A stretch of 64,000 bases of DNA from Azolla caroliniana (taxonomy: Eukaryota; Plantae; Polypodiophyta): positions 10,354,001 through 10,418,000 of the forward strand of contig JBHGNT010000003.1 in NCBI GenBank assembly GCA_043228905.1, written 5' to 3'. Positions 1-64,000 of the stretch are shown piece by piece. The notes below the pieces were generated by a model that had not been told where the DNA came from, searched no databases, and was given only the letters and a program-made list of their open reading frames with translations. Numbering within the stretch: position 1 is the stretch's first letter; every line of letters starts with the position of its first letter. The position numbers were made by a program, and so were the translations under genes.

Positions 1-1599
1 TAGTGAAAAGCTAGACCAGAGCAATTATTCATCTTGGGACTACAAGATGACCCAATACCTTGTCGGCCAAGGGTATTGGAGTTACATCAACGGCGCTCAA
101 GAAAATCGATCGGACGCAAAGAACGTCGACTACTCAACATGGGAGCAAGCGGCTAGTCGAGTCATGTATTGCTTGGGAACATGTGTCCACGACCACATGC
201 TTAGCCACATTCGAGACGCCAAGACGCCGAAAGAGACGTGGGAGAACTTAAAGAAAATGTTCGCCGCCAACACGACCGCCCAAAAGCTTCAACTACGACA
301 AGAGTTTAACAACATTCAGACTACATTGCCAAGATCAACAACATTTGCGACTCGCTTGGCTCCATCAAAATAAACGTCGACGAAGACGAGATGGTTCAAG
401 TATGCTTGGGCGGCCTTGCACAACGATTCGACTCGTTGAGGACGGCAATCTTGGCGAGGGAAAATCCTCCTTCGTTCTTCGACCTTCAATTAATGCTAAT
501 GGTTGAAGAGAACCACGTTCAAGCCAAAACCAAGACATCGGAAGGACAAATGTTCTTCTCGGATTCAGATGGTAGTTGAGGACGAAGTCGAGGTAGTAGA
601 AGAGGCCAATTCGGCCCATCACATGAAGGGAACTCAAACCTTCACGGAAGCCATCAAAGAACCTTCAGAAGAAGGGGGAGCTTCCATGCCGAACAAGGTC
701 GCCAAATGAGGCCCATACAATGCAATTATTGCGGCAAAATCGGCCACTACAAAGAGGAGTGTTGGAAAAAGAGAAGTGAGTCGGCTTCGACAAATTGACA
801 ACTCACAAACTAAGCCAACAACTCCGAATACAACGACTACGGTGGTCTATTCGTAATGAGACATAGAGCGAACTCTATGATGGCCTCCAATCCACAAGCA
901 CCTCCAACTCAGAATATGTGTGGTGCATCGATTCCGGTGCCTCACATCACATGACATCCCACGAAGAGTGGTTCAATGATTTGCACACACCCAATCGACC
1001 CGACATCATAGAGATGGGTGACGACACCACACATCCCATTCGGCACATTGACAATGTCCCATTCGGGAAAGAAGGCGAGCAAACTTGCATCAAGAATGTC
1101 TTGCACGTGCCCACGATAATGAAGAATTTGGTCTCGGTCGGCCAAATCATGGAGCAAGGCATGCAAGTCCGCTTCAACAACGAAGGTTGTTTCATCGAGA
1201 AAGATGGCCGACTCATAGCTAAGGGGCCGAGAGATGGTCGAATGTTCATCCTCATTCGAACAAGATGAAATCGGCAATGTACGCTAAAGGTCTCAAAACG
1301 GAGACAAGCATCGAGTTGTGGCACAAGAGAATTGGCCACATAAACCTCCAACGGCTCCGAGCTATGCAAATCAAAGGTCGTCGTCATCGGAATTCCAACA
1401 TTCAAGTCAACCGAGTATGTGAAGCGCGTCAACTCGGCAAACAACATCGACTCCCATTCCCGAAGGTGAGCCACGCGAGCAAAGGCCTCCTCGACATCAT
1501 ACACTCGAATGTATGGAGACCAACTCAAACGCCAATGATCGGCGGATGCCGATTCTACGTCACCTTCATCGACGACTACTTGTGCTACGCGTGGATCTT
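1..1599 (+). mobile_element. Degenerate Ty1/Copia element H, 5' part (gag, protease, integrase N-terminus); many stops and frameshifts; cut by the LTR of element C
   Basis: ORF fragments with Copia gag (WEQAASRVMYC..., KLQLRQE), protease WCIDSGASHHMT, GAG-pre-integrase LWHKRIGHIN and integrase FYVTFIDD. Confidence 0.85.
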
Positions 1600-1918
1600 T
1601 GTAAAAGAATACATGTGCGGAAACGTATGCACAACACAGAGTACACAATTCGGAGACCGATAGTTTGGTAAAACACAGAGAACATAGAGATGGAGATGGA
1701 GATGGAGAGACAAAGATTGAGAGGCAACTTAGTTCTATTTCAAAATAATGACACTCTGTACATATTTCGTGCTCAATGAGCACCTTTTATACAAACCCTA
1801 ACTATCGGGCTGACACAAGTACTGACAGTACTTGACTGCTCATAAATGAGCCTACTACACTAACTCCCAAAATTATTCCTTACGAGGAATACCATACTAA
1901 TGGCCTTTCGGTTTACGC

Positions 1919-3001
1919 TGTCGTGAAGATTTTTGGCAATAGTGTGAAAATCCCATAAAACGTACAAAATCGAGTATTAATCATGTAATACAATAATTGT
2001 GAAGATAACATTTTTAATATCTAAGTACAAAATGATGGAGGTTTCGAATGCAATTTATTACACGAGAAATGGACAACTAAATGTCAAGATATGAGGGTAT
2101 AAAGTTTGTGAAAAGAAAAGAGAAAATTGTGAGATATCCCACATAGGCACGACAAATACGGCTCTCATCATATATAAGGTGGAGCAAAAGATATTATCTT
2201 TGTGTCTATGTGTGGAGCATAGAGAGTTCAAGGTAACTTGAACTTAGAGTGGAGGTGGCTAGCTACTCGAAAAGGGTTTTGGCCAACCAAAACTGGACCG
2301 GCGATGGAGCCGGTGATCCGACGGCATCCGACCGCAATCCGGTGGCGGCATGCGGCACCGGTATCCGGCGGCGGCATCGGTATCCGACGGCGGCGTTGGC
2401 ATCCAGCGGCGGCACCGGTATCCGGCGGCGGCATCCGGCGTCGGCGGCGGCATCCGGCGACGGCATCGGCATCCGGCGAACCGGCGACTAGATAAAATAA
2501 ATATATAAAAATATATACATATTTACATATACAAGGAGGGCAAGTATGGATTCAAACCTTGCACCTCCAAGTTAGGAGTCAAATGGCTTACCATTAAGCC
2601 ATGGTATTTAGTTGAAATTATATTTCTATCATTGTACTTTTACATGTAAATTCTCATCCATGAGTGCTAAAATGAGTGACATGGTTAGCATGCACCACAT
2701 GTAATACTTAAGCGCCGAATGGCAAACATGCAATTTATGCATGTCTTGTACCCTCACATGCATCATATGCATGAGAGCATCTATAAAAGAGGGAAGGGGG
2801 AGGAGAAAAAGATGGTTTTTTTTATGAAAATTAAGAAGAAGAAATTCATTATCAAATCAATCGTGTAATCTCATCTTCTCTCTTTCCCAATCTATCTTAA
2901 GTACTTTCTCGCCAAAGCTTGTATCGACTCTAAATCCTTCTGGTCCAGAACCCCGGCGGTTCCGCCTCACGATCTGCGCGTAGTGACGGATCTTCACGAC
3001 A
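1919..3001 (+). mobile_element. Solo LTR of a Gypsy family resembling the 40633-48988 element, inserted in the 3' LTR of C
   Basis: 12-bp perfect terminal inverted repeat TGTCGTGAAGAT...ATCTTCACGACA; 4-bp TSD ACGC (1915-1918 and 3002-3005); shares TATCCCACATAG and overall layout with the LTR at 40633; TATA at 2782. Confidence 0.8.
2295..2488. repeat. GC-rich degenerate tandem repeat (CCGGCGGCGGCAT-like) inside the solo LTR
   Basis: Repeated GGCGGCGGCATCC / GGCACCGGTATCC units. Confidence 0.85.
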
Positions 3002-4429
3002 ACGCACTGATACGACCACGTTATGCGTATTGTTTTACGCACCTAGTTTACGCACTAGGTTACGCATTGTGTTATGCACCCAATGTTGAGCTTGTCACTC
3101 AACACTCCCTCTCAAGCTCAACTTGAAGTTCCACATGCTCCTCTGGATCTTCACTCCGGCTTTCCTGGCTTCACGCCTTGCTCGTGTTCCATGACCTGTT
3201 CGATTCCGCACTCCTCGACCCTTCTGGTCGGCTAGTCTGTTCATTTGGCCCAGGTTCTAAGCTCCCTTTTTGTTGCGGTGTTGGCACCTCTTCCGCTGCT
3301 CTTTCCTCCACTTGGCCCTGATTTGACTCGCAATATCCGAATCGAATATTTCTATTGAATCAGTCTCTTCCGATTCAATTCCACTTACATCCAAATTGGT
3401 TGTCTCCAATTCGTCTTAAGTTTTTAGGCCTTTGACAATGTCAAACCACGTCTTGGTCTTGGCCTTACCTCCCCCTAATTCGGTCGTCCTCGGCCCTTCC
3501 TCTCTTCATCAGCTTCTTCAGCCGACCCGAAATTGAATTCTTCATCTGACTCCACATCACGGTCACTTCCGCCGCGATGATCACCTCCCCTCCTTTCACT
3601 CTCTTGCTCCTGTCTCCCCCTCAAGTTCGACGTGTCGAGGTGACGCAACCCAAGCTCACCCAAGAAATGCCGCAACTTGTTGAGACTAAGAGGCTTGGTG
3701 AAAATGTCGGCAACTTGTTGATCCGTCGGAACATACGCCTTCACCTGAAAGGACCCGCTCGCAGAGAAAATGGTAATGCACCTCAATGTGCTTGGTCCGG
3801 GCGTGGAATACATGGTTTTTTGCAAGGTGGATACTGCTAAGGTTGTTGCAATAGATCTTCGTCGGATCGGACACATCCACATGCAAATCTCGTAATAGTC
3901 GTTTCAGCCAAATGACTTCGCATGTAGCGATAGTCGGCCCTCGATATTTGGCCTCTGTGCTCGACGGTGCTACTGTCGGTTGCTTCTTACTGCTCCACGC
4001 GATCGCCACACTTCCTAATGAGAAGGCATATCCGAATGTGGATCTACGATCACTGGCGTTTCCAGCCCAATCAGCATCCATGTAGCCAACCATCTGTTCA
4101 GCTACGCCTGCCCAATACAACAACACCATGTCTTTTGTGCCGCTGACATATCGCAATATCCTTTGCGTGCACTAAAACTGTTTGGCCGTAGGCTGCAACA
4201 TAAACTGAGTCCGACCAGGTAGTTGAGGTCCGGCCTAGTGACCGTCAAATATATCAGGCTTCCGACAATCTGTCGAAACCATGTCAAGTCGCATGCCTTT
4301 CCCGAATCTCGGCGAAGCTTTGCGTTTGTAGAAAGTAGCGTGCGGAAGCAAGTATGAAGACAGAACATAAAAGAAGAACACTCAAGTTTAATGGAGAGCT
4401 TGAGCTTACGCAGTATACTCGGGAGAGAC

Positions 4430-7400
4430 CTCAGCTTCTTTAGCCGATTCGAAGTCGAACTCGACAACCGACTCGGTGTCGCGGTCTCTGCTCCTTTCCT
4501 GGTGTCTTGCTCGGTTGTTCGGGACTGTCCTCCCCCTCAAGTTTGGCACGTCGAGGTGACGCAATCCGAACGCACCTGCGAATTGTCGTAACTTGTCCAG
4601 ACCAAGAGGCTTTGTGAAGATGTCGGCAGTCTGCCGATCCGTCGGCACATACTAAAGTTCGACTTCACTGGAAAGGACACGCTCACGGACGAAATGGTAG
4701 TGCACCTCAATGTGCTTGGTCCGTGCGTGGAAAACGGGGTTCTTCGCGAGCTAGATGCTGTTGAGGTTGTCGCAGTAGATCGTCGTCGGATCTGACACCT
4801 CCGTTTGCAGGTCCTTAAGTAGCCGCTTCAACCATATGGCTTCGCATGTCGCGACAGCCGCTCCTCGGTGGTCAGCTTCGGTGCTCGACAGTGCAACTGT
4901 CGGCTGCTTCTTACTGCTCCACGCGATCGCAGCACTCCCGAGGGAGAACGCGTATCCGGACGTGGATCAGCGATCGGCGGCGTTGCCAGCCCAATCAGCA
5001 TCGGTGTAGCCGACTAACTGCGCAGCTGCACCGGGCCGATATAGCAGTCCGCAGTCCTTAGTGCCACTTACGTACCACAATACGCGTTGCGCACACTGAA
5101 GGTGCTCCTCGGTAGGTCGTGCCATGAACTGATTGGTCACCCAACCCGGATAACTGAGGTCGGGTCGGGTGATGGTCAAGTATATGAGGCTTCCGACAAT
5201 TTGTCGGAGCCTCGTCGGGTCGCATACCTCTCCCGTATCGGGACGAAGCTTGATGGTTCTATCTAGAGGAGTCGAGACGGCCTTACAGTCGGCCATCCCG
5301 AATTTGAAGAGCATACTCAGCACGTAATGACGTTGGCTGATCAATATGCCTTCGGGGGTACGGATCACTTCGATCCCGAGGAAGTAATGAAGGTCCCCCA
5401 GATCCTTCATGTCGAACGATGCCGCAAGCTGGAGCTTCACGCAGTCGATTTCACCTAGGTCGGCGCCGGTGATGACCAAGTCATCGACATATAGTAGAAT
5501 ACTAACCGGTCCGAGTCGACCTTTCTGGATGAACAGGGAAGAGTCCGATTTTGACGTGACGAAGCCCATCCGACGCAGTTGTTGCGTGATCTTCGCGTTC
5601 CAGGCACGCGGGGCTTGCTTCAGTCCGTAAAGGGACTTCTTCATTCGGCATACTGCCGAGGAGTTCGTTCCGGAGTGAAATCCGAGGGGTTGTACCATGT
5701 ACACTTGTTCCTCAAGGTCACCTTGCAGGAACACATTCTTTACATCCATTTGATGTAGGTACCACCCCTTGGCCACGGCTACTGCGAGCAAAACACGGAC
5801 GGTCGTCATTTTCGCGACCAGCGCAAATGTCTCATCGTAGTCGATGCCGTGTTTCTGCGCGTAGCCCTTTGCCACTAGTCGAGCCTTGTACCGGTTGACC
5901 GAGCCATCGGTGTTGTACTTAACTTTGTACACCCACCTACACCCGATCGGTTTCACACCCTTCGGTGCGTCAACCAGGTTCCAGGTCTCATTCTCCGCCA
6001 ATGCGTGCATCTCTTGCTCCATCGCGGCACGCCAAGTCGCGTCTTTAGCCGCTTCTGCGTAGCTCTCCGGCTCACGCACTTCTGCTACATGGGTCATGTA
6101 CGCATAATGATGCGCCATGTACTCGTTGTATCCGAACCGCAAAACAGGATTCTTCTGGCGGGTAGATCGGCGTAATCTCGCATTAGCCGATGTCGAGGCC
6201 TTCTCGGTCGACGCGGTCTTCATCTTTAAAGACCCGTCACCGGTTCCGTCGGAGTCGGACTCGCATCGGTCTGACTCGTTCTTATCCGTGCCGGAATCCG
6301 ACACCTTCTTCTTCCCTTTCTCTTTGCGTGTAAGCCGTCTCCTCGGCTTCCCGCGCGGGGAATGCACGGCCGAGTCTCCACTACTCGCCGGCTCTTTATC
6401 TGACTGGTCGTACTGACTCAGTCGTCTAATCGGTCCACTTAAACGGAGTGAAATCGGACTCTCTTCGCGGGTCTCGATTTCGGGCTCATCCGGAGGCATC
6501 TCGGCCTCGCTGACCTTATCGTCAGAGCTCAGATTGGAGTCGGGGTTTGTAGTCGGGGGCAAGTACCAGGACGCGACTCATCAAACACAACGTCGCGGCT
6601 GACACGCGCTTGCTTGGTGCGAGGGTTATAGCACTTATAACCCTTCTGCTCGTCCGAGTAACCGACCAAGATGCATTTCTCGGCCTTTACGTCCAGCTTC
6701 CTCCTTTTCTCCTTCAGTATATGCACATACGCAATGCTACTGAACACCCTCAAGTGTCGCAAGTTCGGCTTCGTTCCGAAATATAGCTCGTGCGCCGACA
6801 CTTTGTCTCCGATCCGGTTCTAGATGTATACCGCGGTCCTTACCGCTTCGGCCCAGTAGAACTTGGGCAAGCTCTTCTCCTCCAGCATTGCCCGTGCCGC
6901 TTCCACAACTGACCGATTCTTCCTCTCGGCCACGCCGTTCTGCTCCGACGTGTATCTACAACTGAATTCACGCCGAATTCCCATTTGTTGTAGATAACCG
7001 TTGAATTGACCGGAGAAGTACTCTTTCCCGCCATCCAACCGCAAGCACTTGATCTTTCGTCCCATTTCCGTTTCCACGAACCCTTTGAGGTCCCGAAAGC
7101 AGTCGAAGACTTCGCTCTTCCTCTCAATGAGGTAGATCCACGTGTGCCGCGTGTGGTTGTCGATAAAGGAGACGAAATATCGGCTCCCGCCAAGACTAAC
7201 GTTTTGTGCCGGCCCCCATACATCAGAGTGTATAAGGTCGAGCTTGTTCCGTCTCCGGTTTCGCTCGTTGGGGAAAGGAAGTCGGTGTTGCTTCCTGAGC
7301 TGGTAGGCTTCACAAATTTGTGCCTTTCGGCCACTAAATTTGGGCAATCTGAACACTACCTGTTTCGATTGCAGATCTTGAAGCCGTTGGTGGTTGACGT

Positions 7401-8688
7401 GGCCTATCCACTTGTGCCACAAGTCGATGTCCGACTCGGATTTTTGTCCCTTCGCGAACATTGCGGTGCCGCCGTCAGTGGAGTCGAGGATGAACATCCT
7501 CCTGTCTCTGCGCCCTTGCGCAATCACATGACCTTCTTCCTCAATGAAGCATCCGAGGTGTGTAAACCGAACCTCCATCCCTTGGTCGACGATCTGTCCG
7601 ACCGAGACCAAGTTTTTCGTGATTGTCGGAACGTGCAACACGTTCATGAGTTTCTCTTTCTGCCCGACATGGCTAAGGGGAACTTCTCCGACATTCGCGA
7701 TCGGATGCGGAGTGTCATCTCCTATAGCGACTACTCCAGGTTGTATCGGTTTTCAAGGTTTGAGAACCGTCATGTCGTTTGACACGCCAGAGTCTACGTA
7801 CCACACCTCGTCCGATCTCGGGGTGCTCTGTTTCATTGAGTTTGCTTCGTGTCTCGTCACGAAGGCAGACCCTTCTCCAGTTCTCCCGGAGTCTTCGGCG
7901 TAGTGCGATCGTTGCCGATTTCCCTTGTCGGTATGTCTGGAGCCGTTTCCGGAACCAGTTCTCTCCGAATCGGCGCGCTTCTTCCAGCACTCACTTTCCC
8001 TGTGGCCTTTCTTGCCACAATACCAGCACTCCGCGATGGCCTTCCCTTGCCGGTTCTCATCGCTTCGACTCCCCCTGTTTCCGGAGGGTTCGGAGTTGCT
8101 GTCGGCATCACTTTGGTGCCTTCTTCCTTGATCTCGTCGGCCGCCTCCATTGCGCGCCGACTCGCCTCGTCCTCCACGTCCACGGGGCCTATCTCCCTCC
8201 GTGCATGCTTGTAGACACACCCGCGTGGTTCTCCTCTACCAAGAGCATTGACTGTAAGTCAAAAAAGGACGGTGTATTCTCCCGAGTACACACATCCGTT
8301 CGGAACGTTCCGAACTTCGACGCCAAACCTCCGAGATAGATCTGGACCATCTCACTCTCCTCGATGTTTACCTCTATGGAGGCGAGGGAGTCGCAGATAT
8401 CCTTGATCTTCGAGGTATAGTCCGCCACCGACAAGTCGTGTTGTCGTAGGTTGCTCAACTCCTGTCGGAGCTGAAGCTTCCTAGCTCTGGTGCTCGCGGC
8501 GAAAATCTTCTTCAGATTTTCCCACGCACCCTTCGACGTCTTTGCATCCTGAACATAGCTCAATAGCTGTTCGCCCACACACGACACGAAGCAGTATAAT
8601 ACCCTGCTCGCCGATTGCTCCCATGAAGGGAAGTCTCTATGTGTCGATTCGGGTGCCGCGTCATTAGCTCCTTCGACATAACTCCAGT
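4430..8688 (-). pseudogene. Disrupted gag-pol of Copia B (gag C-part, PR, IN, RT, RNase H); gag N-terminus lies at 14153-14260
   Basis: Consecutive ORF fragments 8189-8710, 7753-8220, 6820-7647, 6529-6801, 4967-6562 and 4406-4648 in Copia domain order, separated by frameshifts or stops. Confidence 0.9.
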
Positions 8689-8774
8689 TGTTGGGAGTTA
8701 ATGTCGTCAATGCGGAAGATCAAGAAGCATTCGTTGCGTTCTGAATACCTGCGTATGGCTGTTTCTATGTCGTT

Positions 8775-8813
<39 letters not shown>

Positions 8814-11800
8814 CACAAAAGACTTACTATTTCATAAAGCAATAATACAACATCCAACCTTACAAAAAGGTTGCAAGGTCACTATATATAGTGACCGACT
8901 TAGGGCAACTACCCTTTATGCTAATTACATAAATGGCCAAAACGGGATAATGTGAATACGTCCATTATACACATGTATTCGACACTCCCCCGTAATGGGC
9001 GTATACATGGGTTATCTAAGATTACAGGTATAGACTTAGGTTCTCGGACATATCAGCTTTGTTCGGGTCGGCAGGGTCCGAAGGCAGAAGACCGAACTGG
9101 TCGGGTCGGAACAGTTGAAGCCGATCATTAAGGAACTGATGTCGGTTGTCGGGAACCATCCTGCTCTGTGTCCGGCTCTAACCGGACTGGTTTGTCGTTA
9201 CGCCCATCTGATGCCGAAGAGACCGAAAACGGTCTGCCGAAAGACACTTGGTCATTCCATCTGCGACATTGTCGGTTGTGGATATTTTCTCTAGACCGAT
9301 TTTCCCTGAAATGACGCAGTCCCGAACGAAGTGATATCGAACGTCGATATGTTTGGAGGCGTTGTGGTGAACCGGATTTTTCGACAAGGCAACAGCACCT
9401 TGACTGTCGCTGTAGACAACTGGAGCCGAGTCATGGTCGACTTGTCGAAACGTGTGCGCCAGCCGACCGAGCCACAAAGCTTCTTTTGCTGCGTCGGACG
9501 CAGCTACATATTCTGCTTCGGTCGTTGAGGTCGCTGTGCACTCCTGAAGTTTCGACTTCCACGAAATTGCTCCATTGCCGAATTTGAAGCAGTATCCGGT
9601 TGTTGATTTCCGACTGTCTATACAGCCGGCGAAGTCCGAGTCGGTGTAACCGACTACGCCTGAGGTTCGGTTCGGACCGAAAAGAATGCCGTGGTCTTTT
9701 GTGCCAGCCAAATATCTGAACACATGCTTGACTGCGTTCCAATGCGATCGGCCAGGATTGTGCATAAATCTGCTGACGACTCCTACGGCATGAGAAATAT
9801 CAGGCCGTGTCGCGACCATCAGGTACATAAGGGAGCCGACTGCCGGTGCATACGGTACCGACTTCATGTCTTCCCCCTCCGGGCCGGATGTCGGGCAGTC
9901 TCGCTGAGAGAGCCGAAGATTCATTGGGAGCGGGGTTGAGGCAGATTTGGCTGATTGCATGTTGAAGCGTTCCAAGACACGTCGGATATAGTCGGTCTGA
10001 GACAAAAAAAGATGTCGTTTATCGCGATGCCGACTAATCTTCATGCCGAGTATGTGTCGTGCCGGACCGAGGTCCTTCATGGCAAACTTCAACCGCAGTT
10101 GCTGAATGAGATCGGCAAGTTCGCCCGCGTGGCGTCCAGAAATTAGCATGTCGTCCACGTAAATGATGAGGAAGATGGGTGATCCATCTTGAGCTGTGTT
10201 GGTGAAGAGACAATGGTCCTCATCGCTTTTGGAGAAGCCGATCGATTGGATGAAGTCGTCGAACTTCTTGTACCATTGTCGTGGTGCCTGTTTGAGGCCG
10301 TATAGACTCTTCCTGAGTCGGCAGACTAGATGTTCTTGGCCAGTTGCCACGAAGCCTTTTGGCTGCTCCATATAAATTTCCTCTTCAAGATCACCATGGA
10401 GGAATGCTGTTTTGACATCTAGCTGAATCAGCTCCAAGTTGTCGGCTGCCACTACGCCGAGCAGAAAACGAAGGGTTGTCATTTTCACCACTGGTGAAAA
10501 AATCTCGTCGAAGTCGACGCCATATTCTTGTCGGAAGCCCTTCGCGACTAATCTGGCCTTGTACTTTGGGGTGGTCGAATCAGACGTCTCTTTTAGTCGA
10601 TAAACCCACTTGCAAGGAAGAGCACGTCGGTTCCTAGGTAATTCTACCAGATCCCAAGTCTTGTTTGCCCGAATGGAGTGCATTTCCGACTCCATCGCCA
10701 GATGCCAGGTGGCTGAATCGACAGAAGTCGATGCTTCTTCGTAAGACGTCGGTTCGCCGGCGTCGGTGAAGAAAATTGCAGGAGAATACCTCTCCGGAGG
10801 TTGCGACAGTCTCTCGGATCGTCGAGGTAAGATTGGACTGGTCGCATCGGGTATCAAGGTCGGATGGTCCGAAAGCGGATTGTTCTGCTGTGCCGAGTCG
10901 GGGTTGTCCGAGTCGGTAGTGTAAGGTTCAGCTACCCGTGAAGCTGACCGTGTGTTGAGAGCGGGGCCTTCTTGAAGGGTCGGCACATCGGAAAATGTTA
11001 CCCTTCGGACTTCGATCGGTTTTTCGACTGATGGATTCATAGCCGACTCGTTGAACACAACGTCCGAACTTCGGACGATTTGTCTGCGTTCGGGATCCCA
11101 GAGTCGGTATCCCATTTCGCCGTCGGATCCATATCCGAGGAAAATGCATTTCCTGGACCGAGGTGCAAGTTTTCGGCGATCATCTTTCGGAATAAGGGCG
11201 TACGCCTCGCATCCGAAGATCCTCAGCTTGTCGTAATTCGGCTTACTGCCGATCCATAGTTCCTGAGGAATTTGAAGTCCTAGAGGTCTACTTGGCGACA
11301 TATTGATTATGTGTACTGCCGTGAGTAGAGCCTCTGCCCAGAAGCCATCCGACAGTCCGGAGTGTTGGAGCATGGAAACTGTCCGTTCTTGGATTGTCCG
11401 ATTCATGCGTTCGGCAATCCCGTTTTGCTCCGGACTGTGTGGTGCCGTAAATTCACGTCGGATGCCGCGTTGTCGGCAGAATTTGACGAATTCTTCGGAT
11501 TTGAACTCTCCCCCGTTGTCGGTCCGAAAGCATTTCAGTTTTCGGCCGGTTTGATTTTCTACCATAGCGAGCCAATCTGAGAAGATCGAGAAGACCCGAT
11601 CTTTGGTGCGAATCGGATAAGCCCACACCTTTCGAGTCGAATCGTCAATAAAACTGACGAAGTAAGAGGCACCGCCAAGAGACTGATGCGGCATTGGGCC
11701 ACAGACGTCCGAGTGGACTAAGTCGAGAGGTCTCGTTTCTCTTGGTGCTGATGTCGGGTGTGATGCGGCTGCTTGTTTGCCATACTGGCAATGCTCGCAG

Positions 11801-13942
11801 AATTGATGGTCCGAGAAGGAGAGTTTGGGGATGTATCCGGCTCTAGATAGGTGCGTGATGCCGGCCTTGCTGAGGTGTCCTAATCTTCGGTGCCATAGTG
11901 ATGACACAGGAATATCCACCAAAAACAGGTTACCCTCTCTGAGCGTAACATGTAACGGATACAGTGAGTGTATCTTGGGTCCTCTAGCAAGCAGGAGGTT
12001 CCCCCTGTGGAGTGTCCACCCTCCCGAAGAAAAACCGGCACGAATGCCGTCTTCATCTAGTTGTCCGACTGAGATCAATGGCCTTGAGAGCTCGGGTACA
12101 TGTCGGACATTGTGAAGTACAAGTGTAGAGCCACCTGCAAGGTTGAGCTCTACTGTGCCGATTCCGATGATGTCACAGTGTTGTGAGTTGCCGACTCGAA
12201 CTGAGTCGGAGTGACGGATCGTATATTGCCGAAATTGGGATCGATGAGGAGTCACATGAAATGACGCGCCCGAATCTAAGAGCCATGTGCTCGATTCTTC
12301 AGTCGTGAGTAGAACTTCTGATCCGACTGGATTTTCGATTGATAGTATATTCGGGTCGTCCGGTAGTACATCAGCTGAGAAGCTGACGTAATTGATCTCC
12401 TCATGCCGGCCACTCTTCTTGTTGTTCTTGTTCTTGAGTGCGCGGCAGTCGGCTTTGATGTGTCCGGGTTTCTTGCAATAGTTGCAGATTCGGTTATCCC
12501 GTGACTGGCTCCGTCTTCGCTGATTGTTCGGCGGCCGTGAGGAATCTCTTCCTCGTATGTTCGATCGGTCTGTCGAACCTTGTACTACGTAAGCGTCGTC
12601 TGTTGAGTCTTTGGCGAAAGACTTTCTCCGAGCTGCTTCGGTCAGGATTGCGCTCGTGACTTCGGAGTATTTAACAGCCGTGGTTGACGCGTTGCACACG
12701 GTTGTGACGAAAGTTTCCCATGATGAGGGAAGGCTGCTCATGAGTATCATTGCTCTGAGTTCATCCTCGATTGCCGTCCCCTGTGACGAGATTTGGGAGC
12801 TTATGCTTTCGTACTCGTTGAGGTGTGCTTGAACCGAATCGGATTCTTTCATCCGCAAGTTGTAGAGGCGCCGGATCAGAAACATCTTCGTTGCGGCGAC
12901 CTTCTTTTCGTAAGTGTCCGACAGTGTTTTCCACAGTTCGAATGCTGTCGTACACGATTGCACCGTAAAGTATACCGATTCCGATAGGTGCATCCGAATC
13001 GTGGCGCGGACGATTCTGTCCAGCTTCTGCCACTCAATTGGTTTGTATCCTTCTGGAGGTTCTTCATTTTCGATGGGGTCAATTTGCCCCTTGACTATGA
13101 GATAGTCTTGCATTTGCTCCTTCCAGAAGTTGAAGTTCGATCCATCGAACTTTCGTAGACTCATCTCTGACGAGCCGGATGTTGATGCCATCAAATTCGG
13201 TTTCGGTTGACGAAGCTCGGTTCGGAGTCGACTACGAACCTTGTCGGAGTGCAGCCGGTTGGCTCACCCAATATCGTTCTAGTCGGATTTGAACCCGAGT
13301 CGGTTCGGCTTCGGAACTTGCTCGAATTGACTCCGGTAGCTTGAGGGACAGAACCGACTGGTCTTCCCGAATGTTGCCGAGTCGGAGTGAGCCCGGTTCG
13401 CTTCGGATATATATGCCGAATGCCGATTATTGAAACCGATTATCTGGACCGATTCTGCTTCGGGTGGCTGCAGCGACGAGAGAGGTGGATCCAACTGATC
13501 CTTTCGAATGTCGATCAGCCGGATGAAGCACGAATTAGGGTTGTTGTCTTAAGACCGATCTGCACCGAGTGGTTACAACGAGTGGCGATTGATGACCTCT
13601 TCGGATGCCGTTTAACCGAATGGAGCACGATCGTGTCAATGTTGCACAAGGGGATTTCACCTCGAGCGGTTACGATCACGGAGAACAGAGTACAACCTGC
13701 TGGCTTACTCCAAGCAAAGATGATCTAACGCAATGAGATGCAAACCTAGTTTTTCTTCTTCTTCTCTCTTCTTCGAATGACGCAGGAAACCGAATGCTGA
13801 GACGACGGCCGACAGCGGATTGAAGGACCGACTACTGTGCAGGCTCTGATACCAGATGTTGGGAGTTAATGTCGTCAATGCGGAAGATCAAGAAGCATTC
13901 GTTGCGTTCTGAATACCTGCGTATGGCTGTTTCTATGTCGTT

Positions 13943-13981
<39 letters not shown>

Positions 13982-14152
13982 CACAAAAGACTTACTATTT
14001 CATAAAGCAATAATACAACATCCAACCTTACAAAAAGGTTGCAAGGTCACTATATATAGTGACCGACTTAGGGCAACTACCCTTTATGCTAATTACATAA
14101 ATGGCCAAAACGGGATAATGTGAATACGTCCATTATACACATGTATTCGACA
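8689..14152 (-). mobile_element. Intact Copia element A1 (LTRs 8689-8984 and 13857-14152, 296 bp each)
   Basis: TG...CA LTRs of equal length that look identical; TSD CCAGT; PBS TGGTATCAGAGC (13843-13854, tRNA-iMet); PPT next to 8985. Confidence 0.98.
9178..13191 (-). CDS. Copia gag-pol polyprotein (A1), uninterrupted
   Basis: About 1337 aa from ATG 13191; CNYCKKPGHIKADC knuckle, WLLDSGAS protease, HHCC/DDE integrase, YVDD RT, RNase H. Confidence 0.97.
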   Translation of the reverse strand: MASTSGSSEMSLRKFDGSNFNFWKEQMQDYLIVKGQIDPIENEEPPEGYKPIEWQKLDRIVRATIRMHLSESVYFTVQSCTTAFELWKTLSDTYEKKVAATKMFLIRRLYNLRMKESDSVQAHLNEYESISSQISSQGTAIEDELRAMILMSSLPSSWETFVTTVCNASTTAVKYSEVTSAILTEAARRKSFAKDSTDDAYVVQGSTDRSNIRGRDSSRPPNNQRRRSQSRDNRICNYCKKPGHIKADCRALKNKNNKKSGRHEEINYVSFSADVLPDDPNILSIENPVGSEVLLTTEESSTWLLDSGASFHVTPHRSQFRQYTIRHSDSVRVGNSQHCDIIGIGTVELNLAGGSTLVLHNVRHVPELSRPLISVGQLDEDGIRAGFSSGGWTLHRGNLLLARGPKIHSLYPLHVTLREGNLFLVDIPVSSLWHRRLGHLSKAGITHLSRAGYIPKLSFSDHQFCEHCQYGKQAAASHPTSAPRETRPLDLVHSDVCGPMPHQSLGGASYFVSFIDDSTRKVWAYPIRTKDRVFSIFSDWLAMVENQTGRKLKCFRTDNGGEFKSEEFVKFCRQRGIRREFTAPHSPEQNGIAERMNRTIQERTVSMLQHSGLSDGFWAEALLTAVHIINMSPSRPLGLQIPQELWIGSKPNYDKLRIFGCEAYALIPKDDRRKLAPRSRKCIFLGYGSDGEMGYRLWDPERRQIVRSSDVVFNESAMNPSVEKPIEVRRVTFSDVPTLQEGPALNTRSASRVAEPYTTDSDNPDSAQQNNPLSDHPTLIPDATSPILPRRSERLSQPPERYSPAIFFTDAGEPTSYEEASTSVDSATWHLAMESEMHSIRANKTWDLVELPRNRRALPCKWVYRLKETSDSTTPKYKARLVAKGFRQEYGVDFDEIFSPVVKMTTLRFLLGVVAADNLELIQLDVKTAFLHGDLEEEIYMEQPKGFVATGQEHLVCRLRKSLYGLKQAPRQWYKKFDDFIQSIGFSKSDEDHCLFTNTAQDGSPIFLIIYVDDMLISGRHAGELADLIQQLRLKFAMKDLGPARHILGMKISRHRDKRHLFLSQTDYIRRVLERFNMQSAKSASTPLPMNLRLSQRDCPTSGPEGEDMKSVPYAPAVGSLMYLMVATRPDISHAVGVVSRFMHNPGRSHWNAVKHVFRYLAGTKDHGILFGPNRTSGVVGYTDSDFAGCIDSRKSTTGYCFKFGNGAISWKSKLQECTATSTTEAEYVAASDAAKEALWLGRLAHTFRQVDHDSAPVVYSDSQGAVALSKNPVHHNASKHIDVRYHFVRDCVISGKIGLEKISTTDNVADGMTKCLSADRFRSLRHQMGVTTNQSG

Positions 14153-17100
14153 CCAGTATCCGTGCCCGAGCAGGTACTGGTGCATCTTGTAGGACCAAGA
14201 CGCGTAGTTGGTTCTGTCGAGCTTCTCTGTTGGAAGCGAGCTCGCCATGCCTCTATCCATCGTTCTTCTTGTTCTTCTTCGTCAAGCGGTGTCGACTGCA
14301 GAGAGGTTCTCAACCCTCGCACTCTGATACCATGTAGAAAGTAGCGTGCGGAAGCAAGTATGAAGACAGAACAGAAAAGAAGAACACTCAGGTTTAATGG
14401 AGAGCTTGAGCTTACGCAGTATACTCGGGAGAGACCAAGAGAGAGAATATGTATATTCAAGAAAGACAAAAAACAATACATATATGTGTTCAATGAACAC
14501 TTTGTACAAGTCCTAGAAGGACTGACCGAAGTACGGACAGTACTTCAATGCTCATTAAGAGCTCCTACACTAACTCCCAAATATATTCCTCACGGAATAT
14601 CTTTCCTAACGGCCTAACCGATCGGTCCCAACTGATCCGGTCCTCGGCTTCTTCAGCCGATCCGGCCGATGTTGAGCTTGTCTCTCAACAGCGTTTCTAT
14701 CTAGAGGGGTCGAGATGGGCTTACAGTTGGCCATCCCGATCTTGAAGAGCATATTCAGCACGTAATGACGTTGGCTGATCAATATGCCTTCGGGGGCGCG
14801 GACCACTTCGGTCTCGAGGAAGTAATGAAGGTCTCCAAGATCCTTCATTTAGAATGATGTTCAGGTCGGCACCAGCGATGACTAAATCATCAACATACAA
14901 TAGAAGGCTAACCGGTCCATTTTGACCTTGCCGAACAAATAGTGAAGAGTCTGATTTCAACGTCGTAAACCCCATCCTACGCAATTGTTGCGTAATCTTC
15001 GCATTCTAGGCTCGCGGGGCTTGCTTAAGTCCGTAGAGTGACTTCTTCAGCCGGCAAACTGCCGAAGTGTTTCATTCGGATAGAAATCCGGGGGGTTGTA
15101 CCATGTACACCTGTTCCTCAAGATCACCTTGTAGGAATGCGTTCTTTACATCCATTTGATGTAAGTGCCACCCCTTTGCCGCAGTTGCGGGTAGCAGAAC
15201 ATGCACGGTACTCATCTTCGCAACCGGCGCGAAGGTCTCTTCATAATCTACGTCATACTTCTGCGTGTAGCCTATCGCAACCAAATGGGCCTTGTATCGA
15301 TTGATTGAGTTGTTGGTATTGTATTTCACTTTATACACCCACCTACATCCAATCGGCTTTACATCCTTCGGTGCGTCAACCAGGTTCCAAGTCTCATTCT
15401 CAGTCAAAGCGTGCATCTCTTCCTCCATCATGGCACGCCAGTTTGTGTCTTTCACCGCTTCTGCGTAGCTCCCTGGCTCACGCACTTCCGCCACTCATGT
15501 CATGTACGCGTAATGGTGCGCCATGTACTCATTATACCCGTATCTCTTTACGGGGTTCTTCAAGCGGGTAGATCAGTGTAATTCGTGATTACCCAATTTC
15601 ACGACCTTTTCGGCTAATGTCGACCTCTTCCGTGGAGCTTCCTTTTCAGTTTGCCCGTAGTCAGACTCGCTCCGATCTGACTCGGCATTGTCGAAATCGT
15701 ACTCCGACATCTTTTTCTTCCCTTTCTCCTTGCGCGTAAACCGTCTCCTCGATTCTTTACGCAGGGACATCATAGTTGAGTCTTCACTACTCGCCGTCTC
15801 TTCATTTGGTTCGCCATTTCGGTCCAACCCCTCATTCGGCCCACTGAGCCGAAATGAGATCGGACTCTCTCTTAGAGCTCAGATGTCCTCATCATGTGGA
15901 GGCATCTCAACCTCGTTGACTTCTTCTTCAGAATTCAGAATGGAGTCATGAGGTAGTGAAGGGGAAGGCAAGTACCACCAAGCAGACTCGTCGAAAATTA
16001 CATCTCGACTTACGTGCACTTCCTTTGTTCGGGGGTGATAACACTTATACCCCTTCTACTCGTCTGGATAGTCGACTAAGATGCACTTTTCGGCTTTGGC
16101 ATCCAGCTTACTCCTCTTTTCCTTCGGCACATGCACATATGCAATGCTACCGAAAATCCTCAAGTGTGCCAAGTTCGGCTTCTTCCCGAAATACAATTCA
16201 TGTGGCAACACTCCTCCATTAGCAGAAGTCTGATTCTACAAGTAGACAGCCATCCTCACGGCTTCAGCCCAATAGAATTTCGGCATATGCTTCTCTGAGG
16301 GCATTGCCTTGGCTGCTTCTTCGATTGTCCAATTCTTCCGTTCGGCCACGCCGTTCTGCTGCAACGTGTATCTACACGAGAATTCACGTCGAATTCCCTC
16401 CTTCTATAGATAACTTGTGAACTAGTTGGAGAAGTACTCCTTCCTACCATCGGACCATAGGCATTTGATCTTACGCCCTGTTTCCCTTTCCGCAAGCCTC
16501 TTTACCTTCAGGAAACATGTGAAGACTTCGCTCTTCTTTGCGATCGTGTATGCCCACGTGTGCCGAGTGAAGTCATCGATGAAGGTTACAAAGTAACGGC
16601 TTCCACCGAGACTCATGTTCTATGTTGGACCCTACACATCCGAATGGATCAAATCTAGTGGATTTCAACTACGATTACGCTGGTTGGGGAATGGAAGTCG
16701 GTGTGTTTTCCCATTTGGTAGGCTTCACAGGCTTGGTCATTCCGGCCTCGAGATTTCGGCAAGCCGAACACAATGTTCTTCGTCTGCATTTCACAAAGCC
16801 GCAGGAAGTTAATATGGCCCAACCACTTATGCCACAGGTCGATGTCCAACTCGACCTTCTGCCCTTTCGCAAACATAGCGGTGCCCACATTGTTGGTTTC
16901 GAGGATAAACATCCTCCCTTCACGGCACCCTTATGCGATTACTTTGCCCTCCTCTTCGAACTTGCATACCTTGGTCGACGATCTTTCCGACCGACACAAG
17001 GTTCTTGGTTATTTTCGGGACGTGTAACACGTTCAAGAGTTTCCCTTTCTGCCCGACATGGCTGAGGGGAACTTCACCAACATGTTCGATGGTATGCGGA

Positions 17101-18209
17101 GTGTCGTCTCTGGTTTGAACCACTCCTTGCTTTTCCGGCTTCTCCAAGTGCGAGAACCATTCCTCGTGACTCGTCATATGATTTGACGCTCCGGAATCAA
17201 CATACCACACCTCGCTAGATTTCGAGGTGTTCACGCATATTGAATTTGGCCTTGTGCTTCATTACGAGGGCAGGGTTCGATTCATTTACGGCTTGTTCGG
17301 AGTCCTCAATGTAGTGCGACTTTTGATGCCTTCTTGCGTCTCTCCCACTTGATCCGGCTTTGTCCGAATCGGCTTCCTTTTTCCAACATTTTCCAACACT
17401 CGCTCTCCTTGTGGCCTTTCTTGCCACAATACCAGCATTCTATCGTGGCCTTCTCTTGCCAGCTTCCGGCACCATGACTCCCCCTGCTTCCAGAGGGTTT
17501 GGAATTGTTCCCAACATTTCGATTATTCCGTCCATTCAGCTCTTTTCAGCCGCCTCCATTATGCGTTGATCTGCCTCTTCCGCCACGACCACGGGGCATA
17601 TCTCCCTCCGTGTACAGCATCTTGTCGTCGGCGTGCGTACTCGTCGACGCACCCGCGTGATTTTCCTCCACGAGCAACATTGACTAAAGCTCGAAGAATG
17701 TAGGCGTATTCTCCCTCGTACAGACCGTCGTTCGGAATGCTCCGAACTTTGACGCTAATGCACCAAGACAAACCTGCACCATCTCATCTTCCTCGATATT
17801 CACGTTGACGGAGGCGAGAGAGTCGCAGATTTCTTTGATCCTGGAGGTGTAATCAGCCACCGACATATCTCGTTGTCGAACATTGCTCAACTCCTGGCTG
17901 AGTTGAAGCTTCTTGGCTGTCGTGCTAGTGGCAAAAATCTTTTTGGCGTCTTGGCATCCCCAATATGGCTCAATAGCTGGTCTCTCATACAAGACGCAAA
18001 GCAGTAGAGAACTCTACTCGCCGCCTGTTCCCAAGACAAAAAATCCATGTGTGTCGATTCGGGTGTTGTATCATTATCTCCTTCAACATAACTACAGTAG
18101 CCATGACCAAACAGGTACTGGTGCATCTTGTACGACCAAGATGCATAGTTGCTCCTGTCGAGCTTCTCAGTCAGTAGCGAGCTTCCCATTCCTCTATCCA
18201 TGTTGTTGT

Positions 18210-19457
18210 CTTATCTTTTCCGAAAGCCAAGAATAACTCCATACGAGCTCCTTGTCGGAAGAAAGCCGATCTTGTTGCACCTCAAGGTGTTCAGAAGCAT
18301 TGAGAATGTACGCATCCCGTACGAACAACAACAGAAGCCCAACACGAAGTTGGAGAAATGTATCCTCATAGGATACTCGTACGAGAAGAAGGCATACAAG
18401 TGATACAACCCTTCTACCCAAGCGGTTCGGGTAAGTCGAGACGTAGTCTTCGACGAGTCTGCATCCTGGTACGCACTAGAGACAACTTCGACTCGTACGA
18501 GAAGAAGGCATCCTCAAGGTGTTCAGAAGCATTGAGAATGTACGCATCCCGTACGAACAACGACAGAAGCCCAACACGAAGTTGGAGAAATGTATCCTCA
18601 TAGGATACTCGTACGAGAAGAAGGCATACAAGTGATACAACCCTTCTACCCAAGCGGTTCGGGTAAGTCGAGACGTAGTCTTCGACGAGTCTGCATCCTG
18701 GTACGCACTAGAGACAACTTCGACTCTAACTCCGCTCGACCCAGAATCCATTGAACAAGAGGTAGAAGATGGAGATCTCTTCGAACACATGTTCGAAGAA
18801 AGTCCGATTACAGCAAGGCCTAGTGGGCCACAAGAGCCGCCACACGACCCAAGCATGTCGTGGCCAAGTAAGAACTTGGACAAAGGCAGAGTTAAGATGC
18901 CCGAATACGAAGTTGATCACCCCGACGACAGTGATTCGGATGTGTCGGCTCCCTCACTAGATAGTGAGTTCAGTGTACCCATCATGCAAACACCTAGAGC
19001 AAAGAAGGCACTCACATCGGCGAGCGAAAAAATTCGACGCTCATCTAGAGCTAAGAACCATGTCACCCGGCTTAGCTTCAACTAGTAAATGGCCCATCAC
19101 TATGCCTTCGCAATGAAGGTAGCGGCCGAACAAGATCCCAAGAGCTCCACCGAAGTGGCTCGTAACACACGATGGGGTTGGAAGTAGTCAACCTTCACCC
19201 ACACACTACAAGCTTTCATCACCGGCTTGAGAGGGAGTAAGCAAGATTGCCACAACAAAGAAAGTCGAAGACCGGACGAAAGCACACGAAGACGACGAAA
19301 GCCAAAGCGGATGTCGGACACCTCACACTTGAGCTTGAGGGGGCATGTTGAGAGATCAAGTTCAACTTAATTTAGTTATTTAGTCAACCATGTAACTTTG
19401 TAGTTACCTAGATAGAATCTAGTTAGGAGTGTTGACTATAACGCCTTAAATAGGACC
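18210..19457 (+). mobile_element. 3' remnant of a + strand Copia (probably the continuation of H): integrase C-terminus, RT/RNase H deleted, PPT, LTR starting at 19346 (resumes 25135 to about 25186)
   Basis: TPYELLVGRKP..HLKVF, KCILIGYS, VSRDVVFDES; PPT GAGGGGGCA followed by TGTTGAGAGATCAAG. Confidence 0.75.
18280..18726. repeat. Tandem duplication of about 215 bp with a 17-bp filler
   Basis: 18280-18494 is repeated at 18512-18726. Confidence 0.9.
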
Positions 19458-19915
19458 TGTCAGGAGTAGTACTAAAGCAGAGATGGAATTAGTACTAAAG
19501 AAGAGCAGTACTATTAGTACTAAGAGGACGGGACTACGTAAGATTCCCGAGAGAGGAAGTGAGAAGAGAAGAGAGAGAGAGATAGCGAGAAAGAGAGAGA
19601 GAGAAGGATGATGACAGCAGCTCTTATATTATGTGAAAAGATAAGTACAAATCGGCTAAGAGGCTTAAGACTGGCGTTGAACCAATTTGGTTCAAAACAA
19701 TGCCTTGTGCCTCCTTTCATAGTGTTTTTAGGAATAATCCTGAAGCTTCTAGAATGTTCCAGAGAGATCTGGAATATACATCAATTTTCTATGATAAAAC
19801 ATAAATGAAAATAATATCCTACAAATTACAATTCATAGTCTAATGGTAAGAGCTCGACCCATGTAGCATAAGGTCATGGGTTCGAGTCTTGCCATATCAT
19901 GACACTATCTCCCCC

Positions 19916-22900
19916 TTAAAGACGACGAGTGGAACGAGTCGGCGCTAATTGCGGACCGGGTTTGTCCGGATACTTTCGGTGGAAATCAGCAAGAAGATCC
20001 TGTGCATTGGCAACATGCTCGACGGGTTCCCAAGTACGTTCGCTCGGACTATAACCGAGCCAATCGACCAAGTAATAAAGTTTGTTGCGAACAAGTTTGG
20101 AATCGAGGATGGCAGCACCTTCATACTTCGGGCCGGCGTCCAACTCTAGCGGGGGCGGCGGTGGTGTCACACAATCGAGAATGGTGTTTGCTTTATACGG
20201 TTCAAGAAGAGAACAATGGAAAACCGGATGTATCTGAAGCTGCGGAGGGAGATCAAGGCGGAATGTGACATCATTAATCTTACCCGTAATACGGAAGGGA
20301 CCGAGTCGTCGATAATCCAACTTGTCGCACGGTCGAGTAGTCTTGATGTGACGACGTAAGAGCCATACTCGATCTCCGATGGCAAAAGAGGAGGGAATCC
20401 GATGACGATCCGCATAAGTCTTCTGTGTGTGTTGAGCATGACGAAGGTGAGTAGAGAGATCCATCTGGATCTTGCGTAGCCTCTCCAAATGATCCTCGGC
20501 ACAAGGGTTGGTAGGTAGCTCCGGGGTGTCGATCACCGACCAACGAGGATGGAAACCGGTATAAGCGAAAAATGGGGAGACCCGAGTCGAGGAGTGAATA
20601 GCATTATTATACGCAAACTCCGCAAAGTGGAGAATCTTGGCCCAATCGTCCTGTTGATAACTCAAGAAACACCGGAGATATTGCTCTAGCGTTTGGTTTG
20701 TTCGTTCCGCCTGCCCGTTGGTCTGAGGATGGTAGCCGGAGGAGAGATTGCAGGAGACCTTGAGCATCTTGAAGAAATGCTGCCAAAAATTGGAGACAAA
20801 TTGCGGTCCTCGGTCACTGATGATACTGTCTGGGAGGCCATGATGCCGAAATACCTCACGCATAACAAGGGCGGCAGTTTCCTCGCTAGTGATGGCTTTA
20901 GTACACGGCACAAAATGTGCCATCTTCGTATATCGATCGACGACGGTTAGGATAGCATTGAACCCCTTCGAGACTGGCAGATCTGTGATAAAATCAAGAC
21001 AAATAGACTGCCACGGCTTACTTGGAATCGGTAAGGGTTCCAACAAGCCATATGGATGGTGTCGTGGCATCTTTGCGCAGCAGCAAGCATCACAGGTCCG
21101 AACGTAGTCGTCGACAAAACGGCGCATGTGGGGCCACCAAAAAAATCGTTGCACTAGCTCCAACGTCTTAGTACTACCGAAATGTCCCGCCGTATGGGTG
21201 TCGTGACAATGCTGGACAATTTGAAGGCGACAAGAGCAATCGGGGACATATACGCGCTTTTTAAAGAATAACAAACCATCATGATATTTGAATTGTCGGT
21301 AGTCAATACCTGGTTGTTGAGACCGAGAACATGATGCCCGAGAAGTATCAATGTGCGCCAGGATGTCTTGAGCAAAACTATCCGTCTTCGAGGTTGCACG
21401 TATGTCATCGGTAATCCGTGAATCCATCGGGGTGTGAAAAATCCGCGTCGTGTGCAATCGTGTTGGTCCCAAGATTACTTGCTTTTGATTATCAAATGTT
21501 GCATCACCAAGACGAGGTGCAAGATATGAACGCCGTGATAGTGCATCTGCTTTTCCTTGCTGCTTCCCCGGTCGATATGTGATTTTGAAGTCGAAACGCG
21601 TGAGGAATTGCGCCCACCGAGCTTGCCGTCGATTTAGTACGCGAGCGTTCTGAAAATAAGCAAGATTTTTATGATCGCTAAAGACAATGACCTGATGTGG
21701 AGAGCCCTCTAAAAAATGTCGCCATTGTACAAATGAATCCACGATGGCTAATAACTCCTTGTCATGTATTTCGTAGTTGATTTCTTCGACATCGAATTTG
21801 CGCGAATGGAAAGCCACCGGATGCAACTCTTCTTTATCTCCTGGTTGAGAAAGGATGCTACCGAGGGCGAAATCTGATGCGTCGGCCTCCATGATGAATG
21901 GTTTGCTTGTATCCACATGAACTAGAATCGGTGCTGATGTAAAGGCTTTCTTAAGATGCCGAAAAGCCATATCTGCTTCTATGGACCAAAGAAATGCTTG
22001 GCCCTTCTTTGTAAGTTGTGTGAGAGGTAAAATAATCTTCGAGTAATCCTGTATAAACTTACGGTAGAAGTTAGCAAAACCTAGAAAACATTGTACATCT
22101 CGTACCGACCGTGGAATTTGCCACTCTAGTACAGTTTGGATTTTAGCTGGATCCATGGCGATGCCCTTTGAGGAGATGACGTAGCCTAGAAATTCCACTT
22201 GCTTGCAGTCAAAGCTACATTTTTCTAGCTTGGCATAAAGACCATTCTCGCGGAGTCGCTTTAGTACTAATAGTACATGAGAATCGTGCTCTTCCTGGGT
22301 CTTCGAATAAATCAATAGATCATCCAGATAAATGATCAAACAGATATCCAAGAGGTCTCTGAATATATCATTTGCCATGTGTTGGAAGACTGCGGGTGCA
22401 TTGGTTAGGCCGAACGGCATAACAGTATACTCGAAATGCCCATACCGCATGCAGAAGGCAGTCTTCCATTCATCTCCTGGTCGGATCTGCACGAGGTTAT
22501 ACGCTCCTCGTAGGTCGATTTTAGTAAAAAACTTGGCACCATTAACTCGCTCTAAAAGACTTGATATAAGAGGAAGTGCATACCTATTCCGGATAGTGAC
22601 TTTATTCAATTCGCGGTAATCAACGACAAGACGAAGTGAGCCATCTTTCTTCTTGACAAAGAAGATGGGTGCACCGGCCGGAGATTTCGAATGACGGATG
22701 AACCCGCTTGCCAAGTTCTCCTCTATGTAGGCTTGAAGGACTTCTAACTCGGTGGGTGACAAGTTGTAAACTGGTCCCCGTGGTGGCTCGGTTCCTAGTT
22801 GTAAATCGATGGGACAGTCATAAGGACGGTGATGAGGAAGGGTACCGGCTTTTACCTTGTCAAATACATCGGCATAAGGATGATATTTTGCTGGAAGTTG

Positions 22901-23497
22901 TACTGAGGAGTCCTTCTTAATAGTGCTGGAAGGATGTACTGATATTGCAAATAGGAACATTGCCTCCTTGGGTCCTTCTTCGCGTAGTTGATGGAGTGAA
23001 ATGGTCGAAACTCGGTGAGTTGATTCTTGGGGTGGTCGATATCGGACTTCTCTTGTTCTCCAATCTATGGCTGGATTATGTAATTCAAACCAAGGTAATC
23101 CTAGGACAATGGGATGCTCTGGACTACTAATTATATTAAATGATATTACACACACAAAACTACCTAGGACAACTTGAATGGGTTCTGATTCTTCTACAAT
23201 ATTCCCGGAAGCAATGGGACGACCATCAATGACTACTACAGCTGCGGGACAAGGAAGTTTTCTTAAGGATGTCTGAGAAGCTTGGGCAAAATTTCGATCC
23301 ATGAAACAGGAATTAGCTCCGGAATCTAAAAGTGCTAGGACGGGTACTGGGGGAGTACTTTTAGTACTAACAATGACTTGGGCTAGGAACACATTGCTAA
23401 CTTGCTTGGAAGGAATGGAACCACTAATGGGCTGTACAGATCTAGGGCTGTTGTCCAACCAAATGGCTCCTATTTTGGCTGGACTCAATCGTTTAAC
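19916..23497 (-). CDS. Pol of chromovirus G (PR-RT-RH-IN-chromodomain), probably reached by -1 frameshift
   Basis: LLDSGA protease, YLDD RT, ADASD RNase H, integrase, GPF motif, YYLVDWLGYSPSERTWEP chromodomain; no ATG start; frame is -1 relative to gag. Confidence 0.93.
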   Translation of the reverse strand, partial: VKRLSPAKIGAIWLDNSPRSVQPISGSIPSKQVSNVFLAQVIVSTKSTPPVPVLALLDSGANSCFMDRNFAQASQTSLRKLPCPAAVVVIDGRPIASGNIVEESEPIQVVLGSFVCVISFNIISSPEHPIVLGLPWFELHNPAIDWRTREVRYRPPQESTHRVSTISLHQLREEGPKEAMFLFAISVHPSSTIKKDSSVQLPAKYHPYADVFDKVKAGTLPHHRPYDCPIDLQLGTEPPRGPVYNLSPTELEVLQAYIEENLASGFIRHSKSPAGAPIFFVKKKDGSLRLVVDYRELNKVTIRNRYALPLISSLLERVNGAKFFTKIDLRGAYNLVQIRPGDEWKTAFCMRYGHFEYTVMPFGLTNAPAVFQHMANDIFRDLLDICLIIYLDDLLIYSKTQEEHDSHVLLVLKRLRENGLYAKLEKCSFDCKQVEFLGYVISSKGIAMDPAKIQTVLEWQIPRSVRDVQCFLGFANFYRKFIQDYSKIILPLTQLTKKGQAFLWSIEADMAFRHLKKAFTSAPILVHVDTSKPFIMEADASDFALGSILSQPGDKEELHPVAFHSRKFDVEEINYEIHDKELLAIVDSFVQWRHFLEGSPHQVIVFSDHKNLAYFQNARVLNRRQARWAQFLTRFDFKITYRPGKQQGKADALSRRSYLAPRLGDATFDNQKQVILGPTRLHTTRIFHTPMDSRITDDIRATSKTDSFAQDILAHIDTSRASCSRSQQPGIDYRQFKYHDGLLFFKKRVYVPDCSCRLQIVQHCHDTHTAGHFGSTKTLELVQRFFWWPHMRRFVDDYVRTCDACCCAKMPRHHPYGLLEPLPIPSKPWQSICLDFITDLPVSKGFNAILTVVDRYTKMAHFVPCTKAITSEETAALVMREVFRHHGLPDSIISDRGPQFVSNFWQHFFKMLKVSCNLSSGYHPQTNGQAERTNQTLEQYLRCFLSYQQDDWAKILHFAEFAYNNAIHSSTRVSPFFAYTGFHPRWSVIDTPELPTNPCAEDHLERLRKIQMDLSTHLRHAQHTQKTYADRHRIPSSFAIGDRVWLLRRHIKTTRPCDKLDYRRLGPFRITGKINDVTFRLDLPPQLQIHPVFHCSLLEPYKANTILDCVTPPPPPLELDAGPKYEGAAILDSKLVRNKLYYLVDWLGYSPSERTWEPVEHVANAQDLLADFHRKYPDKPGPQLAPTRSTRRL

Positions 23498-24642
23498 TCT
23501 TCATCTAATTGACTAAGGATTTCAAATTTATTTGAGATACTTGGGCTATTAGTACTATGAATACTATCAAACACTCTATTAGTACTATTAATACTATCAG
23601 ACACTCCTAAGGGAAGAATTGACTCGGGTTTAGTACAGGCTACAATTTGATTTACCTGTCTTCTTGGCCTATGGGGACAATTGATTGCGATATGCCCTGG
23701 TCCACCGCAATAAAGACATAATCGATTTGCACGTCGTCGTTGCTTTTCTTCTTCCGATAACGGGCCGCGTCGACGCATGGTATCGATCTCCATCGGTGTT
23801 GAAGTATTTGCTTGAGGTATGTCTCGTGCAAACGGTTTAGCCGCGACTGCGGCATAAGTGGGCTCTGGCCTAGCGCGTGGTATCTGTAATTGACGTTCCG
23901 AACGCCGTTCGAAAAGGCGGTTGTCACATCGGACCGCTCGACTGATTGCCTCCGTAAGAGACTTTGGTTCTTCGGGGAAAGTTAGAAGTAGATCTTTGAC
24001 ATCGTTTCGTAGGCCATAGCGAAACTGCTCCATTAGTGCTTGATCATCCCAGGGTATGTCTGAAGCGAGTAGGCGGAAATCCGCCACGTAGGCAGAGGCT
24101 GGACGATCGCCTTGACACAATCGCCGGATCTTGTTGATCGTCGTCCTGATGTTGTCGATGTCTCCAAAGCAGGCTTTGAACTCACTAATAAAATCTTCAA
24201 AGTTATTAAGCAAGGGCGATTGTTTTTCTAGGAGCGGAGCGAACCATGCTAAGGCTGATCCGCTAAGCAATGTGCCTATTAAGCCGACTCGGGATGCATC
24301 AGTGGGGTATCGGGAAGGATGCATTTGGAGGACTAATCGTACCTGATTAAGGAATCCCTTGAATTGCGATCGCGTTCCATCAAATTTCACAGGAAGTCCA
24401 ATCTTCGGCTCTTTATGAAATCCTTGGGGACTTGATCCTTGTTGTTGCAATGCCGCTTCCAGTTGTTGCACCTGTAACGCTAACTCCCCATGTTGTTGCT
24501 GCGTTTGTTGCTTTTCTAGAGCGATTTGTTGCAGATCCCCTATCAGCCGTTGGTTTTCTTGTTCCAAGGCAACAAATTTTTCTTTTAAGCATTGTAGCTC
24601 GGAGAAAACGGATTGATATTCTTGGGCGCTAACAGTAGCCAT
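23485..24642 (-). CDS. Gag of chromovirus G
   Basis: First ATG at 24642 (MATVSAQ); EPKIGLPVKFDG, retrotransposon capsid, CLYCGGPGHIAINC knuckle; PEG10/sushi-like. Confidence 0.93.
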   Translation of the reverse strand: MATVSAQEYQSVFSELQCLKEKFVALEQENQRLIGDLQQIALEKQQTQQQHGELALQVQQLEAALQQQGSSPQGFHKEPKIGLPVKFDGTRSQFKGFLNQVRLVLQMHPSRYPTDASRVGLIGTLLSGSALAWFAPLLEKQSPLLNNFEDFISEFKACFGDIDNIRTTINKIRRLCQGDRPASAYVADFRLLASDIPWDDQALMEQFRYGLRNDVKDLLLTFPEEPKSLTEAISRAVRCDNRLFERRSERQLQIPRARPEPTYAAVAAKPFARDIPQANTSTPMEIDTMRRRGPLSEEEKQRRRANRLCLYCGGPGHIAINCPHRPRRQVNQIVACTKPESILPLGVSDSINSTNRVFDSIHSTNSPSISNKFEILSQLDEELND

Positions 24643-25186
24643 AGTATAGGAAAAGGGTAGGAGGAAAAATTGGTTCAAACTGTCAAGAGTAGTACTAAAG
24701 CAGAGATGGAATTAGTACTAAAGAAGAGCAGTACTATTAGTACTAAGAGGATGGGACTGCGTAAGATTCCCGAGAGAGGAAGTGAGAAGAGAAGAGAGAG
24801 AGAGAGATAGCGAGAAAGAGAGAGAGAGAAGGATGATGACAACAGCTCTTATATTATGTGAAAAGATAAGTACAAATCGGCTACGAGGCTTAAGATTGGC
24901 GTTGAACCAATTTGGTTCAAAACAATGCCTTGTGCCTCCTTTTATAGTGTTTTTAGGAATAATCCTGAAGCTTCTAGAATGTTCTAGAGAGATCTGGAAT
25001 ATACATCAATTTTCTATGATAAAACATAAATGAAAATAATATCCTACAAATTACAATTCATAGTTTAATGGTAAGAGCTCGACCCATGTAGCATAAAGTC
25101 ATGGGTTCGAGTCTTGCCATATCATGACAGGACCTTGTACTTAGGTGGGATATTCTAGATTCTCCACTCCTAAGTACATTTAATAT

Positions 25187-26815
25187 AGGTGCTTCGTTGG
25201 GTTTGTTATGGTTCTTCTTCGAAGTGCGTTGATAGCAAAGGACTATTTCAACGGCCTCTTCGAAGGATTTGGGATTCTTATCGTGCATTATCCAATGATA
25301 GTCTGAATTAGGGATGCCATTGATAAAACAAGTTATTAACCAATTGTCCCCTTCTAGACCCGATTTCCCCAAATTGTCCCTTGAAAACCTTGACAACGTT
25401 TGTCTAGGTATTTGGCAATTTCCCCAAAGTGTGGAGCCCACGCGACCGGGCTACAACCTTACCCCCTAGTTCTCGACCAACATATGCAATCTTCGTACTA
25501 TCTGGCTTGGGATAGAGCTCAAAATGAGACTCCCATCGGCCCAACCACGTGCTGATTGCTTCAAGTTTGATTCTTTCATTTTTTTCTCCCATAAATGGCT
25601 TTATGACAAACAATGGTTCGCCTTGACGCTCATCGGGGTTGTATACTAAAAACACGTTGTCGTGTGAATCTTCACACACTATGTAAAAAATAATGAAATA
25701 ATTATTATAGATTATATTAGTAGCTTACTATAGAAAGATGGATATACTCAAGAGCTTCAAAAAGTATTTTACTATATACAAAATGGAGAAATACATATCA
25801 CGTTATGTGAAAATAAAGTTTGAGAAGATAGGGAAATTAGAACTATCCCACATAGATAGGAAAGTTAAGGCCCTGGCTATATAAGCACCTTGAGCTCCCT
25901 CATTTTTCATTTGTGCTAAGAGCACTTTGGCCACTTTGTCTTGATGGATGATGGTGGCCAAATTCCCTAAAACCGGAAATCGGCCGGTAAACGTTATGTT
26001 ACAGAGTGTTGATGAACTTTGAGTGTGTTCACATTACATATTCTCAAAGGTGTGTTCACACACTAGACTAAGTTAAGTTTGATTCTCAACATCCTCCCTT
26101 CTTTACACTCTAAATTAATCCTCACACTTTATCCTTGTGTGTAGAATACTACGGTACAAGTTACCACTGGATAAATTATGCTCATGCTCGTAACACTTAT
26201 TGTGCACAAGGCAATAATAGTCTAAGTTTGAATGCAATATAGTAAACAAGAAATTTGGAACTATTGAAATTGGGATGGAGCTTGAAATGAGACACACATC
26301 TAATAAAACCAACTGTTAAAAGCTTATTCGGTTCTTCCTACTTATTTCTCATATAAGGCTTCAAGGCATTGGATAGTTCACCATGTAGTCTTTGTATTAT
26401 GTGGATGCCATCAACAAACGAGTGAAGTGAAACGAAAGACTTCAATATGATGTTTAAAATATAGCAAACACAAGCAAGATGAAACATATGACTAGCTAAG
26501 TATATATGATTATGTCATCACGGGAATAACAATAGAGGTGCTAGCATGTGTCATCTCTAATTAGGAGGATCTCATGACCAATTCATTGATGTGAGCCATT
26601 ATAGTGTGTTTACACATAAATTGGCAAAACTTAAGCAATCATTCTAACTAAAAAAGGTAGTGTTTGAACTTTGCTCGGTAACAATATTCGAGAAATGATC
26701 TCACGTCAATAACCCTCCAAACATATGAGATAATTTTTGAGAATCAAGATACTATGGTAACACTAAGGTGTTTTAAAAACTACAGGGGTGACATAAAATG
26801 TCTTTATAGGATCTC
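25187..26815 (-). mobile_element. Fragments of older D-family Gypsy copies (gag 25187-25657, LTR start about 26090-26195, leader piece about 26690-26815)
   Basis: KSGLEGDNWLI...PKSFEEAVEIV matches gag at 32700-32850; 26090-26195 resembles 40530-40632; 26690-26815 resembles 33520-33640. Confidence 0.75.
25658..25990 (+). mobile_element. Truncated LTR of the 40633-48988 Gypsy family
   Basis: Close match to 40633 to about 40965, starting TGTCGTGTGAATCTTCACAC; preceded by ACGT. Confidence 0.9.
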
Positions 26816-26826
26816 TATTTTGAGTG

Positions 26827-28330
26827 TGTTGGGAATTCAGTCCCTCCAGATGTGACTGATCGGACGAGTCGAAGGAAGGAACCGGATCGGATGGATCCGG
26901 TGTGAACCGGATCCAAGGACATATCTGTAAATATGTTTCTAGTGTGCATGTCATGGCCATATTTGTAAATAGTCCTAAAGTCATATAAGTATAAATATGA
27001 CTTATTGCAACCACTTTTGTTGAGTTGAAGAGTTGTATGATGCTAGTTATGATTATCGTTGTATAGACACACACAGAGCTCGAGAGAGAGAGAGCACGAG
27101 ATACAGAAAGTTTTCTGTTGTAACCGCCAGTAGGTGAAGACATAGGGCTCAAGGTTGTTGCCTCTGAGTCTTGCATTGTATCCTCTTCTTATAGTGATAG
27201 TTAGAGTCTATGGGCTCACGTGGTTTTTCCCTATTAGGGTTTTCCACGTTAATATCTTGTGTCTAACTTATTTCTATTTCCTATTTTCTTCCATTGAGTG
27301 TTTAAGACTCGGTTGTAGCGGAGCACCATTTCTGGACAATCTGGTATTAGAGTGAAAACTGATGGAAGATTCATTCGGAATCATCTTCAAGCTCACCGGC
27401 TCCAACTATCTTGTGTGGAAGTCGAAGATGAGGGACATGCTTGTGGTCAAAGATCTCTTGCTACCGGTACAATTCGGGGATAAGAAACCGAACAAGATTG
27501 ATGCCACGACGTGGGAAGTGATGCACATGAAGAAGACCGCATACATTCGATGTTTCATCGACATGAGCCTATACAACAACTTCAACGAAGGAAGTAAGGT
27601 CCATGTGGAGAGTAGAAACGCCGTAAATCGGGTTTCGGCATTCCGGAAGTTACTGAGACTCTGGTACCAAGACGGATCTAGCATGGCGGAGCACATGAAT
27701 GCTTTCTAGGGGCTCATAAATCAAATAACTTCGCTGGAAATACCTCTAGCTGATGAGGTACTTGCGTTGCTCCTGCTCCGTTCCCTTCCGGATAGTTGGG
27801 AGACGCTAGTTGTCACTTTGGGGAACGTCGGGCTGGAAGGAAAACCCCTTAAAAGGGTAAAATCAAGCTTGTTGGATGAAGAAGCTCGTCAGAAGGACCG
27901 GGATTCCGGAACCGATTCGAAGGCCCTCATCACAGAAGATGACTATAACCGGGGAAGAGACCGCAATCAGAGTCCCCAAAACCAGCACAAATTGGGGACG
28001 AGGTCAATGTCAAGGGGGAGGCCCACTTGCTTTCATTGCATCGGGGCACTTCCAGAAGAACTGCTAACACTTCTGGAAAACCAAAGGGGGAGCTGACATT
28101 CCAGAACCGAAGAAGATTTCAGAAAGGAGAGGAACATCGGCGATCATGACAAGTGAAGAAGAACTGCTGCTAATCACCGAGGAGAGTGAGTTGCATCTTG
28201 TCAGCAACGAAATGAGTTGGGTGGTCGACTCCGGAGCGTCGTTCCACATGACTCCCGACCGTAAGTGCTTCTCATCATACAGAGCCGGAGATCACAGTTC
28301 TGTCTGGATGGGAAATGAAGGTGCATGCCG
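26827..28330 (+). mobile_element. 5' fragment of Copia E: LTR 26827-27338, PBS, disrupted gag and protease; fused to the storage-protein gene promoter
   Basis: TG...CA LTR similar to 59802-60272; degenerate PBS TGGTATTAGAG at 27342; gag KLTGSNYLVWKSKM, SLPDSWETLV; protease WVVDSGASFHMT. Confidence 0.9.
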
Positions 28331-28411
28331 CCATGTGAATATAAAGCTGGAGGGTGCAATGTCAATACAATCCATTAGGAGACAAGCACTCGGATCATAA
28401 GGATAATCGCA

Positions 28412-29197
28412 ATGGCAAAGCTTACTTCCGTATTCCTCATGGCCGTGATCATGCTCGCCACATGTATCGTGGCCAATGCTAGGTCCGTAGGGCGGGACCG
28501 TGAAGAGGAGCGACGCGATCGACGTCGTGAGGGAGACATTGACGAGGAGAGGCGCGATCGACCCCGAGACGGGGAGAGCGATGACGAGAGGCGCGAGCGA
28601 CGTCGTGAGGGGTTCCTTGAGGAGGGGCACCGCTACAGAGATAACAAGAGAGACTCTGAAGAGGAGAGGGAACGTCGTAGCCGTGGTCGCGATGAGCCAC
28701 GTGACGAGGAACTGAGGCGAGAGTGTGGTGATTTCATCGACAAGCAGATCCGAGAGCTACAAGAGCGCTCCGAAAGAGAGGAAGGTGAACAAGGACGTTG
28801 CTCCCCATGGATTGAAAACACTCGATACTCAAGACCCTCAGAACGATGTTGCAGGAACGTCGAACGAATCCCCGCCGAAGATCACTGCGATCGCCTACGT
28901 CATGCCTTGTATGCTGATGAGGAGGACCGACGCAATGATGAAGACCGCCGCCATGGCCAACAATCAAGGGAACACCGTAGGTGGGAGGAAGAGGACGAGG
29001 AGCGCGAGAGAGATAGCAGCCATGAGCAACGAGACGGTGACAAACGCCGCCACCGCATGTCTCGACGACAAGAGGACGAACGCCACCAACGTCGCCAATT
29101 CAAGGCCGATGACGAGGAAAGAGCTCTAGGCGTCGCCACCTCCCGCCTACTCCAACAGTGCGATTTTCGCCCTCGTGCTTGTATTCGTCGCTTCTAA
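28412..29197 (+). CDS. Secreted Arg/Glu/Asp-rich 2S-albumin-like (prolamin superfamily) storage protein, copy 1, intact ORF of 261 aa
   Basis: Hydrophobic signal peptide (about aa 1-23); LRRECGDFI, ERCCRNVERI, DHCDRL and RLLQQC..RAC match the 2S-albumin Cys2, Cys3/4, Cys6 and Cys7/8 contexts; IEN processing motif; about 63 Arg (hand count); TATAAA at 28340; intronless; paralogs downstream. Confidence 0.82.
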   Translation: MAKLTSVFLMAVIMLATCIVANARSVGRDREEERRDRRREGDIDEERRDRPRDGESDDERRERRREGFLEEGHRYRDNKRDSEEERERRSRGRDEPRDEELRRECGDFIDKQIRELQERSEREEGEQGRCSPWIENTRYSRPSERCCRNVERIPAEDHCDRLRHALYADEEDRRNDEDRRHGQQSREHRRWEEEDEERERDSSHEQRDGDKRRHRMSRRQEDERHQRRQFKADDEERALGVATSRLLQQCDFRPRACIRRF

Positions 29198-29270
29198 ATA
29201 GTACATAAACCTTGTTCAAATTATTCTAAGTGTTTACGAACAAGTGCGTCTCCCCGATCGCACATTACAC

Positions 29271-32200
29271 CCACATGGAAGACTGGATGAATTCCAACAC
29301 CATCGGGAAGAGCGAGACAATAGGCTGATGACCCAATGCGTTTGAGGACTGTAAAAGGTCCACAAAACCATGGGGCTAACTTAGCACACTTACCCGTAGA
29401 CAATGTCTTAGAATTGTGAGGTACACATAAAAATACCTTCTGTCCAAGGTTGAATACACGAGGTTGCCTATGATGATCGGCATAAAAACACGCTCTATCT
29501 TGAGCTATTTTTATATTATCTCGTGCAATATGCAACATATCTTGCATATCCCGAAGAAAGTTTTGCGTACTTCGCAACTCATCATGATGTATATTAACAT
29601 CAATCGAGGCTCGTGGCTGAAAACCATACATCAACATAAAAGGACTATATCCCGTCGATGTATGCTTGGAGCTATTATAAGCAAACTCCAAAATTGGGAG
29701 ATAACGTTCCCATTTTGTTGGTTTTGCACCAACGTATGCTCGAAGCATGTCCTCAATAATTTGATTTACTCGTTCTGTCTGTCCAACGGAATGAGGATGA
29801 TCCGTGGAGCTCATGCTCAACGTAGTTTCTAATTTCTTAAAGACTTGCGTCCAGAAGTCACTAGTAAACTTTGGATCTCGATCACTCACGATATCCATTG
29901 GTAACCCATAAAAACGAAACAATTCGTCAACGAATTGGTAAGCCAATTCAGGAGTTGTTATCGTGGTTTTAGTAGCAATAAATCTGGCCATTTTAGTTAG
30001 TCGATCAACGACAACCCAGATGGCATCATGACCTTTTTGGGTGCGAGGAAGGCTAACAATAAAATCCATGGATATACTTTCCCACTTATTATTGGGAATG
30101 TCCAAGGGATGTAAAAGTCCTGCGGCTTTAAGTCGCTCGGCTTTGTTAACCTGACACTGGTGACATTTAGTCACATAGCTATGTATGTCAAGACGCATCT
30201 TAGGCCAATAAAATTGAGTGGAGATGAGAACGAGTGTATGATGTATTCTAGGGTGCCCTGCTAAGGGTGCAACATGGCATTCAAAAAGAATCCTCTTTTT
30301 GACCTCGGGTAAATCTGGAACACAAACCTTCCCATTACGGTAGAGAAAACCGTTAGCAATGTGGAAGTATTCCTTCGAGGATGTGATGGTGTCTGTTCCA
30401 GACTCAACTCTTGCCCAGTATTTTGCAAAATAACGGTCATCAGGATACTTTCCTCGAAGGTGATCATAAAGATCTGATGTTATTTCAGTGACGCTAAGCA
30501 TGTTAATTTCACGGATGCGACTTAGTGCATCAGCGACAATGTTCATGGAGCCTTTACAATATCGTATGGAAAAATCAAAGTCCTGGATGAGATCAGCCCA
30601 TCGTGCCTTACGACCTTTTAGGTCTTGTTGGTCACAAAAATATTTCAAGGACTCGTGGTCCGTAGTTACCACAAAGCGATTTCCATAAAGATAATGGCGC
30701 CATGTTTTGAGCGCATGTATAACTGCAAATAATTCATTTTCTTGAACGGTATACCGACATTGAGCAGAATCAAGTTTCTTACTCTCGAATGCTATTGGTT
30801 TACCATCTTGATACAAGACAGCACCTATAGCATAATCGCTTGCATCGGTTTCAACCTCAAAAGGTTTTGAAGGATCAGGTAAAAGAAGTGAAGGAGCCTT
30901 GCAAACCAAGTCCTTGAGTTCCTTAAAGGCGAGGTCTAGTGTAGCATTCCAAACAATAGGTTTTGTAGACTTACGTGTTTGACCTTTTAAAAGATCAGTA
31001 AACGGCGTCATCAATTGGGAGTAATTACGAAGAGACTTTCGCAGAAACCCGACAAAACCAAGGAATGATCGAACTTCTCGAATATTCCGAAGAGTGGGCC
31101 AAAGCTTGATTTTCTCAATGCGAGAAGGATCAATTTCAACTCCTCGTTCGGTTATGAGATGTCCTAGATAAGTAATTGATTTCTTGAAGAACTCACATTT
31201 TGAGATCTTTGCATAAAACTGTTTGTCACGCAATGTTTGTAAAACAAAGCGGACATGTCTAACATGTTCTTGTAATCTACGGCTATAAACTAAAATATCA
31301 TCCAAGAAAATAACGACAAATTTTCCAAGTTGTTCTCGGAAAATGTCATTCATTTCTTGTTGAAAAGTAGCCGGAGCATTGGTCAAACCAAAAGGCATAA
31401 CCAAAAACTCCTAATGGCCATAGCGCGTACGAAATGCCGTTTTAGGAACATCGTCCTCACTTATTCGTATTTGATGGTAGCCAGTACGGAGATCAAATTT
31501 CGTAAAATACCGATCTCCCTGGAGACGGTCAATTAGATCGTCAGCCCAGGGAAATGGGTACGAATTCTTGATCGTCACTTTATTCAAGCGTCGGTAATTA
31601 ATACACATACGCCATGTGCCCTCTTTCTATTTAACCAAGAGAACTGGTGCACCCCATGGAGATTTACTATAACGTATATAACCCATTCGTAAATAGTCCT
31701 TGAGTTGCTTAGATACCTCATCTTCTTCGGATCGACTTAAGCGATACGAAGGTATACTTATTGGTGCAACACCAGGTACAATATCTATACGATGGTCTAT
31801 ATTACGTTTAGGAGGTAACCCATCAGGTAGTTCACTTGGAAAAACATCATGAAAATCATTTAAGATTTCATCAAGTTGTTGTTGTTCAAAATATGTTAAT
31901 TGAATCAGGACATTATCGATATTGTAAACGTGAATGTCCGGATCAAGTACACAATAAAATAACGTAGAACAAGACAAGTCGGATATTGATGGACACGAGG
32001 AAACAATAGAGAGGGATTGTTTTTTTACACATTGAATAAAATGCGTACAATCGTTCAGTACAAAAGAAATGGAATGGCGAACCCAATCAATAAATAAAGA
32101 AGAGTTTTTATTATAAAACCAGGGATAACCCAGTATTACATCGGTGGTACAAACATTCATTACATGGAAGTCTACTTCCTCTATATAAGTATAAATAGAA

Positions 32201-33420
32201 ATTCCTAATGAATGAATCGCCCCGTTGATGTATTGTACTCTTCCATCAGCCAAGTGCACCGTGTAGGTATGATCACTTACGGTGGGTTGGATTCCCCATA
32301 TCTGAACCAAACGATCATTCACAAAATTGTGTGAGCTTCCCGAATCAAATAAAAATTGTATGGGAGATCCATTGATATACCCGTTTGCACGTAGTAAATC
32401 ATTGGGACCCAATACATAGTGAGGGAAAGAACATTGACAATTACTTAAATGATGTGTATAGACCTGAAGGACATTAGGAATCTGACCTTTATGGTCTGCA
32501 GCTTTAGCTTTGTTGTCGTGCTCTTTCCGTTGGAGCTTTCGACATTGATCTTTTGTATGACCCTTCTTTTTGCAGAATACACAAAAAGGATGTTGTCGCT
32601 TACAATCGCGATCCAGGAATTCGTTGGGTGTCTTGCGTTTCCCAACAAATTGTGACTGCTTAGTCCCGGGCGCTTCGTTGGGTTTGTTGTGGTCCTTCTT
32701 CGAAGTGCGTTGATAGCGAAGAACTATTTCAACGGCCTCTTCGAAGGATTTTGGATCCTTATCGTGCACTATCCAGTGATAGTCCAAATTGGGGATGCCA
32801 TTGACAAAACAAGCTATCAACCAATTGTCCCCTTCTAGACCCGATTTTTGGATTTGCGTTCTGGCATGGTGAACATAGTCTTCTAGCGAGGAAAATTTCC
32901 TCTTACAGAGGTTCATTAAAGCTTGTGCTGCCTCGGTTCGAGAGGGAGGTTGAAGAAATTGGCCCTTAAAAACCGTGACAAAATCTGTCCAGGTATCGGG
33001 CAATTTCCCCATAGTACGGAGCCCACGCCAGCAGGCTGCGGCCTTACCCCCGAGTTCTCGGCCGACATATGCAATCTTTGTACTATCTGGCGTGGGATAG
33101 AGCTCAAAATGAGACTCCCATCGTCCCAGCCATGTGCAGATTGCTTCTTCGGTTCTTTCCTTTTTGTCTCCCGTAAATGGCTTAACGACAAACGATGGCT
33201 CACCTTGTCGCTCATCAGGTCTATTAGTCTCTCATTGTAAACTAATGACACGTGCCTCAAGAGCACTCTGAGATTGCCGAAGTTCAGTCATTTGTTGAGC
33301 GGTGAAACTAAGGTATTGGGTTATTTGTGCCAAATACATCTCAGTGGACATTTGTCCAGGAGGATTCCCTTGAGTTCCTTCCGCTTGAGCGGATGACATC
33401 GGGTCGTTAATTTGAGCCAT
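29271..33420 (-). pseudogene. Disrupted gag-pol of Gypsy D
   Basis: CVFCKKKGHTKDQC knuckle, FDSGSSHNF protease, FLDD RT, TDASD RNase H, integrase, GPF motif; stops at about 31627 and 31411 and frameshifts in gag. Confidence 0.92.
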
Positions 33421-34122
33421 TAAAGATTATTTCTGGAAAAGAAATAGGATAAGGTCAGAGAGATAGTCATAACATCATGTCGTGATGTAAACATATCATG
33501 GGCAAACATTAATCGATATCATGATCTCACGTCAATACGCCTCTAGACTTATGAGATGAGGTTCAAGATCAGGTTACTATGGTAACACAAAGTTGTTTTA
33601 AAAACCATGGGGGTGACAAATAAATGTCTTTCCCTTATCTCTATATCGATTTTTTCATGGTGGCTCCCCGAGGCTCAACCATGTATGTTCGCGTCATGAA
33701 TAATTGCGATGGCATACGCCAAAGTGCAACCTAATGGTTAAGCCAAATGAGCCTTCGTTTCGTAGTAGGCCCACGTGGCCCATCACATGGTCACGTCATT
33801 ACAAATGCCTCTCGTAGGAACGAGCTCATGGTGGCATCGTATCCATGTAACGAGGGAGGGATGTTGGATACGTGTGTCATTGGAGCGACCTCACTTGAAG
33901 TGGGTCAAGCCCTACGTACTCAACATCATTATGGCTATACGCGTTTCTTTATGTAACGAAATCGAGGTCATCAACGGGTTTGTCAACAATCAAAAATTGT
34001 TGAAAAAGGGATGGAGACAACGCCATTCTCACAAAAATGTAAGGACGGCCACCAACATCCTTTTCCCGACAAGGACAACTTTCGATATAATCACGTAATA
34101 ACGAATATACACATATGTTTAC

Positions 34123-34207
34123 TGTTGGAAGCAATGTCGTCAGTGCGGAAGATCAAGAAGCACTCGTTCCCTGTTTATTCCCTGCGTATGACAGATTGTA
34201 TGTCGTT

Positions 34208-34241
<34 letters not shown>

Positions 34242-37200
34242 ACAAAAGACTCTTTATTTCACAAAGAATAATACAACAACCAACCTTACAAAAAGGTTAC
34301 AAGGTCACTATATATAGTGACCGACTTAGGGCAACTACCCTTTATGATAATTACATAAATGGCCAAAACGGGATAGCGTGAATACGTCCATTATACACAT
34401 GTATTCGACACTCCCCCGTAATGGGCGTATACATGGGTTATCTAAGATTACAGGTATAGACTTAGGTTCTCGGACATATCAGCTTTGTTCGAGTCGGCAG
34501 GGTCCGAAGGCAGAAGACCGAACTGGTCGGGTCGGAACAGTTGAAACCGATCATTAAGGAACTGATGTCGGTTGTCGGGAACCATCCTGCTCTGTGTCCG
34601 GCTCTAACCGGACTGGTTTGTCGTTACGCCCATCTGATGCCGAAGAGACCGAAAACGGTCTGCCGAAAGACACTTGGTCATTCCATCTGCGACATTGTCG
34701 GTTGTGGATATTTTCTCTAGACCGATTTTCCCTGAAATGACGCAGTCCCGAACGAAGTGATATCGAACGTCGATATGTTTGGAGGCGTTGTGGTGAACCG
34801 GATTTTTCGACAAGGCAACAGCACCTTGACTGTCGCTGTAGACAACTGGAGCCGAGTCATGTTCGACTTGTCGAAACGTGTGCGCCAGCCGACCGAGCCA
34901 CAAAGCTTCTTTTGCTGCGTCGGACGCAGCTACATATTCTGCTTCGGTCGTTGAGGTCGCTGTGCACTCCTGAAGTTTCGACTTCCACGAGATTGCTCCA
35001 TTGCCGAATTTGAAGCAGTATCCGGTTGTTGATTTCCGACTGTCTATACAGCCGGCGAAATCCGAGTCGGTGTAACCGACTACGCCTGAGGTTCGGTTCG
35101 GACCGAAAAGAATGTCGTGATCTTTTGTGCCAGCCAGATATCTGAACACATGCTTGACTGCGTTCCAATGCGATCGGCCAGGATTGTGCATAAATCTGCT
35201 AACGACTCCTACGGCATGAGATATATCAGGCCGTGTCGCGACCATCAGGTACATAAGGGAGCCGACTGCCGGTGCATACGGTACCGACTTCATATCTTCC
35301 CCCTCCGGACCGGATGTCGGGCAGTCTCGCTGAGAGAGCCGAAGATTCATGGGGAGCGGGGTTGAAGCAGATTTGGCTGATTGCATGTTGAAGCGTTGTA
35401 AGACACGTCCGATATAGTCGGTCTGAGACAAAAAAAGATGTCGTTTATCGCGATGCCGACTAATCTTCATGCCAAGGATGTGTCGTGCCGGACCGAGGTC
35501 CTTCATGGCAAACTGCAACCGCAGTTGCCGAATGAGATCGGCAAGTTCGCCCGCATGGCGTCTAGAAATTAGCATGTCGTCCACGTAAATGATGAGGAAG
35601 ATGGGTGATCCATCTTGAGCTGTGTTGGTGAAGAGACAATGGTCCTCATCGTTTTTTGAGAAGCCGATCGATTGGATGAAGTCGTCGAACTTCTTGTACC
35701 ATTGTCGTGGTGCCTGTTTGAGGCCGTATAGACTCTTCCTGAGTCGGCAGACTAGATGTTCTTGGCTAGTTGCCACGAAGCCTTTTGGCTGCTCCATATA
35801 AATTTCCTCCTCGAGATCACCATGGAGGAATGCTGTTTTGACATCTAGCTGAATCAGCTCCAAGTTGTCGGCTGCCACTACGCCGAGTAGGAAACGAAGG
35901 GTTGTCATTTTCACCACTGGTGAAAAAATTTCGTCGAAGTCGACGCCATATTCTTGTCGGAAGCCCTTCGCAACTAATCTGGCCTTGTACTTTGGGGTGG
36001 TCGAATCAGACGTCTCTTTTAGTCGATAAACCCACTTGCAAGGAAGAGCACGTCGGTTCCTAGGTAATTCGACCAGATCCCAAGTCTTGTTTGCCCGAAT
36101 GGAGTGCATTTCCGACTCCATCGCCAGATGCCCGGTGGCTGAATCGACAGATGTCGATGCTTCTTCGTAAGACGTCGGTTCGCCGGCGTCGGTGAAGAAA
36201 ATTCCAGGAGAATACCTCTCCGGAGGTTGCGACAGTCTCTCGGATCGTCGAGGTAAGATTGGACTGGTCGCATCGGGTATCGAGGTCGGATGGTCCGAAA
36301 CCGAATCATTCGGCTGTGCCGAGTCAGAGTTGTCCGAGTCGGTAGTGTGAGGTTCAGCTACCCGTGAAGCTGACCGTGTGTTAAGAGCGGGGCCTTCTTG
36401 AAGGGTCGGCACATCGGAAAATGTTACCCTTCGGACTTCGATCGGTTTTTCGACGGATGGATTCATAGCCGACTCGTTGAACACAACGTCCGAACTTCGA
36501 ACGATTTGTCTGCGTTCGGGGTCCCAGAGTCGGTATCCCATTTCGCCGTCGGATCCATATCCAAGGAAAATGCATTTCCTGGACCGAGGTGCAAGTTTTC
36601 GGCGATCATCTTTCGGAATAAGGGCGTACGCCTCGCATCCGAAGATCCTCAGCTTGTCGTAATTCGGCTTACTGCCGATCCATAGTTCCTGAGGAATTTG
36701 AAGTCCTAGAGGTCTACTTGGCGACATATTGATTATGTGTACTGCCGTGAGTAGAGCCTCTGCCCAGAAGCCATCCGACAGTCCGGAGTGTTGGAGCCTG
36801 GAAACTATCCGTTCTTGGATTGTCCGATTCATGCGTTCGGCAATCCCGTTTTGCTCCGGACTGTGTGGTGCCGTAAATTCACGTCGGATGCCGCGTTGTC
36901 GGCAGAATTTGACGAATTCTTCGGATTTGAACTCTCCCCCATTGTCTGTCCGAAAGCATCTCAGCTTTCGGTCGGTTTGATTTTCTACCATAGCGAGCCA
37001 ATCTGAGAAGATCGAGAAGACCCGATCTTTGGTGCGAATCGGATAAGCCCACACCTTTCGAGTCGAATCGTCAATAAAAGTGACGAAGTAAGAGGCACCG
37101 CCAAGAGACTGATGCGGCATTGGGCCACAGACGTCCGAGTGGACTAAATCGAGAGGTCTCGTTTCTCTTGGTGCTGATGTCGGGTGTGATGCGGCTACTT

Positions 37201-39368
37201 GTTTGCCATACTGGCAATGCTCGCAGAATTGATGGTCGGAGAAGGAGAGTTTGGGGATGTATCCGGCTCTAGATAGGTGCGTGATGCCGGCCTTGCTGAG
37301 GTGTCCTAATCTTCTGTGCCATAGTGATGACACAGGAATATCCACCAAAAACAGGTTACCCTCTCTGAGCGTAACATGTAACGGATACAGTGAGTGTATC
37401 TTGGGTCCTCTAGCAAGCAGGAGGTTCCCCCTGTGGAGTGTCCACCCTCCCGAAGAAAAACCGGCACGGATGCCGTCTTCATCTAGTTGTCCGACGGAGA
37501 TCAATGGCCTTGAGAGCTCGGGTACATGTCGGACATTGTGGAGTACAAGTGTAGAGCCACCTGCAAGGTTGAGCTCTACTGTGCCGATTCCGATGATGTC
37601 ACAGTGTTGCGAGTTGCCGACTCGAACTGAGTCGGAGTGACGGATCGTATATTGCCGAAATTGGGATCGATGAGGAGTCACGTGAAATGACGCGCCCGAA
37701 TCTAAGAGCCATGTGCTCGATTCTTCAGTCGTGAGTAGAACTTCTGATCCGACTGGATTTTCGATTGATAGTATATTCGGGTCGTCTGGTAGCACATCAG
37801 CTGAGAAGCTGACGTAATTGACCTCCTCATGCCGGCCACTCTTCTTGTTGTTCTTGTTCTTGAGTGCGCGGCAGTCGGCTTTGATGTGTCCGGGTTTCTT
37901 GCAATAGTTGCAGATTCGGTTATCCCGTGACTGGCTCCGTCTTCGCTGATTGTTCGGCGGCCGTGAGGAATCTCTTCCTCGTATGTTCGATCGGTCTGTC
38001 GAACCTTGTACTACATAAGCGTCGTCTGTTGAGTCTTTGGCGAAAGACTTTCTCCGAGCTGCTTCGGTCAGGATTGCGCTCGTGACTTCGGAGTACTTAA
38101 CAGCCGTGGTTGACGCGTTGCACACGGTTGTGACGAAAGTTTCCCAAGATGAGGGAAGGCTGCTCATGAGTATCATTGCTCTGAGTTCATCCTCGATTGC
38201 CGTCCCCTGTGACGAGATTTGGGAGCTGATGCTTTCGTACTCATTGAGGTGTGCTTGAACCGAATCGGATTCTTTCATCCGCAAGTTGTAGAGGCGCCGG
38301 ATCAGAAACATCTTCGTTGCGGCGACCTTCTTTTCGTAAGTGTCCGACAGTGTTTTCCACAGTTCGAATGCTGTCGTACACGATTGCACCGTAAAGTATA
38401 CCGATTCCGATAGGTGCATCCGAATCGTGGCGCGGACGATTCTGTCCAGCTTCTGCCACTCAATTGGTTTGTATCCTTCTGGAGGTTCTTCATTTTCGAT
38501 GGGATCGATTTGTCCCTTGACTATGAGATAGTCCTGCATTTGCTCCTTCCAGAAGTTGAAGTTCGATCCATCGAACTTTCGTAGACTCATTTCTGACGAG
38601 CCGGATGTTGATGCCATCAAATTCGGTTTCGGTTGACGAAGCTCGGTTCGGAGTTGACTACGAACCTTGTTGGAGTGCAGCCAGTTGGCTCACCCGATAT
38701 CGTTCTAGTCGGATTTGAACCCGAGTCGGTTCGGTTTCGGAATTTGCTCGAATTGACTCCGGTAGCTTGAGGGACAGAACCGACTGGTCTTCCCGAATGT
38801 TGCCGAGTCGGAGTGAGCCCGGTTCGCTTCGGATATATATGCCGAATACCGATTATTAAAACCGATTATCTGGACCGATTCTGCTTCGGTTGACTGCAGC
38901 GACTAGAGAGACGGATCCAACTGATCCTCTCGAATGTCGATCAGCCAGATGAAGCACGAATTTGGGGTTGTTGTCTTGAGACCGATCTGCACCGAGTGGT
39001 TACAACGAGCAGCGTTTGATTACCTCTTCGGATGCCGTTAAACCGAATGGAGCACGATCGTGTCAATGTTGCACAAGGGGATTTCACCTCGAGCGGTTAC
39101 GATCACAGGGAACAGAGTACGACCTGATGGCTTACTCCAAGCAAGAATTATCTAACGCAATGAGATGCAAACCTGGTTTTTCTTCTTCTTCTCTCTTTCT
39201 TCGAATGACGCAGGAAACCGAATGCAGAGACAACGGCCGACAGCGGATTGAGGACCGACTACTGTGCAGGCTCTGATACCAGATGTTGGAAGCAATGTCG
39301 TCAGTGCGGAAGATCAAGAAGCACTCGTTCCCTGTTTATTCCCTGCGTATGACAGATTGTATGTCGTT

Positions 39369-39402
<34 letters not shown>

Positions 39403-39571
39403 ACAAAAGACTCTTTATTTCACAAAGAATAATACAACAACCAACCTTACAAAAAGGTTACAAGGTCACTATATATAGTGACCGACTTAGGGCAACTACC
39501 CTTTATGATAATTACATAAATGGCCAAAACGGGATAGCGTGAATACGTCCATTATACACATGTATTCGACA
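34123..39571 (-). mobile_element. Intact Copia element A2 (LTRs 34123-34410 and 39284-39571, 288 bp each)
   Basis: TSD TTTAC; LTR pair of equal length that looks identical; iMet PBS; PPT. Confidence 0.98.
34604..38617 (-). CDS. Copia gag-pol polyprotein (A2), uninterrupted
   Basis: Same length as A1 and nearly identical. Confidence 0.97.
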   Translation of the reverse strand: MASTSGSSEMSLRKFDGSNFNFWKEQMQDYLIVKGQIDPIENEEPPEGYKPIEWQKLDRIVRATIRMHLSESVYFTVQSCTTAFELWKTLSDTYEKKVAATKMFLIRRLYNLRMKESDSVQAHLNEYESISSQISSQGTAIEDELRAMILMSSLPSSWETFVTTVCNASTTAVKYSEVTSAILTEAARRKSFAKDSTDDAYVVQGSTDRSNIRGRDSSRPPNNQRRRSQSRDNRICNYCKKPGHIKADCRALKNKNNKKSGRHEEVNYVSFSADVLPDDPNILSIENPVGSEVLLTTEESSTWLLDSGASFHVTPHRSQFRQYTIRHSDSVRVGNSQHCDIIGIGTVELNLAGGSTLVLHNVRHVPELSRPLISVGQLDEDGIRAGFSSGGWTLHRGNLLLARGPKIHSLYPLHVTLREGNLFLVDIPVSSLWHRRLGHLSKAGITHLSRAGYIPKLSFSDHQFCEHCQYGKQVAASHPTSAPRETRPLDLVHSDVCGPMPHQSLGGASYFVTFIDDSTRKVWAYPIRTKDRVFSIFSDWLAMVENQTDRKLRCFRTDNGGEFKSEEFVKFCRQRGIRREFTAPHSPEQNGIAERMNRTIQERIVSRLQHSGLSDGFWAEALLTAVHIINMSPSRPLGLQIPQELWIGSKPNYDKLRIFGCEAYALIPKDDRRKLAPRSRKCIFLGYGSDGEMGYRLWDPERRQIVRSSDVVFNESAMNPSVEKPIEVRRVTFSDVPTLQEGPALNTRSASRVAEPHTTDSDNSDSAQPNDSVSDHPTSIPDATSPILPRRSERLSQPPERYSPGIFFTDAGEPTSYEEASTSVDSATGHLAMESEMHSIRANKTWDLVELPRNRRALPCKWVYRLKETSDSTTPKYKARLVAKGFRQEYGVDFDEIFSPVVKMTTLRFLLGVVAADNLELIQLDVKTAFLHGDLEEEIYMEQPKGFVATSQEHLVCRLRKSLYGLKQAPRQWYKKFDDFIQSIGFSKNDEDHCLFTNTAQDGSPIFLIIYVDDMLISRRHAGELADLIRQLRLQFAMKDLGPARHILGMKISRHRDKRHLFLSQTDYIGRVLQRFNMQSAKSASTPLPMNLRLSQRDCPTSGPEGEDMKSVPYAPAVGSLMYLMVATRPDISHAVGVVSRFMHNPGRSHWNAVKHVFRYLAGTKDHDILFGPNRTSGVVGYTDSDFAGCIDSRKSTTGYCFKFGNGAISWKSKLQECTATSTTEAEYVAASDAAKEALWLGRLAHTFRQVEHDSAPVVYSDSQGAVALSKNPVHHNASKHIDVRYHFVRDCVISGKIGLEKISTTDNVADGMTKCLSADRFRSLRHQMGVTTNQSG

Positions 39572-39682
39572 TTTACTTATCACATATATACGATCAAATA
39601 CATATATACGTGACCACATATGCCTATATTAACATATCGTTATATTAAATAGCCACAAATGATGTGATCGAGATACGTAATC

Positions 39683-39930
39683 GAGGTATATACCTCTACG
39701 CACATGAAACATCCACAAATAAGAGATAATCGTAATACGCAATTGAGGTATTGACCTCTTACGCATACGAGACCAACCGCATATCGTTTACAATAAATCA
39801 AGGTATTAAACTCATACGCAAACGTAACATATGTTCGTGAACATAATACGTAATTGAGGTATTAACCTCGTACGCATACGACACTCATCACATATTATTT
39901 ATATGTCAAACAAGGTATTGACCTCGTGCA
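39683..39930. repeat. Five palindromic GAGGT-N4-ACCTC-type motifs at 55-62 bp spacing in the leader of Gypsy D
   Basis: Motifs start at about 39683, 39745, 39800, 39856 and 39912; mirrored at about 57789-58031. Confidence 0.8.
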
Positions 39931-40947
39931 CATATGTAAACGTTTTAGATAATCAATTAAAGACCACTACAACATCATTGACTTAATGAAAAAATGACAT
40001 ATAAACTAAACACATGATTAGATGGGAGAAGAGAGAATAGAAAAAAAATTTATGGAAAGAGTTACCGAAGTTCTTTGTTGATCGTTGTCTGGATCAAGGC
40101 CGACCGCACATCGATCGATCAGCATCAATCAAAAGACAAATGAAAAACAAAGAAACATTAGTACATAAATGTGATACCAAAGATTAGAGATCTAGGTACT
40201 AAAGTAAGCTTAAGATAAGGATAAAGTAATGATAGATAGAAAGGAGAAAGAGAAAGAAGGGTGCCAATCCACCTGACCACCCCCGAGCGAAGGGATCAAG
40301 ACGGACTCGAGCCTCAATCGGCATCCCATACCACCGTCGTGGCGTCGAGTCGTACCTAGTGCTGGCGCGCTTGCTACAAGATTTGAACCACCATTAGAGC
40401 AGAGTCTCGATGTAGCCAAAAGATGATCAAATGAGGGTAGCTAGGCCTCTTATTTATAGTGATACCCAAGGCCCCCAGGCAAGTTCACACTTGACCTAAT
40501 GGGTTGTCTCAATCCCGAGGATTAAAAGTAATCCTCCCCTTCTTTACACTCTCGTTTAACCCTCACACTTATCCACATGTATAGAATACTCTGGTAAATT
40601 CTCACCACGGGATATTAAATGGTCATGCCCGTTGTCGTGTGAATCTTCACACACTATGTAAAAAAATAATGAAATAATTATTATAGATTAGATTGGTAGC
40701 TTACTATAGAAAGATGGATATACTCAAGAGCTTCAAAATGTATTTTACTATATACAAAATGGAGAAATACATATCAAGTTATGGGAAAATGAAGTTTGAT
40801 TAGATAGAGAAATTAGAACTATCCCACATAGATAGGAAAGTTAAGGCCCTGGCTATATAAACACCTTGAGCTCCCTCATTTTTCATTTGTGCTGAGAGAA
40901 CTTTGGCCACTTTGTCTTGATGGATGATGGTGGCCAAAATCTCTAAA

Positions 40948-41330
40948 ACCGGAAACTGGCCGGTAAGCAAATCCGGAGAACGGGTCTGGTAAGCAAATCC
41001 GGAAACGGGCCGGTAAGCAAAACCGGAACCGGAATGGGTATGCAAAACCGGAAACCGGTCGGTAAGCAAAACCGGAACCGGAATCGGCAAGCAAACCAGA
41101 ACCAGAACCGGCAAGCAAACCGGAACCGGCCGGCAAGCAAAACCGGAACCGAAACCGGCAAGCAAACCGGAATCGGAACCGGTCGGCAAGCAAACCGGAA
41201 CCGGCCGGCAAGCAAAACCGGAAACCGGCCGGCAAGCAAAACCGAAACCGAAACCGGCAAGCAAACCGGAATCGGTCTGCAAGCAAAATCGGAACCGGAA
41301 CCGACCGGCAAGCAAAATGGAACCGGCTAC
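40948..41330. repeat. About 25-bp minisatellite (GGCAAGCAAAACCGGAACC...) in the 5' LTR of P
   Basis: More than a dozen AAGCAAA(A)CCGGAA units. Confidence 0.93.
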
Positions 41331-41928
41331 CGGACGATGTTGGACGCGGACGGACGAAAGATTGGATCATGCAACAAACTAAAGTAAAGTGAAGAGAACT
41401 AAAGTAAAGGCCATGTGGACGCAAGCAACTAAAGAAGGGAGTGCATGGAAAAAGTAAAGGTCATGTGGACAATCACATGCAACCAAAAGAAAAAGCAAGG
41501 CAACTAAAAATAGAGGCCATGCAACAAAAAAGTAAAAAGGCTATGATCAAGAGGGAACTCCATTTTGATGGCATTTTTTTTTCCTACACTAGGGGAGACT
41601 CTCCATATTACCTTAATTTTCTTCTCAACTCCCTTATCTTAGGAAGCCATAATACTCATAGAGCCGAATCCTAATCTTCCCTACGGAAGCCATATCTACC
41701 AAAACCCCTAATTTTTCTTTTCTATTAATCTTAGTAAACCTAAAACTTCTACATCTCAATCTTGGGACATATTGTAATTTCTTTTCCCTTTATTAATGAA
41801 ATTTGTGAATCTTTATCATTTTGCATTAATTGTTTAATATAATCATACGAATCCGATATCTTCTGGTCGGAGGCCTCGGGGTCCTGCCTCAAAGTTCGCG
41901 TATCCTCGTCGTATTTTCGCGACATCTT

Positions 41929-41946
41929 TGGTGAACCCGACGTGAA
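41929..41946 (+). promoter_or_regulatory. Primer binding site complementary to the 3' end of plant cytosolic tRNA-Trp
   Basis: Reverse complement TTCACGTCGGGTTCACCA matches the tRNA-Trp(CCA) 3' end plus CCA (sequence recalled from memory). Confidence 0.88.
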
Positions 41947-41977
41947 ACGAGGCAGTAGGAGGATATCAAGTTCGAAG

Positions 41978-44158
41978 ATGGCTTCGACAAGTGGAACTCA
42001 AGGAGAAGAATTGACGAAAGGCATGGTGTCCGTTGTCGAATTCATGCTGAAAGAGAGAGATCGGGAGGCTTTAGTCGACAAAGCTGTTGACCGAACTGTG
42101 GAGACAGTTGGAAGATTCGGTGGGAAGAACATCACAAATTTCCTTGCTACCTACCGGAATGAGATGCAACAAAGAGATGTCCATGATCCAAAACAAATTT
42201 CAAGCTTTAAGCGTGTGGTAGAACCCGGGATCCGTGAGCGCGTGATGGAGATCCAAAACGAGCATGCAACTTGGGCGGAGTTCGAAAGGGCTCTTCTCAC
42301 TGAATACATGCTTGAAGACGCATCGCGGATGACTCGGCATGCGTTAATGAATTGGATCGAGAAGAAAGGGAAGAATCTGTGTGCATCGGGAATTTATGCC
42401 GAATTTGACCAGAAGTACAACCGACTTCCGAGTGTCGAGCAACGAGTTCTCGACGGAGATAAAGTCTTGCTATTCCTAAAGGCAATGGATGCGAAAGATC
42501 GGCGAGAATTGGGTAGTTTCTTGGAGGATGAAACACAACCAAATGGTTTGGTAGCGGACTGGGCGGCGGTGAAGAAGGCTTGCAGCCGTTTTGATAAGCG
42601 GCGACAATGGCAAGAGGAAGCTGAGGTTGAGAATCCACAATTGTGGAAGAAGGCACCTACGACGATTGAGCCAGGTAAGCCGATCAACAATTTCGACAAG
42701 AAAGCAATGGAGGAGTCTATAATCGAAGAGCTCTCCAAGAAGTTTGAAGCGGTATCGCTAGCCAACTTAGGTCGACGCGGGCCCAAGGGAAAAGAAGCGT
42801 ATAGATGTGTGTGGTGTGATAGCTTTGAACACTCACGAAGGGAATGTGCTGACTTGCAAGATGCAATCCGCAAGAATGTCGTCTATTTGGACGGCAACAT
42901 GATTCACTCAAGCGAGACCCGGAAGCCACTACGAGTGAACTTCGGAAGAGGTGGGCTGAAAAAGATTGTAGAAGAAGAAGATGCAAGGCATGTGGAGGCT
43001 ATGCACTATGCTGCTTCGGCTGGGATACGAGTTGGAAAAGAGAATCTTAAAATGATCAAGCCAGGAGCTGGGTTTTGGCCAACGGTCTTCGAGTGCGAAG
43101 AAAAAGGCAAAATCAATTCGGAGGATCTAAAACTTGCTGACCGAAACGTGCGACGAGCAACTGGATGGTCAGATCCAATCGATGAAAACACAAGCTTTGC
43201 GGAGGTTGTGTGTGACACCTATGAAGCCCTTGTCGAAGAGAAGAGGAAGAGAACTGGTGAAGAAGATGGCACATCAAAGCGACCTAACACGAGGAACGGA
43301 GGGAAAGAAGGGTCACCCCAACCTATCCCAAGAAAAGAGATTGGTGAAACAAACATGAAGCCCAGTGGATCGAGCCAACCTGCTCGGATGGAAGTCGAAG
43401 AATCAACGAAGAAAGGAAAAGAACGAGCGGCACCGACTTACAAGCTAAGGTCGGACATAGAACAAACAACTAACTTGCGGAAGGTCCTTGAGGAGAAGGT
43501 TTTAGATAGTCATGTCGACCTTACCTTGAGAGAGCTACTTGGGATCGCGAAGAAGGAGTTCCATGATACTATCGTGGACCTTATTAAGAGGAAGCGACAA
43601 CAATCTGATGAAGAGGAGGTCAAAACAAGTGCCATAACCATGGCAAGATCGGAAGAGGAGGAAGAAGAAGAAGTGGTGGCGGATAGCCATTACTCGCGGC
43701 CTCATTGGGCAAGAGCGACAACGGAGACACCCGTGAAGATCGGGGAGAAGAAAGAGACCGTGGTCGCTTTGATTGACCATGGCTCTGAGATCAACCTCAT
43801 GTCGACCGAGTTCTATAAGAAAGGAAGATGGCCGATTAATACAAACCACGGATGGAAGATTCGAGCGGCGACGAAGGCTACGGAGGACTTGTACGGAGCT
43901 TGCCCCAACGTTAAAGTCACGATTGGGGATGTAGAGATTGATCAACACTTCTTCGTGCAAGACTCGGCTTCACATCCCGTCATCCTAGGACAACCATATA
44001 TAACATCGTCCCGGATGGAGACCAAGGTGTTCGATAATGGAGCAGCCTTCGCGCGCGTCAAGAGTCTTGATAGTAAAAAATCCGTTCAATTCCTGACGGT
44101 TCGAGCTAATCATGAAAGGAACCGAGATAGCCTTGGAGGCGAATCCTCGGATTTTTAA
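41978..44158 (+). CDS. Gag-protease of Gypsy P
   Basis: ATG at 41978 (MASTSG); CVWCDSFEHSRREC knuckle; aspartic protease LIDHGSEINL...VILGQPY. Confidence 0.9.
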   Translation: MASTSGTQGEELTKGMVSVVEFMLKERDREALVDKAVDRTVETVGRFGGKNITNFLATYRNEMQQRDVHDPKQISSFKRVVEPGIRERVMEIQNEHATWAEFERALLTEYMLEDASRMTRHALMNWIEKKGKNLCASGIYAEFDQKYNRLPSVEQRVLDGDKVLLFLKAMDAKDRRELGSFLEDETQPNGLVADWAAVKKACSRFDKRRQWQEEAEVENPQLWKKAPTTIEPGKPINNFDKKAMEESIIEELSKKFEAVSLANLGRRGPKGKEAYRCVWCDSFEHSRRECADLQDAIRKNVVYLDGNMIHSSETRKPLRVNFGRGGLKKIVEEEDARHVEAMHYAASAGIRVGKENLKMIKPGAGFWPTVFECEEKGKINSEDLKLADRNVRRATGWSDPIDENTSFAEVVCDTYEALVEEKRKRTGEEDGTSKRPNTRNGGKEGSPQPIPRKEIGETNMKPSGSSQPARMEVEESTKKGKERAAPTYKLRSDIEQTTNLRKVLEEKVLDSHVDLTLRELLGIAKKEFHDTIVDLIKRKRQQSDEEEVKTSAITMARSEEEEEEEVVADSHYSRPHWARATTETPVKIGEKKETVVALIDHGSEINLMSTEFYKKGRWPINTNHGWKIRAATKATEDLYGACPNVKVTIGDVEIDQHFFVQDSASHPVILGQPYITSSRMETKVFDNGAAFARVKSLDSKKSVQFLTVRANHERNRDSLGGESSDF

Positions 44159-47100
44159 AGCGGACTATTGAAGCATGGGGCACAAATAGTCCGAGCAATC
44201 ATAAGTCCCCACAAGGAAGCAAAGTGCGTGGATTGCAAGGAGAAGCAACATGCGTCACACCTGGCGGCGCATGCAAACTTAGACTACTCAACAAGAAGGA
44301 ACAGTGTCAGATACAAGACTTCGAGGAGGTGCTGAAAGAAGAAAGCATAATCGAAGAAGAAGAATTCGTGTCATATATTCTGGAGGAAGCCTCATTTAAC
44401 GACACGATCGGCGAAATCGAGGAAGTCGTGGATTTGAGCTATCCTCACGATCGACATGTGATTTCGGTTAACTCCGTCAACATGTATACTATCATCGATG
44501 AATATCATCGAGGAATCTTGATAGAGGAAGTCGAAGTCAACACAAAATATAAAACCGTGGATAGGAAGATCAAGCCAGTTGCAGTTCCGCTACCGGAAGA
44601 TAGCTGGCAAAAGATGAAGGAAGTTGCAAAAGATCCAAGCTTAAGGAACCCAAATACAATTGGTCACGTCTTCACTGAAGAGACGAAGGGAAAGCTACGA
44701 GTTGGAAGGGAGGATTTCCTCCTCCCTGAAGAGGAGCGGATGTTTCGTGGAATGCTTGAAAGACATGGGAAGGCTTTCGCGTTTTTTCCACAAGAAATCG
44801 GGTGTGCTAATCCAAGGACGGTAGAACCGATGGTGATCTTCACGGTGCCGCATGTGCCTTGGAATTTGAAACCGATACCGGTTCCGAGAGCACACCTACC
44901 GAAGTTGATCGAGCTCTTAAAGGAGAAGGTGAGAATGGGAATTCTAGAACCGTCGAATGCTCCTTATTCTAATAGGTGGTTCACGGTGCCAAAGAAGAAT
45001 GGATCGTTGCGATTCATTCAAGATCTTCAACCCGTCAACAAGGTGACAATTCGGAATGCTGGAATCGGTCCGAGTGTGGATGAATTTGCCGAGGCGTTTG
45101 CGGGCCGGTCCATCTACTCCATCGGCGATCTTTACTCTGGCTACGATCAATTCCAGTTGGCGGTCGACAGTCGTGACATTACAACCATGAGAACTCCAAT
45201 TGGGTTGGTGCGGATGTGTACCTTACCTCAAGGCGCAACGAACTCGGTGGCTCATATGGTGAATGCCATGAACAAGGTCTTGAAGGATTGCATCCCGGAT
45301 ATCACGATGCCATTCTTAGATGATATTCCGATAAAAGGATGTTCGGATGAAGAGAAGGATGAATCAAAAGATAAGGATGGATGTAGAAAGTTCGTCATCG
45401 ATCATATGAAAGATTGCGAGAAGGTGCTCCAAAGGCTCAAAGATGCGAATTTGACATTTTCGGGAGAAAAATCCGCATTCGGGCAACCAGAGATCTTGGT
45501 GGTAGGTCACTTGTGTGGAGCATACGGTCGGAAGCCTTCACCATCCAAGGTGAATGCAATTCAAGACATGAAAGAAGAATGTGTAACCCAAACGGAGGTT
45601 TGAAGGTTCCTTGGAGCATGCGCGTTTTATCATATTTGGATTCCACACTACGCCCACATTGCGGAGCCATTATATGGTCTACTAAAGAAGAAGCGGATGT
45701 TCGAATGGACGAGCGAGCATACAATCGCCATCCGAAGGTTGAAGAAAATTTTGATGGAGGCACCTGCATTACGGAAAGCGGACTATTCATACGGCAAGCC
45801 CATTTTCGTGACTGTGGATACTAGTCCAATCGGAATTGGATGGGTTATCAATCAAGAAGATGAAGATTGCAACCGATATGCAATTCGGTTTGGCGCGAAA
45901 GTGTTAAGTGACAGGCAAAGAAGGTATGCCCAAGTGAAGAGGGAGCTATGGGGGATCGTCTCGGCAATCACATCTGATCGTGATTACCTTATTGGAGCAG
46001 AAGTCATAATTGAGACAGATTGCCTACCAATTTTGGGTATGATATTTGGTTGCAATACACCGGATATTGCCATGTTGCGTTGGATTGCATATATCAAATC
46101 ACTCAACCCGGAGATCCGTCATGTAGCTGGGAAGCGTAATGTCGTTGCAGACATGCTATCACGAGCGAGATACGACGGAGAAGAAGATCGACATTCTGAT
46201 GAAGATGATGTTGGCCTGGATTTCTTTGCAAGTTCCTATGCTCGGGTGTTGATTACTTTCATAGAAGAGGACTACGAAGGCGAATTCGTGGAGATCGGGA
46301 AATACTTGAGTTCTCTCCAAAAAGATGAATCATGGTCGACGGAAGACTTCCATCGAATTCGGAAGAAAGCATACAAGTATTTCCTTAAGGATGGAGCTCT
46401 TTGGAAGCATGCAAAAAAGAAGAATGGGACTCCGATGAGAGTTGTCTGCAAGCTAGAAGACCAACAAAAACTAATGTCCGAATTTCATGATAGTGTTTTT
46501 GCAGGCCATCGAGGAATATGGGCTACGTTTGCGAAGCTTAAGGAGAAATATTGGTGGCCGGGCATCTACAAAGATGTAGCAGCTTATGTGGAAACATGTA
46601 AGGAATGTCAAATGTTTTCGAATATTCGCCATCGAGATGGACTTCATCCGACTTACCCGTTGGCTATGCATTACAAGTGGATGGTGGACATAGTGATGAT
46701 GCCAATGGGACGATGGCAGATGAAGTATCTTGTGCTCGCGAGAGAGGATCTTACCAATCAAGTTGAAGGGCGAGCATTAAGAACTAAGGAGACATCATCG
46801 GTATGCCGATTCCTTCTTGAAGATGTTATTTGCAGATATGGATGCGTCGGCAAGATAGTGGCTGATAGAGGCGAGTTGGACGCCAATGAAGCTAGAGAAT
46901 TCTTCTCGAGGATGGGAATCAAATTATCTCTTACCATGGCGTATAATCCGGAAGCAAATGGGAAGGTGGAGCGTGGACATGGACCGATTGTGAAGGCTCT
47001 AGTGAAAGCTTGCCATGGGAAAATAGGAGAATGGCCACGTCTATTGCCATTTGCATTATGGGCTGACAGGACTACTCATAGCACGGTGACGGGATACATG

Positions 47101-47604
47101 CCGGCAGAGCTCATATTCGGACAAAAGCCAATAATGCCGGTAGAACAAAGTATTATTTCATGGTTTGCATTGCCATGGCAAGATGAGATAAGTAGAGAAG
47201 ATCTTCTAGCATTGAGGATTCGACAATTAGAGCGGAATTTGGAAGATGTAGAGGTGGCTAAAGCGCGGCTAAAGAATGCAAGGCTAAAGAACAAGAAAGA
47301 CTTCGATAAACGACATCGACTTCGGCCGAGGAAAATCGTTGAAGGAGATTGGGTGCTAGTCTATGACAGTAGCCTAGATAACCAACATAGTACGGCTCGA
47401 AAATTCTCACAACGATGGTTTGGGCCATATGTGGTGAAGAAAGTGGAAGATAATGCAACATATCATTTAGTAGAACTAGATGGTACACCACTTGCCTTGC
47501 CAATTGCCGGTAAAAGAATCAAGATCTTCAAGAGAAGAGAAAAAATAGAAATTGGATTCGAAGCTTTTGACGATTCAGTCTTAAGCATCGATGAAAAAGT
47601 ATAG
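44149..47604 (+). pseudogene. Pol (RT-RH-IN) of Gypsy P in the -1 frame, with one in-frame TGA at 45601-45603
   Basis: LPQGA and FLDD RT, VDTS RNase H, HHCC/DDE integrase, GPY motif; TEV*RFLG where an Arg is expected. Confidence 0.9.
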
Positions 47605-47986
47605 TAAACAAAAATGAATCCTCACCAAAATTGGCACATACCGGTGGATGTGCAGGTTTGGTGGGGGCGAATGTCGTGTGAATCTTCACACACTATGTAA
47701 AAAAATAATGAAATAATTATTATAGATTAGATTGGTAGCTTACTATAGAAAGATGGATATACTCAAGAGCTTCAAAATGTATTTTACTATATACAAAATG
47801 GAGAAATACATATCAAGTTATGGGAAAATGAAGTTTGATTAGATAGAGAAATTAGAACTATCCCACATAGATAGGAAAGTTAAGGCCCTGGCTATATAAA
47901 CACCTTGAGCTCCCTCATTTTTCATTTGTGCTGAGAGAACTTTGGCCACTTTGTCTTGATGGATGATGGTGGCCAAAATCTCTAAA

Positions 47987-48394
47987 ACCGGAAACTGGCC
48001 GGTAAGCAAATCCGGAGAACGGGTCTGGTAAGCAAATCCAGAAACGGGCCGGTAAGCAAAACCGGAACCGGAACGGGTATGCAAAACCGGAAACCGGTCG
48101 GTAAGCAAAACCGGAACCGGAATCGGCAAGCAAACTAGAACCGGAACCGGCAAGCAAACCGGAACCGGCCGGCAAGCAAAACCGGAACCGAAACCGGCAA
48201 GCAAACCGGAATCGGAACCGGTCGGCAAGCAAACCGGAACCGGCCGGCAAGCAAAACCGGAACCGGAACCGGCAAGCAAAACCGGAAACCGGCCGGCAAG
48301 CAAAACCGAAACCGAAACCGGCAAGCAAACCGGAATCGGTCTGCAAGCAAAATCGGAACCGGAACCGACCGGCAAGCAAAATGGAACCGGCTAC
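47987..48394. repeat. Same minisatellite in the 3' LTR of P, one 25-bp unit longer
   Basis: LTR lengths are 1292 and 1317 bp; the extra unit is near 48260. Confidence 0.9.
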
Positions 48395-49089
48395 CGGACG
48401 ATGTTGGACGCGGACGGACGAAAGATTGGATCATGCAACAAACTAAAGTAAAGTGAAGAGAACTAAAGTAAAGGCCATGTGGACGCAAGCAACTAAAGAA
48501 GGGAGTGCATGGAAAAAGTAAAGGTCATGTGGACAATCACATGCAACCAAAAGAAAAAGCAAGGCAACTAAAAATAGAGGCCATGCAACAAAAAAGTAAA
48601 AAGGCTATGATCAAGAGGGAACTCCATTTTGATGGCATTTTTTTTTCCTACACTAGGGGAGACTCTCCATATTACCTTAATTTTCTTCTCAACTCCCTTA
48701 TCTTAGGAAGCCATAATACTCATAGAGCCGAATCCTAATCTTCCCTACGGAAGCCATATCTACCAAAACCCCTAATTTTTCTTTTCTATTAATCTTAGTA
48801 AACCTAAAACTTCTACATCTCAATCTTGGGACATATTGTAATTTCTTTTCCCTTTATTAATGAAATTTGTGAATCTTTATCATTTTGCATTAATTGTTTA
48901 ATATAATCATACGAATCCGATATCTTCTGGTCGGAGGCCTCGGGGTCCTGCCTCAAAGTTCGCGTATCCTCGTCGTATTTTCGCGACACCGTAACACTAG
49001 GCGTGTGGGAGGGTGGACTAGTTGGTATGGGTCTTGTGCAAGAGTTGTATGCAGGACACACACATTATGGTAATAGGAGTGGTGAGTGA

Positions 49090-49128
49090 CATGCATGTGA
49101 TCTGATTGCATGGCCATGTGTAAATAAA
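49090..49128 (+). promoter_or_regulatory. Proximal promoter of copy 2: RY element CATGCATG, TGCATG and a TATA-like box
   Basis: CATGCATG 49090-49097; TGCATG 49107-49112; TAAATAAA at 49121; conserved upstream of copy 3. Confidence 0.75.
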
Positions 49129-49194
49129 GGTGGAGGGAACAATGTCAATACAATCCATTAGGAGACAAGCACTCGGATCATAAGGATAATCGCA

Positions 49195-49980
49195 ATGGCA
49201 AAGCTTACTTCTGTATTCCTCATGGCCGTGATCATGCTCGCCGCGTGTACCGCGGCTAATGCTAGGTCCGTAGGGCGGGAACGTGAAGAGGAGCGACACG
49301 ATCGATGTCGTGAGGGAGACATTGACGAGGAGAGGCGCGATCTACCCCGAGAGGGGGAGAGCGATGACGAGAAGCGTGACCGACATCGTGAGGGGTTCCT
49401 TGAGGAGGGGCGCCGCTACAAAGATAACAAGGGAGACTCCGAAGAGGAGAGGGAACGTCGTAGCCGTGGTCGCGATGAGCCACGTGACGAGGAACTGAGG
49501 CGAAAGTGCGGTGATTTCATCGACAAGCAGATCCGAGAGCTACAAGAGCGCTCCGAATGATAAGAAGATGAACAAGGACGTCGCTCCCCATGGATCGAAA
49601 ACACTCGATACTCAAGACCCTCAGAACGGTGCTGCAGGAATGTCGAACGAATCCCCGCCAAAGATCGATGTGATCGCCTACGTGATGCCTTGTAAGTTGG
49701 CGAGGAGGAACGACGCAATGATGAAGGCCGCCGCCATGGCCAACAATCAAGGGAACACCGTAGGTGGGAGGAAGAGAACGAGGAGTTCGAGAGACATAGC
49801 AGTCGTGTGCGACGAGAGGGTGACGAACGCCGCCACCGCATGTCTCGACGACAAGAGGACGAACGTCAACAACGTCGCCAATTTAAGGCCGATGACGAGG
49901 AAAGAGCTCTAGGCGTCGCCGCCTCCCGCCTACTCCAACAGTGCGATATTCGCCCTCGTGCTTGTATTTGTCGCTTCTAA
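49195..49980 (+). pseudogene. 2S-albumin-like gene copy 2, full length but with premature stops
   Basis: Colinear with copy 1 (786 bp); TGA TAA at 49558-49563 and TAA at 49693. Confidence 0.92.
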
Positions 49981-50408
49981 ATAGTACATAAACCTTGTTC
50001 AAATTATTCTCGTGGTATCTCTCTAATTTCTCGTAAGTGTTTATGAACAAGTGCGTCTCCCCGATCGCACATTACACCCACACGAACGTAAACACGAGCA
50101 CCAACGTCCCTCCAACGTATAGAATTTGCCTATATTGACCACAAACCACCCAAATGGAAAAAAAAGCTCAAAGCAAACACCCATACCGCACACGCCACGT
50201 CAACGGCTAAGGTCAACTTGTACACGCGGCGAATGTGAACTTGTGTTCCACACTTTCCCAATAGGACGCTCCTTGTGTGGTAGTCTGGGTAGCTTTCCTT
50301 GTCGTCGTTACCAACCCCTCGTCCGAACGAGCGAGTACGGACACCGGTCTATCTACGTTCATCGATGTAGCACACTCGGGAACCATACTTGTGTCCCACA
50401 GTAGCCTC

Positions 50409-50739
50409 CACGTGCTTAGTGTCTTGGCGCTAGCAGGTTCTAGTTTAATGTGCACGTGCCCACACACCCCTACGCGCACGTCCGAGTGCGCACGTTTACC
50501 TATGTATAAATGTTATGTTGCTCGACAAGTCCTCACGTGAGGAGGAGGAGAACCCGCTACAGGTTGCGCCTAGATTTTCTAGTGACAATATGACACCTAG
50601 GACTAGCCTAGACGTGTGGGAGGGTGGACTAGTTGGTATGGGTCTTGTGCAAGAGTTGTACGCAGGACACACACATTATGGTAATGGGAGTGGTGAGTGA
50701 CATGCATGTGCTCTAATTGCATGGCCATGTCTATATAAA
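50409..50739 (+). promoter_or_regulatory. Complete promoter of copy 3: G-boxes/ABRE cores, RY elements and TATA
   Basis: CACGTG at 50409, 50453 and 50534; ACGTGT at 50612; CATGCATG at 50701; TGCATG at 50718; TATATAAA at 50732. Confidence 0.78.
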
Positions 50740-51356
50740 GGTGGAGGGAGCAATGTCAACACAATCCATTAGGAGACAAGCACTTGGATCATAAGGATTA
50801 TCGCAATGTCAAGGCTTACTTCCGTATTCCTCATGGCCGTGATCATGCTCACCACGTGTACCGCGGCCAATGCTAGGTCCGTAGGGCGGGACCGTGAAGA
50901 GGAGCGAGGCGATCCACGTCATGAGGGAGACATTGACGAGGAGAGGCGTGGGGAGAGCGATGATGAAAGGCACGAGCGACGTCGTGAGGGGTTCCTTGAG
51001 GAGGGGCGCCGCTATAGAGATAACAAGAGAGACTCCGAAGAGGAGAGGGTACGTCGTAGCCGTGGTCGCGATGAGCCACGTGACGAGGAACTGAGGTGAG
51101 AGTGCGGTGATTTCATCGACAAGCAAATCCGAGAGCTACAAGAACGCTCCGAAAGAGAGGAAGGTGAACAAGGACGTCGCTCCCCATGGATCGAAAACAC
51201 TCGATACTCAAGACCCTCAGAACGGTGCTGCCGGAACGTCGAACGAATCCCCGCCGAAGATCGATGCAATCGCCTACGTGATGCCTTGTATGTTGACGAG
51301 GAGGAACAACACAATGATGAAGGCCACCGCCATGGCCAGCAATCAAGGGAACATCG

Positions 51357-54300
51357 TGTCGAATACATGTGTATAATGGACGTATTCACACCATCCCGTT
51401 TCGGCCATTTATGTAATTAGCATAAAGGGTAGTTGCCCTAAGTCGGTCACTATATATAGTGACCTTGTAACCTCTTTGTGAGGTTGGTTGTTGTATGATT
51501 GCTTTGTGAAATAAAGAGTCTTTTGTGTCTCTCTCTCTCTCTCTGTGCAACGACCTACATTCTGTCATACACAGGGAATAAACAGGAATCGAGTGCTTCA
51601 AGATCTTCCGCACTGACGACATTGCTTCCAACATCTGGTATCAGAGCAAGGTTCGGCCGTCATCACCGCCTGCACAGCATTCGGTTCTTCACTTCATCTC
51701 GGCCTGCACAGTATTCGCGTCATTCGAAGAAAGAGAGAAGAAGAACAAAAACGAGGTTTGCACCTCATCGAGTTAGATCCTCTTGCTTGGAGTAAGCCCT
51801 CAGGTTGTACTCTGTTCCTTGTGATCGTAACCGCTCGAGGTGAAATCCCCTTGTGCATCATTGACACGATCGTGCTCCATTCGGTTAAACGGCATCCGAA
51901 GAGGTCACCAAACGCTGCTCGTTGTAACCACTCGGTGCAGATCGGTCTCAAGACAACAACCCCAAATTCGTGCTTCATCAGGCTGATCGACATTCGAGAG
52001 GATCAGTTGGATCTATCTCTCTCGTCGCTGCAGTCAACCGAAGCAAAATCGGTCCAGATAATCGGTTTCAATAATCGGTACTCGGCACATATATCCGAAG
52101 CGAACCGGGCTCACTCCGACTCGGCAACACTCGGGAAGACCAGTCGGTTCTGTCTCTCAAGTTACCGGAGTCAATTCGAGCAAGTTCCGAAGCTGAACCG
52201 ACTCGGGTTCAAATCCGACTAGAACGATATCGGGTGAGCCAACCGGCTGCACTCCAACAAGGTTCACAGTCAACTCCGAACCGAGCTTCGTCAACCGAAA
52301 CCGAATTTGATGGCATCAACATCTGGCTCGTCAGAAATGAGTCTACGAAAGTTCGATGGATCGAACTTCAACTTCTGGAAGGAACAAATGCAGGACTATC
52401 TCATAGTCAAGGGGCAAATCGACCCCATCGAAAATGAAGAACCTCCAGAAGGATACAAACCAATTGAGTGGCAGAAGCTGGACAGAATTGTCCGCGCCAC
52501 GATCCGGATGCACCTATCGGAATCGGTATACTTTACGGTGCAATCGTGTACGACAGCATTCGAACTGTGGAAAACACTGTCGGACACTTACGAAAAGAAG
52601 GTCGCCGCAACGAAGATGTTTCTGATCCGGCGCCTCTACAACTTGCGGATGAAAGAATCCGACTCGGTCCAAGCACACCTCAATGAGTACGAAAGCATAA
52701 GCTCCCAAATCTCGTCACAGGGGACGGCAATCGAGGATGAACTCAGAGCAATGATACTCATGAGCAGCCTTCCCCCATCATGGGAAACTTTCGTCACAAC
52801 CGTGTGCAACGCGTCAACCACGGCTGTTAAATACTCCGAAGTCACGAGCGCAATCCTGACCGAAGCAGCTCGGAGAAAGTCTTTCGCCAAAGACTCAACA
52901 GACGACGCCTACGTAGTACAAGGTTCGACAGACCGATCGAACATACGAGGACGAGATTCCTCACGGCCGCCGAACAATCAGCGAAGACGGAGCCAGTCAC
53001 GGGATAACCGAATCTGCAACTATTGCAAGAAACCCGGACACATCAAAGCCGACTGCCGCGCACTCAAGAACAAGAACAACAAGAAGAGTGGCCGGCATGA
53101 GGAGATCAATTACGTCAGCTTCTCAGCTGATGTACTACCGGACGACCCGAATATACTATCAATAGAAAATCCAGTTGGATCAGAAGTTCTGCTCACGACT
53201 GAAGAATCGAGCACATGGCTCTTAGATTCGGGCGCGTCATTTCACGTGACTCCTCATCGATCCCAATTTCGGCAATATACGATCCGTCACTCCGACTCAG
53301 TTCGGGTCGGCAACTCGCAACACTGTGACATCATCGGAATCGGCACAGTAGAGCTCAACCTTGCAGGTGGCTCTACACTTGTACTCCACAATGTCCGACA
53401 TGTACCCGAGCTCTCAAGGCCATTGATCTCAGTCGGACAACTAGATGAAGACGGCATTCGTGCCGGTTTTTCTTCGGGAGGGTGGACACTCCACAGGGGG
53501 AACCTCCTGCTTGCTAGAGGACCCAAGATACACTCACTGTATCCGTTACATGTTACGCTCAGAGAGGGTAACCTGTTTTTGGTGGATATTCCTGTGTCAT
53601 CATTATGGCACCGAAGATTAGGACACCTCAGCAAGGCCGGCATCACGCACCTATCTAGCGCCGGATACATCCCCAAACTCTCCTTCTCGGACCATCAATT
53701 CTGCGAGCATTGCCAGTATGGCAAACAAGTAGCCGCATCACACCCGACATCAGCACCAAGAGAAACGAGACCTCTCGATTTAGTCCATTCGGACGTCTGT
53801 GGCCCAATGCCGCATCAGTCTCTAGGCGGTGCCTCTTACTTCGTCAGTTTTATTGACGATTCGACTCGAAAGGTGTGGGCTTATCCAATTCGCACCAAAG
53901 ATCGTGTCTTCTCGATCTTCACCGATTGGCTCGCTATGGTAGAAAATCAAACCGACCGAAAGCTGAAATGCCTTCGGACAGACAATGGGGGAGAGTTCAA
54001 ATCCGATGAATTCGTCAAATTCTGCCGACAACGCGGCATCCGACGTGAATTTACGGCACCACACAGTCCGGAGCAAAACGGGATTGCCGAACGAATGAAT
54101 CGGACAATCCAAGAAAGGATAGTTTCCATGCTCCAACACTCCGGACTGTCGGATGGCTTCTGGGCAGAGGCTGTACTCACGGCAGTATACATAATCAATA
54201 TGTCGCCAAGTCGACCTCTAGGACTTCAAATTCCTCAGGAACTATGGATCGGCAGTAAGCCGAATTACGACAAGCTGAGGATCTTCGGATGCGAGGCGTA

Positions 54301-56793
54301 CGCCCTCATTCCGAAAGATGATCGCCGAAAACTTGCACCTCGGTCCAGGAAATGCATTTTCCTTGGATATGGATCAGACGGCGAAATGGGATACCGACTC
54401 TGGGACCCCGAATGCAGACAAATCGTTCGAAGTTCGGACGTTGTGTTCAACGAGTCGGCTATGAATCCATCAGTCGAAAAACCGATCGAAGTCCGAAGGG
54501 TAACATTCTCCGATGTGCCGACCCTTCAAGAAGGCCCCGCTCTCAACACACGGTCAGCTTCACGGGTAGCTGAACCTTATACTACCGACTCGGACAACTC
54601 TGACTCGGCACAGCCGAATGATTCGGTTTCGGACCATCCGACCTCGATACCCGATGCGACCAGTCCAATCATACCTCGACGATCCGAGAGACTGTCGCAA
54701 CCTCCGGAGAGGTATTCTCCTGGAATTTTCTTCACCGACGCCGGCGAACCGACGTCTTACGAAGAAGCATCGACATCTGTCGATTCGGCCACCTGGCATC
54801 TGGCGATGGAGTCGGAAATGCACTCCATCCGGGCAAACAAGACTTGGGATCTGGTCGAATTACCTAGGAACCGACGTGCTCTTCCTTGCAAGTGGGTTTA
54901 TCGACTAAAAGAGACGTCTGATTCGACCACCCCAAAGTACAAGGCCAGATTAGTTGCGAAGGGCTTCCGACAAGAATATGGCGTCGACTTCGACGAGATT
55001 TTTTCACCAGTGGTGAAAATGACAACCCTTCGTCTTCTGCTCGGCGTCGTGGCAGCCGACAACTTGGAGCTGATTCAGCTAGATGTCAAAACAGCCTTCC
55101 TCCATGGTGATCTCGAGGAGGAAATTTATATGGAGCAGCCAAAAGGCTTCGTGGCAACTGGCCAAGAACATCTAGTCTGCCGACTCAGGAAGAGTCTATA
55201 CGGCCTCAAACAGGCACCGCGACAATGGTACAAGAAGTTCGACGACTTCATCCAATCAATCGGCTTCTCCAAAAGCGATGAGGACCATTGTCTCTTCACC
55301 AACACAGCTCGAGATGGATCACCCATCTTCCTCATCATTTACGTGGACGACATGCTAATTTCTGGACGCCACGCGGGCGAACTTGCCGATCTTGTTCGGC
55401 AACTGCGGTTGAAGTTTGCCATGAAGGACCTCGGTCCGGCACGACACATCCTTGGCATGAAGATTAGTCGGCATCGCAATAAACGACATCTTTTTTTGTC
55501 TCAGACCGACTATATCGGACGTGTCTTGGAACGCTTCAACATGCAATCAGCCAAATCTGCTTCAACCCCACTCCCTATGAATCTTCGGCTCTCTCAGCGA
55601 GACTGCCCGACATCCGGTTCGGAGGGGGAAGATATGAAGTCGGTACCGTATGCACCGGCAGTCGGCTCCCTTATGTACCTGATGGTCGCGACACGGCCTG
55701 ACATCTCTCATGCCGTAGGAGTCGTTAGCAGATTTATGCACAATCCTGGCCGATCGCATTGGAACGCAGTCAAGCATGTGTTCAGATATCTGGCTGGCAC
55801 AAAAGACCATGGCATTCTTTTCGGACCGAACCGAACCTCAGGCGTAGTCGGTTACACCGACTCGGACTTCGCCGGCTGTATAGACAGTCGGAAATCAACA
55901 ACCGGATACTGCTTCAAATTCGGCAATGGAGCAATCTCGTGGAAGTCGAAACTTCAGGAGTGCACAGCGACCTCAACGACCGAAGCAGAATATGTAGCTG
56001 CGTCCGACGCAGCAAAAGAAGCTTTGTGGCTCGGTCGGCTGGCGCACACGTTTCGACAAGTCGAACATGACTCGGCTCCAGTTGTCTACAACGACAGTCA
56101 AGGTGCTGTTGCCTTGTCGAAAAATCCGGTTCACCACAACGCCTCCAAACATATCGACGTTCGATATCACTTCGTTCGGGACTGCGTCATTTCAGGGAAA
56201 ATCGGTCTAGAGAAAATATCCACAACCGATAATGTCGCAGATGGAATGACCAAATGTCTCTCGGCAGACCGTTTTCGGTCTCTTCGGCATCAGATGGGCG
56301 TAACGACAAACCAGTCCGGTTAGAGCCGGACACAGAGCAGGATGGTTCCCGAAAACCGACATCAGCTCCTTAATGATCGGCTTCAACTGTTCCGACCCGA
56401 CCAGTTCGGTCTTCTGTCTTCGGATCCTGCCGACTCGAACAAAGCTGATATGTCCGAGAACCTAAGTCTATACCTGTAATCTTAGATAACCCATGTATAC
56501 GCCCATTACGGGGGAGTGTCGAATACATGTGTATAATGGACGTATTCACACCATCCCGTTTCGGCCATTTATGTAATTAGCATAAAGGGTAGTTGCCCTA
56601 AGTCGGTCACTATATATAGTGACCTTGTAACCTCTTTGTGAGGTTGGTTGTTGTATGATTGCTTTGTGAAATAAAGAGTCTTTTGTGTCTCTCTCTCTCT
56701 CTCTGTGCAACGACCTACATTCTGTCATACACAGGGAATAAACAGGAATCGAGTGCTTCAAGATCTTCCGCACTGACGACATTGCTTCCAACA
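51357..56793 (+). mobile_element. Intact Copia element A3 (LTRs 51357-51633 and 56517-56793, 277 bp each)
   Basis: TSD CATCG; LTR pair looks identical; PBS TGGTATCAGAGC at 51636-51647; PPT GGGGGAG before 56517. Confidence 0.98.
52310..56323 (+). CDS. Copia gag-pol polyprotein (A3), uninterrupted
   Basis: All domains present; same length as A1 and A2. Confidence 0.97.
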   Translation: MASTSGSSEMSLRKFDGSNFNFWKEQMQDYLIVKGQIDPIENEEPPEGYKPIEWQKLDRIVRATIRMHLSESVYFTVQSCTTAFELWKTLSDTYEKKVAATKMFLIRRLYNLRMKESDSVQAHLNEYESISSQISSQGTAIEDELRAMILMSSLPPSWETFVTTVCNASTTAVKYSEVTSAILTEAARRKSFAKDSTDDAYVVQGSTDRSNIRGRDSSRPPNNQRRRSQSRDNRICNYCKKPGHIKADCRALKNKNNKKSGRHEEINYVSFSADVLPDDPNILSIENPVGSEVLLTTEESSTWLLDSGASFHVTPHRSQFRQYTIRHSDSVRVGNSQHCDIIGIGTVELNLAGGSTLVLHNVRHVPELSRPLISVGQLDEDGIRAGFSSGGWTLHRGNLLLARGPKIHSLYPLHVTLREGNLFLVDIPVSSLWHRRLGHLSKAGITHLSSAGYIPKLSFSDHQFCEHCQYGKQVAASHPTSAPRETRPLDLVHSDVCGPMPHQSLGGASYFVSFIDDSTRKVWAYPIRTKDRVFSIFTDWLAMVENQTDRKLKCLRTDNGGEFKSDEFVKFCRQRGIRREFTAPHSPEQNGIAERMNRTIQERIVSMLQHSGLSDGFWAEAVLTAVYIINMSPSRPLGLQIPQELWIGSKPNYDKLRIFGCEAYALIPKDDRRKLAPRSRKCIFLGYGSDGEMGYRLWDPECRQIVRSSDVVFNESAMNPSVEKPIEVRRVTFSDVPTLQEGPALNTRSASRVAEPYTTDSDNSDSAQPNDSVSDHPTSIPDATSPIIPRRSERLSQPPERYSPGIFFTDAGEPTSYEEASTSVDSATWHLAMESEMHSIRANKTWDLVELPRNRRALPCKWVYRLKETSDSTTPKYKARLVAKGFRQEYGVDFDEIFSPVVKMTTLRLLLGVVAADNLELIQLDVKTAFLHGDLEEEIYMEQPKGFVATGQEHLVCRLRKSLYGLKQAPRQWYKKFDDFIQSIGFSKSDEDHCLFTNTARDGSPIFLIIYVDDMLISGRHAGELADLVRQLRLKFAMKDLGPARHILGMKISRHRNKRHLFLSQTDYIGRVLERFNMQSAKSASTPLPMNLRLSQRDCPTSGSEGEDMKSVPYAPAVGSLMYLMVATRPDISHAVGVVSRFMHNPGRSHWNAVKHVFRYLAGTKDHGILFGPNRTSGVVGYTDSDFAGCIDSRKSTTGYCFKFGNGAISWKSKLQECTATSTTEAEYVAASDAAKEALWLGRLAHTFRQVEHDSAPVVYNDSQGAVALSKNPVHHNASKHIDVRYHFVRDCVISGKIGLEKISTTDNVADGMTKCLSADRFRSLRHQMGVTTNQSG

Positions 56794-56917
56794 CATCGTA
56801 GGTGGGAGGAAGAGGGCGAGGAGTGCGAGAGAGATAGCAGTCGTGAGCGACGAGAGGGTGACGAACGCCGCCACCACATGTCTCGACAACAAGAGGACGA
56901 ACGTCAACAACGTTGCC

Positions 56918-59158
56918 AACAAGAGAGACTCCGAAGTGGAGAGGGAACGTCGTAGCCGTGGTCGCGATGAGCCACGTGACGAGGAACTGAGGCGAGCGTG
57001 CGGTGATTTCATCGACAAGCAGATTCGAGAGCTACAAGAGCGCTGCGAAAGAGAGGAAGCTGAACAAGGACGTCTGTTACAGGCATGACCATTTAATATC
57101 CCGTGGTGAGAATTTACCGTAGTATTCTATACACGTGGATAAGTGTGAGGGTTAAACGAGAGTGTAAAGAAGGGGAGGATTACTTTTAATCCTCGGGATT
57201 GAGACAACCCATTAGGTCAAGTGTGAACTTGCATGGGGACCTTGGGTATCGCTATAAATAAGAGGCCTAACTACCCTCATTTAATAATCTTTTTGACTAC
57301 ATCGAGACTCTGCTCTTGTGGTGGTTCAACTCTTGGAGCGAGCGCGCTAGCACCAGGTACGACTCGACGCCAGGGCGGTGGTATGGGACGCCGATCGAGG
57401 CTCGAGTCCGTCTCGATCCCTTCGCTCGGGGGTGGTCGGGTGGATCGGCACCCTTCTTTCTCTTTCTCCTTTCTATCTATCATTTGTTTATCCTTATCTT
57501 AAGCTTAATTTAATACTTAGATCTCTAATATTTGGTATCAGATTTATGTACTAATGTTTCTTTGTTTTTCATTTGTCTTTTGATTGATGTTGATCGATCG
57601 ATGTGCGGTCGGCCTTGATCCAGACAACGATCAACAAAGAACTTCGGTAGCTCTTTCCATAATTTTTCTTTCTATTCTCTCTTCTCCCATCTAATCATGT
57701 GTTTAGTTTATATCTCAATTTTTTTCATTAAGTCAATGATGTTGTAGTGGTCTTTAATTGATTATCTAAAACGTTTACATATGTGCACGAGGTCAATACC
57801 TTGTTTGACATATAAATAATATGTGATGAGTGTCGTATGCGTACGAGGTTAATACCTCAATTACGTATTACGTTCACGAACATATGTTACGTTTGCGTAT
57901 GAGTTTAATACCTTGATTTATTGTAAACGATATGCGGTTGGTCTCGTATGCGTAAGAGGTCAATACCTCAATTGCGTATTACGATGATCTCTTATTTGTG
58001 GATGTTTCGTGTGCGTAGAGGTATATACCTCGATTATGTATCTCGATCACATCATTTGTGGCTATTTAATATAACGATATGTTAATATAGGCATATGTGG
58101 TCACGTATATACGTATTTGATCGTATATATGTGATAAGTAAACATATGTGTATATTCGTTATTACGTGATTATATCGAAAGTTGTCCTTGTCGGGAAAAG
58201 GATGTTGGTTGCCGTCCTCACATTTTTGTGAGAATGGCGTTGTCACCATCCCTTTTTCAACAATTTTTTATTGTTGACAACCCCGTTAATGACCTCGATT
58301 TCGTTACGTAAAGAAACGCGTATAACCATAATGATGTTGAGTACGTAGGGCTTGACCCACTTCAAGTGAGGTCGCTCCAATGACACACGTATCCAACATC
58401 CCTCCCTCGTTACATGGATACGATGCCACCATGAGCTCGTTCTTACGAGAGGCATTCGTAATGACGTGACCATTTGATGGGCCACGTGGGCCTAGCTACC
58501 CTCATTTGATAATCTTTTTGACTACATCGAGACTCTGCTCTTGTGGTGGGTCAAATCTTGTAGCGAGCGCGCCAGCACCAGGTACGACTCGATGCCACGG
58601 CGGTGGTATGGGACGCCGATCGAGGCTCGAGTCCGTCTCGATCCCCTCGCTCGGGGGTGGTCGGGTGGATCGGCACCATTCTTTCTCTTTCTCCTTTCTA
58701 TCTATCATTTGTTTATCCTTATCTTAAGCTTACTTTAGTACTTAGATCTCTAATAACGTCGCTCCCCATGGATCGAAAACACTCGATACTCAAGACCCTC
58801 AGAACGGTGTTGCAGGAATGTCGAACGAATCCCCGCCGAAGATCGATGCGATCGCCTACGTGATGCCTTGTATGCTGACGTGGAGGAATGACGCAATGAT
58901 GAAGGCCGCCGCCATGGCCAACAATCAAGGGAACACCGTAGGTGGCAGGAAGAGGACGAGGAGCGCGGGAGAGATAGCAGCCGTGAGTGACGAGAGGGTG
59001 ACGAACGCCGCCACCGCATGTCTCGACGACAAGAGGACGAACGTCAACAACGTCGCCAATTCAAGGCCGATGACGAGGAAAGAGCTCTAGGCGTCGCCGC
59101 CTCCCGCCTACTCCAACAGTGCGATCTTCACCCTCGTGCTTGTATTCGTCGCTTCTAA
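56918..59158 (+). pseudogene. 2S-albumin-like gene copy 4: 5'-truncated, interrupted by a deleted D-family element, with stops
   Basis: 56918-57074 plus 58761-59158 match codons from about 78 to 261 of copy 1; TGA at 58889 and 58988; homologous 3' flank runs to about 59450. Confidence 0.88.
57075..58755 (+). mobile_element. Internally deleted, non-autonomous D-family Gypsy: 5' LTR 57075-57530, PBS, leader, partial 3' LTR about 58490-58755
   Basis: TSD ACGTC (57070-57074 and 58756-58760); TGGTATCAGA at 57533; reverse complement of the D LTR and leader without the A2 and P insertions. Confidence 0.93.
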
Positions 59159-59449
59159 ATAGTACATAAACCTTGTTCAAGTTATTCTCGTGGTATCTCT
59201 CTAATTTCTCGTAAGTGTTTACGAACAAGTGCGTCTCCCCGATCGCGCATTGCACCCACACGAACATAAACACGAGCACCAACGTCCCTCCAACGTATAG
59301 AATTTGCCTATACTGACCGCAAACCACCCAAACGGAAAAAATAGATGAAAGCAAACACCCATACCTCACACGCCACGTCAACGGCTAAGGTCAACTTGTA
59401 CACGCGGCGAATGTGAACTTGCTTCCACACTTGCCCGATAGGACACTCC

Positions 59450-60843
59450 TTGGTCCGGGAGTGGTATGTTGCATTCTTGGCTAGATGTATGGCACTCTGA
59501 CTTGCTTGTAGACCCATTTGTTTCGGAGTGCTCTCTTACCTTTTGGTAATTCTACCAGGTCGTAGGTGTAGTTTTGTGCAAGGAGTCCATCTCATCTGGC
59601 ATTGTGTTCAACCATTTATCTTTGTGTTAATCGGAAATGGCTTCATCATAGCATTCTAGGTCACCCTCATCAATCAAGAGGATGTATTGACTAACATATG
59701 TTGTCGGTCCTCTCCTTTCTTTGAGTGGGTATCTCCTTCCACTCGTTGTCGGCTCTCATTCGGGTGTCTCTCCCGACTCTCCTCTTTGTTCACATTCATA
59801 TTGTTGGGAATTCGGTCCCTCCGGATGAAGGAACCGGAAACCGGATCGAGTGAATCCGGATGGATCTAGTGCAAACCGTATCCAAGAACATATGTGTAAA
59901 TATTTTTCATAGTGGGCCCATCGAGTCATATAAATAGCCCTAAAGTCATATAAGTATAAATATGACTTAGGGCAATCACTTTAAGTGATGTGAGTTGCTA
60001 TAGAGTGTGTACAAAGAGAGTGAGAGATAGAGAGAGACAGAATGACTTTTCTGTTGTAACCGCCGGTTGGCGAAGACATAGAGCTCGAGGTCGTTGCCTC
60101 TGAGTCTCACATTGTATTCCTCCCCTCATAGTGATAGTTGGAGTCCATGGGCTCCCGTGGTTTTTCCCATTTAGGGTTTCCACGTAAACATCTTGTGTCA
60201 TCTAGTTGTTAGTTTGTTTTCTTCCATTTGTTATTTAAGACTCAATTGTGGTCGAGCGCTATTTTCCGCACACATATATGTCGATCGGCGTCTCAAGGTT
60301 GGACGACTCCAACTTGTATTCCTCGATCGACATTAACAGCTCAGCCGACTCAGACTCATAGTCGGTCGGTCTCTCCAAGTCAACCGGCTTGGATTCAGTT
60401 GTGCCGATTGGCTGTCTCCAAACAGCCGACTGTGTCAATTCGCTTGGCCTCAAGTCGACAATAGTAGGGGTTGATTGGGTAGTCGATTCTGACTTCTGTT
60501 GCTTCCAGTCCTCTATCTTCTTGTCTTCCAAGAAGATTACATCCCGACTTCTCACTACTTTCTTGTGAACTAGGTCCCATAGCCTATAGTCGAACTCATC
60601 TTCCGAGTATCCCATGAATATGCATGGTTTTGACTTGTTGTCGAGCTTCGACCTCTGATCCTTAGCCACATGCATATACGATAAACATTCAAACACCCTC
60701 AAGTGTTGGTAGGAGACATCCTTTCCTGTCCACACCCTCTGTGGGACATCACCCTTCAATGGCACTGAGAGAGACCTGTTGATCAGATAAACAGTTGTAT
60801 ATATCGCCTCAGCCCAAAGGATTTCGGCAGTTTAGCATGAGAG
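59450..60843 (-). mobile_element. Degenerate Copia F fragment (integrase C-terminus, RT/RNase H remnants); hosts a solo LTR and A4
   Basis: VWTGKDVSYQHLRVF, KPCIFMGYS, VVRSRDVIF; SQSAIHLAKNATYHSRTK. Confidence 0.85.
59802..60272 (+). mobile_element. Solo LTR related to Copia E
   Basis: TG...CA termini; TSD CATAT; similar to 26827-27338. Confidence 0.92.
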
Positions 60844-63800
60844 TGTTGGAAGCAATGTCGTCAGTGCGGAAGATCTTGAAGCACTCGATTCCTGTTTATT
60901 CCCTGTGTATGACAGAATGTAGGTCGTTGCACAGAGAGAGAGAGAGAGACACAAAAGACTCTTTATTTCACAAAGCAATCATACAACAACCAACCTCACA
61001 AAGAGGTTACAAGGTCACTATATATAGTGACCGACTTAGGGCAACTACCCTTTATGCTAATTACATAAATGGCCGAAACGGGATGGTGTGAATACGTCCA
61101 TTATACACATGTATTCGACACTCCCCCGTAATGGGCGTATACATGGGTTATCTAAGATTACAGGTATAGACTTAGGTTCTCGGACATATCAGCTTTGTTC
61201 GAGTCGGCAGGATCCGAAGACAGAAGACCGAACTGGTCGGGTCGGAACAGTTGAAGCCGATCATTAAGGAGCTGATGTCGGTTTTCGGGAACCATCCTGC
61301 TCTGTGTCCGGCTCTAACCGGACTGGTTTGTCGTTACGCCCATCTGATGCCGAAGAGACCGAAAACGGTCTGCCGAGAGACATTTGGTCATTCCATCTGC
61401 GACATTATCGGTTGTGGATATTTTCTCTAGACCGATTTTCCCTGAAATGACGCAGTCCCGAACGAAGTGATATCGAACGTCGATATGTTTGGAGGCGTTG
61501 TGGTGAACCGGATTTTTCGACAAGGCAACAGCACCTTGACTGTCGCTGTAGACAACTGGAGCCGAGTCATGTTCGACTTGTCGAAACGTGTGCGCCAGCC
61601 GACCGAGCCACAAAGCTTCTTTTGCTGCGTCGGACGCAGCTACATATTCTGCTTCGGTCGTTGAGGTCGCTGTGCACTCCTGAAGTTTCGACTTCCACGA
61701 GATTGCTCCATTGCCGAATTTGAAGCAGTATCCGGTTGTTGATTTCCGACTGTCTATACAGCCGGCGAAGTCCGAGTCGGTGTAACCGACTACGCCTGAG
61801 GTTCGGTTCGGTCCGAAAAGAATGCCATGGTCTTTTGTGCCAGCCAGATATCTGAACACATGCTTGACTGCGTTCCAATGCGATCGGCCAGGATTGTGCA
61901 TAAATCTGCTAACGACTCCTACGGCATGAGAGATGTCAGGCCGTGTCGCGACCATCAGGTACATAAGGGAGCCGACTGCCGGTGCATACGGTACCGACTT
62001 CATATCTTCCCCCTCCGAACCGGATGTCGGGCAGTCTCGCTGAGAGAGCCGAAGATTCATAGGGAGTGGGGTTGAAGCAGATTTGGCTGATTGCATGTTG
62101 AAGCGTTCCAAGACACGTCCGATATAGTCGGTCTGAGACAAAAAAAGATGTCGTTTATTGCGATGCCGACTAATCTTCATGCCAAGGATGTGTCGTGCCG
62201 GACCGAGGTCCTTCATGGCAAACTTCAACCGCAGTTGCCGAACAAGATCGGCAAGTTCGCCCGCGTGGCGTCCAGAAATTAGCATGTCGTCCACGTAAAT
62301 GATGAGGAAGATGGGTGATCCATCTCGAGCTGTGTTGGTGAAGAGACAATGGTCCTCATCGCTTTTGGAGAAGCCGATTGATTGGATGAAGTCGTCGAAC
62401 TTCTTGTACCATTGTCGCGGTGCCTGTTTGAGGCCGTATAGACTCTTCCTGAGTCGGCAGACTAGATGTTCTTGGCCAGTTGCCACGAAGCCTTTTGGCT
62501 GCTCCATATAAATTTCCTCCTCGAGATCACCATGGAGGAAGGCTGTTTTGACATCTAGCTGAATCAGCTCCAAGTTGTCGGCTGCCACGACGCCGAGCAG
62601 AAGACGAAGGGTTGTCATTTTCACCACTGGTGAAAAAATCTCGTCGAAGTCGACGCCATATTCTTGTCGGAAGCCCTTCGCAACTAATCTGGCCTTGTAC
62701 TTTGGGGTGGTCGAATCAGACGTCTCTTTTAGTCGATAAACCCACTTGCAAGGAAGAGCACGTCGGTTCCTAGGTAATTCGACCAGATCCCAAGTCTTGT
62801 TTGCCCGGATGGAGTGCATTTCCGACTCCATCGCCAGATGCCAGGTGGCCGAATCGACAGATGTCGATGCTTCTTCGTAAGACGTCGGTTCGCCGGCGTC
62901 GGTGAAGAAAATTCCAGGAGAATACCTCTCCGGAGGTTGCGACAGTCTCTCGGATCGTCGAGGTATGATTGGACTGGTCGCATCGGGTATCGAGGTCGGA
63001 TGGTCCGAAACCGAATCATTCGGTTGTGCCGAGTCAGAGTTGTCCGAGTCGGTAGTATAAGGTTCAGCTACCCGTGAAGCTGACCGTGTGTTGAGAGCGG
63101 GGCCTTCTTGAAGGGTCGGCACATCGGAGAATGTTACCCTTCGGACTTCGATCGGTTTTTCGACTGATGGATTCATAGCCGACTCGTTGAACACAACGTC
63201 CGAACTTCGAACGATTTGTCTGCATTCGGGGTCCCAGAGTCGGTATCCCATTTCGCCGTCTGATCCATATCCAAGGAAAATGCATTTCCTGGACCGAGGT
63301 GCAAGTTTTCGGCGATCATCTTTCGGAATGAGGGCGTACGCCTCGCATCCGAAGATCCTCAGCTTGTCGTAATTCGGCTTACTGCCGATCCATAGTTCCT
63401 GAGGAATTTGAAGTCCTAGAGGTCGACTTGGCGACATATTGATTATGTGTACTGCCGTGAGTAGAGCCTCTGCCCAGAAGCCATCCGACAGTCCGGAGTG
63501 TTGGAGCATGGAAACTATCCTTTCTTGGATTGTCCGATTCATTCGTTCGGCAATCCCGTTTTGCTCCGGACTGTGTGGTGCCGTAAATTCACGTCGGATG
63601 CCGCGTTGTCGGCAGAATTTGACGAATTCATCGGATTTGAACTCTCCCCCATTGTCTGTCCGAAGGCATTTCAGCTTTCGGTCGGTTTGATTTTCTACCA
63701 TAGCGAGCCAATCGGTGAAGATCGAGAAGACACGATCTTTGGTGCGAATTGGATAAGCCCACACCTTTCGAGTCGAATCGTCAATAAAACTGACGAAGTA

Positions 63801-64000
63801 AGAGGCACCGCCTAGAGACTGATGCGGCATTGGGCCACAGACGTCCGAATGGACTAAATCGAGAGGTCTCGTTTCTCTTGGTGCTGATGTCGGGTGTGAT
63901 GCGGCTACTTGTTTGCCATACTGGCAATGCTCGCAGAATTGATGGTCCGAGAAGGAGAGTTTGGGGATGTATCCGGCGCTAGATAGGTGCGTGATGCCGG
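60844..64000 (-). mobile_element. Copia element A4; 3' LTR 60844-61120; runs off the window end
   Basis: LTR is the reverse complement of the A3 LTR; PPT; pol open to the window edge. Confidence 0.96.
61314..64000 (-). CDS. Copia gag-pol (A4), partial: IN-RT-RNase H
   Basis: Nearly identical to the A3 polyprotein; 5' part lies outside the window. Confidence 0.93.
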   Translation of the reverse strand, partial: GITHLSSAGYIPKLSFSDHQFCEHCQYGKQVAASHPTSAPRETRPLDLVHSDVCGPMPHQSLGGASYFVSFIDDSTRKVWAYPIRTKDRVFSIFTDWLAMVENQTDRKLKCLRTDNGGEFKSDEFVKFCRQRGIRREFTAPHSPEQNGIAERMNRTIQERIVSMLQHSGLSDGFWAEALLTAVHIINMSPSRPLGLQIPQELWIGSKPNYDKLRIFGCEAYALIPKDDRRKLAPRSRKCIFLGYGSDGEMGYRLWDPECRQIVRSSDVVFNESAMNPSVEKPIEVRRVTFSDVPTLQEGPALNTRSASRVAEPYTTDSDNSDSAQPNDSVSDHPTSIPDATSPIIPRRSERLSQPPERYSPGIFFTDAGEPTSYEEASTSVDSATWHLAMESEMHSIRANKTWDLVELPRNRRALPCKWVYRLKETSDSTTPKYKARLVAKGFRQEYGVDFDEIFSPVVKMTTLRLLLGVVAADNLELIQLDVKTAFLHGDLEEEIYMEQPKGFVATGQEHLVCRLRKSLYGLKQAPRQWYKKFDDFIQSIGFSKSDEDHCLFTNTARDGSPIFLIIYVDDMLISGRHAGELADLVRQLRLKFAMKDLGPARHILGMKISRHRNKRHLFLSQTDYIGRVLERFNMQSAKSASTPLPMNLRLSQRDCPTSGSEGEDMKSVPYAPAVGSLMYLMVATRPDISHAVGVVSRFMHNPGRSHWNAVKHVFRYLAGTKDHGILFGPNRTSGVVGYTDSDFAGCIDSRKSTTGYCFKFGNGAISWKSKLQECTATSTTEAEYVAASDAAKEALWLGRLAHTFRQVEHDSAPVVYSDSQGAVALSKNPVHHNASKHIDVRYHFVRDCVISGKIGLEKISTTDNVADGMTKCLSADRFRSLRHQMGVTTNQSG

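Follow-up and report, generated by a model that had tools for sequence, protein, structure and literature searches.

The window, by which we mean the whole 64-kb stretch of DNA that was analysed, contains a decayed side cluster of tandem genes that has been broken up by retrotransposons, and both its anatomy and its decay are observed directly. We consider it reasonably probable that the four copies are what is left of a side cluster of a tandem family with a unit of ∼1.6 kb that encodes a secreted, arginine-rich nitrogen store of the prolamin superfamily, all copies in the window being dead. This family, which is under constraint and highly abundant, has no named or genome-annotated copy in public protein sets. 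Since its intact relatives bear a promoter of the seed-maturation type, it probably serves spores or seeds as a nitrogen reserve.

Anatomy and decay of the cluster

The first-pass annotation described four same-strand paralogs, with 1611 bp from ATG to ATG between copies 2 and 3, as a tandem array of 2S-albumin-like storage-protein genes in which removal of the retrotransposons restores a head-to-tail order. The four paralogs were borne out and their coordinates mapped (DNA identity among them ∼90%), and the spacing is as claimed (50806−49195=1611 bp). However, a clean array is not restored once the retrotransposons are removed, the spacer then being short by ∼526 bp between copies 1 and 2 and by ∼1.16 kb between copies 3 and 4, and instead of a working cluster the window holds three pseudogenes and one promoter-less, neutrally evolving ORF. 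The copies, the extent of their unit homology and the mobile elements are given below by position in the window, strand and description.

27362..28320, + strand: truncated Copia gag-protease fragment (Copia gag and DSGAS protease motifs in ORFs)
28322-29275, + strand: unit homology of copy 1
28322..28411, + strand: remnant of the copy 1 promoter/5′ UTR (alignment of upstream regions)
28412..29197, + strand: copy 1, the sole intact ORF of the window
29276..33761, − strand: truncated Ty3/gypsy element (gag-protease and RT-RNaseH-integrase, from ORFs and Pfam domains)
33762..40632, − strand: second copy of element X, non-autonomous, 1.7 kb, interrupted by Copia B
34123-39571, nested in element X: Copia B, LTRs 100% identical, target-site duplication TTTAC
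40633..48988, + strand: Gypsy P, 1317-bp LTRs 97.8% identical, target-site duplication CCGT
48997-50275, + strand: unit homology of copy 2
48997..49194, + strand: promoter remnant of copy 2 (198 bp), with CATGCATG at 49090-49097 and TGCATG at 49107-49112
49195..49980, + strand: copy 2, full-length pseudogene with three in-frame stops (codons 122, 123 and 167)
49981..50805, + strand: intergenic spacer with the full copy 3 promoter, the only complete spacer within the window
50608-51357 and 56794-56919, + strand: unit homology of copy 3
50806..51357, + strand: copy 3, first part (codons 1-189), with one stop and a 5-codon deletion
51356..56793, + strand: Copia C, splitting copy 3, LTRs 100% identical, 5-bp target-site duplication CATCG
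56794..56919, + strand: copy 3, second part (codons 188-229), terminating at the deletion junction
56918-57073 and 58756-59452, + strand: unit homology of copy 4
56918..57073, + strand: copy 4, first part (codons 78-129), out of frame with copy 3, to which it is fused
57074..58755, + strand: element X, a 1.68-kb non-autonomous element that has direct repeats of 267 bp and splits copy 4
58756..59452, + strand: copy 4, second part (codons 129-261), with two stops, plus ∼295 bp of 3′ spacer

The Copia gag-protease fragment, whose ORFs reach the junction with copy 1, where unit homology starts (28322), replaces the promoter upstream of about −92. The truncated Ty3/gypsy element, for which no 3′ LTR was found, lies directly 3′ of the same copy, where unit homology stops (29275). 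The second copy of element X is inserted ∼198 bp upstream of copy 2, and the insertion site of Gypsy P lies 8 bp from that element's end. The polyprotein of Copia C is intact (1338 aa), and one of the Gypsy elements is a chromovirus according to its Pfam domains. Exact-sequence look-up of two Copia polyproteins returned no record, and an Rfam scan of the 64-kb window gave no match. The stop in copy 3 is codon 98 in its own reading and aligns with codon 103 of copy 1. Copies 3 and 4 meet at a deletion junction that leads from codon 229 of copy 3 to codon 78 of copy 4, out of frame and with 2–3 bp of microhomology.

The changes private to copy 1 comprise 12 nonsynonymous and 4 synonymous substitutions, a ratio that is the same as in the broken copies, and 10 of the 16 are CpG-to-TpG/CpA transitions. 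They appear to have accumulated as expected for neutral, methylated DNA. Among the copies of the window, dN/dS is 0.44–1.14. Because copy 1 has lost the sequence upstream of its promoter remnant and its private changes look neutral, it is probably non-functional despite its open frame, and it is likely that none of the four copies works. Taken alone, the window is the more ordinary result of a dead side cluster.

Intact relatives of the family and their promoter

Relatives were found in metagenomes by a single-protein scan and fall into three subfamilies (L004, L002/L003/L006 and L005). Metagenome contigs L002–L007 carry the same tandem ∼1.6-kb unit as the window with intact ORFs, including a complete ORF of 295 aa on L006. 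Every indel in L002, L003, L004 and L006 is in frame, including those that expand repeats, dN/dS among the metagenome contigs is 0.03–0.20, and conservation is much higher in the coding part of the unit than in the spacer. The family is genuine and subject to purifying selection, and its working members are known here from high-coverage metagenome contigs only. SPAdes coverage of the array contigs is 332–657x; in sister assemblies, a Copia contig has 21–25x and a paralog contig 1.5x. A copy number based on contig coverage was discarded as unreliable because these figures come from different assemblies.

It had been anticipated that automated annotation would probably miss the family, and indeed no named or genome-annotated member was found in public protein sets, where it is represented by just three gene calls from metagenomes, two of them mis-called fragments and the third a full-length ORF without a name. 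A phmmer search of 1.84 billion representatives gave three matches, with 2S albumins, matteuccin and any other named 2S protein absent from them. A word-based search of proteins retrieved a single relative when queried with the whole protein, and six candidates, none of them scoring, when queried with residues 98–170 alone. For the pseudogene copies, each open piece was used as a separate query, with stops never read through. Exact-sequence look-up of copy 1 was without a record, pattern scans of genome contigs and viral contigs gave no match, and literature searches on the metagenome accession numbers or on short peptide motifs of the family found nothing relevant.

The spacer between copies 2 and 3 carries the following promoter motifs of copy 3.

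50409, 50453 and 50534, + strand: G-boxes (CACGTG)
50612-50617, + strand: ACGTGT
50701-50708, + strand: CATGCATG
50718-50723, + strand: TGCATG
50732-50739, + strand: TATATAAA

Copy 1 still has its TATA box (28340-28345) and, at the junction, a single TGCATG, and is without CATGCATG, ACGTGT and the G-box. The G-box at 50453 and the RY-RY-TATA block are kept in all three unit subfamilies and the ACGTGT core in two of the three, L005 having TTGTGT. Otherwise the spacer between units is mostly diverged (down to 0–50% identity), the exceptions being the promoter blocks and a short block after the stop codon. Judged by these motifs, the family promoter appears to be of the maturation type, with a G-box, ACGTGT and a double RY next to the TATA box. 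Promoters that combine RY and G-box elements are the classical seed type, and RY/ABRE promoters are common to LEA and other maturation genes.

The encoded protein and the prolamin superfamily

Copy 1 is an intronless ORF of 261 aa with an N-terminal hydrophobic, signal-like segment that ends at ANA before RS, in agreement with the earlier description of an intronless gene with a signal peptide. The putative signal consists of M-A-K and then ∼20 hydrophobic residues to A-N-A and is kept in all copies and in paralog L001. In copy 1 the signal-like peptide (residues 1–23) is followed by an N-terminal region rich in Arg, Glu and Asp (24–100), a Cys-bearing core (105–165), a charged insert (166–240) and the C-terminal Cys250 and Cys257. 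The Arg/Glu repeats before the core and in the loop are ∼75–110 residues each. The claim of a very Arg-rich protein (∼24%) with abundant Glu and Asp was confirmed, since copy 1 contains 24.1% Arg, 17.2% Glu and 10.7% Asp. Arginine ranges from 24 to 31% in the family and accounts for 26.5% of the mature protein in copy 1 and 31.2% in L006, with ∼2.0 N atoms per residue, and the proteins have the nitrogen-rich composition typical of 2S albumin storage proteins. They are charge-balanced, with a net charge of −3 to −6 and a pI of ∼6.

The cysteines of copy 1 are at positions 105, 130, 146/147, 159, 250 and 257. Of the previously proposed skeleton C...CC...C...C...C, six conserved cysteines stand, namely those of the mature family consensus (105, 146/147, 159, 250 and 257), which are kept in the three metagenome subfamilies wherever sequence is present, while Cys130 is private to copy 1 and lies outside the consensus. 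A ...WIENTRY... stretch is kept between Cys105 and the CC motif, where the linker of 2S albumins lies, although this is a resemblance only. The eight-cysteine motif C...C...CC...CxC...C...C is absent, there being six cysteines and D-R-C at the CxC position. The pattern would fit a joint loss of the C1–C5 pair with C2–C3, C4–C7 and C6–C8 kept.

A search with the PF00234 (Tryp_alpha_amyl) HMM, which the first-pass annotation had put forward as a check, was run and gave matches at about the gathering score (20.1–23.6 bits, E 6e-5 to 7.5e-4; gathering score 21.7). This score is marginally exceeded by copy 1 (22.8 bits, or 23.6 bits for its core alone) and L004 (22.5 bits), and L002, L003 and copy 3 (20.1–20.7 bits) fall just under it. 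PF00234 is the sole Pfam family on the cysteine core and the sole one in every member tested, copy 1 having in addition three sub-threshold Pfam matches to its signal or low-complexity N-terminal part. A profile of the core gave seven matches in the PDB at E≤10, six of which are cereal amylase/trypsin inhibitors (best E 0.035), and the alignment places CC on CC and Cys159 on the second Cys of CRC. By features, the neighbouring ESM Atlas clusters are those of Globulin 1, gamma-hordein, 2S albumin and prolamin, at scores (0.76–0.80) that are <0.9 and thus under the level where shuffled proteins are excluded. For the Atlas's own low-confidence model of L006 the four nearest structures are prolamin, A9, gamma-gliadin and LTP_2 clusters (TM by target 0.32–0.59, including 0.59 and 0.49).

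The four-helix prolamin fold that had been expected from AlphaFold and Foldseek did not emerge. With shallow alignments, AlphaFold2 predicted no compact bundle for residues 98–261 of copy 1 or the L004 equivalent (pTM 0.34–0.35; core pLDDT <50), the charged insert being modelled as one long, confident helix, and Foldseek of these models against the PDB gave no match. The sequence signals for the superfamily, which are all near threshold and non-independent across family members, are weak but concordant in pointing to the prolamin superfamily, within which the family would be a divergent six-Cys member of the 2S albumin/amylase-trypsin-inhibitor type. The earlier label 2S-albumin-like is retained at the level of the superfamily and not at that of the 2S subfamily.

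The family resembles 2S albumins (napin, Ber e 1, SFA-8) in several respects. These include a putative signal peptide with a propeptide-like region after it, a CC motif that precedes a helix carrying I/L-P and Cys, two C-terminal cysteines 6–8 residues apart, a variable insert in the helix III–IV loop, richness in Arg and Glu, an RY-containing promoter, organization as a multigene family and a match to PF00234. In contrast to 2S albumins, it has six cysteines instead of eight and no CxC, is about twice as long because of the Arg/Glu repeats before the core and in the loop, is too dissimilar for phmmer to retrieve any of them and has a far higher copy number. The best solved-structure matches are not 2S albumins but the cereal alpha-amylase/trypsin inhibitors ragi RBI (1TMQ/1BIP/1B1U), barley LDI (4CVW) and maize CHFI (1BEA/1BFA), in which RCCRQLEAIPAYCRCEAVR aligns with ERCCRNVERIPAEDRCDRLR of the family over ∼20 residues only. 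These inhibitors differ in having 10 cysteines, ∼120 aa, no charged inserts and a distribution limited to grasses, and the family is without a recognisable reactive-site loop. Like the gliadin, hordein and zein arrays, the family comprises tandem intronless genes with many pseudogenes and retrotransposon insertions, and like the cereal prolamins and rice/oat Globulin 1, whose clusters are its nearest ESM Atlas neighbours, it appears to have a prolamin-superfamily core that is broken up by expanding repeats. Unlike those of the cereal prolamins, its repeats are rich in Arg, Glu and Asp rather than in Pro and Gln, the plant lineage is different, and its 1.6-kb unit is much more regular and apparently more numerous.

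Alternative readings and the proposed function

The marginal scores (Pfam near threshold, best PDB E 0.035, ESM <0.9), the lack of a bundle in the AlphaFold2 models and the presence of only six of the eight canonical cysteines would be expected if a low-complexity Arg/Glu protein of a different fold had acquired the C...CC...C...C...C pattern by chance. Such convergence is unlikely, however, as four kinds of search give one superfamily and nothing else for the core, the two absent cysteines are exactly one canonical disulfide pair, the insert sits in a known hypervariable loop and the six cysteines persist across the subfamilies. It is likewise improbable that the family serves in defence, either as a secreted amylase/protease inhibitor or as an antimicrobial agent rich in Arg (a protein or a peptide precursor). 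Inhibitor or antimicrobial roles are known from many members of the superfamily, among them 2S albumins, cereal ATIs and LTPs, and 2S albumins can serve as reserve and antifungal proteins at once. A defence role would agree with bifunctional amylase/trypsin inhibitors being the best solved-structure matches, with the signal-like peptide and with the high arginine content. Nevertheless, the charge is balanced, unlike that of cationic membrane-active peptides, the inhibitor matches span the CC...C helix motif only, with the reactive loops outside, and bulk accumulation is suggested by the expanded repeats, the promoter of the maturation type and the high number of copies.

We give a low probability to a desiccation protectant, that is, a LEA-like hydrophilin entering the secretory pathway whose charged helices would shield membranes and proteins in dry spores. 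ABRE/G-box and RY promoters are equally typical of LEA genes, the composition is extremely hydrophilic and the AlphaFold2 insert is a single long helix, but the core has conserved disulfide cysteines with a PF00234 signal, the Pfam scan gave no LEA family at E≤10, and tandem amplification with repeat expansion is characteristic of storage proteins. There is only a slight chance that the genome is that of a seed plant, such as a gymnosperm, and that the family is an ordinary though divergent Arg-rich 2S albumin seed gene family. Conifers have Arg-rich 2S albumins and the promoter is of the classical seed type. Against this, neither phmmer (1.84 billion representatives) nor the word-based search returned a named seed-plant protein, and the closest relatives of the Copia elements in the window are 53% identical, the named seed-plant matches reaching ≤53% and the full-length ones near 44%. 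Finally, the tandem unit and its high coverage might suggest non-coding satellite DNA with a fortuitous ORF. This reading, to which we attach almost no probability, is refuted by the constraint pattern, that is, by the low dN/dS and in-frame indels of the metagenome contigs and by a coding part conserved far above the spacer, with the signal-like peptide and the cysteines kept.

For the preferred reading of a nitrogen-store family we envisage the following mechanism, in which our inference extends to the disulfide pairing, the route of the protein, its role in storage and when and where the gene is expressed. Factors of the B3 (ABI3-type) and bZIP classes would activate the gene during maturation and desiccation of the propagule, which would be the spore if the plant is a fern. 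The protein would enter the ER, form three disulfides and be laid down in storage vacuoles as an arginine nitrogen reserve that is degraded at germination. Its Arg/Glu-rich repeats would have expanded ahead of the core and in the hypervariable loop that joins helices III and IV. More tentatively, and with less confidence than doubt, we suggest that a fern may have amplified a full cassette (G-box, ABRE-like core and double RY, with a six-Cys product of ∼30% arginine) to tens or hundreds of head-to-tail copies.

Comparative genomics has reported 2S albumins from seed plants only and has placed their origin there (PMC10006428). Matteuccin has been described as a 2.2S protein that ostrich fern stores in its spores and as related to 2S albumins (Rodin and Rask 1990, cited in PMC4973428). 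The concept of a 2S-like spore reserve has had a precedent since 1990, because matteuccin was described then. If the present family belongs to a fern, it would be like matteuccin in being a 2S-albumin-related spore reserve protein; phmmer detected no sequence relationship between the two among 1.84 billion representatives.

The family exemplifies a protein-coding gene that is organised almost like a satellite, and the cluster exemplifies the decay of an array once retrotransposons and methylation take over. If the proposal is true, a storage module of the seed type, in which ABI3/bZIP factors control a 2S-like protein, was already working in spores before there were seeds, and both genome annotation and the studies dating 2S albumins to seed plants (PMC10006428) overlooked it. 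In a fern, this family would offer a concrete gene and promoter with which to ask whether the seed maturation programme derives from spore maturation, through tests of the arginine reserve and of the control sites for B3 (RY) and bZIP (ABRE).

The cluster and its transposons

Four same-strand paralogs of the Arg-rich, cysteine-core protein gene (DNA ∼90% identical) are retrieved by tBLASTn and BLASTN searches of the window with copy 1, as claimed in the first-pass annotation, and the start of copy 3 at 50806 agrees with the 1,611 bp ATG-to-ATG distance it gave from copy 2. However, three of the four copies are broken, and the head-to-tail array that was said to return once the retrotransposons are removed is not clean: the spacer from copy 1 to copy 2 lacks ∼526 bp, and that from copy 3 to copy 4 lacks ∼1.16 kb. 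Apart from this albumin-like family, the window contains only transposons.

The four paralogs, all on the same strand, and their interruptions
28412–29197: copy 1, open frame of 261 aa
49195–49980: copy 2, full length with in-frame stops (three by one count, four in the substitution tally)
50806 (ATG) to 51357, then from 56794 (codons 188–229): copy 3, one stop and a 5-codon deletion
51356–56793: Copia element inside copy 3, LTRs identical, target-site duplication CATCG
56917/56918: copy 3/copy 4 junction, out of frame, into codon 78 of copy 4, 2–3 bp microhomology
57074–58755: 1.68-kb non-autonomous element interrupting copy 4, which has two stops

Transposons of the window
8684–14153, 34123–39571, 51356–56793 and 60840–64000: a single Copia family in four copies, all of which keep an intact polyprotein of 1338 aa
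19457–25129: chromovirus, a Gypsy whose integrase is followed by a chromodomain, LTRs 97.3% identical, gag and pol in separate frames
33762–34122 plus 39572–40632, and 57074–58755: two copies of a non-autonomous ∼1.7-kb element with 267-bp direct repeats
40633–48988: Gypsy, 1317-bp LTRs 97.8% identical

The interval between copies 1 and 2 consists of nested insertions, namely a truncated Gypsy, the second 1.7-kb element, interrupted by another young Copia, and the 8.4-kb Gypsy. One ∼1.7-kb element thus lies inside copy 4 and the other, itself hit by Copia and Gypsy, 198 bp upstream of copy 2. The gag region of the Gypsy at 40633–48988 matches DUF4100 only, gag-protease, RT and RNaseH-integrase occupy three separate frames, and short tandem repeats in its LTRs create long spurious antisense ORFs (40800–41424 and 47839–48379). 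Mutual identities of 95–99.9% among the Copia copies, with LTR pairs 99.7–100% identical in three of the four, indicate a very recent burst. Among 5.8 billion proteins, the closest relative (53% identity) comes from the ENA metagenome series that also contains the array. Matches in named seed plants reach at most 53% over part of the protein and ∼44% over its full length. In its contig (L009:1-426, ENA ERZ1034423), this relative adjoins a gene encoding a glycoside hydrolase family 81 domain, a possible aid in identifying the metagenome host. Elsewhere in the window, a 219-bp repeat is present as two adjacent copies, 99% identical (18277–18726).

Decay of copy 1

Homology of copy 1 to the ∼1.6-kb repeat unit starts just 90 bp 5′ of the ATG, and for this reason its promoter remnant keeps the TATA box but has lost the RY, ACGTGT and G-box elements that lie further upstream. 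Directly upstream is an internal Copia gag-protease fragment lacking an LTR.

Private changes, polarised against the remaining window copies and the metagenome contigs
Copy 1: 12 nonsynonymous, 4 synonymous, 0 stops
Copy 2: 17 nonsynonymous, 4 synonymous
Copy 3: 16 nonsynonymous, 6 synonymous, 1 stop
Copy 4: 6 nonsynonymous, 1 synonymous, 2 stops
L004 (ENA): 2 nonsynonymous, 3 synonymous, 0 stops
L002 (JGI): 1 nonsynonymous, 4 synonymous, 0 stops
L006 (ENA): 1 nonsynonymous, 3 synonymous, 0 stops

The nonsynonymous to synonymous ratio of copy 1 is that expected without selection, like those of the broken copies, and is reversed in the consensus-like contigs L002, L004 and L006. CpG-to-TpG/CpA transitions, a mark of methylated DNA, make up 10 of its 16 private substitutions, and one of them, R130C, creates an odd seventh cysteine. 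Copy 1 is probably dead like the other three copies, and the cluster is probably a dead relic of the gene family.

Constraint and abundance outside the window

Contigs of two JGI metagenomes (L002 and L003) carry the head-to-tail unit of the window, as do the four ENA metagenome contigs L004–L007. L004 is collinear with the window unit across coding part and spacer (∼91% identity); a second subfamily comprises L002, L003 and L006, and L005 represents a third. The coding parts on L004 are open and L006 carries a complete ORF of 295 aa, present letter for letter in the ESM Atlas. In the public protein sets, relatives are metagenome gene calls only (two fragments, on L002 and L003, and the full-length L006 ORF). 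All indels in L002, L003, L004 and L006 are multiples of three, including expansions of an 18-nt unit encoding D-E-R-R-E-R, and dN/dS is 0.03–0.20 among the metagenome contigs versus 0.44–1.14 among the window copies. Apart from the promoter blocks and a short stretch that directly follows the stop codon, most of the spacer is diverged (identity as low as 0–50%). The gene family is therefore real and under constraint.

The array contigs have SPAdes coverages of 332–657×, compared with 21–25× for a Copia contig and 1.5× for a paralog contig in sister assemblies; the unit is therefore abundant, although these values stem from different assemblies and would give an unreliable copy number. The low-coverage contig (L001, ENA ERZ1034419, 928 bp) encodes a divergent paralog with the family's signal peptide and 50% identity across the N-terminal 100 residues. 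Its Arg/Glu-rich repeats carry extra cysteines, and the contig stops before any core domain.

Promoter, probable superfamily and likeness to reserve proteins

Promoter blocks of copy 3
50453–50458: G-box GTGCACGTGCC, conserved in three subfamilies
50612: ACGTGTGGGAGGG, conserved across subfamilies, but with the core TTGTGT in L005
50701–50708: CATGCATG, conserved in three subfamilies
50718–50723: TGCATG, conserved in three subfamilies
50732–50739: TATATAAA, 74 bp 5′ of the ATG, conserved in three subfamilies

In its motifs and their conservation, this putative promoter has a layout that is classical for maturation-phase genes. B3 factors (the ABI3/FUS3/LEC2 group) bind RY elements, and bZIP factors bind ACGT cores. 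Expression of AFL B3 genes has been reported in maturing spores of one fern and one lycophyte (PMC5379062).

The cysteine core of every member tested matches Pfam PF00234 (protease inhibitor/seed storage/LTP) with 20.1–23.6 bits (gathering score 21.7; E-values 6e-5 to 7.5e-4), scores that are not independent across members. The only further Pfam matches are three below threshold, which fall in the signal segment and N-terminal region of copy 1. A core profile retrieved seven PDB sequences at E≤10 (best E 0.035), six of them cereal amylase/trypsin inhibitors, in whose alignments the CC pair stands opposite CC and Cys159 opposite the second cysteine of CRC. Judged on language-model features, the closest ESM Atlas clusters are those of prolamin, Globulin 1, gamma-hordein and 2S albumin (0.76–0.80), and the four structures nearest to the low-confidence Atlas model of L006 all belong to prolamin-superfamily clusters (TM by target ≤0.59). 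Each of these signals is weak, and all indicate one superfamily. The four-helix prolamin fold required by the first-pass annotation was not predicted: two AlphaFold2 runs with shallow alignments gave no compact bundle, rendering the charged insert as a single long, confident helix, and Foldseek with the AlphaFold2 model found no match. This outcome would seem uninformative rather than a refutation. On these comparisons the family probably belongs to the prolamin superfamily and may fall within its 2S albumin subfamily; the earlier 2S-albumin-like reading is thus partly supported.

Copy 1 consists of 24.1% Arg, 17.2% Glu and 10.7% Asp, Arg reaches 31.2% in mature L006, and the family protein has near-zero net charge and ∼2 N atoms per residue. 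Six cysteines are conserved, which would fit retention of C2–C3, C4–C7 and C6–C8 with joint loss of C1–C5, and the large insert sits at the hypervariable loop of 2S albumins. A recent gymnosperm genome paper reports 2S albumins from seed plants only (PMC10006428); matteuccin, as cited in PMC4973428 (Rodin and Rask 1990), is a fern precedent. Functionally, the protein may resemble reserve proteins of the 2S albumin or prolamin type. That the public protein sets searched contain no named or genome-annotated member would be a novel feature, and the six-cysteine scaffold, Arg/Glu repeat expansions and satellite-like cassette of the family would likewise be novelties.
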